The translations under genes and the position numbers were made by a program. A stretch of DNA of 32,000 nucleotides, from contig JAJRVL010000009.1 of the NCBI GenBank assembly GCA_024277355.1, positions 1 to 32,000 of the forward strand, given 5' to 3'. A model generated the notes under the pieces. That model worked only from the letters and a program-made list of their open reading frames with translations. It searched no databases and was not told the origin of the DNA. How positions within the stretch are numbered: position 1 is the first letter of the stretch; each line of letters starts with the position of its first letter. Below are positions 1 to 32,000 of this stretch, one piece after another. The stretch comes from an archaeon (GTDB lineage Archaea > Iainarchaeota > Iainarchaeia > Iainarchaeales > 1-14-0-10-31-34).

Positions 1-774
1 ACCAACACAGGACCAAGAAACACAACACAAAAAGACTTTACAGTAAGTATAACTCCAACAGAATTAGTTGATGAATTGCCTTTTGTTTTAACTGTTAGTT
101 CTGATGCAAATCCTTTGCAAAACACAAAAATTTCTTATGCAGGAAAAACTTATTTTACTAACACAAAAGGACAGGTTACTTTGAAAACAAACAAAGATTA
201 TTTAATTTTAAAAGCAAGCAAAACAGATTATAAAACTCAAAGCATAATTCTTGACGTAAAATTATCTGAATGCGGAAATAATATTTGTGAAACACCGCAT
301 GAAAATTCAAGTAATTGTTTGATTGACTGCGAATTGCAAAATAAACTAAAAATAACTGTTACTTCTCAGAAAAAATTATTAATTATTAAAGTAACTGATT
401 CGCAAAATAATCCTGTTTCAGACGTTCAGTTAACTTATGGAAACCAAACAAAAAATACTAATACAACAGGAATAATTGAATTCAATGAATTAGAAGGAAC
501 ACAAACAATCACTGCAGTAAAACAAGGGTTTGTTAATGGAACATTAAATTATTTCCCTGAACAAACATGCATTGAAGGAACAACACAACAATGTTCAACA
601 ACAAATGACTGCAAAGGAATTCAAACATGTGAAAATGGTTTATGGAGTTCTTGTGCTGATATTCCAAATGACTCTTGTCCTGCAGAAAATAACGGTTTAA
701 CTACAATAATTCTTTCAATAATTTTTGTTATAGGAATAGGTTTATTAGTAGCAACAAAATTAATGGCTAATTAA
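1..774 (+). CDS. Secreted/cell-surface protein, C-terminal part (ORF open to the window edge), membrane-anchored
   Basis: Frame 1 has no stop from nt 1 (TNTGPRNTTQKDF...), so the M at 76 is internal. It has repeated beta-rich modules, Cys-rich linkers (CGNNICETPHENSSNCLIDC; CSTTNDCKGIQTCENGLWSSC) and a hydrophobic C-terminal anchor (TTIILSIIFVIGIGLLVA). Confidence 0.55.
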   Translation, partial: TNTGPRNTTQKDFTVSITPTELVDELPFVLTVSSDANPLQNTKISYAGKTYFTNTKGQVTLKTNKDYLILKASKTDYKTQSIILDVKLSECGNNICETPHENSSNCLIDCELQNKLKITVTSQKKLLIIKVTDSQNNPVSDVQLTYGNQTKNTNTTGIIEFNELEGTQTITAVKQGFVNGTLNYFPEQTCIEGTTQQCSTTNDCKGIQTCENGLWSSCADIPNDSCPAENNGLTTIILSIIFVIGIGLLVATKLMAN

Positions 775-1006
775 ATCTTATGTATACTTTCAAAAAACTA
801 TTTAAAGATTTTTATAAAAATATTATTCTGGTATTGGGAGTTAAGGAAGCAAGTTATACTGTGAAACAGATCCCTGGCTTGCTTTTTTAACAACTATTTT
901 TTCAGAAAAATGAAATCACCAAAAATGCTTTTTGCTTTGCAAAAAATTCTTGTTTTTTAAAATTCAAATCCTTTATTAATTTTTCCAGACAATTTTGTTA
1001 TTGATT

Positions 1007-1057
1007 GTTTTTGTTTTAACAAAAACGTTTTTAATTAAACTTTTTTTAAAAAAGTTT
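1007..1057. repeat. Composite AT-rich palindromic element (B-type hairpin + TTTTTAATTAAAC + A-type hairpin) ending 3 nt before tRNA-Ser
   Basis: gtttttgttttaacaaaaac (1007-1026) is followed by gtttttaattaaac, then aaactttttttaaaaaagttt (1037-1057). A further B-type hairpin, tttttgctttgcaaaaa, lies at about 929-945. TTAATTAAA falls at about -30 to -22 relative to tRNA +1, so it may double as a TATA box. Confidence 0.7.
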
Positions 1058-1060
1058 ACT

Positions 1061-1143
1061 GCAGAGGTGGCGGAGCGGTTTAACGCGCCGGCCTTGAGAG
1101 CCGGTGTCCTTTGGACGCGCGAGTTCGAATCTCGTCCTCTGCG
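1061..1143 (+). tRNA. tRNA-Ser(UGA), class II with long variable arm
   Basis: Acceptor gcagagg/cctctgc, anticodon stem ccggc/gccgg with loop cTTGAga, variable stem gtcc/ggac, T arm gcgag-ttcgaat-ctcgt, discriminator G. Confidence 0.9.
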
Positions 1144-1258
1144 TTCGCGCTTTCGAGCGCGAGAACCGAAGCACTGCCTTCGCTGTTGCTCGGCAGAGCA
1201 TGCACAGCTTTATGCTGTGCACTGGTGCCAGCTGACAGAGGCAGTTGATGTGATGTGA
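1144..1258 (+). other. GC-rich structured trailer downstream of tRNA-Ser(UGA), function unknown
   Basis: About 115 nt that is clearly more GC-rich than its surroundings. Hairpins: tcgcgc-tttcga-gcgcga, ctgcc..ggcag, and a perfect 9-bp stem gtgcacagc-tttat-gctgtgcac followed by CTG. Track ORFs 995..1258 and 1080..1340 are artefacts of this region. Confidence 0.4.
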
Positions 1259-1264
1259 TAAAAA

Positions 1265-1831
1265 ATGAAAAAAATTTTTTTGTTAATTGTTTTTGGATTA
1301 ATTCTTTCAGGATGTATTCAAAACAATACTGAAAATACAAACACAGAAAATAACTTAAATAATTTAAATGAAATAAAAGAAAATAATTCAGGAGGAGTTG
1401 AATTGAGTAATACAGTAGAAAAAGGAGATTTAATTAAAGTTGAATATATAGGAAAGTTTCCTGACACAAAAGAAGTTTTTGATAAAAGTGAAGGCAGAGG
1501 CCCATTAGAGTTTACAGCAGGCGCAGGACAAATGATTAAAGGATTTGATGATGCAGTTATAGGCATGAAATTAAATGAAGAAAAAACTGTAATTATTGCT
1601 CCAGAAGATGCTTATGGTTCAGCTGATTCAGGAAAAAAAGCTGAAGTCCCTATAGCTCAAATTCAAGGAGAAGAAGAAGTAAAAGTTGGTTCAACTCTTT
1701 TTGCAGGAAATGGCCAGCAGGGAACAGTAATTGAAATAAAAGATGATATAGCAGTAATTGAATTCAAGCATCCAATGGCAGGAAAAACATTAGAGTTCTG
1801 GATTAAAGTTGTGGAAATAACTAAAGCTTAA
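1265..1831 (+). CDS. FKBP-type peptidyl-prolyl cis-trans isomerase, predicted lipoprotein
   Basis: N-terminal signal peptide with lipobox LILSGC. FKBP core motifs GDLIKVEYIGKF...GPLEFTAGAGQMIKGFDDAVIGMKLNEEK...PEDAYG and C-terminal HPMAGKTLEFWIKVVEI (SlyD-like). Confidence 0.85.
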   Translation: MKKIFLLIVFGLILSGCIQNNTENTNTENNLNNLNEIKENNSGGVELSNTVEKGDLIKVEYIGKFPDTKEVFDKSEGRGPLEFTAGAGQMIKGFDDAVIGMKLNEEKTVIIAPEDAYGSADSGKKAEVPIAQIQGEEEVKVGSTLFAGNGQQGTVIEIKDDIAVIEFKHPMAGKTLEFWIKVVEITKA

Positions 1832-1846
1832 TCCTTTTTCTTTTTT

Positions 1847-3019
1847 TTAATTTTGTTTTATTTTTTTATATGCTTCTCTAAAAGGAATTCCTTGTTTAAC
1901 TAATTTATGAATTTCTTTAACTGAATGCATTTCTTTTGTTATTCCTTTACTGCAGTTTTCTTTGTTTACTTTTGTTTTATTCAATACAATTTTTATTATT
2001 TTAAGGCAGTTTTTTGTATTGTTAAATCCTTTTATTACTGGCTCTTTAGTTAACTGAAAATCCCTATTATATCCTGAAATAAGGTTTCCAATAATATTTT
2101 TTATTTGAAATTCAAAAGCTAAATTTTCATAATATTTTGCCCTGACTATTTCTAATGCATCAGGATTTTTTTTATGAGGCATAATTGAACTTCCAGTGCA
2201 AATTTCTTTATTTAATTCAATAAAACCAAATTCACTCATGTTAAACAAAAGCATATCAGAAGAAATTTTATTTAAATCAAACATTACTTGGTTTAATGAA
2301 TTAAGAATAATTGACTCAAATTTTCCCCGGCTGTTCTGAACATAAATTGAATTATTCTGTATTTTTTTAAATCCAAGCAATTTTTTTGTTAATTTCCTGT
2401 CAGTTTTTACCGGAAGATTATATCCTGCGCCTGTTCCTAAAGGACTTTGGTCAAGAAGTTTATTAACAAAAAAAATTAATTTTTTGTTATCCTGCATTGA
2501 TTCAATAAAAGCCTGGCTCCATAAGCCAGCAGAAGAAGGAACTGCTTTCTGCATATGAGTATAGCCTGGCATTGCAATTTTTCCGTATTTTTTTTTAAAC
2601 AAAAATAATTCTTTAATTAATGCATCAATTAACTTAATTACATCTTTTATTTCATTTTTGTAATACAACCTTAATGCAGTTAAAACCTGATCATTCCTTG
2701 ACCTTAAAGCATGAATTTTTTTTCCTGTTTTACTTAATTTTTTTACAAGAAAATTTTCTATTGAAGTATGACAGTCTTCATCTTCTTTTTTTATTTTAAA
2801 TTTTTTTTGTTTGTCAAGTTTAATTATTTCATTTAATGCATTAATTATTTCACTGCATTCTTTTTTATTCAGTAATCCTTTTTTTTTCAGCATTATTGCG
2901 TGTGCAATTGAAGCAATACAGTCATATTTAATCAGTTTCTTGTCTAATAAAAAATCATTGCCTACAGTAAACTCTTCTATTTCTTTATTTAGTTTTAATT
3001 TTTTTTCCCATAACTTCAT
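1847..3019 (-). CDS. argH: Argininosuccinate lyase (compact, 390 aa)
   Basis: Fumarate-lyase family motifs [10 protein letters not shown] and [13 protein letters not shown]-terminus is ASL-like (LWEKK...ASIAHAIML). The start overlaps the argG stop by 4 nt. It appears tens of residues shorter than the ASLs I recall, ending soon after [11 protein letters not shown]. Confidence 0.9.
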
Positions 3020-4236
3020 TTTTTTTCACTACTCAATTTAAACCTTAATCCGGTAATTTTAATGAATCCTTTTGCATCTTCCTGATTAAAATTTCCTTCT
3101 TCTTCCATACTGGAAATTTTCTGATTATACAAAGAGTTTTTTGATTCCCTTCCTGAAATAATTATGTTTCCTTTGTATAATGAAAGAAAAACTTTTCCTG
3201 AAACAGTTTTCTGACTTTTGTTTACTGCAGTCATTAAAAATTCCATTTCAGGAGAAAACCAAAATCCATTATAAATTATTTTTGCAATCAAAGGAACAAA
3301 TAATTCTTTTAAATGCATTACTTCTTTATCCAAAGTAATTGATTCTAAATCTTTATGTGCATTAAATAAAATTGTTCCAGCAGGGGTTTCATAAACTCCC
3401 CTTGATTTTATTCCGATAAAACGATTTTCCACTAAATCAATTCTTCCAATTCCGTTTTCTCCACCTAATTTATTCAAATATTTAAATAATTCCAGTGAAC
3501 CTTTAACTTCTTTTTTTTCATTTAAATTAATTACTTTAACTGGAATTCCTTTTTCAAATTCAATACAAATTTCAGTTTCTTTTTCTAAAGCATTTTTTGG
3601 AGATTTAGTTAACTTAAACATTTCTTCTTTTGGTTTATTTAATGGATTTTCAAGTATTCCTGACTCAAAACTTAAATGCATTAAATTTTCATCCATGCTA
3701 AAAGGTTTTTCAAGACTTGCATCAATAGGAATTCCTTCTTTTTTTGCATAATTAATTAAATCTCCCCTTCCTTTGAATTGTTCAAGCCAGTCTTTTTCTT
3801 TCCATGGACTAATAATTTCAGCTTCAGGCAAAAATTTCATCCAGGTTAACTCAAACCTTACTTGATCATTTCCTTTTCCTGTACATCCATGAGCAAGAAC
3901 ATTAGTTTTTTCTTTTACTGCTATTTCAACTTGTTTTTTTGCAATCAAAGGCCTTGCTAAAGCAGTTCCTAATAAATATTTTCCTTCATAAACTGCATTA
4001 GCTTTTAATGATTCAAAAATAAATTCTTCAACAAACTCTTTTTTTAAATCTTCAACAAAAACTTTTTTTGCGCCAATCTCAAAAGCTTTTTCTTTTACTT
4101 TTTCAAAGTTCTCTTTCTGCCCTATATCAGCTACAAAAGCAATTACTTCAAATCCTTTATTTACAAGCCATTTCAAAATTACAGAAGTATCTAATCCTCC
4201 GCTGTAAGCCAAAACAACTTTCTTGTTTTTTTCCAT
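3016..4236 (-). CDS. argG: Argininosuccinate synthase
   Basis: N-terminal ATP-PPase motif [12 protein letters not shown], plus [13 protein letters not shown] and [16 protein letters not shown]. Length is typical at 406 aa. Confidence 0.95.
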
Positions 4237-4364
4237 TAAAATTACTTGTTTAAAGAAGTTATTATTTCTGATGACCCAAACAAAACTAAAAATAACTTTT
4301 TTGTTTCAAATAAAACAAAAGTATGAAATTAAACTAAATTGTTCTAAAAGAAACATTTAAATAT

Positions 4365-5021
4365 TTGTCAACTCATTATTTTCTTATGCCTTCTACAACA
4401 GAATTAACTGAAAATTTTATTGAATCACATCCAAGCATTAAAGACTGCTTAAAGAATGAAGTAATTAATTATTCAAAGCTTTCAAGGAAAATTTCCAAAG
4501 AATTAGGAATCCAAAAAAAATCAAGCATTGAAGCTATTCTTGTTGCCTGCAGAAGGTATTCATTTAAATTAAAGAAAACAAAAGTTTTAGAAGAAAAAAT
4601 AATGAATATTCTGAAAAAAAGTGAATTAGAAATAAAAAATAAAATTATTGTTGTAGTAATAGACAAAAAAATTTATGCGGATTATTTAATTGAAATTGAA
4701 AAAAAAGTCAGGAAAACCGCTGACACTTTTTATGCAATTGAAGGAGTTAATGTTTTTACTGTTATTGCGTCAGAAAAATATCTTGAAGACTTCAATAAAC
4801 TTTTTAAAAAGAATATAATTAATGTTTCAAAAAATCTTGCTTTAATTACTCTTAAAAGCCCTGAATCAATGGAAAACACTCCTGGTGTTGTTTCGTTTCT
4901 TTTTTCTGTTTTTGCTGAAAATAATGTTAATATTGTTGAAACAATGAGCTGCTGGACGGACACAATTTTTGTTGTCTCAGAAAAAGATGTTTCTCCAGCA
5001 ATGAATTTCTTAAAGTTCTGA
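4365..5021 (+). CDS. ACT-domain protein, putative amino-acid-metabolism regulator (COG2150-like); the ATG at 4386 is the more likely start
   Basis: The track start is TTG at 4365; the first ATG at 4386 gives MPSTTELTENF. The C-terminal 70 aa (LALITLKSPESMENTPGVVSFLFSVFAENNVNIVETMSCWTD) look like an ACT fold. The assignment comes from remembered family features only. Confidence 0.45.
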   Translation: MSTHYFLMPSTTELTENFIESHPSIKDCLKNEVINYSKLSRKISKELGIQKKSSIEAILVACRRYSFKLKKTKVLEEKIMNILKKSELEIKNKIIVVVIDKKIYADYLIEIEKKVRKTADTFYAIEGVNVFTVIASEKYLEDFNKLFKKNIINVSKNLALITLKSPESMENTPGVVSFLFSVFAENNVNIVETMSCWTDTIFVVSEKDVSPAMNFLKF

Positions 5022-5068
5022 ATTCAACTGGCTTTTCTTTTAAAATACTTTTTTTTCTTAATTTTTTA

Positions 5069-5431
5069 ATGAACTTTGATTTAACTAAACTTAACTTAAA
5101 CAAAAAAACCTGGCTTAGACTTTTACTTCTGCCTTTTCTTTTGTATTCTTTTTATTTAGCTAAATTTCCTTTAGAAATAATTGTTTTTTTTGGAGTTTTC
5201 TTTTTGTTAATAATTTTGTTCAGAACTCATTTTTACCAGAAAATTGAATTTCATTTAGGAAAAAAATTTCCTTTTATTCATGAATGGCATCCCTGGAAAA
5301 AAAAAGCATTAATTATTTTAGTTTTTATTTTAATTTATGGATTAATAAAACAAATACTTTTTTTCTCTTTAAATATATTTTTTGGAATTGATTTAGAAGA
5401 AATGCTTTTAGAAAACCTTAATTCACTTTAA
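5069..5431 (+). CDS. Small integral membrane protein, unknown function
   Basis: 120 aa with about 3 hydrophobic helices. No recognisable motif. Confidence 0.4.
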   Translation: MNFDLTKLNLNKKTWLRLLLLPFLLYSFYLAKFPLEIIVFFGVFFLLIILFRTHFYQKIEFHLGKKFPFIHEWHPWKKKALIILVFILIYGLIKQILFFSLNIFFGIDLEEMLLENLNSL

Positions 5432-5529
5432 TAAGCTTTTTTAATTCTTTTTATTGCATTATACTGTAAAGGTGAATTAAATTAAATTTCATTTCTTAAA
5501 TTTATTAAGGCAAATAAAAAATTCTTTTA

Positions 5530-5882
5530 ATGACAAAGAAGTCAAAGTTTTATTAATCATAGTTTTTTTTAGTATTGTTTTTGGAGGATTATTTTATCAT
5601 TATGCTGAAGGCTGGACTTTTTTTGATTCAATTTATTTTTCTGTTATAACTTTAACTACAATTGGTTTTGGAGATTTATATCCAAAAACTTTCGCAGGAA
5701 AACTTTTCACTATTTTTTATGTTTTTATAGGTATAGGAATAATTTTCCTTTTTATAAATAAAATTTCTTCTAATGCAATAAAAGAATATCCTGCAATAAA
5801 AGTAATTGAAAAAAAACCTTCAATAAAAAAAGAAATAAAAAAAGAAATAAGAAAAGCACAAAGAAAATTAAATAAAAAATAA
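5530..5882 (+). pseudogene. Two-TM K+ channel with intact selectivity filter but no canonical start in its frame (probable 1-nt frameshift after an ATG at 5530)
   Basis: The frame open from 5481 to the TAA at 5880-5882 encodes ...VKVLLIIVFFSIVFGGLFYHYAEGWTFFDSIYFSVITLTTIGFGDLYPKTFAGKLFTIFYVFIGIGIIFLF..., which contains a TTIGFGD filter. That frame has no ATG, GTG or TTG. ATG 5530 (MTKKSKFY*) lies in a different frame just upstream of the first TM segment. The ORF track does not list this gene. Confidence 0.6.
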
Positions 5883-5992
5883 CAAAACAAAGAAAAATAA
5901 AAATAAGTTAATTAAGAAATCACAAAATAAAAATTAATTAAAATAAAGTGAAATGAAAAAATCAATAAAAAAATTAAATTTAAGTGAAATAA

Positions 5993-6502
5993 ATGAATAA
6001 AGTAATTCTTGTTGCAGGCTCTCATAATGCTTCAATTAAAGCAATGAATTTAGCTGAAGAAACAGGAAAAGAAATAGCAAAAAATAATTGTGTTTTAATT
6101 TGCGGAGGCTTAACAGGAGTAATGCAGGCTTCATGCAAAGGAATAAAACAAGAAAAAGGAATTTCAGTTTGTGTTATTCCATCTAATAATAAATCTGATG
6201 CAAATGAATTTTGTTCAATTGTAATTCCTTCAGGAATAGGTTTTGGAAGAAACTTTATTTTAGTTAATTCAGCTGACGCAGTAATTTTAATTGAAGGGCA
6301 AGCAGGAACTTATATTGAAGCTTTAGCTTCTTATTTACAAAAAAAACCAATTATTGCTTTAACTGATTCAGGCGGAATAACAGATAAAATTAAAGACACT
6401 TTTTTAGATGACAATAAAACAATTAAAATTCTTTCAGCTTCCACTCCAAAACAAGCAGTTGAATTAGCTTTAAAAAAAATAACTGAAAAAAACTCAAAAT
6501 AA
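5993..6502 (+). CDS. TIGR00725/LOG-like Rossmann-fold protein (lysine-decarboxylase-like family)
   Basis: Pattern ILVAGS...CGGLTGVMQASCKG...VIPS...ILIEGQAGTYIEAL is typical of the SLOG/TIGR00725 family. Confidence 0.55.
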   Translation: MNKVILVAGSHNASIKAMNLAEETGKEIAKNNCVLICGGLTGVMQASCKGIKQEKGISVCVIPSNNKSDANEFCSIVIPSGIGFGRNFILVNSADAVILIEGQAGTYIEALASYLQKKPIIALTDSGGITDKIKDTFLDDNKTIKILSASTPKQAVELALKKITEKNSK

Positions 6503-6550
6503 TTCCTTTTTAATAGTTTTTTTACTGAAATTTTAAAGACTTATTTACTT

Positions 6551-6605
6551 GTTTTTGCTTTAGCAAAAACCGTTTTTTGATTAAACTTTTTTTTGAAAAA
6601 AGTTT
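6551..6605. repeat. Composite palindromic element (B + A hairpins) ending 3 nt before tRNA-Ser(GGA)
   Basis: gtttttgctttagcaaaaac (6551-6570), then cgttttttgatt, then aaacttttttttgaaaaaagttt (6583-6605). The architecture and the ...aaaagtttact|gcagagg junction match those at 1007-1060. Confidence 0.7.
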
Positions 6606-6608
6606 ACT

Positions 6609-6692
6609 GCAGAGGTGGCTGAGTGGTTAAAAGCGCCAGCTTGGAAAGCTGGTATCTTCACGGATACGCGAGTTCGAATCTCGTCCTCTGCG
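6609..6692 (+). tRNA. tRNA-Ser(GGA), class II
   Basis: Acceptor and T arm are identical to the tRNA-Ser at 1061. Anticodon stem ccagc/gctgg with loop tTGGAaa. Confidence 0.9.
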
Positions 6693-6747
6693 TTCCGAGC
6701 TACTCCTCGGAAGGGAGCGTGCTATCTTACGATAGCACTGCATAAAC
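6693..6747 (+). other. Conserved double-hairpin 3' trailer (H1 ttccgag-ctactc-ctcggaa; H2 tgctatc-ttac-gatagca; then CTGCATAAAC)
   Basis: It starts directly after the tRNA discriminator. Its H2 sequence and the downstream CTGC.ATAAAC are shared with the trailers at 8779-8843, 21713-21766 (-) and 28373-28429 (-). Confidence 0.6.
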
Positions 6748-6815
6748 TTTTAAGAAAAGTTGTATCAAAAAATGGCTAACGCCAAAAACAACTTTTAAGA
6801 AATTTAATCAAAAAG
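6744..6815. repeat. Two inverted-orientation A-type palindromic units separated by the hairpin tggctaacgcca
   Basis: aaacttttaagaaaagttgtatcaaaaaa (6744-6772) and the degenerate aacaacttttaagaaatttaatcaaaaag (about 6787-6815). Orientation is opposite to the unit upstream of the tRNA. Confidence 0.55.
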
Positions 6816-6837
6816 CTTACTGTTTGTTTAGAAGATT

Positions 6838-7683
6838 TCATTTAAGATGTATTTTATATCTTCCCTGTTGATGTGTAATTGGTATTGGTTTTTTGATTAA
6901 CCATTTCTTGATTTTTGATGGTTTTTTTAGTTCAGTTGAAACAACCTTGTTTTTTATTTTACTGACTATTACAGCTTTTTTTTTGGCTTTATCTAAAATT
7001 AATGCTATTCCTCCTTTAGCAAGTTTTTTTGTAATATCAAATAAATCATTTGGCCTAATATTTAATCCTTCTGCAGGAACTAAAATTAAATGAGTTTTTT
7101 TATTTGATTTTTTTGCAGGATGCAAATCCATTTCTCTTTGATTTGTTATGTCTGCACAAACTCGCATTTCAATTGTTTTTCCTTTAAATTCAATTCTGGG
7201 AAAAGACTTAATTTTTTTTGCTAACTTATAAAACTTTTTTTTTGCTTCTTTTTTATTTCCTCTTGAATTTCTTGCTATTACCTCTGTTTCTCCTTGAGTT
7301 AAATTTTTTCCTTGATTATATGTTGCTAATTTAGGATAAGCTTTATACCCTGATAAATTTTGTTTTGTTTGAGGAAAAATCAAATAACCCGTATTAGTAA
7401 TCAAAGGATTTTTTCTTTTTTCTGTTTTTCCTTTTCTGTGTTCAAAAACAGAATAAGAAACACTTGCTTTTCCATGAATACTTAAAATTGGAGTAATTAA
7501 TTTTGCAATTACTTTTCCGTTAATTCTGCTTATTGGAGTGTTTCCTAAAACTGCTTCAGGAAAAAGAATAATTAAAGGTTTTCCTTTGAATTCATGAACA
7601 GTAGTTCTTACTTCATTAATTAACTGCTGAGATGACTCAAAAGTTTTATTTATTGCAACAATATTAACAGGTGTTTTTTCCAT
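6838..7683 (-). CDS. Hypothetical basic protein; weak resemblance to the carbon-nitrogen hydrolase (nitrilase) fold
   Basis: 281 aa. Strand-like segments VNIVAIN, LIILFPEAV (Glu), GYKAYPKL (Lys), IEMRVCADI (Cys) and HLILVPAEG occur in the E-K-C order of CN hydrolases. The C-terminus is very Lys-rich. The fold call is speculative. Confidence 0.5.
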   Translation of the reverse strand: MEKTPVNIVAINKTFESSQQLINEVRTTVHEFKGKPLIILFPEAVLGNTPISRINGKVIAKLITPILSIHGKASVSYSVFEHRKGKTEKRKNPLITNTGYLIFPQTKQNLSGYKAYPKLATYNQGKNLTQGETEVIARNSRGNKKEAKKKFYKLAKKIKSFPRIEFKGKTIEMRVCADITNQREMDLHPAKKSNKKTHLILVPAEGLNIRPNDLFDITKKLAKGGIALILDKAKKKAVIVSKIKNKVVSTELKKPSKIKKWLIKKPIPITHQQGRYKIHLK

Positions 7684-7692
7684 TAAATCACT

Positions 7693-8565
7693 TTACACTT
7701 CTATATTTAAAAAATATCTTACAATAAATCCAATTAAAAAAGTAATTAATGCTACTCCTAAACTTATGCCTGCCATTTCAAAAAAACGATGTTTAAAGTT
7801 TAAATCTTTTGCAACTGAAATATAAAAAGTAAAAATAAAAATAATTATTATTGCGTTAATTAACATTGAAATTAAACTAACATAAATATCAGAAAAAACA
7901 AAATAAGGCAGAATTAAAAACAATACTGTGAAAACATATGCTGTTCCGGTATAAACTGAAGCCTTTAATGGATTCTTGAAATTTTCTTCGGTTTTTTTAG
8001 ATAAATATTCTGATGCAGCCATAGATAATGAAGCAGCAATTCCTGTAATTAATCCTGCAACAGCAATTAACTGGGAGTTCTGAAATACAAGAGTTAATCC
8101 TGCTAATGCTCCTGTTAATTCAACTAAAGCATCATTTAATCCTAATACAATTGAACCAACATACTCTAATTTTTCTTCTCTTAATAAATTAATTAATTTT
8201 CTTTCATGTTCGTTTTCATCTTTAATTATTTCTTTTACTTCAGGGATTTCTTTCAGTAATTTTTCGTATTCTTGTTGTGCTTTTTCTTCTCCGTTTTCCA
8301 TTAATTTTATTCCAAAAGTCAACCCAAAAATCTTTGAAATTAAATAATATTTCTGTATTTTAAATTTATCTGGCTGAACTTCTTTTCCAGTTAATTTTTT
8401 CCAGAATTCATAATGCTTTAATTCGTCTTTGGCAATTTTTTCTAAAATTTTTTTGTTTTCTGTTTCTTTTGTTTTTTCAGCTAATTTTTTATAAATAAAA
8501 TGTTCTGTTATTTCGCTTTCCTGCATTTCAAGAATAGTTTTTCTTGTTTTTTCTTTTAACTGCAT
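7693..8565 (-). CDS. Ferritin-like (rubrerythrin-type) domain fused to a VIT1/CCC1 Fe/Mn transporter domain
   Basis: N-terminal ExxH-type four-helix signature (EITEHFIYKKLA...KDELKHYEFW...ENEHERKL). The C-terminal 150 aa hold about 5 TM helices with GLNDALVELTGALAG, typical of VIT1. Confidence 0.75.
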   Translation of the reverse strand: MQLKEKTRKTILEMQESEITEHFIYKKLAEKTKETENKKILEKIAKDELKHYEFWKKLTGKEVQPDKFKIQKYYLISKIFGLTFGIKLMENGEEKAQQEYEKLLKEIPEVKEIIKDENEHERKLINLLREEKLEYVGSIVLGLNDALVELTGALAGLTLVFQNSQLIAVAGLITGIAASLSMAASEYLSKKTEENFKNPLKASVYTGTAYVFTVLFLILPYFVFSDIYVSLISMLINAIIIIFIFTFYISVAKDLNFKHRFFEMAGISLGVALITFLIGFIVRYFLNIEV

Positions 8566-8636
8566 AATAATATTAATTAAGTGTCTTGTAATTTAAAAGG
8601 TTTTTTTAATTTTATTTATTATAATAAATTATTTCT

Positions 8637-8719
8637 GCAGGGTTAGCCAAGCGGTCAACGGCGGTAGGTTGAGGGCCTATGACTTAGTGTCTACGGGGGT
8701 TCGAATCCTCCACTCTGCA
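8637..8719 (+). tRNA. tRNA-Leu(GAG), class II
   Basis: Acceptor gcagggt/actctgc (one G-U), D stem gcc/ggc, anticodon stem gtagg/cctat with loop ttGAGgg, variable stem gac/gtc, T arm ggggg-ttcgaat-cctcc, discriminator A. Confidence 0.9.
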
Positions 8720-8720
8720 A

Positions 8721-8750
8721 TTTTTGATCAAACTTTTTTTTAAAAAGTTT
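8721..8750. repeat. A-type palindromic unit between tRNA-Leu and a duplicated tRNA 3' fragment
   Basis: tttttgatcaaacttttttttaaaaagttt. Confidence 0.7.
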
Positions 8751-8778
8751 GCGGGCAGTTTGAATCCTCCACTCTGCA
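8751..8778 (+). pseudogene. Relic copy of the tRNA-Leu 3' end (T loop + acceptor 3' strand)
   Basis: gcgggcagtttgaatcctccactctgca versus the genuine acgggggttcgaatcctccactctgca (8693-8719). The last 17 nt are identical, and the relic can no longer form a T stem. Confidence 0.75.
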
Positions 8779-8843
8779 TTAACGGTTTTGTCCGCGAATA
8801 ACGCGTGCTATTTTTGCTTTGCTCAATAGCGCACTGCAATAAA
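8779..8843 (+). other. Double-hairpin trailer, variant with an enlarged H2 loop
   Basis: cgcg-aataa-cgcg, then gtgctatt-tttgctttgctc-aatagcgcac, then TGCAATAAA. The H2 loop sequence recurs at 31950-31975 in the rRNA spacer. Confidence 0.5.
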
Positions 8844-8854
8844 GGTTTCTCTGT

Positions 8855-9664
8855 TTATTTTTTTGTTAAATGTTTGTTTAATTCAGGATAATGTCTGTCA
8901 ATTAATTTTTCATCAATCATTTTTCTAATTATTTTTGCAACAAACAATTCATTTACTTCTATTCCTTGTGTTTTAAGATTTTTTAGTATTGTAGTTATTT
9001 TTCTTCTTGGATTTTTAATTAAAATTCTTCTTGTTGCAATGCTTTTTGGTTCTAATAGAGTTTGAGGTCTTAACTTTTGTTCAATTAAAGCCATATTTTT
9101 TTCATTTACTTTAAATCTAACTGGAATTCCAGCTAAATTTATTATTACGCTGTCAAGTCTTCCTTTTTGAGAAGAAATTTGCTTACTTTTTTTTGTTATT
9201 TTTAGTTTTTGGTTTATTGATTTAATTTTATGTTCTTCTTTTTTAGCTATTCTTTCAAGTTTTGTTCCTTGTCTTTCTCTGAAAGCCATATATTTATTAA
9301 TAGCAGTTGTCAGATTTTTGGCTGTTCCTCCTTCAATTCCTAATTTTTTCCTTTTTTTAATTGATTTTTGTCCTGATTTTTGTATTGCTTTTATTACTGT
9401 TCCTTTGCTTTGCTGTATTTGTTGAGCGTATGTTTTTGCATGTCGTCTTAATTCTATTTTTGTTTTCATTTTTGCTTTCATTAATTTAAGTAAATCAATC
9501 AAAATAGTTCTGCTTTGAATTGTTCTTAGATTTCCATTCATAATTCTTCTTGTAGTAAACCTTCTTTGGCTTAAAGGTTTTTTGAAATAACCTTTTTTAG
9601 CTATGTTTTCAATTTGAATTCTTCTTGGAATCTTTCTTTTTTTAAGTGCAGGCATAATTATCAT
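8855..9664 (-). CDS. Hypothetical, extremely basic (K/R-rich) protein
   Basis: 269-aa ORF with no recognisable catalytic motif. The C-terminal segment (GIEVNELFVAKIIRKMIDEKLI) could be a small helical DNA/RNA-binding module. Confidence 0.45.
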   Translation of the reverse strand: MIIMPALKKRKIPRRIQIENIAKKGYFKKPLSQRRFTTRRIMNGNLRTIQSRTILIDLLKLMKAKMKTKIELRRHAKTYAQQIQQSKGTVIKAIQKSGQKSIKKRKKLGIEGGTAKNLTTAINKYMAFRERQGTKLERIAKKEEHKIKSINQKLKITKKSKQISSQKGRLDSVIINLAGIPVRFKVNEKNMALIEQKLRPQTLLEPKSIATRRILIKNPRRKITTILKNLKTQGIEVNELFVAKIIRKMIDEKLIDRHYPELNKHLTKK

Positions 9665-9718
9665 TCATTAAATAACTTTTATTAAATGAATTATGCTCTT
9701 AGAAATAGAAAAACCTTT

Positions 9719-9988
9719 CTATAAGATTTCCATATCAGCATTTTCAAATTTTTTGAGTCTTTCTTTTAATGAATCAACTTTTTGTTCCTGTTTCATTAGT
9801 ATGCTTGTTGCAGGAGACGCCTGAACTGAAACTGAATTCCCGTTTTTTTTGCTTACAACAAAAGAATTAATTACATCAATTGAATCTTCTTTCATTGTTC
9901 CAGTGTATCTGCATTTTTTGCATTGCATTCCATTATCAGTATACTGCAATTGAATTGAACCACATTCAGGACAATATTTCATTTTCAT
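9719..9988 (-). CDS. Small zinc-ribbon protein
   Basis: CPECGS...x16...CKKCRYTG at the N-terminus (a CxxC...CxxC ribbon). 89 aa. Confidence 0.5.
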   Translation of the reverse strand: MKMKYCPECGSIQLQYTDNGMQCKKCRYTGTMKEDSIDVINSFVVSKKNGNSVSVQASPATSILMKQEQKVDSLKERLKKFENADMEIL

Positions 9989-10074
9989 ATTTTTTCACAA
10001 CAAAAGCAATTGTATAAATAAACAGTTCATAGTATTTAAAGTTTACTCTTGTTTGCCTGAAAAAAGAAAAAAAA

Positions 10075-11025
10075 TTATTTTTTTAGTAAATCGCTTAAAC
10101 CAAATCTTTTTCCATTTTTTTCATCTTCATCTTCTGCTTCTCTTTCAGCAAAAGAAAATTTCCTTTTATTTTCATTTATTGCTTTTTCTTTTAACACTTC
10201 TTCGAATACAGTGTCATCAGATTTTTTTATTTTATATAAATTAAATAATGCAAACAAAACCAATAATACAATCAAAAAAACCATTCCTTTCCATGCATTA
10301 TCAACAGAAAAAGAATAAAAGCCTGTAACAAAATTTTCTTCCTGTAAATTTTCAGGTTTTATTTCATTTAATTCTATTTGTTTTAGTTTTTCTTCTTCAA
10401 GTAATTTTTCTGCTTCTTCTTGTTTTTTGATTTCCTGTAATTCATTTAATGAATTTTCTAATGCAGTTATTTCTTCTTTTAAAACAGAAGTTTTTTCAAT
10501 TATGTTTTGTTCATTTGAATTCTCTATTTCATCTAATTTTTGTTTTTGTTCATTTAATTTGTCAATTAAATTTTTTATTATTAAATCAACATCCTGCGAA
10601 ACCTCTTTAGGAAGGTTTTGTATTGCAGTTATAGTGTCAATTGAATTAACTTCAATTTCTTTTTCATCAATAAAAGCATTTCCATTAAAAGTTTTTATTC
10701 TAAGTTTATGTGTTCCTTCTTGTATTCCAAAATAAGAAACAAATAAAGTTAATCCTGCATTATCTTCAGGAATTTTATCAAAAACAAACGCCTTTAACAC
10801 AAAATCCTGCTGTATTACAGGTTGTTTGTCATTATAAGCATTAACAATTAATAAATCATCAAAATAAACCTCTGTTTTAGTGAATTCATTTGATGAATCC
10901 AAATCAATACTAAAGCTCCAGTTAATATTAGCAGGAATTTCTTGGGGAGCATTAATTTCTGCAGCTGAAACAACAGACAAAATCAAAATTAAAAACAAAA
11001 ATATTATTTTCTTCATTTTTTTCAC
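10075..11025 (-). CDS. Secreted coiled-coil protein with a single C-terminal TM helix and acidic cytoplasmic tail
   Basis: Signal peptide MKKMKKIIFLFLILILSVVSAAE, a long heptad-like E/K/L-rich segment, the TM helix GMVFLIVLLVLFALFNLY, then EREAEDEDEK. Confidence 0.55.
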   Translation of the reverse strand: MKKMKKIIFLFLILILSVVSAAEINAPQEIPANINWSFSIDLDSSNEFTKTEVYFDDLLIVNAYNDKQPVIQQDFVLKAFVFDKIPEDNAGLTLFVSYFGIQEGTHKLRIKTFNGNAFIDEKEIEVNSIDTITAIQNLPKEVSQDVDLIIKNLIDKLNEQKQKLDEIENSNEQNIIEKTSVLKEEITALENSLNELQEIKKQEEAEKLLEEEKLKQIELNEIKPENLQEENFVTGFYSFSVDNAWKGMVFLIVLLVLFALFNLYKIKKSDDTVFEEVLKEKAINENKRKFSFAEREAEDEDEKNGKRFGLSDLLKK

Positions 11026-11106
11026 TGAAATAATGTTGTTTTTATTGCTTATTAATTCTTTTGTTTTCTGTTTCCTTATTTAAATTTTTAGGCTTTTTTT
11101 TATTAC

Positions 11107-11562
11107 ATGAAAGCTTTAATTTCTTTTGTTAATTCAGCTGAAACAAAAAAGTTAACTGAAACCATAAAAGAAGAATTACAGGAAAAAAATTATTCAGTTC
11201 AGTTATCTGAAATAATCAAACAAAAAAAACAACCTAAATCAAATAAAGGAAAACCAGCTAAACTAAAATCAGGAATAACTGACTGGAAGCCTTTTGATTT
11301 AATTGTTTTAGGTTTTCCTGTTATTGGAATTTCTTCTTCTCATTTAATGAATGACTACTTAAAACAATGCATTAACATAAAAGGAAAACAAGCAGCAATA
11401 TTTATTGCTTGTATTGGACTGCATGGAAATGCCTTAAAAAAAGCTTCTTCAATTGTTTCTTTTCACGGCGGAAAAGTAAAAGATTCAATTATTATTTCTT
11501 CTTTTTTAGGTTTAAACGAAAAAAAAATTCAGCAAGCAAAAAATTTTGCTTTAAAACTCTAA
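11107..11562 (+). CDS. Hypothetical protein, possible flavodoxin-like fold
   Basis: Alternating beta/alpha pattern (KALISFVNS..., DLIVLGFPVIG, KQAAIFIACIG). This is weak and based on pattern only. Confidence 0.4.
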   Translation: MKALISFVNSAETKKLTETIKEELQEKNYSVQLSEIIKQKKQPKSNKGKPAKLKSGITDWKPFDLIVLGFPVIGISSSHLMNDYLKQCINIKGKQAAIFIACIGLHGNALKKASSIVSFHGGKVKDSIIISSFLGLNEKKIQQAKNFALKL

Positions 11563-11668
11563 ATAAAAAAGCAAGATTTAAATACTTCTTTTATGTTTTA
11601 TTTACATAAGGGGATTTTGCATTAATTTATTCGGAAACGAAATAAATGGCAACAACAAAACTAATTTA

Positions 11669-12109
11669 ATGCATTTATATACTTTCAATGAACTCAATAA
11701 AATGCATTTTTCAGGAAACTTAAATATTAAAAAAATTCAACCAGAACAAACAGTTTTAATTCACTCAAAAAAAAATTTTTTGTTATCTAATGAAGGAAGA
11801 TTTGATTTTTTAGTTGAAACAAAAACAAACAAACTAATCGGAATGGAAGTTTTAACTAGACCTTCAAAAGGCAAAATGAAAAATAAATTACGTTATGCAA
11901 AAGAAGCAGATGAATTTATTTTTGTTCTGCCGTTTAATGCAATGGAATTTTACAGGAAACAAAAAAAAATTTTCCACAAAAAAGCTAAACTAAAATTCTT
12001 TGGCAAAGAATTCTCAGACAAAAACCTGTTTGTCTGGCTTTTAGATTTAAAAAATGGGATTTTTACAGAAAAAAATACTTTTAATAAAGTATTTAATGTT
12101 AAAGCATAG
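11669..12109 (+). CDS. Hypothetical protein (possible PD-(D/E)xK-like core, RFDFLVE...GMEVLTRPSKGK)
   Basis: 146-aa ORF. The D...E.L/K arrangement is suggestive only. Confidence 0.4.
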   Translation: MHLYTFNELNKMHFSGNLNIKKIQPEQTVLIHSKKNFLLSNEGRFDFLVETKTNKLIGMEVLTRPSKGKMKNKLRYAKEADEFIFVLPFNAMEFYRKQKKIFHKKAKLKFFGKEFSDKNLFVWLLDLKNGIFTEKNTFNKVFNVKA

Positions 12110-12151
12110 TGGCGTGTTTTTAAATTTTTTTGCTGACTTTTTATTAATCAA

Positions 12152-12339
12152 GGGCCTGTAGCCTAGTGGATAAGGCATCAGCCTTCTAAACTTTTTTCGC
12201 AAAAAAGTTTAATCAAAAAAACCTTTTTCAAAAAAAGGTTTATCAAAAACGTTTTTGCTTTGCAAAAACTATTGATTTTTTTTGGTTTGGAAATAGTTAA
12301 GATAGCTGAGGATCGTGGGTTCGAATCCTCCCAGGCCCG
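12152..12339 (+). tRNA. tRNA-Arg(UCU) interrupted by a 115-nt intron at the canonical 37/38 position
   Basis: Exon 1 is gggcctg-ta-gcct-agtggata-aggc-a-tcagc-cttcta. Exon 2 is a-gctga-ggatc-gtggg-ttcgaat-cctcc-caggccc-g. Acceptor and anticodon stems are perfect; there is one T-stem mismatch (U50/C64). Confidence 0.85.
12189..12303 (+). other. BHB intron of tRNA-Arg, built almost entirely from three palindromic repeat units
   Basis: BHB: the central helix joins nt 33-35 (ttc) to intron aag (12299-12301). The 3-nt bulges are t-a-a (12187-12189) and a-t-a (12302-12304). The outer helix pairs acttttttc (12190-12198) with ggaaatagt (12289-12297). The body reads aaacttttttcgcaaaaaagttt|aatcaaaaa|aacctttttcaaaaaaaggttt|atcaaaaac|gtttttgctttgcaaaaac. 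Confidence 0.75.
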
Positions 12340-12405
12340 TAAACTTTTAAGAAAATAAGATTTTTGATTGAGTTTGCATTTTGACAGCATGACTGAATGA
12401 AATGA

Positions 12406-12440
12406 AGTCGTGCATCGTTGTGTCGCGGGCGAAACCGGGA
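12406..12440 (+). other. Conserved RNA-flank motif AGTCGTGCATCGT + hairpin with GCGAAA loop
   Basis: agtcgtgcatcgttgtg-tcgcgg-gcgaaa-ccggga here. On the minus strand of the rRNA spacer, agtcgtgcatcgtgct-taaacg-gcgaaa-cgttta occurs at 31862-31895, and the same sequence with a preceding A-T instead of A-G occurs at 31465-31498. The stems differ but keep their pairing. Confidence 0.5.
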
Positions 12441-14285
12441 TCATTTTTCTTTCATTTTAGGATAAATTAAACTAAAGACAATCATTAATACTGCAGGAAC
12501 AACTAATAAAAGTACTTGAGGTAAAAGGAAAAATAAAGGTGTGCCTCTAACTAAAATTGCAGTAATTAATTCTGTTGCAATAGTTAAAGGCAGTATTTCA
12601 CTTATTACTTTTATAAACGGCGGCATAAAAGAAGTAGGCAAAATCATTCCACTCAAAAAAATTAATGGAACAATAATAAGCAAAGATGAAAGTATTGCAG
12701 TTGATTGTGTTTTAGTAAAGTTAGTTAAAAAAATTCCCATTGAAATAAAACTAAAAGAAATTAAAATTAAAACAAAAAATAATTCAATTAAATTTCCTAA
12801 AGGAACTACTCCAAAGCCAACAAAAGCTACAACTAAAATTATTATTGCTTCAATTAAAGCAAAAATCATTTGACCTAAAATTTTTCCTGAAATCCAGGTA
12901 ATACGTAAAGTTGGAGATAATTTTGCTCTTAATTCTGCTCCCTGGTTTTTTTCTAATATAACTGAAATACTAGTCAACAATAAACAAGTTAAAAGCAACA
13001 CTATTGCTATTGCAATTGGAGTTAAAACTGAAACTTCAGTTGATTCATATAATGGTTCTTTTGTTATAGTTAAAGGTCTTACAACTGTTTCAGGAGACAA
13101 AGAACTTAAATTATCTAATTTAGATGAAAGCAACTGCATTTGCTGTTTTGTTTCAGTTAAATCATTTAAAACTGATTCCCTTGATTTTTTTGCTTCAGTT
13201 AACATTAATTTAATTTGATTTAAAGTATTCTGCATTGAATTAACAGTATATTTAAATGACTGAATACTTGAGTTAGCTGAATTTAATTGTATGTCAACTT
13301 CATTTAATTTATTTAAAGTCTGATTTAATTTATTGTTTGTTTCATCTAAGTCAATTAATGCCTGATCTAATTCATTAATTGAAGTGTTTAATTCATTTAT
13401 TACATCAGTTAATTGGTTTTCAATTGGAATTAATTGGGAAGCTATTTCTTCAGGCGAAGAATTTCTAATTGAAGTAATCTGATTTCTTAATGAAGTTAAT
13501 TCATCTCTGTAATAAACTAAATTATTTCTTGTATTTTGTATTTTTGTTCTGTAACCTGAAAGTTTTGATTGCGCTGAATAAATTTCATTTCTTGTATCAC
13601 TAATATCGTTTTTTGCCTGAATATAATATGAATCAAATTCGTTTAGTTGGTTTTGCATTGAAGTTAAGTCAATTTGATTTAATTGGTTTTCTAAATTATT
13701 TAAAGTGAAATAAGATGAATTAAGTTTGTCAATAAAACTATCAATTGTTTTTATTTCTTCTTTTACTGTGCTTTTAATTGACTCTAAATTAGATAAAATT
13801 CCTTTTAAGGTTTCAGTTGCTTTTTTGTGGCTTACTTCACTTAAAATTGTTTGAGTTACAAACAAAGTAACTTGTGTTTCTAATAGGGATGAATTATCAA
13901 ATAAAATTATTGTATCAATTCCAGAATAACTGTTTTTTGGTTCTTTAATTATTATTCCTATTTTTGTTTTTCTTTTTTCTATTGACTGTTTTACTTGTTC
14001 TTCAGAAGAATATCTTACTAAGCGTATTGCTTTATATGAATCTAATTCTGTTAGAAGTCCTTCAATTTCTCCTCCAAAAATAGTTGAATTATTATCATTA
14101 TTATTTGGAATATAAACTGCTACATCCATTTCTGAAAAACCTGTTCCAGTAAAAATATTTACGTTTCCAAAAGCAACTCCAATAGCTAAAATAGTTATAA
14201 TTGGAAAAAATAAAATTAAAAGCATTGAAATTTTCTGTGTTTTAATTAACTTTAATTCTTTTGCTGCAATTTTCAGTAATTTCAT
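12441..14285 (-). CDS. ABC-2 type exporter permease with a large extracytoplasmic coiled-coil insert (YhgE/Pip-like architecture)
   Basis: One N-terminal TM helix, about 380 aa of N/Q/S/L-rich coiled-coil repeats, then 5 C-terminal TM helices. It lies immediately downstream of the ABC ATPase. Confidence 0.75.
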   Translation of the reverse strand: MKLLKIAAKELKLIKTQKISMLLILFFPIITILAIGVAFGNVNIFTGTGFSEMDVAVYIPNNNDNNSTIFGGEIEGLLTELDSYKAIRLVRYSSEEQVKQSIEKRKTKIGIIIKEPKNSYSGIDTIILFDNSSLLETQVTLFVTQTILSEVSHKKATETLKGILSNLESIKSTVKEEIKTIDSFIDKLNSSYFTLNNLENQLNQIDLTSMQNQLNEFDSYYIQAKNDISDTRNEIYSAQSKLSGYRTKIQNTRNNLVYYRDELTSLRNQITSIRNSSPEEIASQLIPIENQLTDVINELNTSINELDQALIDLDETNNKLNQTLNKLNEVDIQLNSANSSIQSFKYTVNSMQNTLNQIKLMLTEAKKSRESVLNDLTETKQQMQLLSSKLDNLSSLSPETVVRPLTITKEPLYESTEVSVLTPIAIAIVLLLTCLLLTSISVILEKNQGAELRAKLSPTLRITWISGKILGQMIFALIEAIIILVVAFVGFGVVPLGNLIELFFVLILISFSFISMGIFLTNFTKTQSTAILSSLLIIVPLIFLSGMILPTSFMPPFIKVISEILPLTIATELITAILVRGTPLFFLLPQVLLLVVPAVLMIVFSLIYPKMKEK

Positions 14286-14303
14286 TTTGATTCCTTTTTT
14301 TTT

Positions 14304-14335
14304 GTTTTTGATAAACCTTTTTTTGAAAAAGGTTT
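14304..14335. repeat. A-type palindromic unit in the ATPase-permease junction
   Basis: gtttttgataaacctttttttgaaaaaggttt. It is flanked by tgattcct+T-run on both sides (14288-14295 and 14339-14346). Confidence 0.65.
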
Positions 14336-15301
14336 TTATGATTCCTCTTTTTGCACGTTTTTTATTCCTTCAGCTTTTTTTCCAGTTAAATTCAAAAAAA
14401 CATTTTCTAAGTCTGGTTCTTTTATTGTGGTTTTTGTTACTGCAAAATTATTTGCTTTAACTATTAAACTTATTTTAGATAAAGCAGTTATTTCATTTTT
14501 TCCAATAAAAGAAAAATTTACTATTTGTTTATTAATGTAAACTTTTCCAAAAGCCTTATTTAATTCTTCTTCAAGTTTTTTTGTTGCAGGTTTATCTAAT
14601 TCAAAAACAAAATTTTTTTCTCCGCCAAACTTGTCAATTAATTTTCCAGGAGAATCACATACAAAAATTTTTCCTTCTAAAATTAATGCAATTCTATTGC
14701 ATAGTTCTTGTGCTTCATCCATATAATGAGTTGTAATAAACAAAGTTTTTCCTTTGCTTTTTAATTCCCTTAATTTTTTCCATAATAATCTTCTCATGTC
14801 AGGATCTAATCCTACAGTTGGTTCATCTAAAAAAATAAATGAAGGATTATAAATCAAAGAACAAGCAATATTCAGCATTCTTCTGTATCCTCCTGATAAA
14901 TTTTCTGCTTTTCTTTTTCTAAAATAACTTAAGTTAAGCCATTCCAATAAAAAATCAGTTCTTTGCTTTAATTCTTTTCCTTTTATGCCGTATAATGAAC
15001 CAAAAAAAACAAGGTTTTCTTCAACAGAAAAAAAACGATAAAATGATTCTTCTTGCGGAATAAAAGCAACATGTTTCCTTAATTCCATTTCTTTTGGCTT
15101 GAATTTCCCAAAAAATTTTGCTTTTCCTGCATCCTGTAAAGCTAATCCATTTAATATTTTCATTAAAGTGCTTTTGCCGGCTCCATTCGGTCCTAACAAA
15201 CCAAATATTTCACTTTTATTTACTTCAAGGTTTACATCCCTTAAAACTTTCTGTTTTCCGTAAGCTTTAGAAATATTCTCTGTTTTCAATGCTATTGACA
15301 T
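14336..15301 (-). CDS. ABC transporter ATP-binding protein
   Basis: Walker A GPNGAGKST, signature LSGGYRRML, Walker B FIFLDEPTVGLD, H-loop TTHYMDE. The track start at 15343 is TTG; the ATG at 15301 (MSIALKTENISKAYG) fits the family N-terminus. Confidence 0.9.
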   Translation of the reverse strand: MSIALKTENISKAYGKQKVLRDVNLEVNKSEIFGLLGPNGAGKSTLMKILNGLALQDAGKAKFFGKFKPKEMELRKHVAFIPQEESFYRFFSVEENLVFFGSLYGIKGKELKQRTDFLLEWLNLSYFRKRKAENLSGGYRRMLNIACSLIYNPSFIFLDEPTVGLDPDMRRLLWKKLRELKSKGKTLFITTHYMDEAQELCNRIALILEGKIFVCDSPGKLIDKFGGEKNFVFELDKPATKKLEEELNKAFGKVYINKQIVNFSFIGKNEITALSKISLIVKANNFAVTKTTIKEPDLENVFLNLTGKKAEGIKNVQKEES

Positions 15302-15359
15302 GCTATTAATACTCAAAGCAACTATAAAAAACTTTTCAGACAAAAATATTTAGGTTTAA

Positions 15360-16964
15360 ATGAATTCAAAAAAAATTCTTTCAAATGAATTAACTAAAAT
15401 AATTAATTCTCCTGAAATAACACTAAAAAAATTACAGGAATTAATTGAAATTCCTCCTGCAAAAGAATTAGGGGATTATTCTTTACCTTGCTTTAAGTTA
15501 ACTAAAGCATTAAAAAAAAATCCCCAAGAAATTGCATTATTTTTAAAAGAAAAATTAATTAAAATTCCTTTAATTGATTCAATTGAAACAAAAGGCCCTT
15601 ACCTTAATTTTTTCTTAAATCATTCTTTTATTGCAAACAAATTAATTCCAGAAATATTAAAGAAAAAAGATTTATTTGGAAAACAAAAAAATTTAAATAA
15701 AAAAGTAATGATTGAATATTCTTCTCCTAACACAAACAAGCCTTTGCATATAGGTCATTTAAGAAATGATTCAATTGGAATGAGTTTAAATAATTTATTT
15801 GAATTTAATGGATTTAAATGCATTAAATCAATTTTAATTAATGACCGAGGAGTGCATATTTCAAAATCAATGTTAGCTTACCAAAAATTTGGTAAAGGAA
15901 AAAAACCACAAAAAAAATCAGATCATTTTGTTGGAGATTATTATGTTTTATTTAATCAAAAAGCAAAAGATAATCCTGAATTAGAAAAACAAGCTTTAGA
16001 GTTGCTTGCAAAATGGGAAAAAAAAGACAAAGACACTTTAAGTTTATGGAAAAAAATGAATGACTGGAGTATTAAAGGATTATTCCAGACATACAAAAAA
16101 TTTGGTTCTGAATTTAATGTAATATACAAAGAATCAGATTATTTTAATAAAGGAAAAAAAATAATTGAATCAGGACTCCAAAAAAAAGTTTTTGAAAAAG
16201 ATAAAGAACAAAACATTATTGTTGACTTAGAAAAATTTAATTTAGGAAAAAAAGTTGTTTTAAGAGCAGATGGAACTTCAATTTATTTCACTAATGACTT
16301 AATTTTGTCAGTAGAAAAATTTAAACATAAATTAGAAAAAAATTTATGGGTTGTTGGTTCAGAACGAAACTTTTATTTTAAACAATTATTTAAAACTTTA
16401 GAATTACTTGGATTTGAATGGATAAATAAATGCAAACATTACAGTTATGGAATGGTTTATTTGCCTGAAGGGAAAATGAAGTCAAGAGAAGGAAAAGTAG
16501 TTGATGCAGACAATTTAATTGAAGAATTAACTGAAATGGCTAAAAAAGAATTAAAGAAAAGAAATTCTTCTTTATCAGAAAAAGAATTAAATAAGAGAGC
16601 TGAAGTAATCGGCATTGGAGCAATAAAATTCTTTTTATTAAAAGTTGATGCAGTAAAAGATATTCATTTTAATCCTGAAGAAAGCATTTCTTTTGAAGGA
16701 GAAACTTCTGCTTTTATTCAGTATTCTTATGCAAGATGCAAAAGTATTTTAAAAAAATCAAAAAAATCAGGAAACCCTGTTTTTAGTAATTTAACTGAAG
16801 AAGAAAAAAACTTAATTTCAAAACTTTCTTTGTTTGAAGAAAAAGTTATTCTTGCATTTAATCTGTTGTCCCCTCATATCTTGTGTCATTATTTACTTGA
16901 TTTAACCAGTTCATTTAATTCTTTTTATCAGAACTGCAAAGTATTAAATGAAGAAAAAAATTAA
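15360..16964 (+). CDS. argS: Arginyl-tRNA synthetase, main body (stops 30 codons before the conserved C-terminus)
   Basis: Class I HIGH motif SSPNTNKPLHIGHLRN, an MSK-like GKMKSREGK, and a DALR-type anticodon-binding region. It stops at the TAA (16962-16964) right after an A7 tract. Confidence 0.9.
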   Translation: MNSKKILSNELTKIINSPEITLKKLQELIEIPPAKELGDYSLPCFKLTKALKKNPQEIALFLKEKLIKIPLIDSIETKGPYLNFFLNHSFIANKLIPEILKKKDLFGKQKNLNKKVMIEYSSPNTNKPLHIGHLRNDSIGMSLNNLFEFNGFKCIKSILINDRGVHISKSMLAYQKFGKGKKPQKKSDHFVGDYYVLFNQKAKDNPELEKQALELLAKWEKKDKDTLSLWKKMNDWSIKGLFQTYKKFGSEFNVIYKESDYFNKGKKIIESGLQKKVFEKDKEQNIIVDLEKFNLGKKVVLRADGTSIYFTNDLILSVEKFKHKLEKNLWVVGSERNFYFKQLFKTLELLGFEWINKCKHYSYGMVYLPEGKMKSREGKVVDADNLIEELTEMAKKELKKRNSSLSEKELNKRAEVIGIGAIKFFLLKVDAVKDIHFNPEESISFEGETSAFIQYSYARCKSILKKSKKSGNPVFSNLTEEEKNLISKLSLFEEKVILAFNLLSPHILCHYLLDLTSSFNSFYQNCKVLNEEKN

Positions 16965-17056
16965 TGAATTCAAGATTAGCTTTAGTTGAAAGCACTTCAG
17001 TTATTTTAAATAATGGATTAAATTTACTTGGAATTAAAACTTTAAATGAAATGTGA
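16964..17056 (+). CDS. argS: Detached ArgRS C-terminal segment (30 aa) in a different reading frame
   Basis: MNSRLALVESTSVILNNGLNLLGIKTLNEM* matches the ArgRS C-terminal helix pattern (RLAL...L..GL.LLGI....M-stop). Its ATG overlaps the TAA of the main ORF (TAATG). Confidence 0.8.
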   Translation: MNSRLALVESTSVILNNGLNLLGIKTLNEM

Positions 17057-17061
17057 TTGTT

Positions 17062-18867
17062 ATGGCTAAAAAATTAAATTACAATGAAATGCTTGAAAAA
17101 TTACTTAAAAATTATTATTCTTATAACAGACAGGAATTAGGTTTATTTGAAAGAGCATTTAAAGTATCAAAAAAAAGAAAAATTTTTGAAAATGCATTAA
17201 AATTACTTAAAAAAGTTCCAATAGAAGATGAATTTGGTTCAGCTTTAATTACCAAAGCTTTTTGGTATTCAAAAGAAAAACACGCAAAACAAAAAAGGTT
17301 TTCAGGAGAACCTTTTTTTATTCATCCATATAAAACAGCTTTATATTTAACTGAACTTGAAATGGATGCTGCTTCAATTACAGCAGGTTTTTTGCATGAC
17401 GTAGTTGAAGACACTGATACTCCTTTAAGTGAAATAAGAAAAGAATTTGGAGGCGAAGTTGCTTCTCTTGTAAAAAGTTTAACTAAATTAAGACATTTTG
17501 TTGCAATAAGCAAAAGAAAAGAACATAATGTTGCATTACAAAAAATTTTGTTTGCAACAACAAAAGATTTAAGAGTAATAATAATTAAGTTAGCAGACAA
17601 ATACCATAATCTGCAAACTTTAAATCATCTTCCTCAGGAAAAACAAATTAGAATTGCAACTAATGCACTTGAATTTTATGTTCCTGTAGCAAAAAAACTT
17701 GGATTACATGAATTAGAAGATCTTTTTGAAAAAATTTGTTTTAAAACAATTAAACCAAAAATTCATTCAAAAATAAGAAAGAAAAAAAATGAAAGCATTA
17801 AAGCAAAAGAACCTGAAATTGATTTAATAATAAAAAAACTTGAACCAGAACTAAAAAAAGCAGAACTTAATGTTTCTTTCAGAAAATACAAAAGAACTGC
17901 TTACACTGTATTCAAAAAAATGACTCAAAATTTAAAGTCTTTTAATGAAATTCAGGACTGCATTGTATTAATTGCTTTAACTGAAACAAGAGAACAATGT
18001 TATGAATTACTTGGATTACTGCATAACATGTTTTCTCCTATTCCCTTAAAATTCAGAGATCATATTGCTATTTCTCAGTTTCCTTTATATCAGTCAATTC
18101 ACACTACAGTAATTGGCCCAAAACACACTCCAGTTAAAATTTATATTAGAACAAAAAAAATGGATGCTTTAGTTAAACACGGAGTAACAGAACTGCTTAG
18201 AAGAACTAAAACAGAAAATGATGTTTTCACAGAAAACATTTCTTTTTTAAATAAATTAATGTCAATTAAACTTGATGACCTTGAATCAGAACATTTTATT
18301 GATTTGCTTAAATCTGATTACCTTCAGGACAGAATTATTGTTTTTACGCCTAATGGAAATTTAATTGATTTGCCTAAAGGAGCTTCAGTAATTGATTTTG
18401 CTTATGCAGTTAATGAAAAAAAAGCAGCTAAAGCAAGAAAAGCAAGAGTTAATGGAAAATTAGTTCCTTTATGGCATAAATTAAGCAATGGAAATTTAGT
18501 TGAAGTTGTTGCAGGAAAAAAAATTCAGGTTTCAAAAGTATGGCAAAATTTTGCTATTTCAGTTAAAGCAAGAGAAGAAATAGAAAAATATTTAAAGAAA
18601 AAAAGAATAGTAAAAGAAAAAATGCCTTTTGTTAATTTAGAATTCAAGGCAATAGACAGAATTGGCTTATTAAATGATTTCACTGAAGCTTTTGTTTCAG
18701 TTCAGGCAAATATTTTTTCTGCTGAATTAAGAACAAATGATAAAAGCGGGTTAGGAATAAACTTTTTTACTTTAGAATTATCTGATCCAAAAAAACTTAA
18801 TGTTTTATTAAAAAAACTAAAAAAAATTAAAGGAGTAATAGAAATAAAATCAAATTTTATAGAATGA
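17062..18867 (+). CDS. Long RelA/SpoT homolog (HD hydrolase - synthetase-like - TGS - ACT)
   Basis: HD domain GEPFFIHPYKTALYLTELEMDAASITAGFLHDVVEDT...RVIIIKLADKYHNLQTL. Synthetase-like YQSIHTTVIGPKHTPVKIYIRTKKM. TGS IIVFTPNGNLIDLPKGASVIDFAYAV. C-terminal ACT-like FKAIDRIGLLNDFTEAF. The alternative GTG start at 17053 overlaps the argS tail. Confidence 0.85.
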   Translation: MAKKLNYNEMLEKLLKNYYSYNRQELGLFERAFKVSKKRKIFENALKLLKKVPIEDEFGSALITKAFWYSKEKHAKQKRFSGEPFFIHPYKTALYLTELEMDAASITAGFLHDVVEDTDTPLSEIRKEFGGEVASLVKSLTKLRHFVAISKRKEHNVALQKILFATTKDLRVIIIKLADKYHNLQTLNHLPQEKQIRIATNALEFYVPVAKKLGLHELEDLFEKICFKTIKPKIHSKIRKKKNESIKAKEPEIDLIIKKLEPELKKAELNVSFRKYKRTAYTVFKKMTQNLKSFNEIQDCIVLIALTETREQCYELLGLLHNMFSPIPLKFRDHIAISQFPLYQSIHTTVIGPKHTPVKIYIRTKKMDALVKHGVTELLRRTKTENDVFTENISFLNKLMSIKLDDLESEHFIDLLKSDYLQDRIIVFTPNGNLIDLPKGASVIDFAYAVNEKKAAKARKARVNGKLVPLWHKLSNGNLVEVVAGKKIQVSKVWQNFAISVKAREEIEKYLKKKRIVKEKMPFVNLEFKAIDRIGLLNDFTEAFVSVQANIFSAELRTNDKSGLGINFFTLELSDPKKLNVLLKKLKKIKGVIEIKSNFIE

Positions 18868-18871
18868 CTAA

Positions 18872-18928
18872 TTAGCTGTTAATCATTTTTTTTAAGGCTT
18901 CTATATCTTCTATTTTTCCTCTCGCCAT
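18872..18928 (-). pseudogene. Displaced relic of the alaS 3' end
   Basis: The minus strand reads atg gcg aga gga aaa ata gaa gat ata gaa gcc tta aaa aaa atg att aac agc taa = MARGKIEDIEALKKMINS*. The functional alaS C-terminus is IARGKIENKDALKEIIKN*. About 45 of 54 nt are identical to 18995-19046. Confidence 0.75.
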
Positions 18929-18988
18929 CAAACTTTTTCAGAAAAAGTTTGAACAAAAACGGTTTTCGCTATGCGAAAACTATTGAAA
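18929..18988. repeat. Composite palindromic element (A + B hairpins) between the relic and the functional alaS 3' end
   Basis: caaactttttcagaaaaagtttg, then aacaaaaac, then ggttttcgctatgcgaaaact, then attgaaa. Confidence 0.7.
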
Positions 18989-21649
18989 TTAATTTTTAAT
19001 TATTTCTTTTAAGGCGTCTTTATTTTCTATTTTTCCTCTTGCAATTTTGTCGTTTCCGCCGCCTTTTCCTTTTGTTTTAACAAAAATTTCTTTTAAAGTA
19101 TTTTTAGCTTTTAGTTTTGATTTGCTTCCTTCAATAACTAAAATTTCATTTCCATTAACTAAAACAAATTCTGCTTTAGGGTTTTCTTTTGCTAATTTGT
19201 TTCCTAAAGAAATAACTGTTTTTACAGGCATATCATCAGCTAAAATAAAATTTCTTCCAGAATTATTTTTTATTTTGAATTCTTTTTCTGTAAAATTTCC
19301 TTTATTTATTTGTTTTCTTAATTTTTTCCATTCTTCAATTATTCTTTTATTTGATTCAAGTATTTTTGTTTCAGGGCTTCCAAGTAATTCAGCTGTTTCT
19401 CTAATTATTTTTTCTTTTTCCTGAATTAATTTAATTGCACTTAATCCAACAGTATAATTAATTCTTTCAATTCCATCTTTTATTCCGTCTCTTTTAATTA
19501 TTTTAAATAAACCAATTTCACCGGTGTTTTTTATATGGGTTCCTCCGCATGCTTCAACATCATAACCTTTAATATTTAAAATTCTTAATTCTTTTCCAGG
19601 AACAGCCCCGCCTTGATATAACCTAAAACCATATTTTTGTTCAGCTAAATTTCTATCTAAAACAAAATTCTCAACTTCAACGTTTTCCTGAATGATTTTA
19701 TTTGCAGTAAATTCAATTTTTCTTAATTCTTCTGATGAAATTTTCTTAAAGTGAGTTAAATCTAAATGTGCTTTATGTTCATCTTTTTTACTTCCGCCCT
19801 GCCAGATATGATTTCCTAATACTTCTCTTGCAGCAGCATTTAATACATGAGCTGCAGTATGATGCTTCATTATGCTGTGGCGTTTTTTCCAGTTAATTTT
19901 TCCTATTACAGTCATTCCTTTTTTAAATGAATTAGCTTTCTCCATTTCATGTAATATTACTCCCTGCTGCTGTTGTGTATCTAAAACTTTTACTCCGTTT
20001 ATTTCTCCTGTGTCTCCAATTTGTCCTCCGCCTTCAGGATAAAAAATAGTTTTATCTAATACTAAATAATTTTCTATTGTACCTAAAACTTTTCCCTGAA
20101 ATTCCTGCATATACCTGTCGTCATAATACAAAGGAAAAGTTTTGTCAAATTTAACTGTAAATTCTCTTTCTTTTTCTTTTTCAATTTCATCATCTTTTGC
20201 TATCATTTGATAAAAATTCTGCGGAATTTCAACTTTAATTCCTTTTTTTTCTGCAATTTCTTTTATTGTTTCAGGTGCAATTCCATCTGATTCATATAAA
20301 GTAAGTAATTCAGATGAAGTAATTCCTTTTGTTTTACTTGTTTTTTCTATAACTGAATTTAATTTTTTTTCTGCATTTAATTTGCTTGCATTATATTTTT
20401 TTTCTTCTTCATGAATAATGTCAATTGCTGTATTTACTCCTTCTTTTATTTCTTCATCTAATTCTTTTAAATGCAAAGCATGGTTTTCAAGTATTTTTCC
20501 AAAATCTAAATTAAAATTAAATTCTTTATTAAAAGCAAAAACTCTTCTTAACAGCATTCTTAAATTATATCCTCCGCCTGAATTAGACGGAAGCATACCG
20601 TCATTAGTTGTATAAAGAATATTCTTCAAGTGATCAGCAATCCCATATAATGCCTGTAATTTTTCTAAATCAGAAAAAAATTCTTTTCCTGCACCAATTT
20701 TTTTGCCAATTAATCCCTTTTGTTTTTCATAATCAGTTAAATCACTTTCAAGTTTTCCTGATAATTTAGCGTATTCAGTAAAAAGTTTTTCGTTTACTTT
20801 AATTCCAGTTTGTTTTTTCATATCATAAATTGCTTTTCCAAAAGCAATTTCATAACTTGTAGCTGAACCATTAGTAAACCAGGCTAATCTTTCTAATCCT
20901 GCTCCCATGTCAATTACTTTTGTATCTAATTCCCTGTATTTTCCGTTTCCCATATCCTTGTATTGCATAAAAACAATATTTCCTAATTCAACTCCATTAG
21001 CACAATATTCAATGCAAGGCCCAAATGAACCTCCTCCCATCCAGACGTCTTCCTGAAAAACTAAATCTTTTTCTTTTACTCCTAAAACTTTCATTACATA
21101 TTCATAATCATATTTTATTGCTTCTTCTTTCCAGTAAAATTCTCCGGTTTTTTTTGTATTAAATGCATGCTGTCCAAACATTACAAAACAAGTATAATGT
21201 CTTCCAGTTACTCCAACATTATTTACGTCTCCAAACCTAATGCTTGTCTGAGGTACAATTAAAGGGTTAGCTGGAGGATCAAATTCTCCGTTAACAACAT
21301 AAGGCTGAAAATCAATTATTGAAGCATTAGTAAAATATAAGTCATCTCTCCATCTGCTTACAGTTGGATAACGTTTAATTGAAGTATGCTTGTTTTTTTC
21401 AAAAAACTTTTCTATTTCTTTCCATGTTTCAATATAACTTAATTTTTTTGTTGATTTTCCAATAAAGTCATATCCAACACAGCTTGCATCAGCACAAGTT
21501 TTTCTGCTTGAATCAACTGACCAAAAATTTACTCCGCAAGAACTACATTTTTTTCTTTGAAATCCTTTATCTTTAAAGAATTTTAAGTTATAATGTTTTT
21601 TCCAGTCTTTAGCAAACTTTTCTTTTAATTCTTTTTTTGAAACACTCAT
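18989..21649 (-). CDS. alaS: Alanyl-tRNA synthetase, archaeal type
   Basis: 886 aa. The N-terminus (FFKDKGFQRKKCSSCGVNFWS) is archaeal-type. Editing-domain HxxxH (HTAAHVLNAA) and CGGTH are present, as is the C-terminal DHHA1-like GKGGGNDKIARG. Confidence 0.95.
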   Translation of the reverse strand: MSVSKKELKEKFAKDWKKHYNLKFFKDKGFQRKKCSSCGVNFWSVDSSRKTCADASCVGYDFIGKSTKKLSYIETWKEIEKFFEKNKHTSIKRYPTVSRWRDDLYFTNASIIDFQPYVVNGEFDPPANPLIVPQTSIRFGDVNNVGVTGRHYTCFVMFGQHAFNTKKTGEFYWKEEAIKYDYEYVMKVLGVKEKDLVFQEDVWMGGGSFGPCIEYCANGVELGNIVFMQYKDMGNGKYRELDTKVIDMGAGLERLAWFTNGSATSYEIAFGKAIYDMKKQTGIKVNEKLFTEYAKLSGKLESDLTDYEKQKGLIGKKIGAGKEFFSDLEKLQALYGIADHLKNILYTTNDGMLPSNSGGGYNLRMLLRRVFAFNKEFNFNLDFGKILENHALHLKELDEEIKEGVNTAIDIIHEEEKKYNASKLNAEKKLNSVIEKTSKTKGITSSELLTLYESDGIAPETIKEIAEKKGIKVEIPQNFYQMIAKDDEIEKEKEREFTVKFDKTFPLYYDDRYMQEFQGKVLGTIENYLVLDKTIFYPEGGGQIGDTGEINGVKVLDTQQQQGVILHEMEKANSFKKGMTVIGKINWKKRHSIMKHHTAAHVLNAAAREVLGNHIWQGGSKKDEHKAHLDLTHFKKISSEELRKIEFTANKIIQENVEVENFVLDRNLAEQKYGFRLYQGGAVPGKELRILNIKGYDVEACGGTHIKNTGEIGLFKIIKRDGIKDGIERINYTVGLSAIKLIQEKEKIIRETAELLGSPETKILESNKRIIEEWKKLRKQINKGNFTEKEFKIKNNSGRNFILADDMPVKTVISLGNKLAKENPKAEFVLVNGNEILVIEGSKSKLKAKNTLKEIFVKTKGKGGGNDKIARGKIENKDALKEIIKN

Positions 21650-21712
21650 TTAATCACTTAACTTATATTAAGAAACAGTAAAAGTAATTAAATTTGATGG
21701 TTTTAAGAAAAA

Positions 21713-21766
21713 GTTATAGCAGTGCTATCAAAGATAGCTCATCGTAGCCGCCAGCCAAAACTGGCG
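21713..21766 (-). other. Conserved double-hairpin trailer downstream of RNase P RNA
   Basis: The minus strand reads ccgccag-ttttgg-ctggcgg, ctacgatg, agctatc-tttg-atagc(a)ct, GCTATAAC. It aligns position by position with the 23S trailer at 28373-28429. Confidence 0.6.
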
Positions 21767-22062
21767 GGGTTGTGGAGAGTAAGCCGCTTTTTGTTTTACC
21801 AGCATTCACCTTTGCGTCTTAAAGACTTGCACTCCCAGAACATATTTCATTTCTGTTTAACCTAAAGCACGTTTCATCCTTTTTCCAGAAAACTCACTTA
21901 AAGGTCATCATAATTCTGGAATGGTTTCGTTTCTGCTCTTCAGGAAACCCTCTAAGGTTTGTTTTTGATGAAACTTTTTTTAAAAGTTTCTAGGAATGAG
22001 TGAGCGGACTTTCCTCAGCTCCATTTCGAAAAATGGTACCGTCAGCTGGTCTTCCACTACCC
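21767..22062 (-). ncRNA. rnpB: RNase P RNA
   Basis: The minus strand has CR-I GAGGAAAGTCCG (complement of 22005-22016) and a CR-V-like AAAAAGCGGCTTAC (complement of about 21779-21792). P1 pairs GGGTAGTGGAAG (22062-22051) with CTCTCCACAACCC (21779-21767). P3-like hairpin ccattt-ttcg-aaatgg; P5 CTCAC/GTGAG; internal ACAGAAA. A TTTAAAAA TATA-like box lies about 23-30 nt upstream. Confidence 0.75.
21956..21990. repeat. A-type palindromic unit embedded in the RNase P RNA specificity-domain region
   Basis: The plus strand reads ggtttgtttttgatgaaactttttttaaaagtttc. On the RNA strand it follows CR-I/P5 by about 12 nt. The near-repeat CATTCCTAG / CATTCCAG on the RNA strand brackets it plus 45 nt. Confidence 0.6.
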
Positions 22063-22117
22063 TATATATTAATGAAAAAACCAGTTTTTAAAGGTTTTTT
22101 TAGGTTTTTAAGGCCTA

Positions 22118-23050
22118 TTATTTTTTTATTTTTTCAATTAAATAAAGCATTATTGCTTTTTGTGCATGCAGTCTGTTTTCTGCTTCATCAAATACAATTG
22201 ACTGTTTTCCATCAATTACTTCTGCTGTTTGTTCCATTCCTCTTATTGCAGGCAGACAATTCATAAAAATTGCGTTATCTTTTGCTTTACTCATTAATTC
22301 TGAGTTAACTTGAAATGGAGTAAAAATTTTTATTCTTTCTTCTTTTTCTGTTTCAGGAATATGATATGACATCCATGAATCAGTGTAAACTACATCAGCA
22401 TTTTCTACTGCTTTTTTTGCATCATTTAAAACTTCAATTTTGCTTCCTGTCTCTTTTGCGTTTTCCATTGCTTTATCTAATACATCTTTCTGAGGCATAA
22501 ATTCTTTTCCTTCAGGACAGGCAACTGAAATATTCATTCCCACCATACTGCATCCAAGCAGTAAAGAATGAGTTACATTATTATTGCTGTCACCGCAATA
22601 AGCTAATTTTAATCCTTTTAGTTTTCCTTTTTTTTCTTTTATTATCTGTAAATCTGCCATAATCTGGCATGGATGATATTTGTCTGTTAAAGCATTAATT
22701 ACAGGAACACTTGAATTTTCTGCTAAAGATTCAATGTCTTTTTGTTTAAACAATCTTGCCATAATAATATTCACATATCTTGAAGCAGTTTTTGCGGTAT
22801 CTTCAATTGATTCTTTTTTTCCTAAAGGAGAATCTTTAATTGAATAAAATATTCCGTGGCCTCCCATTTGAGTCATTCCAACTTCAAATGAAACTCTTGT
22901 TCTTAATGAAGGTTTTTCAAATATCATTAATAAAGTTTTATTTTTTAAAGCTTCAGAATATTTTTCTGGGTTTTTTTTCATTTCAATTGCTTTATCTATT
23001 ATTTCTTCAAATTCTTTTATTGTAAAATCGTTTAAACTTCTTAAATGCAT
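22118..23050 (-). CDS. argF: Ornithine carbamoyltransferase
   Basis: Carbamoyl-phosphate motif PSLRTRVSFE, plus HPCQIMADL and FMNCLPAIRGMEQT (an HCLP-type ornithine-binding loop). 310 aa. Confidence 0.85.
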   Translation of the reverse strand: MHLRSLNDFTIKEFEEIIDKAIEMKKNPEKYSEALKNKTLLMIFEKPSLRTRVSFEVGMTQMGGHGIFYSIKDSPLGKKESIEDTAKTASRYVNIIMARLFKQKDIESLAENSSVPVINALTDKYHPCQIMADLQIIKEKKGKLKGLKLAYCGDSNNNVTHSLLLGCSMVGMNISVACPEGKEFMPQKDVLDKAMENAKETGSKIEVLNDAKKAVENADVVYTDSWMSYHIPETEKEERIKIFTPFQVNSELMSKAKDNAIFMNCLPAIRGMEQTAEVIDGKQSIVFDEAENRLHAQKAIMLYLIEKIKK

Positions 23051-23123
23051 TTTATCCCCCTTTTTATCTTAATATTTTTTCTTTAATTCAAATTTTAAAG
23101 GTTTTCCTTTTATTTCTTCTTTT

Positions 23124-23737
23124 ATGCCTGTAAAAAAAATAAAAAAGCCTGAACCTAAAATTAATTTTTTGGATTTAGGTTTTGGTAAAGGAAAAAGATT
23201 AATTGAATTAGCTAAACGAAAACAAAGCAAAAAAAGAAAGTTAATTGGAATTGATGAAAAAAAAACACGAATTTAATTGCAAAAGAAAGAAAAAATTTAA
23301 AGTTAATTTTTGATAATGCTTTAGATTCATTAAAAAAATTTAAATCAAAGTCAGTTAAAGTAGTTAATGGAGATTTTTTACTTGGAGGATATAATCATAA
23401 ATCTAAAAATAAAACTCCTCCAGCTGATTTGTTTGAAGATTATTATTTTGCTTTAGCAGACAAATACCATAAATTTATTGAATTAGGTAAAGTTTTTACT
23501 CAAGTAAAAAGAATTTTAGTTCCAAATGGAAGATTTTATTTATCAATGTATAAAGGAAATCTGAATTATTTAAAAGAATTAACTGAAGTAAGCGGCTTTA
23601 AAATTGACAGAATTATTGAAGTAACAAAAAAGAACGCAAAAAGCAGTACTGCTAAAAAACAATTATCAGGGAAAAATTCAAAAAGTATTTCTCAAGAAAA
23701 GCACCCTATTAGAGTATTGTTAAGAAAAGAACATTAA
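23124..23737 (+). pseudogene. Class I SAM-methyltransferase-like gene, frameshifted in an A9 tract; paralog of 27594..28307
   Basis: Frame a gives MPVKKIKKPEPKINFLDLGFGKGKRLIELAKRKQSKKRKLIGIDEKKTRI* (motif I LDLGFGKG). The frame then changes within A9 (23257-23265). Frame b gives NLIAKERKNLKLIFDNALDSLKKF...VKRILVPNGRFYLS...HPIRVLLRKEH*. The two pieces are colinear with the paralog. Confidence 0.7.
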
Positions 23738-23794
23738 TTTTAAAGCTTTTCTTTTTCCTTTGTTCTTTAAATTATTTTCCTTGAATAATCTGTT

Positions 23795-24607
23795 ATGTTG
23801 CATACAATCAGAACTTTTCCGTTTGAATACTCATTAAATAAAGCTGAAATAACTGTTTTAGGAATTCCTTTTGATTCAACTGAAACAGGAAAATCAGTTA
23901 AATATGGTTCTTTATTTATCCGCGAAGCCATAAAAAATCTTCCAGGATTTGACTTAGAAACAAAAACAAACATTTATGAAAAATTCAAGTTCGCTGATTC
24001 AGGAGATGTAGAAGTTGTTCCAGGAAACTGGAATTTAACTGAAAAAAAAATTAATGAAACAATCAAAGAAATATTTAAAGAAAACCCAAAAATTTTTCCG
24101 ATTTTTTTTGGCGGAGAACACTTAATTTCTTTAGCAGTAATTAATGCTTTAACTGAAATAAAAAAAGAAAAAATAACAGTAATTCATTTTGATGCACACA
24201 GAGATTTAATGCCTGAATTTTTAGGAGAAAAATTTTCACACATAACCTGGGGAAATCATTTACTAAACAATAAAAACATTGAGTTAATTCAGTTAGGAAT
24301 CAGAAGTTCTTCTCCAGAAGAAGAAAAAACAGCAAAAAAATTTAAAATAAAAAATACATTAAAAAACATTAAAGGAAAAGTTTATGTTTCAGTTGATTTA
24401 GATGTATTTGATCCTGTTTTTGCACCTGAAGTCGGCACACCAGAACCTTTTGGAATGAAACAACATGAATTTTTTTCTTTACTAAAAAAAGTCTGCAATA
24501 AAAATCTAATTGGATTAGATTTAGTTGAATGTTCTTCAGATAAAATTAATACTCAAACAGCATTGCTTGCTGCAAATATTTTTAAAAAGGTTTTAGCATG
24601 GAAGTAA
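23795..24607 (+). CDS. speB: Agmatinase / ureohydrolase family protein
   Basis: Mn-binding motifs GGEHLIS, HFDAHRDL and SVDLDVFDPVFAPEVGTPEP. Substrate specificity (agmatine versus a related guanidino compound) cannot be read from the sequence. Confidence 0.8.
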   Translation: MLHTIRTFPFEYSLNKAEITVLGIPFDSTETGKSVKYGSLFIREAIKNLPGFDLETKTNIYEKFKFADSGDVEVVPGNWNLTEKKINETIKEIFKENPKIFPIFFGGEHLISLAVINALTEIKKEKITVIHFDAHRDLMPEFLGEKFSHITWGNHLLNNKNIELIQLGIRSSSPEEEKTAKKFKIKNTLKNIKGKVYVSVDLDVFDPVFAPEVGTPEPFGMKQHEFFSLLKKVCNKNLIGLDLVECSSDKINTQTALLAANIFKKVLAWK

Positions 24608-25920
24608 AATTATCTCACGGAAAAGGAAATCATATTGGATTTGACTGTTTTAATTGCAATAAAAAAGCATTAAATGATGAAAAAAAAGTAAAAGAATTTT
24701 TAATTGAAATTTCTGATGCAATTGAAATGAAAAGACTATGCAAACCTGTTGTAATTTCCCATAAACATGAAAAAAAAACTGAAAGCGGAATAACTGGTTT
24801 TGTTATTATTTCTGAAAGCCATATTTCAATTCACACTTACCCTGAAAAAGGCGAAGCATTTATTGATGTTTTTTCCTGCAAAGAATTTAATGAAACCAAA
24901 GCAAAAAATAAAATACAGGAATTTTTTTCTCCAAAAAAAATTGAAAAACTAATTAATTTCAGAGGAAAAGGAAAATTTAATTTAGAAAAATTATCTATTC
25001 CAATTAAAGGAAAAACTAATGCAAAAACAATTCCTGAATTAATTACAGGAATGGATTCAATTGGATTCCAGGCAAGCCATTTAAGCAAAGCAGGAAAAAT
25101 AATAAAAAAAATGCAGTCAGAAAAAGCAGTAATTTTTTTGTCTTTTACTTCTAACATGGTTTCATCTGGTTTAAGAGAATTATTTGCTTTTATGTTAAAA
25201 CACAAAATGGTTAATGCAGTTATAACTACTGTTGGTTCAATTGAAGAAGACTTAATGAAAACCCATAAACCTTTTTTATTAGGAAGCTTTGAAGCAAATG
25301 ATTTAGATTTACATAAAAAAGGAATTAATCGAATAGGCAATATTTTTGTTCCAACTGAAAGATATAAATGGCTGGAAAAACAATTACAGCCTTTTTTTAA
25401 AGAAATGTATTTTTTACAGAAAAAAAAATCAAGACTGCTTTCTTCCCGTGAAATAATTTTTGAGTTAGGAAAAAAAATTAAAGACGAAAACTCAATTCTT
25501 TTTTGGGCGACAAAAAACAATATTCCAGTTTTTTGTCCTGCAATAACTGACGGTGCATTTGGCTTAAACCTTTATACTTTTAAACAGCAAAACAAAACTT
25601 TTGGAATTGACGTTACAGCAGACATGCAGGAATTAGCTGACTTAGTTTTAACAGCAGAAAAAACTGCATGAATAATTTTAGGAGGAAGTGTTCCAAAACA
25701 CCATTTAATCGGCATAAATATTTTAAGAGACGGATTAGATTATGCAGTTTATGTTTCAACTGCAACAGAAGGAGATGGATCATTATCAGGAGCAAAAGTA
25801 AAAGAAGCAGTTTCATGGGGAAAAATAAATGAAAAATCAGAAAACATTTACATTGAAGGAGATGCAACAATAATTTTTCCTTTATTATTTTATTCAATGA
25901 AAGAAAATTCAGGAAAGTAA
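24598..25920 (+). CDS. Fusion: SpeH-type pyruvoyl-dependent decarboxylase proenzyme (aa 1 to about 120) + deoxyhypusine synthase (aa about 125-440), with an in-frame TGA at 25669-25671
   Basis: N-terminal GFVIISESHISIHTYPEKGEAFIDVFSC carries the AdoMetDC/ArgDC self-cleavage motif E|SH at 24814-24822. DHS motifs are GFQASHL, FLSFTSNMVSSGLRE, VITTVGSIEEDL and GINRIGNIFVP. After the TGA come [20 protein letters not shown] and EAVSWGKI. The start overlaps the agmatinase stop by 10 nt. Confidence 0.75.
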
Positions 25921-25927
25921 TCTAAAA

Positions 25928-26461
25928 ATGATTTTTATTTTTTTAATTGCATTTTTCACCGGCTTTTTAAGTAAACTAACTGATTTAATTGAAGAACACA
26001 AAATGAATTTGCCTTTAATTGTTTCAAGAATTTCAGGAATAATTTACGGAATACTAATAGCTTATGTAATTTCTGTTTCAAGTGAATTATCTGCTTTATG
26101 GATTGCAGTAGTAATCAGCACAATTATAACAAAAAAAATTGATTCATTAGGACATTATTTAGGAATTTTATCTATGTTAATTTCCCTTATTTTCTTTGGC
26201 ATAACAGAAATAAATTATTATTTCTTAATTCTATTTTTAGCAGCATCAATTGCTGAAGAAATAATTAACAATAAAATAGTTGATGCAGGAAAAATCAAAA
26301 ACAAATTATTAAATGAATTAATGAAATTAAGACCTTTACTTGAAATTACTGCGTTTATTGTTTCATTTATTTCAGGTTTATGGATTATCTGGTTTGGTTT
26401 GCTTTCATTTGATTTAGGTTATATTTTAATTGACAAAATAAAAACAAAATTTAATTTATAG
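25928..26461 (+). CDS. Integral membrane protein, unknown function (about 5 TM)
   Basis: 177 aa, hydrophobic throughout, with no recognisable motif. Confidence 0.5.
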   Translation: MIFIFLIAFFTGFLSKLTDLIEEHKMNLPLIVSRISGIIYGILIAYVISVSSELSALWIAVVISTIITKKIDSLGHYLGILSMLISLIFFGITEINYYFLILFLAASIAEEIINNKIVDAGKIKNKLLNELMKLRPLLEITAFIVSFISGLWIIWFGLLSFDLGYILIDKIKTKFNL

Positions 26462-26472
26462 TTCCAGAATAA

Positions 26473-27483
26473 TCATTTAATTTCCATCATATAATCAATT
26501 GCTTTTTTTGCTTTTAATCTGATTTCTTCTTTAACTTCAATTATTTGTTTTTCTTCTGGTTTCCTTAAAACCTGTAAAATTAATTCCAAAGTATTTTTTT
26601 TCATATAAGGACATAATTCACAAGTCCCAACAAACTTTTTTTGCATTAATTCAACTTTCATTCTATCACTTAAACCGCATTCTGTAACCATCATAAAACT
26701 TTCAGCTTTATTTGTTTTAGCATAATTAATCATTCCTGAAGTTCCACCAGAAAAATCAGCTAATTCCACTACACTTGGATTGCATTCAGTGTGAACTAAA
26801 ATTTTTGTTCCAGGATATTTTTCTTTTATTTCTTCAATTTGTTTTACATTAAATTCTTTATGCACAACACATAAACCATCCCAAAAAATAATTTTTTTCT
26901 TTGTTTTATTCTGAATATTTTTTGCCATTAATTTATCAGGCAGAAAAATAATTTTGTTTTCTTTAAAACTTTCAATTACTTTTAATGCATTTGCAGATGT
27001 GCAACAAGCATTGCATTCAGCTTTAACTTCAGCTGAAGTATTAACATAACATACAACCGGAACACCAGGATTTTCTGCTTTAAGTTTTCTTACATCTTCT
27101 CCAGTAATTGATTCACTTAAAGAACAACCTGCTTCTAATGAAGGCAGTAAAACAGTTTTTTTTGGAGACAAAATTTTTGCTGTTTCAGCCATAAACTTTA
27201 CTCCGGCAAAAACAATTGTTTCAGCTTTAGTTTCTGAAGCTTGTCTGCTTAATTCCAATGAATCTCCAACAAAATCCGCTACACCATAAATTATATCTGG
27301 AGTCTGATAACTATGTGCAAGAATCACTGCATTTTTTTCTTTTTTTAGTTTGTTAATCTCCAGAGTAAGCGCAGCAAAACTATAACATTCATCTAAAGAA
27401 AACTTTACTTTTTTTAGTTTTTCATAAAGCCTTTTAGCTTCTTTTTTGATTTCTTCTTCTGAATAAAAAGAACTTTTTTCCAT
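26473..27483 (-). CDS. nadA: Quinolinate synthase
   Basis: ILAHSYQTPDI..VADFVGDSLELS, with conserved Cys ligand contexts (GCSLSE, VVCYVNTSAE, CELCPYMK). 336 aa. Confidence 0.85.
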   Translation of the reverse strand: MEKSSFYSEEEIKKEAKRLYEKLKKVKFSLDECYSFAALTLEINKLKKEKNAVILAHSYQTPDIIYGVADFVGDSLELSRQASETKAETIVFAGVKFMAETAKILSPKKTVLLPSLEAGCSLSESITGEDVRKLKAENPGVPVVCYVNTSAEVKAECNACCTSANALKVIESFKENKIIFLPDKLMAKNIQNKTKKKIIFWDGLCVVHKEFNVKQIEEIKEKYPGTKILVHTECNPSVVELADFSGGTSGMINYAKTNKAESFMMVTECGLSDRMKVELMQKKFVGTCELCPYMKKNTLELILQVLRKPEEKQIIEVKEEIRLKAKKAIDYMMEIK

Positions 27484-27593
27484 ATAAATTATTTCTTGCG
27501 TGAACTTTTAAAATATACATCTTTCATACAAAGTATGATAAAATAATAGTCTAAAACAACAGGCTTTTAAACTTAGAAATCCAATTCATTTTT

Positions 27594-28307
27594 ATGCCTT
27601 TAACTGCAAATAAACCTAAAAAACCTTTAATTCATTATTTGGATTTATTTTCAGGAAATTCAGCCAGACTTAAAAGAATGGCTAAAACCCATAAATGGAA
27701 AAATAAAAGATTAAGAGGAATTGAACTCCAAAAACCAAGCAATCTGAAGAAACCAAAAAATTTGAAAGAAGGGAGAAGAACTTTAGTTTTAGGAAAAAAC
27801 CTCAAAATTCATTTTAATGAAGTATTAAAAGAATTAAAAAAATATAAAACTCAATCAGTCCAGGAAGTTAATTCAGATTATCTTTTTGGCGGAATTAAAT
27901 CTGATTATTCAAAAAAAGGAGGATTAGATTATAGTTATGACTCTGAAGCAAACTTATCTGATAAAATTCACAAAGTTTCTTCAATTCTTAATCAAGTAAA
28001 AAGAATTCTTGTTAAAGGAGGACAGCTTTCTTTATCTGATTATGCTATTAACAAAAAATTTTTAGTTGAAATAGCTGAAAGCCATGGCTTTAAGCTTGAA
28101 AGAAATCATCCAATTACTAAAAAAAAACAAGCTAAATCAAGAGACTTAAGAAAAAGTTTTAATGAAATGAAGTTAAATAATCTTGCAAGAAAAAATGTTG
28201 AAAATAATCCAATCTTTAAAGGAAAGACTGAAATATTTACTAAGTTTTTAGACAATGAAAAAATAAGAAGACATCCAGTAAGATTAATTTTTAGAAAAGT
28301 TGCATAA
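27594..28307 (+). CDS. Methyltransferase-like basic protein with degenerate motif I; paralog of the 23124..23737 pseudogene
   Basis: YLDLFSGNSARL replaces LDLGFGKGKRL. Shared blocks are LRGIE/LIGID, VNSDYLFGG/VNGDFLLGG, QVKRILVKGGQLSLS/QVKRILVPNGRFYLS and HPVRLIFRK/HPIRVLLRK. Confidence 0.6.
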   Translation: MPLTANKPKKPLIHYLDLFSGNSARLKRMAKTHKWKNKRLRGIELQKPSNLKKPKNLKEGRRTLVLGKNLKIHFNEVLKELKKYKTQSVQEVNSDYLFGGIKSDYSKKGGLDYSYDSEANLSDKIHKVSSILNQVKRILVKGGQLSLSDYAINKKFLVEIAESHGFKLERNHPITKKKQAKSRDLRKSFNEMKLNNLARKNVENNPIFKGKTEIFTKFLDNEKIRRHPVRLIFRKVA

Positions 28308-28372
28308 AATCTACTGATGTCTAAACTTAAAACAAAAATCTAATTTAAAAAAAATAAGATAGTTGATACAAG

Positions 28373-28429
28373 ATATGACAGCGCTATCGAAGATAGTGCG
28401 TCGTACCCAACAGCCGAAACTGTTGTTGG
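28373..28429 (-). other. Conserved double-hairpin trailer downstream of the 23S rRNA
   Basis: The minus strand reads caacag-tttcgg-ctgttg, ggtacgacg, cactatc-ttcg-atagcg, CTGTCATATC. The 5' side of H1 overlaps the outer helix of the BHB. Confidence 0.6.
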
Positions 28430-28450
28430 CATGAAACCCAAATTAAAGAG
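28426..28450 (-). promoter_or_regulatory. 3' strand of the 23S processing stem with BHB bulge
   Basis: Minus strand CTCTTTAATTTG-G-GTTT-[CAT]-GCCAA pairs with the leader strand at 31429-31453. Confidence 0.75.
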
Positions 28451-31441
28451 TTTGAACTCAAGTTTTTAGTAGCAGTCAACTTAATATGTCGCCGTAGCTT
28501 CATACTTACATTTCTGCCCTATCAATCCAGTGTTCTACTGGTACTCTTGTCCTTATTCCTTATATTCCGCAGAATACAAGTAGTCAGGAATGATTGACTC
28601 TTTTTAGGGACCGCTTCAAGCTTAGATGCTTTCAGCTTTTATCGGTTCCGGCGTGGCTACCCAGCAACTGCCTTGTCAGACAACTGGTACACTAGAGGCC
28701 AGGACTCCACGTTCCTCTCGTACTTATGGAATCTTCCCCTCAGTCAATCGACATGTCCGATAGATAGGATCCAAACTGGCTCGCACCGTTCTTAACCCAA
28801 CTAACGTAAGGCTTTAATGAGTTAACACCTCCACCCTTGGCAGCTTATGCACTGCCAGGATGCCTTGAGACGACGGCGAGGTCGCAAACCGCGGGGTCGA
28901 TATGAGCTCTTGCCCGCGACCACTCAATTACCCCCAAGATAAGTTCACTGTTAGACTAGGCCCCCATTAAAAGGGACACTAGCGTTCGCTAGACACATCT
29001 TTCGATTCGGCTTTACTTGCTGTGCGTAAAACCGTCAAGCATGCTTTTGGTCTTGTCCTCTAAGGAGAATTTCTGACTCTCCTGAGCATACCTTTGGACA
29101 CCCCTGATATCTTTTCAGGGGTGTACCGCCCCAGTCCAACTACCCGTCTAAAGCTGTCCTCTTTCGAGTGAGCAATATGCTTTTTTAAGGATGGTGTTCC
29201 ATTGTTGTCTCCACAATTCCTGACGAAACTGCTTCGAAGACTACCATCTACACTGGACGTAAAAAACCATATTACAACATCAGATTGTAGTAAACCTCTG
29301 TGGGGTCTTCTCTTCCCATCGGACATTCGAGGTATATTCACCTCGCAATGAGTTCATTGGGCCCAAATTAGGGACAGTGGGAATCTCGTTACTTCATTGG
29401 TGCAAGCCGGCATTAAACCGGCAAGGTATTACGCTACCGTGAGAGCCTCAGAGTTAGGCCCGCTCTTCACCAGAGCTTAGCTCCATTGAACTGAAGTTTA
29501 ACTTACTGGCAGTGAGCAGAAGTCAGCCTCTATACACACCATTGCTGGCTTGCAGAGACCTGTGTTTTTGTTAAACAGTCGGACTCCCTTTGTCATTGAA
29601 ACCTGCAATTTACTTAATCGCAGGCACCCCTTATACCGAAGATACAGGGCTATTTTGCCGAATTCCCTTAATTTGGTTTCCCCAAGACGCCTAGGCCTTT
29701 TCAGCCAGGGGCACTTTTCCTAGTTCTTGGTACGGTTACATAAAATCCATTCTGATTTCCTTTTTATGAAACCCAGGCCTCAATTGAAAATTGCTTCTAT
29801 TCCTGAATTTAATCTGCTTCTCATCATTACAATTCTCCACAGATTTATTTCAGTTAAATGCACAGACAAGTGCATTCAATCTAGCCCAAGCTGTTAGAAA
29901 TCAGACTATCGTTGCCGTGAGTATTTATGTAGTACAGGAATATGAACCTGTTTCCCTTTCGTCCACGTCGTGTTACGAGTGGCCTTAGGACCGACTAACC
30001 CTTAGCTAATGATTAGCGCTAAGGAACCCTTGCCCTTTCGGCGGAAAGAATTCTCATCTTTCTATTGTTATTACTAGCGCGAGGATCCATATTCGCGACA
30101 GATCCACAAGAAATTTCTCTCTTGCTTCTGCTCTATCGTGACACCTCCCTACTCCATTTGTTTTCTATTGAAAACAAGGCTATGGTATCGGCAGCTGGTT
30201 TTAGCCCAGTGAATTTTCAAGACCTTTATTCTAGGTAGGTGAGCTGTTACGCACTCTTTAAAGGATGGCTGCTTCTAAGCAAACCTCCCTACTGTATTAG
30301 AACAAAGATACTTTTCGTGTTTACACTTAACCAGCATTTTTGGGCCTTAACCACAGTTTAGGTTGTTCCCTTCTTGGAACAAGGGCTTACCCCTTGCCCC
30401 CTACTCTAACCTTCTACGACGATTATAGATTTGGAGTTTAACGAAAAAGCTGGAAGTTTCCGACCAGTACTTTCTAATTAGTATCTCGACACCATAATCT
30501 ATCTCCAGTTAGGCTAGCCTTAGGGCTAATTCGAGAGGAGCCCGCTATGGCCATGTTCGATTGGCATTTAACTCCTACTCCCAGGTCACCAAAGTAGATA
30601 GACTAACACTTGTTGCGGACCTCCACCATTTTGTAAAACGGCTTCATCCTGCCCAGGAGTAACTCACATGGCTTCGGGTCTTACCGTTGTGACTAAAGCA
30701 GTTTAATACTTTCAGCCTGATTCTAAAAGAACTGCGCTGACTCGCTTTCGCTGCGGTTTCAAAGTGAAAACTTCTTAACCTTGCCACAAAGGCAACCTCC
30801 CCCGCTCGTGATTCAAGACGAACGATATGACACTGATCAAATTCTTTCGTAATTATTTCTCAATAACTTCCTTCAAGAATTCTCTTTTCTTTAATGCCAT
30901 ATCTTGCTATAACCAGTTAGTTTCAAGCGCTTTTAACTCCCTGTTAAGGGTACTTTTCAACTTTCCCTCGCGGTACTAGTATGCTATCGGACTTGAGTAG
31001 TATTTAGTGTTAGGAGTTAATGTCTCCCGTATTCACGCGCAAAAACCAATGCACGCTACTCTTAACACGAAAAATTATCCTTTTGAATTTTTTGTTTACA
31101 AGGCTTTCACTCTCTTTGGCGCTGCTTTCCAGCAGACTTCAACTAAATTTAAAGGATATAAATCGCTCTACACCACATCTCCCTTAAATTACTTTAAGGG
31201 ATTCAGTTTGCTCTCTTCTGTCTTCGGTCGACCCTAATAACAGAATCATATTCATTTTCTTTTCCTTCAGGTACTAAGATGCTTCAATTCCCTGAGTTGC
31301 CCTTCCTTTCGGAATAATTCAGAAATCCCTGGCTCAAAGATTGCATTGCATCTCACCAAGGCTTATCGCAGCTTGCCACGTCCTTCATCAGCTCTCAAGC
31401 CTAGTTATCCACTAACTGGCGTAATGAACTCTTTAATTTGA
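28434..31441 (-). rRNA. rrl: 23S (LSU) rRNA, about 3.0 kb, no large intron evident
   Basis: On the minus strand: 5' region GATGAAGGACGTGGCAAGCTGCGATAAGCC (complement of 31361-31390), sarcin-ricin loop AGTACGAGAGGAAC (complement of 28711-28724), and 3' region GCTGAAAGCATCTAAGC (complement of 28620-28636). The ends are set by the BHB bulges. Confidence 0.9.
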
Positions 31442-31453
31442 TAGGTTTGCCAA
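31429..31453 (-). promoter_or_regulatory. 5' strand of the 23S processing stem with BHB bulge
   Basis: Minus strand TTGGC-AAAC-[CTA]-T-CAAATTAAAGAG. There are 12 bp plus one G-U, a 3-nt bulge, a 4-bp helix, a 3-nt bulge on the other strand, then a 5-bp helix. Confidence 0.75.
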
Positions 31454-31464
31454 TGCATCAACCG

Positions 31465-31496
31465 TAAACGTTTCGCCGTTTAAGCACGATGCACGA
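31465..31496. repeat. 32-bp exact direct repeat, copy A (just upstream of the 23S processing stem)
   Basis: taaacgtttcgccgtttaagcacgatgcacga, identical to 31862-31893. Confidence 0.9.
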
Positions 31497-31704
31497 TTTC
31501 GCTTGCGCTCAATCCTGCTGCCTTAACAGCAAAAGTTTCTAACGATTGCTTCCCAAAGGAAAAAAACTTCCCAGGTGCATTCATCTGTTGTGAAAATAAT
31601 AAATTGATGAATATAATTTTTGTGATAATTTTTTTTTATGCTTAATACTTTTATTTTATTTTTTTAAATTTTTTTCTTGTTTATTTTCCAAACTATTTTT
31701 TTTA

Positions 31705-31786
31705 TTTTTTGATACAACTTTTTCTAAAAGTTGTTTTTGATCAAACTTTTTTTTGTTTTTGATAAACCTTTTTTCTAAAAAGGTTT
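31705..31786. repeat. Array of three A-type palindromic units abutting the 3' end of tRNA-Ala
   Basis: ttttttgatacaactttttctaaaagttg | tttttgatcaaactttttttt (left arm only) | gtttttgataaaccttttttctaaaaaggttt. Confidence 0.7.
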
Positions 31787-31787
31787 A

Positions 31788-31861
31788 TGGACTCAACGGG
31801 ATTCGAACCCGTGGCCTCCTCGTTGCAAACGAGGCGCTCTACCAAGCTGAGCTATGAGCCC
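31788..31861 (-). tRNA. tRNA-Ala(UGC) in the 16S-23S spacer
   Basis: The minus strand reads gggctca-ta-gctc-agcttggta-gagc-g-cctcg-ttTGCaa-cgagg-aggcc-acggg-ttcgaat-cccgt-tgagtcc-a. The G3:U70 identity pair is present. 74 nt. Confidence 0.92.
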
Positions 31862-31893
31862 TAAACGTTTCGCCGTTTAAGCACGATGCACGA
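31862..31893. repeat. 32-bp exact direct repeat, copy B (abutting the 5' end of tRNA-Ala)
   Basis: Identical to 31465-31496. Weaker similarity continues for about 20 nt beyond it. Confidence 0.9.
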
Positions 31894-32000
31894 CTTTCAG
31901 TCGAGCTTGCTCCGCAACAGCTGTCGCGCTCAGCTGGCATGCGTGCAATATCTTTGCTTTTGCTCGATATAGCATCATTCAGCTTAAATCTTGAGTAAAT

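Follow-up and report, generated by a model that had tools for sequence, protein, structure and literature searches.

Bacterial REP/BIME repeats are palindromes of 20–40 bp with a conserved unpaired tag, GTAG or CGTC, at one end, and are associated with RAYT enzymes. They are multi-copy, clustered and mostly extragenic, located downstream of genes or between cistrons, with occasional intragenic copies. The palindromic elements of Rickettsia and the repeats of Methanocaldococcus jannaschii are short palindromes that can be located within genes, RNA genes among them, without inactivating these. Neisseria Correia elements are short repeats between genes that provide promoters. REPs are believed to function as RNA hairpins (PMC3733652). 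The insertion sequence ISDra2 inserts 3' of TTGAT, a motif that also precedes its left-end hairpin (PMC2806898). The tRNA promoters of Nanoarchaeum are positioned 26–27 nt upstream and yield leaderless tRNAs (PMC10100707). In halovirus HF2, intergenic repeats carry promoters (PMC8707807), and in Mimiviridae, transcripts follow a 'hairpin rule' and end at AT-rich palindromes directly after genes of an AT-rich genome (PMC4402537).

The DNA analyzed here, a stretch of 32,000 nucleotides (the window), originates from a small, AT-rich, Diapherotrites-like DPANN archaeon with a genome GC content of 28%. It contains about 19 short hairpin units at the positions given in a preliminary description, and every site listed there was read and matches that description. 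The likeness to REP/BIME repeats proposed there extends to tagged palindromes of similar size that are copied, clustered and arrayed between genes and occasionally within them. It is a loose likeness, which does not extend to the archaeal host, the AT-rich stem, the tag (ATCAAAAA / TTTTTGAT instead of GTAG or CGTC), the arrays, which are head-to-tail and not alternating, the concentration at stable-RNA genes, or the core-promoter-like character of one orientation, and RAYT was not found in the loci examined. The HF2 repeats and the Correia elements are likewise short intergenic sources of promoters, but differ in sequence and host and lack the hairpin-plus-tag design. Near-identical tagged hairpins also occur in giant-virus and virophage contigs, and the Mimiviridae palindromes are similarly AT-rich and adjacent to gene 3' ends in an AT-rich genome. 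The resemblance is most likely convergence or chance, because the viruses in question infect eukaryotes and transcribe their genes with an apparatus of their own.

The A unit is approximately 30 nt long and combines an AT-rich hairpin of 9–11 bp with an unpaired tag whose sequence is ATCAAAAA(C), or GTTTTTGAT on the opposite strand. The second hairpin, B (GTTTTYGC-loop-GCRAAAAC), is built from the tag sequence and is often joined to an A unit. The A-core pattern AAAC[CT]T3-9 N0-5 A3-9 [GA]GTTT occurs nine times in the window and the B pattern four times, in addition to one B-like palindrome. The tag by itself, TTTTTGAT, is unremarkable (26 matches, 17.5 expected). In combination with the stem, AAAARGTTTN{0,1}ATCAAAAA has eight matches and AAACYTTTTTN{0,8}AAAAARGTTT six, both against 0.00 expected (100 dinucleotide shuffles for the former). 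A covariance model, R1, consisting of a 10-bp hairpin and the 9-nt tag, identifies eight units in the window at E<0.01 (starting at 1027, 6573, 8720, 12217, 14304, 18927, 21961 and 31755); its matches in the whole set of loci reach 55 bits. A ninth A unit (12187-12218) is identical to a 37-bit R1 match in the related locus L147, and degenerate units at 6742-6815, 12341-12372 and 31705-31755 raise the total to about 19. The units do combine into mosaics, as claimed previously, since a 57-nt A-B composite can be aligned across four loci of the window. The A and B units form a single, non-chance sequence family with a conserved structure.

The stems of the A units are kept paired by compensatory changes. 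Overall, 98.3% of stem cells are paired; 4 of the 10 stem pairs are changed on both sides (26 cells) and none on one side only, and the covariation score was reached by 0 of 500 shuffles. Because the half-sites themselves covary (AAACC/GGTTT, ACAAC/GTTGT, CAACC/GGTTG), it is complementarity, and not a sequence, that is conserved. It is therefore hardly probable that a dimeric DNA-binding regulator of stable-RNA genes binds the unit at AAAC-N13-15-GTTT half-sites overlapping the core promoter. Such a binding site would fit palindromes that are concentrated near stable-RNA genes and placed between a TATA-like tag and the transcription start, but it leaves tandem arrays and the copies within RNA genes and an intron unexplained.

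Both tRNA-Ser genes are preceded by a B-A module. Upstream of tRNA-Ser(TGA), the module consists of the B hairpin GTTTTTGTTTTAACAAAAAC (1007..1026, no strand assigned) and an A unit (1027..1060, minus strand; R1 score of 49.7 bits, E=4e-6), which on the plus strand reads TTTTTAATTAAAC-T7-A6-GTTT and whose tag is a near-consensus TATA box (TTTTTAAT). The B-like palindrome TTTTTGCTTTGCAAAAA (929..945, no strand assigned), located 116 nt upstream of the gene, was recognized by reading the sequence, as the strict B pattern misses it. The module of tRNA-Ser(GGA) contains a B hairpin (6551..6570, no strand assigned) and an A unit (6573..6608, minus strand; 43.3 bits) with a computed RNA fold of -6.3 kcal/mol (z=-4.2). 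In both cases the hairpin ends 3 nt before +1 (positions 1061 and 6609), in agreement with the preliminary description. The two genes are paralogs and share the module along with the gene (68 nt, 84% identity); in L147, an upstream unit is missing from the ortholog of tRNA-Ser(GGA). On the 3' side of tRNA-Ser(GGA), two degenerate A units in hairpin-then-tag order (6742..6815, plus strand) follow the GC-rich trailer, and give a weak R1 match of 24.1 bits at 6742-6772.

The upstream copies fit the TATA-box reading well, although it was initially played down. In six of seven cases from four genomes, the tag TTTTT[G/A]AT ends 22–27 nt before tRNA +1, which matches the geometry of the normal TTTTTAAA promoter in the same genomes; this promoter, unrelated to the units, ends 27 nt before +1 at tRNA-Arg. 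The tag is thus located where an archaeal TATA box should be, which implies tRNA leaders of 0–5 nt. Nanoarchaeum equitans similarly has a TATA-like box about 26–30 nt upstream of tRNA +1 and leaderless or near-leaderless tRNAs (PMC10100707). In the present archaeon, however, RNase P RNA is present, the module is used by some tRNA genes only, and the promoter is carried on a repeated palindromic element. The companion idea that the T-runs are oligo-T terminators is weakened: runs of five or more T are not avoided in the sense strands of ORFs (127 observed, 100 expected), and oligo-T is therefore a poor terminator here.

An A unit (8720..8753, minus strand; 52.1 bits) lies directly 3' of tRNA-Leu. 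It is followed by a pseudo-copy of the tRNA 3' end comprising the T-arm and acceptor strand (8754..8779, plus strand; 21 nt with 95% identity to 8699-8719). L143 and L145 share this arrangement, with a neighboring protein of just 58–64% identity. The tRNA-Arg(TCT) gene has an intron of about 115 nt with A unit 1 at its 5' end (12185..12220), A unit 2 (12217..12250; 53.5 bits) and a B hairpin followed by TATTGA (12251..12275), all on the plus strand. A degenerate A unit (12341..12372, plus strand) starts 1 nt past the tRNA 3' end, where the G1 ortholog has an intact A unit. A head-to-tail array on the minus strand (31705..31788; 53.3 bits), in which a complete A unit (31755-31788) is joined by a half unit and an A unit variant with an ACAAC stem, begins 1 nt after tRNA-Ala in the spacer before the 23S gene. 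The units of tRNA-Ala and tRNA-Arg thus begin 1 nt after the discriminator base, which favors a role in the 3' trailer.

The polarity rule proposed earlier, according to which the tag is distal to the RNA gene, holds at most sites: on the 5' side of both tRNA-Ser genes and on the 3' side of the second tRNA-Ser, tRNA-Arg and tRNA-Ala genes, also in relatives. It breaks at the tRNA-Leu 3' copy (8720-8753), the tag of which is proximal. On downstream copies, a putative promoter would point into the RNA gene in the antisense direction. The reported concentration at stable-RNA genes stands when counted by unit, as 11 of the 15 units in intergenic DNA are no more than 120 nt away from an RNA gene, compared to 39% of intergenic space (p=0.007). 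It is weaker by site: six of nine hand-grouped independent sites are near an RNA gene (p of about 0.09, an estimate and not a computed value). The enrichment is moderate.

Three further sites are occupied in the window and empty in relatives. The first is an A unit (21961..21992, minus strand; 35.0 bits) within the RNase P RNA gene, where the Rfam model places helix P8. It is a 24-nt insertion specific to the window and is missing from G1, G2 and G3 (loci L001, L002 and L020), in which an A unit that the window lacks is instead placed directly 3' of RNase P. Like the palindromes of Rickettsia and M. jannaschii, the unit is tolerated inside an RNA gene, but units of the present family are much shorter and mostly non-coding, and the likeness is one of description. 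The second is an A unit (14304..14337, minus strand; 53.5 bits) flanked by AGGAATCA repeats, between the stop codon of an ABC ATPase and the start codon of the permease. Orthologous ABC junctions contain 0, 0, 1, 1 and 4 units: none in L002 and L147, one in the window and four in L149. The third is an A-B composite (18927..18986, plus strand; 51.8 bits) between the AlaRS stop codon and a diverged 59-nt copy of the AlaRS 3' end, the flanking copies being 83% identical; L002 and L012 have no such element at the AlaRS 3' end. In G1, the C-terminus of AlaRS is encoded by element-like sequence.

The presence/absence comparison suggested in the preliminary description thus uncovers empty orthologous sites at RNase P (three relatives), the ABC junction (two) and AlaRS (two), contrary to what pure promoter or terminator signals would give. 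As that description held, the copies in RNase P RNA, the tRNA intron and the operon go beyond a promoter or terminator reading. The intron arrays vary as well: the window has A-A-B, L149 has A-A-A-B, L147 combines A with other hairpins, and the hairpins of G1, G3 and L148 are unrelated. The second intron copy (12217-12250) is 100% identical to the unlinked ABC-junction copy (14304-14337), and 14296-14335 matches 31747-31786 over 40 nt with 95% identity, flank included. Because of this turnover at orthologous sites and the identical unlinked copies, the units are not merely fixed signals.

It is accordingly unlikely, if with an appreciable chance of being right, that the A unit is plain promoter and terminator punctuation of stable-RNA units without mobility, its copies stemming from gene duplications and evolving in place, with the odd ones being local accidents. 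The exact promoter geometry, the occupation of the same sites in many genomes, the tRNA-Leu arrangement kept in distant relatives, the module shared by the tRNA-Ser paralogs, the uniformity of three strains and the failure to find a mobilizing enzyme in the window and about 155 kb of related loci are all consistent with such signals. The single-genome RNase P insertion, the junction with 0, 1 or 4 units, the varying intron arrays, the identity of the intron and operon copies, the poor termination expected of oligo-T and the antisense direction of a promoter on downstream copies argue against them.

The flanking duplications noted previously are real at tRNA-Leu and AlaRS, but scars of tRNA-targeted integration fit them at least as well as target-site duplications do. 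Their lengths, from 0 to 59 nt, are unlike any single transposition chemistry. The hairpins could be the ends, or attachment-site parts, of islands integrated site-specifically at the 3' ends of tRNAs and other genes. At the G1 tRNA-Arg gene, a 1.15-kb Fic cassette lies between repeats of about 60–70 nt (by reading) that consist of the tRNA 3' end and an A unit, and in L149 an AbiEii island has tRNA-Ser on one side and, on the other, a pseudo tRNA-Ser 3' end with an A unit behind it. Even so, this origin is decidedly improbable for the family: flanking repeats are missing from most units, among them those in the tRNA-Ser promoters, the arrays of the intron and the copy in RNase P, no integrase was found in the window or about 155 kb of related loci, one 'island' would be just 33 nt long and conserved in three lineages, and promoter geometry and stem covariation are left unexplained.

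In accordance with the preliminary description, a domain search of the window ORFs finds no transposase or integrase domain, and no transposase, RAYT or integrase was detected in about 155 kb of related loci. A true archaeal REP or IS200/IS605-type system, in which a RAYT-like enzyme encoded elsewhere mobilizes the units as single-stranded DNA, is improbable. The TTGAT in the tag and the hairpin would then represent the cleavage or target site and the subterminal hairpin of a Y1 (HUH) transposase. A palindrome that carries a conserved unpaired tag on one side resembles REPs (PMC3733652), and TTGAT located 5' of the hairpin on one strand resembles the insertion site and left end of ISDra2 (PMC2806898); the arrays, the insertion of units into A-runs and the identity of unlinked copies point the same way. 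Against this stand the lack of a Y1 transposase domain in the window and related loci examined, strand orientations of about 8 to 6 without visible lagging-strand bias, and duplications flanking several copies, which Y1 transposition does not make. Unlike IS ends, the units form arrays and no left-end/right-end pair, and the hairpin abuts the tag (0–1 nt); the TTGAT match may be a coincidence at 28% GC.

R1 matches occur in all nine lineages sampled (the window, G1, G2, G3, L143, L145, L147, L148 and L149). No match was obtained in six more distant DPANN loci (L003, L005, L006, L007, L015 and L021), and L004 gave a single weak one (E=0.086). The units recur at largely the same few sites across seven genomes, without the scatter expected of a freely transposing element. 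No hairpin indels were found among three near-identical strains (99.9%) over 11–14 kb. Intron unit 1, 100% identical among the window, L147 and L149, and the tRNA-Leu arrangement are conserved far beyond neutral expectation, which indicates function at fixed sites or gene conversion.

We put at about even the chance that the units are a clade-specific, REP-like family of tagged palindromes, partly co-opted as tRNA promoters and 3'-trailer hairpins. Like bacterial REP-type repeats, such units would be copied to unlinked sites, stacked as arrays, and gained or lost at orthologous sites, while their self-complementarity would be maintained throughout. The copying, which we infer to be active, might be performed by a trans-acting enzyme or by recombination or gene conversion between copies. 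Units would persist chiefly at the few non-coding positions where a compact genome tolerates them, namely next to stable-RNA genes or in their introns, at one operon junction and at one convergent gene pair, and may have acquired roles there. In the tag-then-hairpin orientation, the tag would serve as a TATA box and the hairpin would fill the interval between it and the start, so that tRNA transcripts would begin 0–5 nt before +1. In the hairpin-then-tag orientation, the unit would be the stem-loop that comes first in a 3' trailer or an intercistronic spacer, and could protect the 3' end or serve as a termination-like signal, as does the REP in the malE-malF spacer of E. coli.

The A unit consists of a hairpin with a stem of 9–11 bp, (N)AAAC(C/T)T4-6, a loop of 1–3 nt, and a following unpaired tag, (N)ATCAAAAA(C); on the opposite strand it reads GTTTTTGAT(N)AAAC. 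In the B unit, GTTTTYGC-loop-GCRAAAAC, the tag sequence is in effect paired to its own complement. A 57-nt A-B composite is present at four loci of the window and also in relatives. The window holds ~19 units in its 32 kb, with the copies clustered at few sites, and the strict motifs occur 6–9 times against 0 expected. The described sequence is found at every site listed in the preliminary description. The position that it called N is the outermost base pair, which covaries (T-A, C-G, G-C, A-T). The units fold as RNA with energies of -6 to -8 kcal/mol (z=-3.7 to -4.9).

The preliminary description proposed modelling the palindromes by covariance. The resulting model of the A unit, R1, comprises a 10-bp hairpin and the 9-nt tag, and recovers units in the window and its relatives with stems paired through compensatory changes. 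At E<0.01, it matches eight full units in the window, and units are found in every relative lineage. An R1 search of six more distant DPANN loci, AT-rich ones included, returned no units, and locus L004 gave a lone weak match (E=0.086). The share of paired cells in the R1 alignment is 98.3%, a value favoured by the fitting of the alignment to the model, and pairing falls to 31–73% when the 3' partner is slid. Two-sided changes affect 4 of the 10 stem pairs (26 cells), and one-sided changes affect none. The palindromes might be read as paired half-sites of a regulator; we rejected this because the half-sites covary.

The window is an archaeal segment with a GC content of ~28%. Its stable-RNA genes are two tRNA-Ser, tRNA-Leu, tRNA-Arg(TCT) with a ~115-nt intron, RNase P RNA, 23S rRNA, and tRNA-Ala; the tRNA-Arg gene was found by Infernal and missed by ARAGORN. 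The window proteins have housekeeping functions (AlaRS, ArgRS, a RelA/SpoT homolog, an ABC-2 transporter pair, arginine-pathway enzymes, NadA), and domains of transposases or integrases are absent from all of them. Diapherotrites-like DPANN assemblies are the closest genomes, at 63–84% protein identity. The comparison covers the window and ~10–20 kb pieces of relatives: G1 (loci L001, L010, and L011, 99.9% alike), G2 (L002), G3 (L020 and L012), and loci L143, L145, L146, L147, L148, and L149. The neighbouring VIT1 protein is conserved too widely to single out relatives.

Across ~155 kb from seven genomes, units recur in the same kinds of location, namely the 5' and 3' flanks of tRNA genes, the intron of tRNA-Arg, the 3' flank of RNase P, the ABC ATPase/permease junction, and the 3' end of AlaRS. 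Spacing is tight where a unit precedes a tRNA gene: the 8-mer TTTTT[G/A]AT ends 22–27 nt before tRNA +1 in six of seven cases (tRNA-Ser(TGA) and tRNA-Ser(GGA) of the window, L147, L148, and two tRNAs of L149), and the base after the hairpin is a purine in most of these copies. The element-free tRNA-Arg promoter of the same genomes, TTTTTAAA, ends 27 nt before +1. The tag at tRNA-Ser(TGA) of the window, TTTTTAAT, is a better TATA box. Since archaeal TATA boxes are centred ~26 nt from the start site, the tag spacing predicts transcript starts 0–5 nt before +1. The upstream A unit is a candidate archaeal core promoter, with starts predicted from geometry. The tag spacing recalls the fixed promoter placement of Nanoarchaeum, although RNase P is present here (PMC10100707).

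Every unit carries T4–8 runs on both strands, which could by themselves be read as oligo-T terminators. However, the sense strands of ORFs show no depletion of runs of at least five T (127 versus 100 expected; for at least seven T, 20 versus 14), and T5–T8 runs also lie within the conserved tRNA-Arg intron. Therefore, oligo-T alone is probably not a strong stop signal in this organism, and we rejected it as a sufficient reading. Over all ORF sense strands of the window, A and T homopolymers are both in excess (runs of at least six A, 215 versus 151 expected; at least six T, 48 versus 36). Downstream units always present the hairpin first. At tRNA-Ala and tRNA-Arg they begin 1 nt past the discriminator base, and at RNase P RNA immediately behind the gene; they are putative RNA-level trailer hairpins for the definition or protection of 3' ends. 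The intercistronic ABC copies bring to mind the E. coli malE-malF spacer, which contains a REP.

Two GC-rich repeats accompany the stable-RNA genes. The first is a hairpin, G[TC]GCTATC-loop-GATAGCAC-TGC(A), usually followed by TAA or ATAA, at positions 6721–6741, 21719–21738 (-), 8805–8837, and 28380–28410 (-) of the window. Its copies are located 3' of tRNA-Ser(GGA), the tRNA-Leu pseudo-end, RNase P, and 23S; the hairpin is kept in relatives and is also found in tRNA trailers of L147, L148, L149, and L001. It may be the signal that actually directs 3'-end formation or processing in stable-RNA units; an Rfam search of the GC-rich trailers at a permissive threshold gave chance-level matches only. 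The second, AAACGTTTCGCCGTTTAAGCACGATGCACGA...GCTCAGTCC(G/T)GCTG, starts with an A-like AAACG...CGTTT hairpin. It forms direct repeats on either side of tRNA-Ala (31465–31520 and 31866–31920) and flanks other RNA genes in either orientation (reverse complement at 12373–12440; L001 5460–5515; L149, just 3' of the tRNA at 12340). Between tRNA-Ala and 23S extends a very AT-rich spacer of ~350 nt with three A units (31437–31787), and the 23S gene may have its own promoter instead of being co-transcribed with 16S and tRNA-Ala.

Some copies are conserved well past neutral expectation. Intron unit 1 of tRNA-Arg is identical in three genomes, and L143 and L145 retain the arrangement of tRNA-Leu, A unit, and pseudo-3'-end even though their neighbouring protein is just 58–64% identical. 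The elements also look functional and site-bound. Comparison of orthologous loci for presence and absence, the test put forward in the preliminary description, nevertheless reveals empty sites in relatives. The ABC junction has no unit in G2 and L147, where the stop and start codons almost overlap, one unit each in the window and G1, and four in L149, where the called permease gene extends across them. The unit upstream of tRNA-Ser(GGA) is present in the window, L148, and L149, and absent from the L147 ortholog. For the orthologous tRNA-Arg intron, the window has A-A-B and L149 has A-A-A-B; L147 combines A with other hairpins, and the introns of G1, G3, and L148 are made of unrelated hairpins. 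Unlinked window copies at 12217–12250 and 14304–14337 are identical, and the segments 14296–14335 and 31747–31786 are 95% identical, including 9 nt past the tag. No unit indels separate L001, L010, and L011, which are 99.9% identical. Given this turnover at orthologous sites, the A and B elements do not appear to be fixed signals, and we regard that explanation as unlikely.

Turnover extends to the RNase P RNA gene. In the window, a 24-nt insertion, GAAACTTTTAAAAAAAGTTTCATC, precedes an internal A-run, and G1, G2, and G3 are without it. Placed on the Rfam model, the insert takes the position of helix P8, which the relatives do not have. The hairpin is less likely to be an ancestral P8, because it shows the whole signature of an A unit, the tag included, and an A-rich linker is all that three relatives have at this position. 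Conversely, an A unit directly follows the gene in G1, G2, and G3 and is absent from the window. All four RNase P RNAs of the clade are devoid of P8, the window's repeat-derived hairpin being the sole exception. The G1 RNase P RNA (L001 1688–2071) has two insertions of its own, ~57 nt each: one is GC-rich and located in the 5' hairpin, and the other comprises three small hairpins, A-like units among them.

Other spacers and introns of the clade also vary. Between RNase P and AlaRS, each relative carries different inserts of small basic ORFs (L001 2300–2690; L002 9040–9500; L020 8320–8680), and the window carries none; the G1 insert has a copy of the AlaRS promoter region (AAAACCAATAAATTTAATTACTT) on either side. 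A 750-nt spacer of the window contains remnants of a broken N6/N4 DNA methylase gene (23124–23737), and the same spacer measures 130 nt in L002. Introns of 80–130 nt are common in tRNA genes (window 12152–12339; L148 15338–15501 and 16644–16824; L012 9326–9529) and contain small hairpins of several types, such as CTTTTTCTTTTT-loop-AAAAAGAAAAAG; ARAGORN misses these genes.

The duplicated gene ends that had been noted around copies are real at three sites: tRNA-Leu (21 nt, 95% identity; flanking repeats there span 21–26 nt), the AlaRS 3' end (59 nt, 83% identity), and the ABC junction (~10–12 nt). The RNase P copy and the intron arrays have no flanking repeats. At the AlaRS site of the window, the untranslated copy downstream is similar to the only C-terminus that G2 and G3 have, and G1 has its own 13-nt repeat, with a new C-terminus encoded by element-like sequence. 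The flanking repeats match better within than between genomes and therefore reflect independent events or gene conversion; their varied lengths do not fit one transposition chemistry. In three divergent genomes, an A unit comes after tRNA-Leu, and behind it a decaying duplicate of the T-arm and acceptor 3' strand of that tRNA (window 8699–8779; L143 1395–1470; L145 1010–1095). Each pseudo-copy resembles the tRNA of its own genome, a pattern that points to gene conversion, to repeated events, or to a small fragment that is transcribed.

Larger insertions are also found at tRNA ends. G1 has a 1.15-kb insertion at the tRNA-Arg 3' end (L001 12340–13526), with Fic/DOC as the sole gene and no integrase. 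Its flanking direct repeats, ~60–70 nt long as we read them, combine the 3' end of the tRNA with an A unit and the beginning of the GC-rich repeat. In L149, tRNA-Ser and a pseudo tRNA-Ser 3' end enclose an island (16140–18505) that carries AbiEii together with unknown genes. An A unit comes after the pseudo-end, along with a GC hairpin, in the classic layout of tRNA-targeted integration. Gene-end integration does occur in the clade. Integration scars account for some sites, not for most units.

The palindrome with a one-sided unpaired tag is an architecture common to A units and REPs (PMC3733652). A units are short (20–40 bp) hairpin-forming imperfect palindromes; their conserved unpaired tag, however, is ATCAAAAA(C) or GTTTTTGAT rather than GTAG/CGTC, and their arrays run head-to-tail rather than alternating in orientation with defined linkers as in BIMEs. 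Nor do they have the fixed-length target-site duplications that go with the terminal inverted repeats of MITEs, as their flanking repeats range from 0 to 59 nt. Because the tag sequence and array organisation depart from REP/BIME and the duplications from MITEs, we file the family as one that works like a partly domesticated REP family and is not a member of REP/BIME. What the preliminary description observed stands, and its interpretation is supported in part. We found no prior description of these repeats in DPANN in the literature. In our judgement, it is about as likely as not that the units are a copied family of REP type whose promoter and trailer roles were co-opted.

In ISDra2, TTGAT is the target and cleavage motif and precedes the left-end hairpin; A units likewise have TTGAT within the tag and an adjoining hairpin (PMC2806898). 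As to the other traits of IS200/IS605 ends, no TnpA was seen, some copies have flanking repeats, and orientation is ~8 to 6. Neither a RAYT (Y1 transposase) gene nor another mobilising enzyme was found in the window or related loci (~155 kb), and no parent autonomous IS was seen in the sequences examined. We regard a true Y1-mobilised system as improbable. With little confidence, we speculate that this could be the first archaeal REP-like system, in which a Y1/HUH enzyme from another part of these DPANN genomes would mobilise the units in single-stranded form, with the TTGAT-containing tag as cleavage guide, and the host would have domesticated them as portable core promoters for nearly leaderless tRNAs, trailer hairpins, and one replacement helix at the P8 position.

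A near-identical tagged hairpin, AAACTTTTTAGAAAAAAGTTT(T/A)ATCAAAAA, occurs in multiple copies, directly after stop codons, on AT-rich IMG/VR contigs (L041, L084/L053, L092, L093, L094), with R1 scores of up to 52 bits. L041 encodes NCLDV major capsid proteins and L092 Sputnik-type virophage capsids; the syntenic L093 and L094 have the hairpin in the same spacers, with some copies oppositely oriented. We set homology with these giant-virus and virophage hairpins aside because the contigs were selected by a 17-nt pattern, from which the high scores partly result. The resemblance is probably convergence with the giant-virus "hairpin rule".

The A and B units defeat tRNA finders, as ARAGORN does not detect tRNA-Arg, and can mislead gene callers, as in the L149 permease. 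In these reduced genomes, helices derived from repeats are tolerated within RNase P RNA and tRNA introns, which may also recruit them. The family would be an archaeal counterpart of REP-type repeats with its own TATA-like tag. The non-coding DNA of DPANN archaea is almost unstudied, and the family would offer a testable handle on the starts and ends of their stable-RNA genes.

Follow-up and report, generated by a model that had tools for sequence, protein, structure and literature searches.

A family of GC-rich structured repeats at stable-RNA ends, in tRNA introns and in a pilin-like gene of an Iainarchaeota archaeon

The window, i.e. the whole 32,000-nucleotide stretch analysed here (C7:1-32000), lies on one contig of an 11-contig, 1.13-Mb genome of Iainarchaeota (DPANN) with 28% GC and a completeness of 96%. 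This genome is designated G000 and its congeners G001 to G005. The RNA genes of the window, assigned with ARAGORN and Rfam, are listed in Table 1 together with the repeat copies. A preliminary description of this DNA had reported that four stable RNAs are directly followed by the same pair of hairpins, H1 and H2. All four copies are indeed present, behind tRNA-Ser(GGA), a tRNA-Leu relic, RNase P RNA and 23S rRNA, and the H2 pattern is matched six times in the window against 0.03 matches expected. Copies 1, 3 and 4 fold well beyond shuffled sequences (z-scores in Table 1). Copy 2 has a decayed H1 and folds no better than its shuffles; an AT-rich palindrome separates the tRNA-Leu(GAG) gene from the relic that precedes this copy. 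A similar tRNA-Leu 3'-end fragment stands ahead of an element copy in the congener G001 (L006). Judged from the arrangement at 8636-8843 of the window and from that in G001, a tRNA 3' end and its trailer may be duplicated as one unit.

Table 1. Position of the RNA genes, repeat copies and 23S processing strands in the window (R1, score with covariance model R1; z, fold z-score against shuffled sequences)
Feature	Position	Strand	Details
tRNA-Ser(UGA)	1060-1144		ARAGORN/Rfam
Full-length version, trailer of tRNA-Ser(UGA)	1145-1258	+	H1, long-loop H2, H3, tail
H3 and tail of the full-length version		+	H3 TGCACAGC-TTTA-TGCTGTGCA; tail CCAGCTGACAGAGGCAG
AT-rich family sites	6583-6605, 8727-8750, 31690-31780		second repeat family
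tRNA-Ser(GGA)	6608-6693		ARAGORN/Rfam
Copy 1, trailer of tRNA-Ser(GGA)	6693-6747	+	starts 0 nt past the tRNA; R1 48.5 bits, z = -5.1
Copy 1 H1	6693-6712	+	7 bp, loop CTACTC; linker 6713-6718
Copy 1 H2	6719-6738	+	GTGCTATC-TTAC-GATAGCAC; tail TGCATAAAC
tRNA-Leu(GAG)	8636-8720		ARAGORN/Rfam
tRNA-Leu 3'-end relic	8753-8779	+	27 nt, degenerate duplicate of the last ~25 nt of tRNA-Leu(GAG)
Copy 2, behind the tRNA-Leu 3'-end relic	8780-8843	+	R1 30.1 bits, z = 0
Copy 2 H2, long-loop form	TGCTATT 8806-8812 / AATAGCG 8825-8831	+	12-nt loop TTTGCTTTGCTC
tRNA-Arg with intron	12152-12339		ARAGORN/Rfam
Long-loop copy	12378-12440	-	0 nt past the stop of a 614-aa ORF, 12441-14285 (-), sense to the ORF
Copy 3, trailer of RNase P RNA	21713-21767	-	starts 1 nt past the gene; R1 65.2 bits, z = -3.1
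Copy 3 stems		-	H1 CCGCCAG-TTTTGG-CTGGCGG; H2 GCTATC-TTT-GATAGC
RNase P RNA	21768-22061	-	ARAGORN/Rfam
AT-rich palindrome and CATCAAAAAC in the RNase P RNA gene	21961-21990	-	second repeat family (AAACTTTT..AAAAGTTT ATCAAAA)
Copy 4, 23S trailer	28372-28425	-	R1 69.2 bits, z = -3.7
Copy 4 H1		-	CAACAG-TTTCGG-CTGTTG, directly outside the outer helix of the 23S BHB stem
23S stem, trailer strand	28426-28451	-	13-bp helix, GGTT central helix, TCA bulge, TGCCAA outer helix
23S rRNA	28443-31436	-	ARAGORN/Rfam
23S stem, leader strand	31428-31453	-	TTGGCA outer helix, AACC central helix, TAT bulge, 13-bp helix
Long-loop family copy, 23S leader distal to the BHB	31465-31527	+	R1 42.1 bits
tRNA-Ala(UGC)	31788-31861	-	ARAGORN/Rfam
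Two reverse-complement copies, 16S-tRNA-Ala spacer	31862-31907, 31929-31975	+	

Elsewhere in G000, the tRNA-Lys with a 403-nt intron called by ARAGORN (C9:33821-34313) lies inside a coding sequence and looks like a false call, and the tRNA-Ser(AGA) with a 128-nt intron at C2:313782-313983 reads as tRNA-Asp(GUC) with its intron at the canonical position. ARAGORN found no tRNA-Trp, tRNA-Pro(UGG) or tRNA-Gln(CUG), which may be intron-bearing genes that it missed. The same tRNA-Phe with its flanks occurs at the end of C9 (111126-111201) and at the start of C11 (106-181); the two contigs probably overlap.

Collection of copies with a covariance model, R1, and an iterated nhmmer profile yielded 45 copies in the genome. 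The 55-nt short-loop double hairpin is one subfamily of a dispersed, GC-rich structured repeat. Its unit consists of H1 (6-7 bp with a 6-nt loop), a linker containing ACGN, the complement of the H1 loop, H2 (7-8 bp, with either a short loop of 3-4 nt or a longer, conserved one of 12-15 nt) and a CTG tail. The long H2 loop, seen on inspection of all tRNA flanks, is (A)TTCGCTTYGCTCA and replaces the 3-4-nt loop. Longer copies, of up to ~115 nt, add an H3 with a TTTA loop, a fourth hairpin and the CCAGCTGACAGAGGCAG tail. The longer trailer at 1144-1258, previously noted for an analogous hairpin, belongs to the same family as a full-length, four-hairpin version, whose H3 and tail recur in the DnaG/tRNA-Val spacer and in tRNA introns. 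All hairpins lie within the unit, which has no TIR at its borders, and nothing resembles a TSD apart from a possible GGCAG repeat at the pilin site described below. Some copies are nested within the hairpin loops of other copies, and decayed examples occur, such as copy 2 of the window and the H2 in the DnaG spacer of G003. Most copies are single, and several forward/reverse or tail-to-tail pairs are found, at Met/Glu, Ser/Leu, Gly/Gly and Val-GAC/ORF430.

Both hairpins are real, as judged from the fold z-scores and from the covariation in two alignments. In the alignment of 13 copies from G000 itself, 94% of the cells are paired and 12 of the 15 pairs show a compensatory change, a result equalled by none of 500 shuffles. 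When 57 distinct copies collected from six congeners are aligned with a model, 94.8% of the cells are paired and compensatory changes are present at all 14 pairs, so that the covariation first proposed as a check on H1 supports both hairpins. The H1 loop and the linker covary as well: their mean best complement is 3.27, compared with 2.76 after permutation, and none of 2000 permutations reached the observed value. The pairs concerned include TCG/CGA, GCGT/ACGC, CCGT/ACGG, ACCT/AGGT, CACTG/CAGTG and GCAAATTC/GAATTTG. Conserved unpaired motifs are the TTTCGN loop, the linker ACG and the CTG tail. A C/D-box or K-turn formed by the linker and the CTG tail was rejected upon inspection of the alignments, in which the boxes are not conserved, and a guide-RNA role of the long H2 loop was discarded for want of complementarity, with at most two mismatches, to 16S rRNA, 23S rRNA or RNase P RNA.

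The sequence of H2, initially taken to be conserved, is so within the short-loop subfamily but not across the family. Many copies share the GCTATC/GATAGC stem as one subtype, and CACCAC/GTGGCG, CACGAC/GTCGTG, GCGCAAC/GTTGCGC and TCCGGC/GCCGGA occur at the same place in other copies. Since H2 covaries fully in these other copies, its interpretation as a fixed protein operator was rejected. With respect to known families, no Rfam model reached its gathering score at the element in the window, none gave E <= 0.1 in five copy-bearing loci and none matched in 20 loci of relatives. These results agree with the initial remark that the element was not recognised as a described one, and our literature searches returned no description of the element family in DPANN archaea.

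The stems are almost exclusively made of Watson-Crick pairs. Watson-Crick pairs account for 713 of 763 stem cells, G-U pairs for 10 and A-C mismatches for 8 (each of the latter two types ~1%), so that G-U pairs are no commoner than A-C mismatches, and there is no strand bias. A signal read on a single RNA strand is expected to tolerate G-U far above A-C. The equal rarity of the two thus indicates that complementarity is kept on both strands, which fits elements that have to fold in either orientation, or that arise or are selected as DNA palindromes, and is at odds with a signal carried by one RNA strand.

About 27 of the 45 copies (~60%) are located in tRNA, rRNA or RNase P units, which represent ~4% of the genes. 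Eleven begin 0-1 nt past the mature 3' ends of tRNAs or RNase P RNA, and further copies lie behind tRNA-Asp, tRNA-Pro and the tRNA-Leu relic. Reverse-complement copies adjoin the 5' ends of tRNA-Gly(UCC), tRNA-Ala(UGC) (at 0 nt, the copy at 31862-31907) and tRNA-Leu(CAG), and are also present upstream of tRNA-Ser(GCU), tRNA-Asn, tRNA-Thr and tRNA-Glu; tRNA-Ser(GCU) has copies on both sides. H1 always faces the gene boundary, at a distance of 0-3 nt, including in the reverse-complement leaders. Three tRNA introns (Arg-GCG, Asn and Tyr) largely consist of one copy each, oriented forward when beside the 5' exon and reversed when beside the 3' exon. Past the stop codons of protein genes, eight sense copies occur within 40 nt, five of them at -2 to +2 nt, and in two of the eight the element completes the TAA; the orientation downstream of genes is biased to sense. 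Two tandem antisense copies are found inside the 5' end of a pilin-like ORF. The ends of 5S rRNA, SRP RNA and 16S rRNA in the genome carry no copy, nor do about two thirds of the tRNAs, all of whose flanks were inspected. The preliminary description anticipated that a genome scan would find the motif downstream of most stable-RNA genes: strong enrichment at stable-RNA ends is found, but most tRNAs, 5S, SRP RNA and 16S lack it. Given these gaps and the other contexts, the association with stable RNAs is real yet neither general nor exclusive.

The proposal of a processing or termination signal specific to stable RNAs does not survive this distribution, with copies past stop codons, in introns, in the pilin-like ORF and antisense at 5' ends. 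The T-run, formerly counted as part of the tail, is uncoupled from the element: a run of five or more T lies within 45 nt of 10 of 23 sense-trailer copies, compared with 32% of random 45-mers. As T-runs are not enriched and copies also reside in introns and in an ORF, the reading as an oligo-T terminator is rejected.

When the 23S trailer is cofolded with the leader (31440-31453), a textbook bulge-helix-bulge (BHB) site is obtained, whose trailer strand (28426-28451) is outside the repeat; the BHB is built by sequence proximal to the element. The H1 of copy 4 begins at the very next base outside the BHB stem, and this copy therefore sits in the discarded pre-23S flank. The long-loop copy in the 23S leader (31465-31527) is a reverse complement within the minus-strand rRNA transcript, and its linker can pair with that of copy 4. 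One may therefore ask whether a forward trailer copy pairs with a reverse-complement leader copy, belonging either to its own gene or to the one that follows in a polycistron, as two halves of an rRNA-like helix that would be recognised by the splicing endonuclease or another double-strand-specific nuclease. We regard this as distinctly improbable. Leader and trailer copies are ~75-100% complementary, the linkers and tails of the 23S copies can pair around the canonical BHB, and potential partners flank tRNA-Ser(GCU) or stand back to back at Met/Glu, Ser/Leu and Gly/Gly; most tRNAs and RNase P RNA, however, have a copy on one side only, and the copies behind protein genes, in the pilin-like gene and in introns have no partner. 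The BHB of 23S arises from other, proximal sequence, and inspection of tRNA ends with an element revealed no BHB built by it. In the element-bearing introns, the BHB is formed by the anticodon loop and the 3' end of the intron, and the element occupies the intron interior. Ordinary end processing is moreover available, since the genome encodes both RNase P RNA and the splicing endonuclease EndA. The tRNAs adjoining element copies are full length, and a split or permuted tRNA was therefore rejected as the explanation for the element.

A second repeat family is AT-rich and consists of a palindrome AAACTTTTTT..AAAAAAGTTT followed by ATCAAAA or, where it lies upstream of a gene, preceded by TTTTGAT. 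It is found directly upstream of several tRNAs, downstream of others and in the 16S-23S spacer, and a good part of the large tRNA introns (43-149 nt) is made of it, the family being present in most tRNA introns of the genome. The AT-rich copy in the RNase P RNA gene is private to G000.

Comparison with relatives shows where the GC-rich element has remained and where it has changed. R1 finds 14-59 copies per genome within the genus and 0-33, mostly 0-7, elsewhere in the order; all five congeners carry the exact H2 motif, as does one other genus of 35. The best matches in distant families adjoin tRNA ends (five reverse-complement copies at 5' ends, one trailer and one intronic copy), and the rule that H1 lies next to the boundary also holds there. 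The 3' flank of RNase P RNA varies within the genus: G002 carries a double hairpin with another H1, whereas the G004 flank begins with AT palindromes and then has the long-loop form; the copies of G005 are antisense, that of G001 is partial and G003 retains a remnant, and the element is absent from this flank in other genera. Another subtype, an antisense copy or nothing at the same flank in sister species, with no coupling to T-runs, again speaks against the initially proposed end signal. At tRNA-Gln, G004 has an array and G000 has none; an exact insertion junction could not be defined between the two, as the downstream genes are not homologous.

The pilin orthologue contains no copy in G004 (start MKGQVTAEF), one in G003, one in G005, two in G000 and at least four in G002, whose leader reaches 95 residues; all copies are antisense and in-frame, contain no stop and have their end at the RGQ cleavage motif. 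In the RNase P RNA genes of the congeners (L061, L064, L058, L062 and L059) and of G000, the hairpin ACCATTTT-TCGAAATGG is plain in G000 and in one of the G002 copies (G002b) and carries 55-60-nt GC-rich inserts in five other genes; the insert of G005 is a member of the family (nhmmer 4.7e-7). Such filled and empty sites among congeners indicate insertion or expansion. RNase P RNA ranges from 271 to 384 nt within the genus, a variation caused by repeat insertions at two or three peripheral sites, and G002 has two RNase P RNA genes.

Two sites show persistence. Past the exonuclease-like gene, an intact copy lies 0-1 nt after the stop in four of six congeners, each time as another variant, and in the DnaG/tRNA-Val spacer the four-hairpin version is kept in four of six. 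Such persistence of position despite sequence turnover requires either selection on the fold or steady replacement from active copies. Downstream of the exonuclease-like gene and its element, four congeners share a further hairpin with conserved flanks, GCGCTTTGC-TTTT-GCAAAGCGC (G000 C2:188330-188380, L075 ~2170-2220, with orthologues in L076-L078), which may be an unannotated small RNA or another repeat.

The persistence just described could reflect a functional module of RNA ends, in which H1, the loop-linker pseudoknot and H2 are co-transcribed at the ends of stable RNAs or mRNAs and act in cis as an exonuclease barrier, as a structure on which tRNase Z, RNase P or another factor docks or measures, or as a folding insulator that prevents wrong pairing between AT-rich flanks and the stable RNA. 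Such a module would extend the initial proposal to mRNAs. The spacing is certainly tight, at 0-1 nt from the mature ends of 11 RNA genes and 0-2 nt past five stops, and the sense bias downstream of genes, the H1-proximal rule in distant families, the covarying loop-linker pairing with its conserved TTTCGN, ACG and CTG, and the positions kept in four of six congeners at both sites are all in keeping with such a role. Nevertheless, we consider it unlikely. The module would be missing from 5S, SRP RNA, 16S and about two thirds of the tRNAs, as well as from the many genomes of the order with no match, and in congeners the flank of RNase P RNA varies, has antisense copies or lacks the element. It would make no sense inside introns, the RNase P RNA of sister species or the coding region of a signal peptide, and a reverse-complement copy is a different RNA. 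Furthermore, G-U pairs are not favoured over A-C mismatches, T-runs are uncoupled, and, on structural grounds, a connection of 2-3 nt from H1 to the linker pairing would be very short for crossing a helix of 6-7 bp.

Based on the above data, we favour, with somewhat more confidence than doubt, a model in which the element is an insertion-prone, RPE/REP-like palindromic structured repeat that is tolerated at places lost during the processing of RNA or protein. Rather than a dedicated stable-RNA end signal, it is probably a small selfish element, because its ~45 copies are mostly found in stretches that are later cut away. Copies would accumulate at sites removed by the host, namely trailers, the flanks of the 23S BHB, tRNA leaders and introns, hairpin loops at the periphery of RNase P RNA, the bases directly past stop codons and, in-frame, the cleaved signal peptide of pilin. 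The four window copies would be co-transcribed with their RNA and then discarded by tRNase Z, by the splicing endonuclease in the case of 23S, or by 3' trimming, travelling as passengers that instruct neither processing nor termination. We infer both that the element is selfish or neutral and that its copies are removed at the RNA level.

The way in which such an element might spread is less straightforward. As candidate routes, copies may recombine with one another or may be inserted with hairpin loops and ends as targets. Searches of the genome, which is 96% complete, gave no match to PF01797 (Y1/RAYT), while the positive controls were matched, and none to PF07282 (TnpB) or PF00078 (reverse transcriptase). 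The REP/RAYT, IS200/IS605-TnpB and retro-element readings were rejected for lack of matches to these three domains, and with neither a TIR nor a clear TSD, nor any Y1, TnpB or RT, the element does not qualify as a MITE. The lack of such genes also counts against insertion. Moreover, an H1 that faces the boundary at 0-3 nt calls for either a very precise target preference or a function, and loop-linker covariation is more typical of a folded functional RNA.

The near-exclusive Watson-Crick pairing without strand asymmetry and the use of both orientations could also point to a site at the DNA level, i.e. palindromes bound or cut by a DNA enzyme, be it a REP-like system with a tyrosine transposase, an Xer-like site or a cruciform or insulator. 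The inverted doublets resemble REPINs, copies are inserted into the loops of other copies and of RNase P RNA, and the genome encodes one tyrosine (Xer-like) recombinase. This enzyme, however, is probably the one that ordinarily serves in chromosome resolution, genes for Y1/RAYT and TnpB are lacking, and loop-linker covariation is hard to explain in duplex DNA. In addition, H2 has no fixed sequence across the family and hence offers no common operator. Taken together, we give this explanation very little credence.

A more speculative view, which we hold to be doubtful, is that the element is a new mobile module without a transposase, aimed at exposed loops and helix ends, and/or a pseudoknotted RNA cap read by a DPANN-specific factor. 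On the same tentative footing, the targets of the module would be the anticodon loop, the ends of the acceptor stem, the hairpin loop of RNase P RNA and the loops of its own copies. If the module is what the repeat represents, then the repeat directly creates archaeal tRNA introns, leaders and trailers; if it is the cap, the covarying pairing of H1 loop and linker is a conserved cap at processed RNA ends.

Returning to the insertion-prone repeat that we favour, its behaviour can be compared with that of several known systems. The work on the RPEs of Rickettsia is reportedly due to Ogata et al. (2000, 2002). Like RPEs, the element is a short, non-autonomous hairpin repeat of a small AT-rich genome, intergenic and without a linked transposase, that is also found in-frame in a protein gene (here the pilin signal peptide), with filled and empty orthologues, and inside stable RNA genes (RNase P RNA in sister species, and tRNA introns). 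In PMC2229807, RPEs are described as inserting in-frame in protein genes and also into tmRNA and RNase P RNA. The present element differs in its archaeal host, in its size of ~55 to ~115 nt with two to four separate hairpins instead of one long stem, and in its strong preference for tRNA and rRNA edges and introns, with H1 facing the boundary and a covarying loop and linker. The likeness is thus one of behaviour, in that the element works like an RPE, and not one of membership; sequence homology is not to be expected across domains.

With REP/BIME elements and REPINs, the repeat shares its nature as a high-copy imperfect palindrome located just past genes, in several cases as inverted pairs, whose position is partly kept between relatives as the sequence turns over. 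REP elements can be both selfish and useful, for example as stabilisers of mRNA 3' ends. In contrast to REP elements and REPINs, there is neither a RAYT gene nor a GTAG/CTAC head, and the present element also occurs in introns, RNA genes and an ORF. Another archaeal palindromic repeat family, from a different lineage, is reported to occur within coding sequence; to our knowledge, it has not been associated with introns or with the edges of tRNA or rRNA genes.

Archaeal precedents concern tRNA introns and leaders. Transposed tRNA introns and the leaders of split tRNAs are said to have been treated by Fujishima et al. (2010) and Randau et al. (2005). The presence of one family in the introns of different tRNAs and in exon flanks implies movement between loci, as in the Thermoproteales, and leader and trailer copies are complementary, as in split tRNAs. 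Unlike the latter and unlike those introns, the adjoining tRNAs are full length, the element forms no BHB, and it also occurs at the ends of protein genes, in an ORF and in RNase P RNA. In PMC4033280, similar introns in different tRNAs of Thermoproteales are interpreted as intron transposition, and the work on split tRNAs and their leaders is summarised; a model in which mobile elements disrupt tRNA genes has also been proposed (PMC3293823).

The origin of archaeal tRNA introns, of long leaders and trailers and of split genes is an old question, on which this element family bears: a single family builds tRNA introns, leaders, trailers, extensions of the 23S stem and inserts in RNase P RNA and in a signal peptide. 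Owing to the filled and empty sites among sister species, the gain of introns through insertion of small repeats is directly testable in Iainarchaeota. For annotation, GC-rich blocks beside tRNA genes of DPANN genomes should not be called new ncRNA genes or terminators, and where pilin-like ORFs are extended by a long N-terminal stretch, this may be an inserted repeat. In these respects, the element stands as an archaeal counterpart to the RPEs of Rickettsia.

Follow-up and report, generated by a model that had tools for sequence, protein, structure and literature searches.

The window analysed here is a 32,000-nt stretch (contig C7:1-32000) of a 1.13-Mb archaeal genome, hereafter G000, with a GC content of 26-29% and a completeness of 96%. 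G000 encodes archaeal rRNA and RNase P RNA, and about 15 of its tRNA genes contain long introns. It is a tiny-genome (DPANN-type) archaeon. Between a gene of the VIT1/CCC1-rubrerythrin type and a convergent gene encoding a basic ORFan protein of 269 aa, the window holds a tRNA-Leu(GAG) gene followed by a 30-nt hairpin unit (U), an orphan copy of the tRNA tail (the relic) and a GC-rich trailer (Table 1).

Table 1. Features of the tRNA-Leu(GAG) locus of G000, in window coordinates
Feature	Position	Strand	Basis or remark
VIT1/CCC1-rubrerythrin gene, upstream of the tRNA	7693-8565	-	Left flank; Pfam VIT1
Working tRNA-Leu(GAG), type 1	8637-8719	+	ARAGORN, Rfam, sequence
17-nt exact direct repeat, copy 1	8703-8719	+	3' part of T loop, 3' strand of T stem, 3' strand of acceptor, discriminator
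Hairpin unit U	8721-8750	.	T5GAT arm plus 10-bp A/T palindrome; between the convergent tRNA-Leu and 269-aa genes
Relic, orphan repeat of the final ~26 nt of type-1 tRNA-Leu(GAG)	8751-8778	+	Sequence
17-nt exact direct repeat, copy 2	8762-8778	+	Left edge at most 2 nt from the X1 contig match break (8763)
GC-rich double-hairpin trailer	8779-8845	+	Copy of a dispersed repeat found elsewhere directly 3' of true tRNAs
269-aa basic ORFan gene, convergent	8855-9664	-	Synteny anchor

ARAGORN and Rfam delimit the tRNA gene at 8636/8637-8719/8720, with 46.1 bits against a gathering score of 29, and it is the sole GAG isoacceptor in the genome. Its acceptor stem pairs GCAGGGT with ACTCTGC and its T arm pairs GGGGG with CCTCC, the form that we call type 1. 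The canonical hairpin unit is absent upstream of the gene. The 17-mer GAATCCTCCACTCTGCA, with which both the tRNA and the relic end, occurs exactly twice in the window, compared with 0.01 occurrences expected from shuffles, and the same two occurrences are the only ones in the 1.13-Mb genome. With one gap allowed, 24 of the last 26 nt of the tRNA are matched by the relic; the differences consist of one inserted C and two GC-to-AT transitions, all within the first 11 nt of the relic. Read from the sequence, the T stem of the relic would retain three of its five pairs, and the 5' acceptor strand is absent. These observations agree in every detail with the initial annotation, which had described an intact tRNA-Leu, a 30-bp unit and then a second copy with 17 identical nt and a broken T stem.

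Two readings raised at the outset would have refuted the initial interpretation, namely that the second copy is a functional split or alternative tRNA, or that the duplication is an artefact of assembly. A split or alternative tRNA is ruled out by three results. BLAST with the first 30 nt of the tRNA revealed no orphan 5' half of tRNA-Leu in the genome; the relic has no match to a tRNA or to any other Rfam family and yields no covariance-model hit; and it folds no better than shuffled sequence (z = -0.17, or z = -0.81 for the relic and trailer together). An artefact is unlikely, because a 17-nt repeat is presumably shorter than the k-mers typical of assembly, and the same architecture recurs in related contigs from two samples.

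U is a 10-bp hairpin that recurs elsewhere in the window, and a pattern search of the genome returned 53 copies. The 30-nt sequence is found at 90-97% identity in the same genus, in the same family and in other families of the order, so it is not a young species-specific element. Its placement relative to tRNA genes is precise: a forward U ends 1-4 nt before the 5' end of a tRNA in seven cases, a reverse U starts 0-1 nt past the 3' end in four or five, and at least nine copies lie within tRNA introns. Near protein genes, the 53 copies received 15 END_up and 10 convergent-end labels, which may overlap on one copy, versus two START_dn labels. U is thus not supported as a general promoter, since only two of the 53 copies precede an ORF start and gene-end labels dominate; it may still serve tRNA genes as a fixed-start promoter. 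At the tRNA-Leu locus, the T runs of U would halt archaeal transcription arriving from either side, and the most likely role of the unit here is that of a T-rich terminator separating the two converging genes.

The norm is a forward U ahead of tRNA 5' ends. In a DNA-pattern scan of 196 genomes of the order, G000 alone has a tRNA directly followed by a forward U. The same arrangement gave six DNA-pattern matches in JGI metagenomes, all of them chance matches lacking the hairpin, so that no true case was found there, and a protein-profile scan of the JGI metagenomes for more relatives returned no match.

Direct repeats of at least 15 nt flank 6 of the 53 U copies, compared with 4 of 2000 random sites (0.2%). 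Among these cases are the tRNA-Leu end (17 nt), the 5' end of tRNA-Gln (16 nt, with a further copy in inverted orientation), the 3' end of a gene on C2 (26 nt) and a site inside an ORF at C3:81196, where a perfect 43-nt pair is separated such that U, six extra bases and the repeat add up to 78 nt and the reading frame is kept. Two of the cases are tandem cassette duplications. The end of alaS, additional to the six and seen by alignment, carries a 59-nt pair with 83% identity. The repeat lengths are accordingly 15, 15, 16, 17, 26, 43 and 59 nt, and most U copies have no flanking repeat at all. At tRNA-Leu, alaS, C2:292049 and C3:81196, a hairpin repeat follows the intact gene end, and the terminal 10-60 nt of the gene appear again behind the repeat. 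The suggestion that the same logic applies at tRNA-Leu and alaS is therefore borne out as far as the geometry of relic and unit is concerned. Variable repeat lengths, extra bases and one inverted copy fit template switching or repair-type joining, not a transposase with a fixed stagger.

An integrase, a Y1 transposase and Cas1 were each considered as the agent and rejected. A search with PF00589 gave one hit above the family cut-off, on contig C9, and a weak one below threshold at C7:41625-41888. Both lie away from the locus, and the lone tyrosine recombinase of G000 is Xer-like and lies on another contig. Y1 transposase and Cas1 are absent from the genome at its completeness of 96%, and the ORFs flanking the tRNA-Leu locus belong to VIT1 or to no Pfam family.

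The age of the arrangement is apparent from related loci. Among 5.8 billion proteins, the 269-aa protein has just two close homologues, with 64% and 58% identity, encoded on contigs L013/L014 (ENA and Logan assemblies that may represent one sample) and L015 (from a different run). Both loci preserve the order of G000, in which tRNA-Leu(GAG) is followed by U, a stretch of 25-28 nt and the end of the 269-aa gene, and the 30-nt spacing between the copies is kept in G000, L013 and L015. Because the order of tRNA, U and relic is common to at least three species, the scar is old and not a recent insertion; it arose before G000 and at least two other species diverged. Exact-protein look-ups of two neighbouring genes returned no record.

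Outside G000, the relics have decayed. Aligned with the type-1 tRNA end, the L013 relic shows 17 matches, five GC-to-AT transitions and three other changes, and the L015 relic 18 matches, six GC-to-AT transitions and one other change, such that C-to-T or G-to-A accounts for 5 of 8 and 6 of 7 substitutions, respectively, with indels in addition. Taken individually, the two relics are weak (12-13/20) and become convincing only through their fixed position behind U: an ungapped scan scored 12/20 at the position of the L015 relic against a shuffle maximum of 14-15, and the L013 relic, which contains an indel, was not picked out. Four-fold degenerate sites of the neighbouring gene are 0.69-0.79 identical among the three species, so the pace of change in the L013 and L015 relics is about that of unconstrained sequence. 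Co-evolution of relic and tRNA within each lineage was also considered and dropped, the apparent lineage-specific matches all being GC-to-AT changes.

Other relatives lack the scar. In G004, a member of the same genus, two U-type units lie ahead of tRNA-Leu(GAG) and nothing lies behind it, and the zinc-ribbon gene downstream is syntenic with 71% identity. The relic is likewise absent in G001, G002 and G003. No clean pair of near-identical filled and empty sequences was found for the tRNA-Leu locus, and none of 40 relatives searched with either sequence type has a second tRNA-Leu(GAG).

The sequence behind the relic had been described as being of the trailer type, and it does belong to a family whose members directly follow true tRNAs (for example Met, Lys(UUU), Ile(UAU) and Ser(GGA)). 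The further argument, that the position of this trailer points to the relic as the original 3' end of the gene, is not supported. The GC-rich trailer is missing behind the relics of both L013 and L015. A contig from run X1 with about 96% identity to G000 runs through U and 13 nt into the relic (8721-8763), then has 68 other letters replacing 8764-8884 (121 nt) of G000, and resumes in the 269-aa gene. The difference of 53 nt is about the size of the trailer element, and the trailer is thus probably absent in this close relative too. Given its absence in L013, L015 and, by this reading, X1, the trailer is a later, G000-specific addition and as such cannot mark the original 3' end.

The X1 match breaks (8763) no more than 2 nt from where the second 17-mer copy begins (8762). 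In hand-read alignments, the 17-nt block of the G000 relic has no change relative to its own tRNA, versus six events each in L013 and L015. Together with these counts, the single Logan contig suggests that the tail of the G000 relic (its last 15-17 nt) and the trailer may have been renewed together at a later time. Recombination with a tRNA-trailer module and short-patch conversion are possible routes for such a renewal.

Homologues of the zinc-ribbon gene gave access to further syntenic loci, all of which preserve the stretch between tRNA-Arg(UCU) and the 269-aa homologue. The 269-aa homologues adjoin tRNA-Leu(GAG) in L013, L015, L025/G005, L027, L028 and L029. The tRNA at this position is of two sequence types. 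Type 1 is found in G000, L013 and L027, with a related form in G004; type 2, found in L015, L028, L029/G002, G001, G003 and G005, differs from it in the D arm, the T stem and acceptor pairs 6-7. These types are discordant with the similarity of the neighbouring genes: L015 has a type-2 tRNA inside the G000/L013 clade, and the L027 tRNA appears close to that of G000 by eye, with a neighbouring protein that is 23% identical. The left flank differs in every lineage, and the right block is conserved up to tRNA-Arg(UCU). G000 shares its left flank only with its ~96% relative; the best homologues of the VIT1 gene are 65-69% identical, come from varied sources and are too distant to yield close relatives.

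The clearest discordance occurs in the sister species G005 (L025/L030), where the order is U, a type-2 tRNA, a 93-nt GC trailer and a 20-nt relic. This relic matches the type-1 end at 18 of 20 ungapped positions, both changes being GC-to-AT, compared with 14 of 20 for the type-2 end of its own gene, or at least six events when gaps are admitted. A working tRNA cannot change so much while a free relic changes twice, so the working gene of G005 must have been replaced. With a type-1 relic standing beside a type-2 gene, these sequences imply at least one swap of the tRNA-Leu gene at this locus within the genus. In G000, relic and working gene are of one type. The L015 relic is ambiguous between the two types once gaps are allowed and was not used as evidence. 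The initial annotation had proposed that the functional 3' end arrived with the insert; G005 supports the displacement of a resident gene, with the difference that the whole gene, rather than its 3' end only, was exchanged.

Taken together, these results make it a robust conclusion that the relic is the dead stump of a type-1 tRNA-Leu(GAG), situated where tRNA and hairpin meet at a junction prone to recombination. The stump is of greater age than the species and has no ties to an integrase element. From the anatomy of the locus, its age shared between species, the decay pattern, the excess of flanking repeats at U copies and the lack of an integrase nearby, we infer a mechanism to which we give roughly even chances: the 28-nt segment, a non-functional stump, would have arisen through placement of U at the gene's 3' boundary and renewed copying of the final ~26 nt of tRNA-Leu(GAG) behind it. 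In the proposed sequence of events, a copy of U would come to lie at the 3' boundary of tRNA-Leu(GAG), and the gene end would be copied again behind U, as in a target-duplicating insertion. The simplest routes would be template switching and the filling-in of breaks with a wide stagger, with no integrase involved. The left copy, as part of the working tRNA, would be held by selection, and the right copy, once orphaned, would decay by GC-to-AT mutation. Later recombination or short-patch conversion would have renewed or added the terminal 15-17 nt of the G000 relic along with the GC-rich trailer, which would account for both still being perfect.

Several points speak against this preferred explanation. 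In G005, a 93-nt GC trailer and not U lies between the type-2 gene and the type-1 relic, an arrangement that a single insertion with target duplication cannot explain, so that gene replacement is needed there. A tRNA followed by a forward U, moreover, occurs in none of the other 195 genomes of the order, and U may therefore belong to the relic as its former upstream module. The weakness of the individual L013 and L015 relics and the dependence of the later renewal in G000 on one Logan contig also count against it, and no enzyme was found for the proposed mechanism.

The main alternative is that the gene itself was displaced, which widens the logic of the initial annotation to the gene as a whole. 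Imported DNA with a complete tRNA-Leu(GAG) and its 3' hairpin or trailer at one end, probably together with the genes of the left flank, would have joined into the resident gene at the T arm, with one end anchored by homology and the other illegitimate; the relic would be the resident stump and the working gene the newcomer. G005 demands such a displacement, having a type-2 gene with its trailer followed by a fresh type-1 relic (two GC-to-AT changes in 20 nt, versus at least six events from type 2). For G000 the displacement is possible, and we regard it as unlikely without dismissing it. It would fit the failure of tRNA type to track the relationships of neighbouring genes in L015 and L027, a left flank that varies by lineage beside a right block conserved to tRNA-Arg(UCU), and a working gene in G000 without the upstream U that G004, L027, G005 and L013 have. 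On the other hand, relic and gene are of the same type in G000 and L013, where an import is not required; the donor arrangement, a tRNA with a forward U, is found in 0 of the 195 other genomes; and U and relic are common to species with different gene types, so that at least one swap made no new relic. The L015 relic, not being confidently typed, adds to these difficulties.

A quite improbable alternative in our estimation is a tandem duplication of the U and tRNA-Leu module, followed by deletion of the downstream tRNA body between two short, similar repeats, GCGGGGTT (positions 1-8) and CGGGGGTT (T arm). Only U and the two tRNA ends, 5-6 nt at the 5' side and ~22 nt at the 3' side, would be left. 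The relic does start with GCGGG right behind U, at 0-1 nt, where real tRNAs begin after a forward U (a spacing of 1-4 nt in seven tRNAs), and in L013 and L027 the type-1 gene opens with GCGGG, unlike the current gene of G000 (GCAGG). A U-like element also lies ahead of the working gene of L013, whose relic, decay apart, equals the predicted deletion product, and other repeats flanking U are tandem copies of a whole cassette plus flank (C2:59701 and C2:292049). However, no searched genome has two intact tRNA-Leu(GAG) genes, and the relics of G000 and L015 have two to three more bases before the T loop than predicted. GCGGG is equally well explained by the terminal G of U plus the CGGG of the T stem, and the duplication model needs two or three events.

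We consider it very unlikely that the locus is an attachment scar, in which a tyrosine-integrase element entered the T-loop sublocation of tRNA-Leu and was later almost entirely deleted, leaving attL in the gene and attR as the relic. A direct repeat from the T arm to the 3' end is a hallmark of such integrations (PMC9897764, citing Reiter 1989 and Williams 2002), the relic retains its native downstream flank, and the locus is recombination-prone in the genus. Against this, just 30 nt separate the copies, and these are one member of an order-wide conserved repeat family; no integrase is near the locus, the genome having one Xer-like recombinase; and the 30-nt spacing is kept in three species. 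The G005 gene, its 5' part included, differs in type from the relic, which a crossover at a T-loop att site cannot yield, and the ends of protein genes and the interior of an ORF share the geometry with repeats of 43-59 nt.

There is hardly any likelihood that the relic is functional, whether as a short U-driven transcript with or without the trailer, as a decoy or regulator pairing with the 5' strand of the tRNA, or as the 3' half of a split tRNA: U abuts it in the orientation and spacing seen before real tRNAs, its 17-mer is unchanged in G000 against six events each in L013 and L015, and its position is kept in three species, but its fold is no better than shuffles with or without the trailer, Rfam gives no match, the genome offers no 5'-half partner, decay of the relic in L013 and L015 is roughly neutral in rate and includes indels, G004, G001, G002 and G003 do without a relic, the trailer is not conserved at the locus, and U is mostly a gene-end element. 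There is no sign of a working RNA gene, and the relic is most likely junk.

A wider hypothesis, which we put forward as speculative and rather doubtful, is that an integrase-independent process targets DNA structure and has the hairpin units and trailers as its working ends. Such a process would insert at, re-copy and swap tRNA genes and neighbouring blocks among related DPANN archaea, each event leaving a 3' stump, and the same process could seed the long hairpin-filled introns of tRNA genes in G000. If this were true, past gene exchange could be read from the stumps.

Partial tRNA genes are usually interpreted as footprints of integrated viruses or plasmids, and here only a 30-nt host-wide hairpin lies between the copies. 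Should the pattern be general, repeats at tRNA ends would give rise to false-positive genomic islands in the annotation of DPANN genomes, very small genomes would have an undescribed way to remodel and exchange gene ends and tRNA genes, and decaying stumps would provide a relative clock for such events. For the single locus, the result is modest: the trailer cannot be used as a marker of the original gene end.

Among described systems, the partial tRNA duplications made by tyrosine integrases as attL and attR at the T-loop sublocation, of which there are archaeal examples (PMC9897764), resemble the tRNA-Leu relic in that the partial copy starts in the T arm, the native downstream flank is kept and the gene is left intact. 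The integrative elements described there measure 9-23 kb and encode an integrase (PMC9897764), unlike the tRNA-Leu locus, where a 30-nt host-wide hairpin lies between the copies and no integrase is nearby. The geometry of the U cases further differs in that it also occurs at protein-gene ends and in the interior of an ORF, with repeats of 15-59 nt. Full-text literature searches returned no account, for DPANN or other archaea, of a hairpin element by which gene ends are duplicated.

REP/BIME sequences, Correia elements, Rickettsia palindromic elements and MITEs are short, protein-less, multi-copy hairpin sequences, mostly intergenic and at gene ends. Small palindromic repeats of this kind sometimes lie inside genes or structured RNA genes and are tolerated where the transcript is cut away. 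We know of no target duplication in these families other than short ones of fixed length. U is like them in copy number and position and unlike them in its long, variable duplications (15-59 nt). It also differs from typical MITEs, which turn over fast, in being 90-97% conserved across families of the order; a partner transposase, for which Y1 was looked for, was not found.

In Nanoarchaeum equitans, a DPANN-type archaeon, split-tRNA 3'-half genes have a promoter-like element directly in front. The relic differs from these in having neither a 5'-half gene nor a complementary leader and in reaching from the T loop to the 3' end and no further; it has a full-length, intact gene beside it and decays in relatives.

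Template switching (FoSTeS/MMBIR) and homology-facilitated illegitimate recombination produce junction duplications of variable length, extra bases and inverted copies with no dedicated enzyme. To our knowledge, these processes have no preference for a specific 30-nt hairpin or for tRNA boundaries, and the preference for U and for exact tRNA ends seen here would be left unexplained by them. Template switching is nevertheless like the U cases in the inverted copy, as seen at tRNA-Gln, and in allowing a mismatch between donor and resident sequence, as in G005.

Sequence duplications around the hairpin unit, a 30-nt dispersed palindromic repeat of this genome, were also found within or at the end of protein-coding genes outside the window (coordinates are collected in the table). 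On contig C3, a perfect 43-nt direct repeat lies on either side of one hairpin unit and six extra bases, within an ORF on the opposite strand. The insertion adds 78 nt and the reading frame is therefore kept; this looks like the youngest such event in the genome. On contig C2, a small gene has its last ~26 nt repeated behind a two-unit hairpin cassette, where they are accompanied by a further unit, an arrangement in which the gene end and the cassette are duplicated in tandem.

Features discussed in the text, with their positions in the window or on other contigs of the source genome
Feature	Sequence	Position	Strand	Remarks
VIT1/CCC1-rubrerythrin fusion gene	Window	7693-8565		
tRNA-Leu(GAG)-to-tRNA-Arg(UCU) gene block	Window	8779-12151		Basic 269-aa protein, zinc-ribbon protein, ~315-aa protein, two ~150-aa proteins
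Intron-containing tRNA gene	Window	12152-12339		
RNase P RNA gene	Window	21768-22061	minus	
Hairpin unit in RNase P RNA gene	Window	21962-21989		
32-nt direct repeat, rRNA spacer	Window	31465-31496, 31862-31893		Starts with TAAACGTTTCGCC
43-nt direct repeat with hairpin unit	C3	81153-81273		Within ORF on opposite strand
Duplicated 5' end of tRNA-Gln(UUG)	C2	274803-274864		
Duplicated gene end and cassette	C2	292049-292079 and flanks		

Hairpin units also accompany RNA genes of the window. In the rRNA spacer, a 32-nt direct repeat brackets tRNA-Ala together with three units, and the motif with which this repeat starts also begins the 93-nt trailer, a GC-rich stretch, behind tRNA-Leu in the sister species G005. 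The RNase P RNA gene contains a unit that is apparently an insertion.

At least five related contigs (among them loci L025-L029) show synteny over the genes that separate tRNA-Leu(GAG) from tRNA-Arg(UCU), and these genes therefore form a conserved lineage block rather than a recent island. On the other side of tRNA-Leu(GAG), the VIT1/CCC1-rubrerythrin fusion gene has top homologues of just 65-69% identity that bear the labels of varied bacteria and archaea, and relatives lack the gene at the corresponding position, which together suggest horizontal acquisition. The tRNA-Leu(GAG) itself occurs as two clearly different sequence types at the same syntenic position within one genus (L025/L030 of G005, L027, L029, L013 and L015), and the distribution of the types is at odds with the similarity of the neighboring genes.

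Introns of 40-150 nt are present in ~15 tRNA genes of the source genome, including the one at 12152-12339 of the window, and the introns inspected consist largely of reverse hairpin units that directly adjoin the 5' exon. Upstream of tRNA-Gln(UUG) on contig C2, a second copy of the first 16 nt of the gene occurs at a distance of 46 nt, and the stretch between the two copies contains a reverse hairpin unit as well as 10 nt of this tRNA start in inverted form. This arrangement is the counterpart, at the 5' end of a tRNA gene, of the tRNA-Leu scar, in which a hairpin unit separates tRNA-Leu(GAG) from an orphan copy of a tRNA 3' end.

Follow-up and report, generated by a model that had tools for sequence, protein, structure and literature searches.

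An archaeal tRNA-Arg(UCU) gene interrupted by a canonical-site intron built of dispersed hairpin repeats

The DNA analyzed here, referred to as the window, is a 32,000-nt stretch forming contig C7 of an archaeal genome (G000; 1.13 Mb, 28% GC, 96% complete) that we take to belong to the Iainarchaeota (DPANN). With introns allowed, ARAGORN called a tRNA-Arg(tct) gene on the forward strand at 12152-12339 that contains a 115-nt intron from tRNA position 38; the gene was missed by ARAGORN when it was run without the intron search. The Rfam tRNA model spans 12152-12339 end to end and scores 46.5 bits against a threshold of 29, a value below the scores of intronless tRNAs. The features of the locus are listed below by their coordinates in the window; G004 and G005 are two related genomes.

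12152-12188, + strand: 5' exon, tRNA positions 1-37, with the anticodon TCT at 12185-12187 (ARAGORN -i, Rfam, intronless orthologs)
12183-12186, + strand: 5' strand of the BHB central helix, C32-C35, CTTC, pairing with 12298-12301 at three of four positions
12187-12219, + strand: A-type unit 1, an 11-bp perfect hairpin (12187-12197/12201-12211, loop CGC) with a AATCAAAAA tail (nhmmer E 3.4e-5)
12189-12303, + strand: intron, 115 nt, at the canonical 37/38 site (ARAGORN, ortholog alignment, BHB register)
12219-12249, + strand: A-type unit 2, a 10-bp perfect hairpin (12219-12228/12232-12241) with a TATCAAAAA tail (nhmmer E 5.6e-7)
12251-12275, + strand: B-type hairpin (stem 12251-12258/12262-12269, loop TTT) plus TATTGA, which together with unit 2 makes an A+B cassette
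12276-12297, + strand: 3' closing segment, a T8 run and then GGTTTGGAAATAGT, predicted to pair with unit 1 (RNAfold MFE and register check)
12298-12301, + strand: 3' strand of the BHB central helix, TAAG, followed by the 3' bulge at 12302-12304; the intron end TTAAGAT is kept in G004 and G005
12304-12339, + strand: 3' exon, tRNA positions 38-73 (ARAGORN, ortholog alignment, BHB register)
12340-12370, + strand: degenerate A-like unit that starts directly after the tRNA 3' end and opens with the TAAACTTTT word found at the intron start

Once joined, the exons run colinear and gap-free with the intronless tRNA-Arg(UCU) genes of order-level relatives, and the limits of the intron are therefore 12189 and 12303. 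Removal of the intron yields a standard cloverleaf, and ARAGORN, Rfam and the ortholog alignment agree on a position between 37 and 38, confirming the site and length given in the original prediction, which had been made from the letters of the window. Within the T stem, T12316 produces a U50·C64 mismatch that is unique to G000; the five other genomes of the genus have a G at this position. A register check of the exon-intron boundaries gave five of five pairs in the anticodon stem, a central helix of three pairs plus a C35·U mismatch adjoining the 5' bulge, two bulges of 3 nt each (12187-12189 and 12302-12304), and an outer helix between 12190-12199 and 12288-12297 with nine of ten positions paired, in line with the BHB described in the original prediction. 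When the alternative 38/39 register was checked, no BHB was obtained. G004 and G005 retain the central-helix mismatch together with its TAAG strand, and central helices with three of four pairs occur in 6 of about 12 G000 introns checked, with which the local enzyme evidently copes. All of the checked intron calls of G000 lie in the anticodon loop, and none is at a non-canonical position.

Three perfect hairpins lie inside the intron. A generic hairpin scan was swamped by AT-rich noise, and a profile search was used in its place: the A-unit profile, built for nhmmer from 23 tailed hairpins of G000, matches 12188-12221 (E 3.4e-5) and 12218-12251 (E 5.6e-7), both in the sense orientation. Within the window there are 9 occurrences of the arm-plus-tail word, compared with 0.6 expected, and 0 of 100 shuffles contain as many as 9. 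The first two bases of unit 1 are the exon residues U36 and A37, and its 5' arm (12190-12199) doubles as the strand of the outer BHB helix opposite 12288-12297, the 3' strand supplied by the closing segment. The B hairpin (12251-12269) is a true repeat found mostly directly behind an A-unit, and the resulting two-hairpin cassette is also present at C2:59697-59751 of G000 and at 18930-18980 of the window. Two A-type units and one B-type unit, each carrying its own tail, had been described; the two A units with their ATCAAAAA tails and the single B unit are present, but the B hairpin is without a NATCAAAAA tail of its own and is followed by TATTGA and the T8 run (12276-12283). The profile matches agree with the further claim that the intron units have the same orientation relative to the tRNA as the copies downstream of tRNA-Ser(GGA) and tRNA-Ala. 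An antisense "leader-type" unit, which would favor a reading of the intron as a tRNA trailer fused to a leader, was not detected by nhmmer at the intron 3' end.

In the MFE fold of the anticodon arm with the intron, unit 1 and the T8/purine-rich 3' segment form a long closing helix that encloses unit 2 and B as separate hairpins, and the same picture is predicted for G000, G004, and G005. Differences in the 3' strand of the outer helix, compared among these three genomes only, are mostly A/G opposite U, with pairing kept. A fold constrained to the BHB lies 8 kcal/mol above the MFE fold, in which the register is shifted and the bulges are lost; the corresponding gap in G008, another genome of the family, is 11 kcal/mol despite a perfect central helix, and the energy test thus does not discriminate. 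Unit 1 can also close on itself as a perfect local hairpin, a fold in competition with the closing helix and one in which U36 and A37 are sequestered.

The codon AGA is read by the UCU anticodon only, following established decoding rules, and it accounts for 80.5% of the 7,926 Arg codons in the long ORFs of G000. A second tRNA-Arg(UCU) gene was found neither by ARAGORN nor by Rfam in this 96% complete genome. Exon identity among six genomes of the genus is 96-99%, and the flanking protein-coding DNA is 72-76% identical between G000 and G004. The genome encodes, at C2:203219-203734, a single EndA of 171 aa and α4 type (PF01974, 95 bits), colinear with 1a79, the homotetrameric EndA of M. jannaschii, and an RtcB (608 bits) in an intact 480-aa frame. 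The presence of one UCU gene for the main Arg codon, with conserved exons and intact EndA and RtcB, argues that the tRNA-Arg(UCU) gene is most likely functional, with a transcript that would be spliced.

The intron contains runs of T6 (12192-12197), T5 (12224-12228), T5 (12252-12256), and T8 (12276-12283), the last being the longest T-run of any intron in G000. In vitro, transcription by an archaeal RNA polymerase can end at oligo-T stretches 5-6 residues long (PMC2253867), and the original prediction had expected the T6-T8 runs to act as termination signals within an essential tRNA. The runs are present, but the concern is weak: sense-strand runs of six or more T occur 2.3 times per kb and runs of eight or more 0.27 times per kb in the ORF proxy set of G000, and the 23S rRNA contains four runs of at least five T, one of them a T6, which argues that short T-runs alone cannot be efficient terminators. 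The sense orientation of the intron units places one T-run per unit on the transcript, compared with two for the antisense orientation.

Two readings would deny the locus a single working transcript. In one, repeat insertion would have turned tRNA-Arg(UCU) into a pseudogene from which tRNA is no longer made; the C·U mismatch in the central BHB helix, the U50·C64 mismatch of the T stem, absent from other members of the genus, the T6 and T8 runs, and an Rfam score below those of intronless tRNAs would all fit such a gene. These points are countered by the three-of-four central helix found in half of the introns of the genome, and by the preservation of the architecture, including the TAAG mismatch, in three species with exons as similar as noted above. 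The original prediction would have accepted a pseudogene if the mature spliced tRNA did not exist and another intact tRNA-Arg(UCU) gene lay elsewhere, but ARAGORN and Rfam detected none in the 96% complete genome, in which AGA is the Arg codon in four of five cases (80.5%), and we consider a pseudogene very improbable. In the other reading, the gene would be split in place, with a 5' half ending at the T-runs, a 3' half having its own start, and the two joined in trans through the helix between unit 1 and the 3' segment. The DNA downstream of the 5' exon does resemble a tRNA trailer, in that a sense unit with TAAACTTTT also follows the tRNA 3' end; TTGAT and a T-run lie about 21-30 nt before the 3' exon, antisense units upstream of tRNAs place TTTTTGAT similarly far before tRNA 5' ends, and T-runs of this length can terminate transcription in vitro, as cited above. 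Nevertheless, nhmmer identified no antisense unit at the intron 3' end and no recognizable promoter was detected there, coding sense strands often contain runs of six or more T, which the 23S rRNA has as well, and the halves are just 115 nt apart with a normal cis BHB drawable between them, which leaves a split gene exceedingly unlikely.

The history of the intron was examined in relatives, a comparison that had been proposed together with the original prediction. The gene was recovered in eight of nine genomes of the family, and in all eight an intron lies at exactly 37/38, with bodies that differ in content and range from 83 to 216 nt:

G004, 113 nt: A-A-B layout as in G000; 86% identical to the G000 intron
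G005, 143 nt: one additional A-unit between CAAAAA repeats
G003, 131 nt: unit 1, then quite different modules
G001, 138 nt; G002, 83 nt; G008, 102 nt; G006, 216 nt: other hairpin families

The additional unit of G005 measures 27 nt, is shared with the same allele on metagenome contig L172, and would fit either insertion or slippage. Outside the family, nine of 11 order-level relatives lack an intron in this gene, one has an intron of 17 nt, and one has an intron of 72 nt, both at 37/38 and both repeat-free. The 3' BHB strand of the intron is always present (GAAG, GAGG, GGGG, or TAAG, plus 2 nt), and the intron end GGAGGAA is common to G008 and G023, which is taken as archaeon GW2011_AR10, the bearer of the 17-nt intron in another family.

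Intron bodies are also exchanged and replaced. In G000, tRNA-Arg(UCU) and tRNA-Arg(CCU), whose exons are about two thirds identical, have introns that begin with the same 32 nt; in G001, identity between the UCU and CCU introns is 83% from end to end, compared with about 68% for the exons; and in G004, the loop variant CGA appears in both Arg introns. The UCU intron of G003 is of the type found in the CCU gene of G000 (76% identical), and the CCU intron of G003 opens, by inspection, with the GC-hairpin module of the G002 UCU intron, with 54% identity overall. The anticodon arms of the UCU and CCU genes differ by one base, on the 5' side. Near-identical introns on less similar exons argue that introns, or parts of them, pass between the UCU and CCU paralogs. 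A strain variant is represented by a contig of X1, the sole public run listed with this region and one of contig data rather than RNA. In this contig the 289 nt upstream show 98% identity and the 3' exon matches, 82 other bases replace 12189-12298, and the trailer differs; a search of JGI metagenomes with a unique upstream 35-mer did not find this variant.

The units are not confined to the Arg genes. About 15 of the 41 called tRNA genes of G000 have introns, of 21-149 nt, and the A-unit has 58 copies at E ≤ 0.1 in the 1.13 Mb searched with nhmmer. Nine of these copies fall in eight tRNA introns, compared with an expectation of 0.07 genome-wide or 0.6 in non-ORF DNA (P 2e-8), 22 more lie within 150 nt of tRNA genes, and one lies inside RNase P RNA. 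Copies in introns are sense in nine of nine cases, those upstream of tRNAs antisense in 10 of 11, and those downstream sense in 10 of 11, although some intron copies share descent or were exchanged, so that the orientation count overstates how many events were independent. Every one of seven other intron copies in four relatives is likewise sense, and the Arg orthologs contain sense copies only. At tRNA ends and 5' splice sites, an abutting unit has its hairpin on the tRNA side and its tail pointing outward, and nearly every tRNA is followed by a hairpin directly after the discriminator base. The stems of the units covary and the loops vary, and G004 has retained, at the orthologous site, the intergenic unit located at 14303-14336 of the window.

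Beyond this family, the 23-base unit pattern was found in at least 117 stretches of species-representative genomes, at least 109 of them archaeal (methanogens, Methanobacterium strains among them, ANME-1, Altiarchaeota, Woese-, Aenigm-, Micr-, Iain-, Nano- and Undinarchaeota, and Thaumarchaeota) and 8 bacterial, the latter being about the level of chance by our own estimate; it is also present in 14 contigs of a viral collection. With respect to protein genes, a polar terminator role is indicated only by a weak bias, with 88 gene ends and 59 gene starts beside units in archaea. The units were also considered as an operator of one conserved gene, a role that was rejected as the neighboring proteins of 117 archaeal copies form no recurrent family. 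An origin of the REP/RAYT or IS200/IS605 kind, suggested by the layout of TTGAT plus hairpin, was unsupported: no Y1 transposase (PF01797) and no TnpB scored above cut-off in G000, and the ends of such elements in relatives are unrelated. Y1 genes do occur in G005, G006, and G008; the element ends of G006, delimited from two copies, form GC-rich hairpins that do not resemble the A-unit, and none of the A-units lies at the Y1 genes of G008 or G005.

Two origins had been offered for the array, namely repeats colonizing an existing intron and repeats inserting into the anticodon loop. The occurrence of the 37/38 intron throughout the family, the retention of its 3' strand, and the GGAGGAA end shared by G008 and G023 favor the former, and direct insertion is superfluous for explaining the present array, whatever its part in the original gain. 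An intron born de novo, from a unit that inserted into an intronless anticodon loop and acquired the 3' strand of the BHB then or soon afterward, would accommodate several observations: nearly all A-unit introns have their first unit beginning 0-5 nt past the 5' splice site, units abut the 5' and 3' ends of tRNAs in the same way, the intron of G003 tRNA-Arg(GCG) is as small as 37 nt, comprising one unit and about 9 nt complementary to the anticodon loop, and nine of the 11 order-level relatives from other families are intronless here. It is at odds with eight of eight family genomes that share the site with unrelated bodies, with the two outside relatives that have repeat-free introns at that site, and with the common GGAGGAA 3' end, and anticodon loops yielded no clean filled/empty pair showing a target duplication; we regard it as rather improbable. 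A different objection concerns the units themselves, which could be functional signals rather than selfish passengers, marking the edges of stable-RNA genes as bidirectional oligo-T terminators, insulators, or hairpins for processing or protein binding, and kept in the intron by selection. Their strict polarity upstream, downstream, and within introns, the hairpin after the discriminator base of nearly every tRNA, the covarying stems with variable loops, the prevalence of the unit word in archaea of many phyla (at least 109 stretches, compared with 8 in bacteria), the unit retained at 14303-14336 in G004, and an intron that is 86% identical between G000 and G004, where neighboring genes are at 72-76%, are consistent with such a role. 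However, the body is freely replaced in G002, G008, G006, and a near-identical strain, which argues that the intron here has no need of any particular module; relative to protein genes, the units of archaea at large have only a weak orientation bias and no recurrent neighbor, and an essential tRNA would be harmed by a terminator within it. We consider this explanation unlikely. The reading that we find quite probable from comparison of the sequences is an old BHB intron that has been filled and refilled by dispersed hairpin modules, in a working gene whose transcript would be spliced in cis.

An old, refilled intron could have arisen as follows. The starting point would probably be a short canonical BHB intron like the 17-nt one in archaeon GW2011_AR10, which would then have been filled with small hairpin modules of the kind dispersed through the genome. 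Constraint would act on the parts needed for cutting only, that is, the 3' strand opposite the anticodon loop, the two 3-nt bulges, and a closing helix, which in G000 would form as the 5' arm of unit 1 pairs with the purine-rich stretch immediately ahead of the 3' splice site. Unit 2 and B would hang off this helix and be removed with the rest of the intron by the α4-type EndA, and RtcB would join the exons. The body would turn over quickly, in the three forms suggested by the comparisons: addition or loss of single units between tail repeats, exchange of whole or partial introns with the paralog tRNA-Arg(CCU), whose anticodon arm is nearly identical, and replacement of entire bodies between strains. 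Units in introns, always with the hairpin first and the A-rich tail second on the RNA strand, have the orientation that leaves fewer T-runs in the transcript. For splicing, for the closing helix in vivo, and for the mode in which modules move, we infer the above from the DNA.

The locus is a combination of kinds that are already known, namely BHB introns, transposed introns, and REP-like repeats, and the papers searched contained no description of archaeal tRNA introns built from dispersed palindromes. The canonical archaeal BHB intron (PMC4090602) is matched in the 37/38 position, the two 3-nt bulges, the flanking helices, the single α4-type EndA, and RtcB; the intron studied here differs in its 115 nt of dispersed repeats and in a central helix of three pairs plus C·U. 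Organisms with α4 or α2 enzymes were reviewed as having introns in fewer than 10% of their tRNA genes, and α4 enzymes have been described as strict for the BHB (PMC4090602), whereas the intron load of G000 is higher, at about 15 of 41 tRNA genes. The α4-type EndA of G000, together with its high intron load and frequent imperfect central helices, thus questions the link between enzyme type and intron load.

For the question of how archaeal tRNA introns originate, grow, and move, the Thermoproteales provide the one well-known case of spread. According to the summary of Fujishima et al. 2010 given in PMC4090602, transposed introns in that order are very similar between different isoacceptor tRNA genes whose bodies are not closely related, and similar introns in unlike tRNA bodies point to movement or exchange at the DNA level, as they do here. 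Compared with the Thermoproteales as summarized there, the introns of G000 occupy canonical positions only, the enzyme is α4 rather than α2β2, the shared parts are hairpin modules of 30 nt, a kind present outside tRNA genes too, and whole introns are shared mainly between two Arg paralogs with near-identical anticodon arms. The split tRNAs of Nanoarchaeum equitans, as outlined in PMC4090602, are also broken at 37/38 and have complementary flanks that form a BHB-like structure, but the halves of the present gene are contiguous, on one strand and 115 nt apart. REP/REPIN sequences with RAYT and the Rickettsia palindromic elements (PMC3116915, PMC2817692, PMC3733652) resemble the A-unit as short palindromes with an asymmetric conserved tag, dispersed in tens of copies that are mostly intergenic, in part tandem or composite, and occasionally intragenic. 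The A-unit differs in being archaeal, AT-rich, and concentrated at tRNA genes and introns, in a genome without a gene of the Y1/RAYT type; the IS200-type ends of relatives are unrelated and GC-rich.

The orthologs form a series from a repeat-free intron of 17 nt through a single unit and the three-module array to 216 nt, which together with isoacceptor exchange and strain replacement would make the growth of introns by accretion of hairpin modules directly testable. Here the sole decoder found for the main Arg codon is split by an intron built of repeats. A broader proposal, which we put forward as quite doubtful, is that the 30-nt module of hairpin plus ATCAAAA is conserved in sequence and archaea-wide, settles exactly at RNA processing boundaries, and supplies the raw material of BHB introns; if true, it would represent a concrete, still-active route of tRNA intron gain that depends on a factor conserved across archaea. 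The boundaries in question are tRNA 5' ends, tRNA 3' ends, and 5' splice sites. In the tRNA-Arg(GCG) gene of G003, one unit and a few bases complementary to the anticodon make up a complete intron.

The A-units that adjoin tRNA genes are polar throughout the source genome (G000). Upstream, the order is TTTTTGAT-hairpin-tRNA, with the unit antisense in 10 of 11 cases; downstream, it is tRNA-hairpin-ATCAAAAA, with the unit sense in 10 of 11. The gap between the mature tRNA end and the start of the unit is often 0-3 nt. Judged by eye, the GC-rich trailer family has a polarity like that of the A-units. The RNase P RNA gene (21768-22061; Rfam score of 111.7 bits) encloses a full copy, listed here with the tRNA-adjoining copies.

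A-units of the window that adjoin tRNA genes or lie within the RNase P RNA gene.
1026-1060, (-), tRNA-adjoining A-unit
6570-6605, (-), tRNA-adjoining A-unit
6745-6773, (+), tRNA-adjoining A-unit
8718-8753, (-), tRNA-adjoining A-unit
21960-21988, (-), full A-unit within the RNase P RNA gene, sense orientation
31705-31785, (-), tRNA-adjoining A-unit(s)

Introns interrupt about 15 of the 41 called tRNA genes in the whole G000 genome, whose sole EndA is a 171-aa protein of the alpha4 type, and the central BHB helix is 3-of-4 in about half of these introns. At C2:239804-239966 ARAGORN called "tRNA-Gly(ccc)" and placed its intron at 35/36; a better reading of this locus is tRNA-Trp(CCA), interrupted at the canonical 37/38 site by an intron that contains two A-units; no further Trp tRNA gene was found among the called tRNA genes of G000. 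In the family member G003, tRNA-Arg(GCG) (L190; G003:C5:49125-49354) carries a minimal 37-nt intron comprising one A-unit and a stretch of about 9 nt that complements the anticodon loop; the intron of this tRNA in G000 is an 83-nt GC-hairpin intron. The stem of the GC hairpin in the CCU-type intron is under selection: two compensatory double changes distinguish the arms in metagenome contig Ga0210057_1131091 (L171; GTGCGAG/CTCGCAC) from those in G003 (L004; GTACGGG/CCCGTAC).

The unit pattern is also present in 14 contigs of the IMG/VR viral collection (L197-L210), several of which are giant-virus bins and some of which contain it as tandem pairs. IS200-type Y1 transposase genes were identified in three of nine family genomes (L150 and L152 in G006; L149, L151) and none in G000; G006 contains five copies, and GC-rich hairpins occur at its IS200-type element ends.

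Within tRNA-Arg(UCU), position 12316 is T, where all five other genomes of the genus have G, which leaves U50.C64 mismatched in the T stem; the T could be genuine variation or a mistake in the assembly. Downstream of tRNA-Arg, 12384-12440 holds a copy of the GC-rich double-hairpin tRNA-flank element in antisense orientation, and no tRNA comes after it. The same tRNA-Phe with identical flanks is found at the end of G000 contig C9 (111126-111201) and the start of C11 (106-181), and these contigs probably overlap or adjoin.

Follow-up and report, generated by a model that had tools for sequence, protein, structure and literature searches.

The window analysed here is a stretch of 32,000 nucleotides from an archaeon of the order Iainarchaeales, and the gene of interest within it encodes a long RelA/SpoT homologue (RSH), which we refer to as P0001. 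The host is a tiny-genome DPANN archaeon with a bacterial-style alarmone enzyme. The features of the locus are as follows.

15360–17056, + strand: argS, directly upstream and the probable operon partner (Pfam tRNA-synt_1d and a truncated DALR domain)
17062–18867, + strand: gene for the predicted hydrolase-type long RSH (S-type, [Hs]; P0001), an open reading frame of 601 aa with Pfam domains
17257–17706, + strand: HD (p)ppGpp hydrolase domain, residues 66–215 (HD_4, 120 bits, E 9e-35)
17395–17415, + strand: H112-D-V-V-E-D-T118 motif, with the metal-binding HD pair and the catalytic ED pair
17896–18192, + strand: pseudo-synthetase domain, residues 279–377 (RelA_SpoT, 67 bits, E 1.8e-18)
17956–17973, + strand: D299-C-I-V-L-I304, the DxxxxR block (alignment to B. 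subtilis Rel, 6yxa)
18136–18153, + strand: K359-I-Y361-I-R-T364, replacing E-x-Q-I-R-T (alignment to B. subtilis Rel, 6yxa)
18334–18510, + strand: TGS domain, residues 425–483 (TGS, 61 bits, E 1.3e-16)
18412–18414, + strand: N451, at the position of the CCA-end-stacking histidine of TGS
18511–18630, + strand: short helical linker, residues 484–523, at the position of the helical and zinc-finger (RIS) domains of bacterial and partner RSHs
18631–18849, + strand: ACT/RRM regulatory domain, residues 524–596 (ACT_4, 46 bits, E 8e-12)
18928–18952, no strand: perfect 12-nt inverted repeat with a loop of 1 nt, in the spacer where the S-type gene and alaS converge
18989–21649, − strand: alaS, convergent neighbour (Pfam)

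P0001 thus lies between argS and alaS and is convergent with the latter, as a first reading made from the sequence alone had described. The body of argS ends at 16964, and its tail (16952–17056) is in a different frame owing to an apparent 1-nt loss, the gene being read through in a single frame in all 11 relatives checked. The ATG of P0001 at 17062, which fits the M-x-KKLNYNE start of same-genus orthologues, lies 5 nt past the stop codon of the argS tail (17054–17056); the overlap with argS suggested by the sequence-only reading applies to the alternative GTG at 17053 and not to this conserved ATG. That reading had also found the aminoacyl-tRNA synthetase neighbourhood suggestive. For argS the linkage is conserved, the gene immediately preceding the S-type gene in the same orientation at 24 of 30 loci, which come from 10 of 11 families, but for alaS it is confined to one family, strong AlaRS matches adjoining the S-type gene only in the genus and in one further genome of that family (f1). 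The inverted repeat in the spacer is possibly a terminator or an inserted hairpin element. The same contig carries an archaeal LSU rRNA (28443–31436) and an archaeal RNase P RNA (21768–22061); these, together with argS-linked orthologues in dozens of related archaea, rule out contamination or a chimera and bear out the archaeal context proposed earlier. Among public sequencing runs, one (of contigs) contains 21% of the sequence words, and no RNA run contains the sequence.

Four Pfam domains above their cut-offs (HD, synthetase-fold, TGS and ACT/RRM, in that order) identify P0001 as a long RSH, the architecture that had been recognised by eye, and the predicted structure and a fold search agree with this domain order. 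A small alarmone hydrolase (SAH/Mesh1), which consists of a single HD domain of ~180–200 aa, is ruled out by the length of 601 aa and the four domains. In the predicted structure (mean pLDDT 83; HD above 90, pseudo-synthetase ~90–96, ACT ~85–92) the N-terminal half superposes on the N-terminal catalytic fragments of Rel with TM scores of 0.85–0.90. Indeed, the bifunctional Rel[HS] enzymes (B. subtilis, PDB 6YXA; RelSeq, 1VJ7; S. aureus, 7OIW) are the best match in both sequence and fold, at 32–34% identity, with an E of 2.6e-98 for the HMMER alignment to B. subtilis Rel, although they are longer (~730 aa). P0001 falls below the cut-off of the NCBIfam model TIGR00691 (spoT_relA; 433.1 versus 499.2 bits), on which the partner protein described below, P0002, scores 466.5 bits and one archaeal bifunctional relative scores 698.1 bits and passes.

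Catalytic and regulatory residues of P0001

Residue states were taken from a HMMER alignment to 6yxa and two MAFFT alignments, using a set of 30 S-type orthologues from 11 families of the order. All eight HD residues are intact in P0001 (R79, H88, H112, D113, E116, D117, D179 and N183, corresponding to RelSeq R44, H53, H77, D78, E81, D82, D144 and N148) and are kept in 30/30 orthologues, making the HD site identical to that of Rel[HS]; the TGS and ACT domains are likewise present in both. Unlike Rel[HS], however, P0001 has Y, I, K and Y in place of RelSeq R241, R269, E323 and Q325. The GRxK motif reads K-Y276-K-R278, the DxxxxR block has the Asp (D299) but has I304 where the Arg (R269) would stand, and E-x-Q-I-R-T carries K359 and Y361; with none of the three motifs intact, assignment of P0001 to the bifunctional Rel[HS] class was rejected. 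Three of these residues are lost in every S-type orthologue, and R241 in 27/30. No orthologue has Arg in the R269 column; the E323 column holds Lys in 27/30 and Glu in none; and the Q325 column holds Tyr, Arg, His or Ser, never Gln. The intact hydrolase signatures, the E-x-Q-I-R-T to K-I-Y-I-R-T change and the missing Arg had all been called by eye; they hold in the alignment to a Rel structure, and agreement with the two MAFFT alignments excludes misalignment of the catalytic residues.

The pseudo-synthetase domain is well conserved, with a mean pairwise identity among S-type orthologues of 44%, next to 49–50% for their HD domain; the dead HD domain of the partner type has 32–33%. Because P0001 keeps the equivalents of D264, K251, Y308 and H312 (D299, K286, Y343 and H347, respectively), this domain may still bind nucleotides to some extent or have an activity that was not anticipated.

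The C-terminal half differs from that of bacterial and partner RSHs. A histidine of the TGS domain stacks on the CCA end of tRNA (PMC7797070); this column holds His in 1 of 32 S-type rows versus 50/50 [hS] and 36/36 [HS] rows. The helical and zinc-finger models PF19296 and PF28438 have no match in P0001 or in its listed close homologues P0004–P0018, and the CCxPxP motif is present in 0/32 S-type rows versus 43/50 [hS] rows. The spacing between TGS and ACT in P0001 is only ~40 residues, for which the model has one helix (501–513). The sequence-only reading had linked the locus to a family that senses tRNA charging. Since the CCA-stacking histidine and the helical/zinc-finger ribosome module are lost, P0001 itself is unlikely to be such a sensor; both features are retained in its partner P0002.

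A second long RSH and the archaeal branch of the family

The proposal to look for small alarmone synthetases elsewhere in the genome led to a further long RSH, P0002, which is encoded on a different contig (G000:C11:9840-11663). By alignment, P0002 is [hS], that is, it keeps all synthetase residues and has a dead HD domain, and the RelA_SpoT domain of this partner type scores 124–130 bits versus 67 bits in P0001. The genome therefore holds exactly one intact RSH hydrolase site (P0001) and exactly one intact synthetase site (P0002). Orthologues of P0002 are [hS] in 29 of 29 cases.

The standard survey of the RSH family has archaea without long RSHs (PMC3153485), and the sequence-only reading had called such enzymes rare in archaea. 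This does not apply to the present lineage: among 101 genomes of this order, 78 have a long RSH, and RelA/SpoT genes are reported in 69% of Diapherotrites (PMC8407392). Both types occur together in ~53 of the 101 genomes and the synthetase type occurs alone in 24, whereas the S-type occurs alone in a single genome, which is 81% complete. Nine families of the order have the synthetase type only, with no RSH-type hydrolase. We had considered that the RSH of these single-copy families might be bifunctional, but the single copies are all [hS], and no other HD_4 domain was found in five single-copy [hS] genomes. Given these nine families, either a dedicated RSH hydrolase is not strictly required in the lineage or the alarmone is removed otherwise there.

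To place the S-type genes we built a tree that included verified archaeal bifunctional sequences and 30 named bacterial sequences; a search with the S-type alignment returned mostly bacteria, and these served to sample the outgroup. (This tree replaced an earlier one of 58 rows, which was over-clustered and did not resolve the S clade next to bacteria.) A branch with support of 100/99 separates every archaeal RSH from the 30 bacterial ones, which represent about a dozen phyla and include E. coli RelA and SpoT; this bears on the phylogenetic placement asked for by the sequence-only reading. On the archaeal side are the S clade (100/100), the R clade (100/98) and the archaeal (DPANN) bifunctional long RSHs of ~630–645 aa (among them P0177, P0212, P0178, P0175 and L096), which are the nearest evolutionary neighbours of P0001 but differ from it in having two intact active sites as well as the RIS domain and the TGS histidine. 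The archaeal origin of these short bifunctional proteins was judged from neighbouring genes: their contigs encode archaeal proteins such as eIF2-gamma, S6e, TFIIB, family B polymerase and deoxyhypusine synthase, and some are recorded under Nanoarchaeia and Woesearchaeota. No bacterial sequence is closer to P0001 than 39% identity. The position of E. coli SpoT and RelA inside the bacterial clade rules out P0001 as an orthologue of the Beta/Gammaproteobacterial SpoT; and because the bacterial sequences, these two among them, make up one side of the 100/99 branch, the archaeal split into make and break enzymes seems to be independent of the proteobacterial one.

Proposed roles of the two archaeal RSHs

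From the domain architecture, the residue states and their conservation, the co-occurrence of the partner, the argS synteny and the tree placement, we infer enzymatic activities, a substrate, a regulatory role for the pseudo-synthetase and an operon. Specifically, we consider it likely that P0001[Hs] and P0002[hS] constitute a two-gene alarmone circuit in which P0001, as a monofunctional, Mn2+-dependent (p)ppGpp 3'-pyrophosphohydrolase of the long-RSH class, would be the 'break' half and P0002 the 'make' half. The dead synthetase domain of P0001 would be retained for regulation or as a scaffold, with no catalysis of its own, as in Acinetobacter SpoT[Hs], and control would probably be exerted through the TGS and ACT domains and through co-transcription with argS rather than through the ribosome or tRNA. 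Hydrolysis with loss of synthesis had already been predicted for P0001, and that prediction is reinforced by the residue states in 30/30 orthologues and by the complementary synthetase-only paralogue.

The precedent for an enzyme of this type is the SpoT[Hs] of A. baumannii (PDB 7QPR), one of the Moraxellaceae SpoT proteins, for which experiments demonstrated hydrolase activity and a regulatory function of the pseudo-synthetase (PMC9974481). The two have in common an intact HD domain, a retained but dead pseudo-synthetase, a synthetase-only RelA[hS]-type paralogue and insensitivity, predicted or shown, to the ribosome and tRNA. Their origins are independent, however, E. coli RelA and SpoT both lying within the bacterial clade, and a structural alignment gives only ~20% identity. 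The residues lost also differ: P0001 keeps D264 and has K for E323, whereas in SpoT_Ab the catalytic Asp and Gln are replaced. P0001 has also lost the TGS histidine, and a point against its proposed role as a hydrolase is that it has no helical or zinc-finger domain; in Acinetobacter SpoT these two help to stabilise the hydrolase-active state. A similar division of labour between two long RSH paralogues is seen in E. coli RelA[hS]/SpoT[HS], where the synthetase-only member again retains ribosome and tRNA sensing, and P0002 shares the RelA-like F-D-D-Y charge reversal at RelSeq K297. Unlike P0001, E. coli SpoT keeps all synthetase residues and has weak synthetase activity (PMC9974481), and the E. 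coli duplication is separate from the archaeal one.

Three other explanations were weighed against this circuit. The HD domain could be active on another substrate or in another role, acting on (p)ppApp, pGpp, NADPH (as MESH1 does) or an alarmone imported from a host or from neighbouring bacteria, instead of serving as the dedicated partner of the synthetase. The folds of MESH1 and of small alarmone hydrolases do match the HD domain of P0001, DPANN archaea are mostly symbionts (PMC8407392), and many genomes of the order have the synthetase type with no S-type gene; yet the HD residues that contact guanine and phosphate are identical to those of bifunctional Rel, and the S-type gene occurs only alongside the synthetase type, bar the one 81%-complete genome, and we regard this explanation as improbable. 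We give considerably less credence still to the idea that P0001 remains bifunctional by means of non-canonical synthesis residues, such as Lys359 in place of the Mg2+-binding Glu. Strong conservation of the pseudo-synthetase, including the K-V/I-Y motif itself, and the presence of D299, K286, Y343 and H347 would fit such an enzyme, but the combined losses comprise both arginines that bind ATP, the Glu that binds the metal and the catalytic Gln, a single change in the synthetase site (D264G) is already enough to abolish synthesis by B. subtilis Rel (PMC7797070), Moraxellaceae SpoT, whose losses are comparable, has no synthetase function in vivo (PMC9974481), and a separate intact synthetase is encoded in the same genome. 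The weak RelA_SpoT score (67 bits) and sub-threshold TIGR00691 score (433, cut-off 499) might suggest that P0001 has no function, being either a bacterial rel gene in decay after its transfer or a bacterial contaminant of the bin, but this is contradicted by the data: more than 50 genomes from 15 families have the gene in an intact frame, its synteny with argS is conserved, the contig carries archaeal rRNA and RNase P RNA, none of the catalytic positions of the HD domain varies, and bacterial sequences reach at most 39% identity.

RelA/SpoT genes of DPANN archaea have been published before, as annotation counts only (PMC8407392); a literature search returned no paper on a reciprocal [hS]/[Hs] pair in archaea, although its coverage was incomplete and absence is unproven. 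What is new here is the conservation, across the order, of a reciprocal pair of make and break enzymes in which the predicted synthetase keeps the tRNA-sensing parts and the predicted hydrolase has shed them. We put at about even the chances that an entire phylum-level lineage (Iainarchaeota/Diapherotrites-type DPANN) has a vertically inherited alarmone circuit, in which, inside the archaeal RSH radiation, an archaeal Rel gave rise to a tRNA- and ribosome-sensing synthetase and to a ribosome-independent hydrolase, stripped of the helical and zinc-finger domains and co-transcribed with argS, convergently with Beta/Gammaproteobacteria. The two proteins would also provide a second, independent natural experiment in the division of a bifunctional Rel into specialised halves and in why a pseudo-synthetase domain is retained. 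If the proposed circuit is real, there would be a genuine (p)ppGpp stringent response in archaea, acting on archaeal ribosomes, and the question of an archaeal stringent response becomes directly testable with two small, expressible genes.

Catalytic sites of the long RSH in the window

P0001, the hydrolase-type long RelA/SpoT homologue (RSH) under study, belongs to the S-type, [Hs] in the notation in which [HS], [hS] and [Hs] denote bifunctional, synthetase-only and hydrolase-only proteins and a capital marks an intact site. Among solved structures, the best match is B. subtilis Rel (6yxa; E 2.6e-98). An AlphaFold model built from a 47-row alignment reached a mean pLDDT of 83; most of the HD and synthetase-fold domains exceeded 90. 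Its N-terminal half superposed on Rel catalytic fragments with TM scores of 0.85–0.90 (for example, 1vj7_B at an rmsd of 2.7 Å). P0001 and its paralogue P0002 scored 433 and 466 bits, respectively, against NCBIfam TIGR00691, both below the cut-off of 499, which fits their database names of 'HD domain-containing protein' and 'TGS domain-containing protein'.

Features of P0001 and RNA genes of the window
17062–18867, + strand: P0001 open reading frame, 601 aa
P0001 residues 66–215: HD_4 (Pfam, 120 bits)
P0001 residues 279–377: RelA_SpoT (Pfam, only 67 bits)
P0001 residues 425–483: TGS (Pfam)
P0001 residues 524–596: ACT_4 (Pfam)
21768–22061: archaeal RNase P RNA
28443–31436: archaeal LSU rRNA (2520 bits)

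The window is archaeal, with the LSU rRNA and RNase P RNA listed above. The window also contains tRNAs, one with a long intron; at 12152–12339, Rfam matches a tRNA over 188 nt where ARAGORN makes no call, as would fit an archaeal tRNA with an intron. The contig (C7) is part of a 1.13-Mb genome in 11 contigs that is 96% complete, and the nearest homologues of P0001 are labelled at NCBI as 'Diapherotrites', 'Micrarchaeota' or simply 'archaeon'.

The sequence-only reading had proposed, by eye, an intact hydrolase and a substituted synthetase, and alignments and residue tables proved it right. Residue numbering is that of RelSeq and is based on structure work on RelSeq, together with alignments made here. 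In the QDCIVLIAL block, the Arg is indeed replaced as had been read; the Asp is kept, so that the Arg alone is substituted.

Catalytic residues (RelSeq residue, P0001 residue, state)
Hydrolase R44, R79, present
Hydrolase H53, H88, present
Hydrolase H77, H112, present
Hydrolase D78, D113, present
Hydrolase E81, E116, present
Hydrolase D82, D117, present
Hydrolase D144, D179, present
Hydrolase N148, N183, present
Synthetase R241, Y276, lost
Synthetase K243, R278, changed
Synthetase K251, K286, kept
Synthetase D264, D299, kept
Synthetase R269, I304, lost
Synthetase K297, R332, changed
Synthetase K304, Q339, lost
Synthetase N306, P341, lost
Synthetase Y308, Y343, kept
Synthetase H312, H347, kept
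Synthetase E323, K359, lost
Synthetase Q325, Y361, lost
Synthetase R327, R363, kept

A reciprocal partner and its distribution

A whole-genome search with the RelA_SpoT and HD_4 profiles revealed a second long RSH, P0002 (608 aa, contig C11), whose synthetase domain scores 124–130 bits and retains G-R-T-K, H-D-L-I-A-V-R and E-T-Q-I-R-T. Its HD motif is gone (F-L-C-E-T), its L-A-D-x-x-H-N block is unrecognisable, and the C-C-x-P-x-P zinc-finger segment is kept. A third ORF, P0003 (205 aa; contig C2, L003:1276-1890:+), lies directly after a transaldolase-like gene and gave an 18-bit RelA_SpoT match lacking the catalytic Glu, and a Pfam search at E 0.01 returned no domain in it. It has a G-R-x-K-like start, but F-H-I-R-I-M-T replaces E-x-Q-I-R-T; it looks like a degenerate small-alarmone-synthetase-like protein. 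Together, the site states of the three proteins leave this genome with one intact RSH hydrolase site (in P0001) and one intact synthetase site (in P0002). Downstream of P0002, on the same strand, lies a very well conserved gene for a single-domain KaiC-family ATPase (PF06745, 218 bits; contig C11, L001:1-603:-). Of 30 P0002-type loci from across the order, 23 have this arrangement, with 62–96% identity, and the two genes form a second conserved gene pair, parallel to that of argS and the hydrolase.

We surveyed 101 genomes of the order with a completeness of at least 80%. A long RSH occurs in 78 of them and the P0002 type in 76. As counted from two presence tables, about 53 genomes from 15 families carry both types, 24 (9 families) carry the P0002 type alone, 23 carry neither, and a single genome, 81% complete, carries the P0001 type alone. 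Across the phylum, which is essentially this one order, a RelA_SpoT domain was found in 134 of 171 genomes. Among 30 orthologues of P0001 (S rows, 11 families), the eight HD residues are invariant, R269, E323 and Q325 are absent throughout, and Arg occupies the R241 column in three; the E323 column is Lys in 27, within a P-x-K-V/I-Y-I consensus. Every synthetase residue is kept in all 29 usable orthologues of P0002 (R rows), and none has a complete HD site. In families with a single copy, that copy is of the R type and not bifunctional; in five R-only genomes (G023, G022, G044, G057 and G020; L088–L092), including a single-contig genome rated 99% complete, the sole HD_4 match was the dead HD domain inside the R protein. 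Families without a long RSH (f2 and f30; G009, G111 and other genomes, e.g. loci L080 and L081) often have RelA_SpoT ORFs of 358–470 aa with intact synthetase residues, and one genome has an extra 206-aa small-synthetase-like ORF with all synthetase residues (G032:C4, L082), indicating that the lineage holds more RSH architectures than the S and R types.

Losses outside the active sites and the argS neighbourhood

The TGS histidine (H432 of E. coli RelA, H420 of B. subtilis Rel) forms a stacking contact with the CCA 3' end of deacylated tRNA, and both activation by such tRNA and the inhibition of hydrolysis by tRNA depend on it (PMC7797070). All 50 [hS] rows and all 36 [HS] rows, among them E. 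coli SpoT, have His in this column, against only 1 of 32 S-type rows; P0001 has N451. The helical/zinc-finger (RIS) module is absent: there is no PF19296 or PF28438 match in P0001 or in any of the proteins P0004–P0018, and C-C-x-P-x-P occurs in none of 32 S rows versus 43 of 50 [hS] rows. In the model, only about 40 residues, one helix among them, separate TGS from ACT in P0001. S rows share a mean pairwise identity of 44% in the pseudo-synthetase, 49–50% in HD, 43% in TGS and 24–25% in ACT; among R rows it is 32–33% in the dead, relaxed HD, 52% in the synthetase and 61% in TGS. Conservation of the dead synthetase of S rows, set against relaxation of the dead HD of R rows, points to a retained non-catalytic role for the S-type pseudo-synthetase. 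Such a role has been shown for Acinetobacter SpoT[Hs], whose pseudo-synthetase modulates hydrolysis by contacting the core and the C-terminal domains (PMC9974481); for the S-type we propose the same.

The position between two aminoacyl-tRNA synthetase genes had been taken as suggestive of tRNA-charging sensing. The argS half of that argument stood: 24 of 30 S-type loci, from 10 of the 11 families sampled, have argS immediately upstream in the same orientation, with ArgRS identity falling to 35%. The alaS half did not, strong adjacency occurring only within the genus and in a single further genome of family f1. Sensing by P0001 itself is not supported, given the loss of the TGS His and of the helical/zinc-finger module, and these same losses make it more likely that the argS link concerns expression. 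The argS tail stops at 17054–17056, leaving 5 nt before the P0001 ATG, a spacing from which co-transcription of the two genes is predicted as likely. The argS gene is itself split (16940–17056): its body stops at a TAA (16962–16964) just past an A-run (GAAGAAAAAAATTAATG), and the conserved C-terminal tail (…LMNSRLALV…LGIKTLNEM*) is encoded up to 17056 in the −1 frame. In each of 11 relatives examined, the reading frame is uninterrupted. Either the assembly carries a 1-nt homopolymer error, or this essential gene has a real frameshift at an A-AAA-AAU-like slippery site. The 121-nt spacer between P0001 and the convergent alaS contains a perfect 12-nt inverted repeat (TCAAACTTTTTC / GAAAAAGTTTGA, 1-nt loop; 18928–18952).

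Origin and relation to known RSHs

Archaea were listed as without long RSHs by Atkinson et al. 2011 (PMC3153485); Li et al. 2021 reported RelA/SpoT genes for 69% of Diapherotrites and 42% of Woesearchaeota, with lower percentages in other groups, and predicted transfer from bacteria (PMC8407392). Our literature search found no paper on a reciprocal [hS]/[Hs] pair or on the domain losses. The nearest bacterial proteins to P0001 are 32–39% identical and come from many phyla, with no single group outstanding among the closest. We built a tree with IQ-TREE (LG+C20+F+G4 by PMSF; 83 rows, 649 columns) from 30 bacterial rows of about a dozen phyla (among them E. coli RelA and SpoT, from NC_000913), together with 15 S rows, 16 R rows and 22 archaeal bifunctional rows, leaving out the three longest S rows (S_L024, S_L026 and S_L029). 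Bacteria fell on one side of a branch (UFBoot 100/SH-aLRT 99), S and R rows formed clades (100/100 and 100/98), and the archaeal bifunctional proteins formed two, A and B. Both of the latter are archaeal by their contig genes (eIF2-gamma, S6e, an archaeal ThrRS editing domain, TFIIB, family B polymerase, FEN1 and deoxyhypusine synthase), and one record is labelled Nanoarchaeia. Rooted on bacteria, a rooting from which we take neither the root nor the direction of the old transfer between bacteria and archaea, the tree branches as (bifunctional A, (S, (bifunctional B, R))); inner supports are 93/84–87, and the labels may have shifted on re-rooting. Placement of S is unsure because of its long stem (0.54), and S may be the direct sister of R: a tree constrained to join the two in one clade exceeded the free quick tree by 17.8 log-likelihood units (p-AU 0.825, no rejection).

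Sequence, structure prediction, conservation and genomic context lend good support to reading P0001 as an archaeal long RSH with hydrolase activity only, and from them we infer its activities. Our reading is that the hydrolase type arose within the archaeal RSH radiation, separately from the proteobacterial RelA/SpoT split. P0001 would be a functional analogue, by inferred activity, of SpoT[Hs], but one of independent origin and reduced form, without the helical or zinc-finger module and without the CCA-reading His.

Follow-up and report, generated by a model that had tools for sequence, protein, structure and literature searches.

A hairpin module flanked by two copies of the alaS 3' end in a DPANN archaeon

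How does the gene for an essential aminoacyl-tRNA synthetase come to be followed, on its own strand, by a second and diverged copy of its own 3' end? This question is raised by the alaS gene in a 32,000-nt stretch of DNA (hereafter the window) from a small-genome, AT-rich DPANN archaeon of Diapherotrites/Iainarchaeia-like affinity. The gene itself is intact: its product matches the tRNA-synt_2c, tRNA_SAD and DHHA1 Pfam models, the last of which reaches residue 885, and is 78–80% identical in amino acid sequence to its counterparts in syntenic relatives. A repeat search recovered a 59-nt direct repeat of 83% identity at a spacing of 117 nt, one copy of which includes the functional tail, its stop codon and 2 further nt, while the other starts at the foot of a hairpin and encodes a relic tail (Table 1). 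The copies are identical at 49 of 59 positions (47 of 57 when codons and stop are counted) and lie in one frame (117 nt being 39 codons), with a stop in each. The earlier note on this DNA had described such an in-frame similarity, and it withstands comparison with chance: the next-best match of the relic 59-mer on either strand of the window reaches 34/59 (mean 17.8, s.d. 3.8), and the local alignment between the two flanks of the insert scores 68, versus a maximum of 47 among 3000 random flank pairs. The relic stop (18872–18874) lies 4 nt, rather than the 5 nt given before, from the TGA stop (18865–18867) of the convergent gene for a RelA/SpoT homologue (RSH).

The two tails are not contiguous, as 58 bp of unrelated dispersed-repeat sequence lie between them. 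Read along the minus strand, the alaS end (...ATTGCAAGAGGAAAAATAGAAAATAAAGACGCCTTAAAAGAAATAATTAAAAATTAA) is followed by TTTCAATA, hairpin A (GTTTTCGC-ata-GCGAAAAC), the linker CGTTTTTGTT, hairpin B (CAAACTTTTT-ctg-AAAAAGTTTG) and ATGGCGAGAGGAAAAATAGAAGATATAGAAGCCTTAAAAAAAATGATTAACAGCTAA. Both palindromes, which had been proposed from inspection, have stems of 8 bp and 9–12 bp, respectively, and fold as predicted. The same layout of a hairpin A, a T-run linker of the GTTTTTGAT type and a hairpin B defines a module that is present in four full copies (74–81% identity) and at least six partial ones within 32 kb. The alaS insert is recovered by a profile of the four copies with an nhmmer E-value of 3e-16, and its closest relative is the copy in a tRNA intron (48/59). 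The module copies have diverged from each other about as much as the two alaS tails. The motif T5[GA]AT stands directly 5' of the B-type hairpins at sites 1027, 6572, 8721, 14304, 21961 and 31755, and also in relatives; the linker of the alaS insert is degenerate, with GTT versus GAT or AAT elsewhere. Upstream of four tRNA genes a GTTTTT(T)[AG]A(A)T motif ends 25–27 nt before the tRNA 5' end, and at the two tRNA-Ser genes this motif is the module linker, with hairpin B filling the spacer to the tRNA. The module is devoid of terminal inverted repeats (TIRs): its palindromes are internal, and one end (TCAATAGTTTT...) does not mirror the other (...AAAAAGTTTG). A flank test found no flanking repeat at five of eight module sites, and the lengths of the known flanking repeats vary (59, 27, 15 and about 10–12 nt).

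Table 1. Features of the window discussed in the text (strand refers to the window as read)
Feature	Position	Strand	Details	Evidence
Full module copy	1001..1058	+	Hairpin A, GTTTTTAAT, hairpin B; ends 2 nt before tRNA-Ser(UGA)	
Full module copy	6545..6604	+	Hairpin A, GTTTTTTGAT, hairpin B; ends 2 nt before tRNA-Ser(GGA)	
Relic layout 3' of tRNA-Leu (8636-8720)	8721..8778	+	ATTTTTGAT, hairpin B (8729-8751), 27-nt relic of T-arm and 3' end (8752-8778)	
Full module copy	12220..12275	-	Within the ~115-nt intron of a tRNA (12152-12339)	
Linker plus B-type hairpin	14304..14335	+	GTTTTTGAT and hairpin, between ABC ATPase stop and permease start	
RSH gene	17053..18867	+	Convergent with alaS	Pfam HD_4, RelA_SpoT, TGS, ACT
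Direct-repeat copy 2	18870..18928	-	Relic tail MARGKIEDIEALKKMINS plus stop (18872-18928)	
58-bp insert	18929..18986	-	One full module copy: TCAATA (18981-18986), hairpin A (18962-18980), linker (18952-18961), hairpin B (18929-18951)	Sequence, palindromes, RNA fold, nhmmer
Direct-repeat copy 1	18987..19045	-	Functional tail IARGKIENKDALKEIIKN plus stop and 2 nt	
alaS	18989..21649	-	Alanyl-tRNA synthetase, intact, 886 aa	ORF list, Pfam
GAT plus B-type hairpin	21962..21990	+	Inside RNase P RNA gene	Alignment with L001, L002, L020

Neither in nor near the alaS insert is there any cargo. A comparison of 27 window ORFs with Pfam yielded no integrase, transposase or recombinase, and the insert encodes none; likewise, no reverse transcriptase, RAYT or tnpA/tnpB is present in the 32-kb window. 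An Rfam search of positions 18750–19150 returned nothing below E = 2.6, and a known structured RNA family was accordingly rejected for the insert. A BHB intron, or alternative splicing of the alaS 3' region, was likewise set aside, as the fold has only hairpins A and B and no bulge-helix-bulge.

The RSH gene is syntenic in L001/L010, L002 and L012. An empty site had been predicted, and L002 has one: its alaS stop lies 6 nt from the convergent RSH stop. The alaS tail of L012 is unduplicated, and the insert is missing at the orthologous site in both. The L002 tail aligns to both window copies, and blastn matches the relic to the L002 alaS end. Moreover, it sits where the gene end of the relatives lies, in agreement with the proposed geometry of an intact proximal copy, an insert and a distal relic. 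The duplicated alaS end and the 58-bp module are a genuine insertion scar, and the distal tail copy is a non-functional, decaying relic in the ancestral position beside the RSH stop. In L002 the alaS and RSH transcripts would overlap; the T-runs and hairpins of the insert, present on both strands, would separate these convergent 3' ends in the window.

The two window tails are each other's closest relatives: an extra codon and four derived sites are common to them relative to three relatives, which points to an origin of the current end in the window's own or a very close lineage. The earlier suggestion that the current end came from another lineage is therefore not supported. Its companion, that the distal copy is the displaced original, is borne out as regards position; however, each copy has private sequence changes. 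The tails differ by eight non-synonymous codons versus one synonymous codon. Across DPANN the AlaRS tail beyond ARGK is 2–20 residues long, indicating that changes in it are tolerated.

A further scar is found at the alaS end of L001, where an exact 15-nt repeat, TTTGCCAGAGGAAAA, surrounds a 97-nt insert with three hairpins, identically in three separate assemblies (L001, L010 and L011). The repeats of the window and of L001 share a left edge at the (I/F)ARGK codons, and their exact blocks overlap in AGAGGAAAA. The star phylogeny of the four lineages argues for separate insertions and against one inherited event. The L001 insert also carries a 17-nt stretch, GAACTCAAAGAGTTCCT, that matches without a difference the codons for the ELKEFL tail in alaS from L007, a GC-rich distant relative (53% amino acid identity, 50% GC); the alignment of the insert with the L007 tail scores 34, versus a mean of 16.4 and a maximum of 28 for shuffles. 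The functional tail of L001 is unrelated to its relic beyond the 15 nt, and this relic is without a start codon. At 14 other loci, comprising two close relatives and more distant DPANN, no alaS-tail relic above shuffle controls was detected 3' of alaS. Scans of IMG/VR with the module, the alaS core and the L001 17-mer gave chance-level matches only, with no attP-like copy; the best of them (L055) is a bacterial phage with a split DNA polymerase III and homing endonucleases. Exact look-ups of RSH, AlaRS and P0121 returned no closer relatives or other strains, and an AlaRS protein search for closer relatives yielded nothing above 52% identity.

Comparable layouts occur elsewhere in the window. 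The relic downstream of tRNA-Leu includes 17 exactly matching nt, the whole insert there being 31 bp; this layout recurs in L023/L024 and L025, and the relic is conserved in three lineages. The repeat boundaries coincide with gene ends, namely the alaS stop plus 2 nt and position 73 of tRNA-Leu, and at the window alaS, the L001 alaS and tRNA-Leu the distal repeat follows immediately upon the foot of hairpin B. The linker and B-type hairpin at the ABC ATPase/permease junction are flanked by a short repeat (GGAATCAtAA/GGAATCAAAATG) that attains only p~0.1 in the window flank test; the same junction in L010 has an exact 12-nt repeat. Within the RNase P RNA gene the hairpin is found in the window lineage only, as compared with L001, L002 and L020, and has no flanking repeat. 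Here GTTTTT continues into T(G/A)GGAATG at the empty sites and into GAT and the hairpin at the filled one (GTTTTT-GAT-hairpin), implying that GAT arrives with the hairpin and is not a pre-existing target. On a larger scale, L010 has a 1.15-kb islet with a Fic gene between ~56-nt repeats that start in the T-loop of a tRNA; no integrase is found in this islet or in an insertion in L012, which hold only the Fic/DOC gene and an unannotated 217-aa ORF. Fragments of tRNA genes in archaea have been attributed to integrated elements (PMC9897764, PMC3293823). Module presence differs among relatives at orthologous sites. As the alaS scar shows, the ends of genes and RNAs in this DPANN lineage are still being reshaped by small hairpin cassettes.

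The reading of the alaS scar that we favor, with a probability of about 0.4, is a single recombinational, att-like (Campbell-type) insertion, in which a tiny non-autonomous cassette would have restored the alaS end. This very small DNA would have carried the hairpin module and a copy of the alaS stretch between the (I/F)ARGK codons and the stop, and its crossover with the chromosome would have taken place in the conserved core AGAGGAAAA(ATAGAA), with AGAGGAAAAATAGAA as the proposed core for recombinase action; in a circular cassette, the junction would join the foot of hairpin B to ATTGCAAGAGG. The insertion would have made alaS complete again and pushed the other tail copy away from it, the incoming tail being derived from the window lineage or a very close one, and a recombinase not encoded in the window, or host short-homology recombination, would act in trans. 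A repeat far above chance, the empty site of L002, the unduplicated tail of L012, the L001 event at the same codons with its L007-type 17-mer and the tRNA-end repeats of the clade (the tRNA-Leu relic and the Fic islet) all favor such an insertion; furthermore, recombination that had to restore the gene would place the repeat boundaries at gene ends. Against it stand the lack of a recombinase among the window ORFs or in the insert, the lack of an attP-like copy in viral contigs, and the correspondence of the insert to precisely one copy of a dispersed module, which lacks flanking repeats at five other sites; together with the single hairpins in RNase P RNA, likewise without a repeat, this suggests that the module may have a separate means of moving. 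The sister relationship of the tails is exactly what a purely local duplication predicts, and coding constraint could explain the 15-nt core free of mismatches. We know of no precedent for an integrating unit of 117 bp. The earlier idea of a foreign replacement end delivered by an integrative element thus survives in part: the geometry, the L001 event, the 17-mer and the tRNA-end repeats agree with it, whereas the want of an integrase and the dispersed-module nature of the insert do not.

Somewhat unlikely is a reading in which the module itself is mobile or templated, an A-linker-B copy having been pasted into the end of alaS through a replication or repair template switch, or through transposition of an unspecified kind; the re-copied 59 bp of target would then be a long, variable target-site duplication (TSD), with no tail borne by the element. 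The four full copies with their tail-like divergence, their variable occupancy of orthologous sites, the foot of hairpin B meeting the distal repeat at three sites in the manner of an element terminus, the variable repeat lengths and the sister tails are all as expected on this account. However, it does not account for two repeats that stop precisely where their gene does or for the left edge common to two lineages, leaves the L007-type 17-mer of L001 unexplained and meets five of eight module sites that lack a flanking repeat. The junctions also present no usable microhomology: a match to the 5' end of tRNA-Ser (GCAGAGG versus GCAAGAGG) was considered for the right junction and rejected, as the first 11 nt of the relic follow alaS, in length and sequence, and not the tRNA.

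That two unrelated steps were involved, in which the last ~57 bp of alaS were first duplicated in contiguous tandem and a module later entered the new joint, is improbable. Hairpin modules have indeed settled by themselves in non-coding places that tolerate them, as in the RNase P RNA and the tRNA intron, and a tandem duplication behind a stop codon would be neutral; nevertheless, two rare events would have had to meet at one base pair repeatedly (window alaS, L001 alaS and tRNA-Leu), and the intermediate with contiguous tails is seen in no relative. We regard as very improbable a functional distal copy, in which the module would be a promoter that initiates at the foot of hairpin B and directs either a leaderless 18-aa peptide (the relic reading) or an RNA antisense to the RSH 3' end. 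The spacing of GTTTTT(T)[AG]A(A)T before four tRNAs, the ATG with which the relic starts directly after hairpin B and the persistence of the tRNA-Leu relic in three lineages would accord with this; the absence of a start codon in the L001 relic, the excess of non-synonymous tail differences and the degenerate GTT linker do not. The window derives from a single 59.6-kb contig of a metagenome-assembled genome, a second assembly of the organism was not found, and a chimeric join of strain variants might accordingly be suspected; yet the recurrence of the L001 structure in separate assemblies and of the tRNA-Leu analogue in three lineages, a divergence of 17%, which is far beyond strain variation, and an insert that is a bona fide genomic repeat make such an artefact exceedingly improbable. 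Diversity-generating retroelements (DGRs) are common in DPANN, and a gene whose 3' end is repeated, nearly unchanged, a short way downstream recalls one, with the alaS tail as VR and the distal copy as TR, but no more than 2 of 10 mismatches are at adenines in the putative template, which refutes the proposal, no reverse transcriptase is among the window ORFs, the target is a housekeeping synthetase and an equal layout occurs at a tRNA gene, leaving it a negligible chance.

Among known systems, archaeal integrative elements with SSV-, pNOB8- and pTN3-type integrases leave att duplications at the 3' ends of tRNA and other genes (PMC9897764, PMC3293823). The scar resembles these in its complete proximal copy, insert and distal partial relic, in the empty site of relatives, in boundaries at the gene end and in tRNA cases that begin in the T-arm or T-loop; it differs in having no integrase or cargo, in its 58-bp insert (31 bp at tRNA-Leu) that belongs to a dispersed repeat family and in its target, a protein-coding tail. 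The CIMEs of streptococcal ICEs are att-bounded bacterial elements, kilobases long, that are mobilised in trans. They share with the present case att copies bounding an element without its own recombinase and, as the stacked tails of L001 suggest, tandem accretion at one site; we know of no CIME-like elements of about 0.1 kb. In their many short extragenic palindromes, paired clusters, location after genes and between convergent genes, and conserved motif at one hairpin foot (here T5GAT), the modules are like REP/BIME sequences. Nevertheless, REPs are G+C-rich with a GTAG foot, and they need a RAYT, the gene for which was not seen in the 32 kb examined; to our knowledge, REPs are absent from archaea and give rise to no duplication of the gene ends beside them.

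Rickettsia palindromic elements and the SPRITE and Correia MITEs are 100–240 bp long, with TIRs or short fixed TSDs (PMC10969869). Like them, the modules are small palindromic repeats tolerated in coding regions and RNA genes and carry transcription signals; L001 offers a further likeness in that the tail beyond ARGK in its AlaRS is no longer the ancestral one, which is kept downstream. Of the usual MITE hallmarks, the module has many copies but neither TIRs nor a fixed short TSD, its flanking repeats being long, variable or absent. The IS200/IS605 family inserts 3' of a fixed pentanucleotide, which for ISDra2 is TTGAT (PMC2806898). At most B-type sites TTGAT stands directly 5' of the hairpin, as in that family; unlike there, GAT comes with the hairpin (RNase P RNA) and no tnpA/tnpB is present. 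The alaS site also has a duplication, and we are aware of no target duplication upon IS200/IS605 insertion. Casposons use a Cas1 integrase and produce a 14–15-bp TSD at the 3' ends of tRNA or EF-2 genes (PMC5137440, PMC4779613). The insertion at the 3' ends of conserved genes and the exact 15-nt flanking repeat of L001 recall them; the lack of TIRs, Cas1 and polymerase, and a repeat length that is not fixed (59 nt in the window), set the present case apart.

The small repeat families and integration scars of DPANN are almost undescribed, and static, streamlined genomes are assumed for these archaea; the 32 kb of the window and four relatives reveal a fast-turnover family of hairpin modules that punctuate tRNA genes, fill a tRNA intron and sit in RNase P RNA, and that have twice, independently, remodelled the C-terminal region of an essential synthetase. 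It is conceivable, though doubtful, that the clade harbours the smallest integrating elements yet: non-autonomous cassettes of ~60–120 bp, made of a promoter/terminator-like hairpin module and a copy of the target 3' end, mobilised in trans, site-specific both for the ARGK codons of alaS and for the T-arms of tRNAs, and acting as portable transcription punctuation that rewrites protein C-termini, tRNA introns and RNase P RNA. As a variant, the cassettes may move by way of an intermediate made of RNA or hairpin DNA, in keeping with the long, variable target duplications. Site-specific mobilisation, if true, would provide a minimal model for the regeneration of target genes by integrating elements, and the cassettes would show how transcription signals spread in tiny genomes. 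In genome annotation, the relics yield spurious small ORFs and tRNA fragments.

Past the alaS tail, the minus strand reads TTTCAATA, hairpin A (GTTTTCGC-ata-GCGAAAAC), CGTTTTTGTT and hairpin B (CAAACTTTTT-ctg-AAAAAGTTTG), directly adjoined by a second, decayed copy of the tail, the relic (ATGGCGAGAGG...AACAGCTAA, translated as MARGKIEDIEALKKMINS and a stop). The relic stop lies 4 nt from that of the convergent gene for a RelA/SpoT homologue (RSH). A repeat search returned the two tails as a 59-nt direct repeat with 83% identity and a spacing of 117; the relic 59-mer matches the alaS tail at 49/59 positions, as against 34/59 for the runner-up anywhere in the window. Thus, the arrangement of functional end, insert and relic described in an earlier note is correct, and the likeness of the tails is above chance, with the flanks of the insert aligning at a score of 68 against a maximum of 47 among 3000 random flank pairs. 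The alaS 3' structure is a real, well-documented insertion scar: insert and duplication, with an empty site in a relative and recurrence at the same codons, are seen by direct comparison.

Features of the window and of related loci (L numbers)
Feature	Position	Strand or site	Remarks
alaS	18989-21649	minus	886 aa; tail ends ...IARGKIENKDALKEIIKN, stop; identity by Pfam
Functional tail	18987-19045	minus
Insert (one full module)	18929-18986	minus	58 bp
Relic	18870-18928	minus
RSH, long RelA/SpoT homologue	17053-18867	convergent with alaS	Pfam
Full module		ends 2 nt upstream of tRNA-Ser(UGA)
Full module		ends 2 nt upstream of tRNA-Ser(GGA)
Full module, inverted		inside ~115-nt intron of tRNA at 12152-12339
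Linker+B unit		after tRNA-Leu
Linker+B unit		ABC ATPase/permease junction
Linker+B unit		rRNA spacer after tRNA-Ala
Linker+B unit		inside RNase P RNA
GTTTTT(T)[AG]A(A)T sites	~1027, 6572, 8601, 12126
GC-rich hairpin	6719-6738, 28381-28399, ~21715-21745, ~8805-8841		GYRCTATC-N3-4-GATAGCRC, then CTGYNATA
tRNA-Leu(GAG), T5GAT, hairpin, 27-nt relic	window 8636-8778; L023 1383-1531; L025 1000-1154		three lineages
tRNA Arg-UCU	window 12152-12339; L010 11850-12060; L012 ~9326-9564		anticodon loop CUUCUAA
Hairpin + ATCAAAAA	window 14286-14335; L010 8381-8498	between ABC ATPase stop and permease start	stop/RBS junction duplicated: 12-nt exact repeat in L010, 8-10 nt in window
RNase P RNA	window 21768-22061; L001 ~1634-2073		L001 also has 57-nt GC-rich element
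217-aa ORF	L012 1903-2588	exactly between alaS and RSH stops	no confident Pfam match
Fic/DOC islet	L010 10679-11866	after tRNA-Arg	palindromic operator-like repeats
GTGCATCGTGCTTAAACGGCGAAACGTTTA, 30-nt GC-rich motif	31465-31494, 31862-31891	directly 5' of tRNA-Ala and 23S rRNA	variant at 12410; L001 copy 5466-5511
S-adenosylmethionine decarboxylase/deoxyhypusine synthase fusion	24598-25671		one ORF

Rfam models for archaeal LSU rRNA and archaeal RNase P RNA match the window, whose GC content is ~27-29%, and its nearest AlaRS loci come from Diapherotrites/Iainarchaeia-type DPANN MAGs. Four syntenic relatives (L001, L010 and L011 counted as one; L002; L012; L020) have 78-80% AlaRS identity to it. 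Judged by pairwise identities and by quartet site counts, the phylogeny of these lineages is a star, without a window+L001 grouping; a second assembly of the window organism, or a closer relative, was looked for and not found. The empty site proposed as a check in the earlier note, with the alaS stop facing the RSH stop, is present in L002, where alaS ends in KIAKGKIEDRAALDKMNK and 6 nt separate the stops. By blastn the one L002 tail aligns to both window copies, and the relic thus occupies the gene-end position of a relative. L012 has a single tail (FARGKIENRKELEKMIK), then an inserted 217-aa ORF and then RSH, so that the junction has received different insertions in three of four lineages. 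The L001/L010/L011 locus (three assemblies) is filled differently, by TTTGCCAGAGGAAAA, 97 nt with three hairpins, and TTTGCCAGAGGAAAA-ATAGAAAAC running on to MIK and a stop, the flanking repeat being 15 nt and exact. This event and that of the window share their left edge, at the (I/F)ARGK codons. Between the L001 relic and the functional tail of L012, 48/54 nt and 16/17 aa agree; the L001 functional tail (VFEKEKLKKLF) is unrelated to that relic outside the repeat. Given the star phylogeny and the good preservation of its relic, the L001 event is recent and separate from that of the window. Downstream of alaS, 14 further loci, most of them from more distant DPANN, yielded no relic.

The suggestion that the window alaS acquired a foreign replacement end is unsupported. 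Its two tails are identical at 47/57 positions, with only 37-43/54 to relatives, and share one additional codon and four derived sites; private changes number about 3 in the functional copy and about 4-5 in the relic. The identity, extra codon and derived positions indicate that both descend from one tail of this or a very close lineage. Alanyl-tRNA synthetase C-termini in DPANN extend from 2 to about 20 residues past ARGK/AQGK, a variation by which the tail appears dispensable. The L001 insert, however, contains GAACTCAAAGAGTTCCT, identical to the ELKEFL codons in the alaS tail of L007 (53% AlaRS amino-acid identity; 50% GC) and absent elsewhere among the archaeal loci compared; the two align at a score of 34, whereas shuffled sequences average 16.4 and reach at most 28. 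This L007-type string within the L001 insert suggests that inserts of this kind carry alaS tails along with them.

Rather than a private remnant, the insert is a member of a dispersed module (hairpin A, a GTTTTTGAT-type linker and hairpin B) found at three further window sites. A four-copy profile recovers each window copy at E = 1e-11 to 3e-16 and in relatives detects no more than the linker+B half; no Rfam family matched the insert. Copies are 74-81% identical to one another, a divergence about that of the two alaS tails. Filled-versus-empty comparisons in RNase P RNA and the tRNA intron reveal rapid turnover: a 24-nt GAT+hairpin in RNase P RNA occurs in the window only, a 57-nt three-hairpin insertion at another place in L001 only, and the hairpin content of the intron differs lineage by lineage. 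This fast-evolving family of hairpin modules has repeatedly reshaped the ends of genes, tRNAs and RNase P RNA in a DPANN clade, and represents a variation on known small-repeat and att-scar phenomena.

Parallel structures are seen at RNA genes. In the window, ATTTTTGAT and hairpin B separate tRNA-Leu from CGGGCAGTTTGAATCCTCCACTCTGCA, a copy of the T-arm and 3' end of that tRNA in which 17 nt are exact. The same layout is found in L023/L024 and L025, where the relic decays mainly by C-to-T; the near-perfect state of the window relic against this decay suggests gene conversion or renewed duplication. Past the L010 tRNA-Arg lies an islet of 1.15 kb that bears a Fic/DOC gene; it is flanked by a ~56-nt repeat, which extends from the GAATCC of the T-loop across a B hairpin and into the trailer. 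The window presents the empty state. Archaeal partial tRNA genes have been ascribed to integrated elements (PMC9897764), and the integration of such elements has been proposed to drive intron gain and fragment scattering (PMC3293823). The Arg-UCU tRNA, missed by default ARAGORN, has an intron of 115-130 nt built from hairpin modules that contain T5-T8 runs. In L010 this intron starts with a hairpin and AACAAAAC, an arrangement otherwise found after RNA 3' ends, and ends with GTTTTTGAT and a hairpin that stops 2 nt short of the 3' exon, the arrangement found ahead of tRNA 5' ends; hence the halves might be separately transcribed, as a cis-arranged split tRNA.

As to mechanism, we favor, with a probability of roughly 0.4, an att/Campbell-type recombinational insertion of a minimal non-autonomous cassette, which would have consisted of an alaS tail copy and the module. 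This is argued for by the repeats stopping at the gene end in alaS and tRNA-Leu, the same left edge in two lineages, the stacked tail fragments of L001 and the tRNA T-arm repeats of the clade. Against it, modules sit at other sites without repeats: a flanking repeat accompanies only three of eight, namely alaS (68), tRNA-Leu (37, p~0.005) and, borderline, the ABC junction. The integrative origin advanced in the earlier note is plausible but unproven; Pfam detects no recombinase among 27 window ORFs scanned. Scans of viral contigs gave chance matches only, and we know of no precedent for so small an integrating unit. The main rival, in which template switching or a transposition of unknown kind placed the module at the site and produced long, variable target duplications, accounts for the behavior of the family and for the sister tails in the window; it leaves the repeat boundaries and the foreign 17-mer of L001 unexplained, and we regard it as less likely. 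The remaining probability is divided among an origin in two steps, a relic with a function, an artefact of assembly and a diversity-generating retroelement (DGR), the last being ruled out by the mismatch pattern between the tail copies.

The modules may also have a present role. The motif GTTTTT(T)[AG]A(A)T stops 25-27 nt short of the mature 5' ends of tRNA-Ser1, tRNA-Ser2, tRNA-Leu and the intron-containing tRNA, and is likely a TATA-type box, the geometry being that of an archaeal TATA with nearly leaderless tRNAs. This spacing would make the transcripts almost leaderless; an RNase P RNA gene is nonetheless present. At both tRNA-Ser genes the motif is the module linker, with hairpin B filling the spacer. 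T-runs are archaeal termination signals; the module has T5-T8 runs on both strands, and the insert would provide separate ones to the convergent alaS and RSH, whose 3' ends must overlap in L002, being only 6 nt apart. A conserved GC-rich hairpin lies a few tens of nt beyond tRNA-Ser2, 23S rRNA, RNase P RNA and the tRNA-Leu relic. Stable RNAs may use it as a signal for termination or for processing of their 3' ends.

The GTGCATCGTGCTTAAACGGCGAAACGTTTA motif is able to pair with the 23S trailer; its L001 copy (87-92% identity) lies between the alaS relic and the RSH stop, placing the motif also at non-rRNA sites. RSH is a full-length homologue, with HD, synthetase, TGS and ACT domains, in a DPANN archaeon, and four relatives keep it in synteny with argS and alaS; as far as we know, archaea seldom have long RSH proteins.
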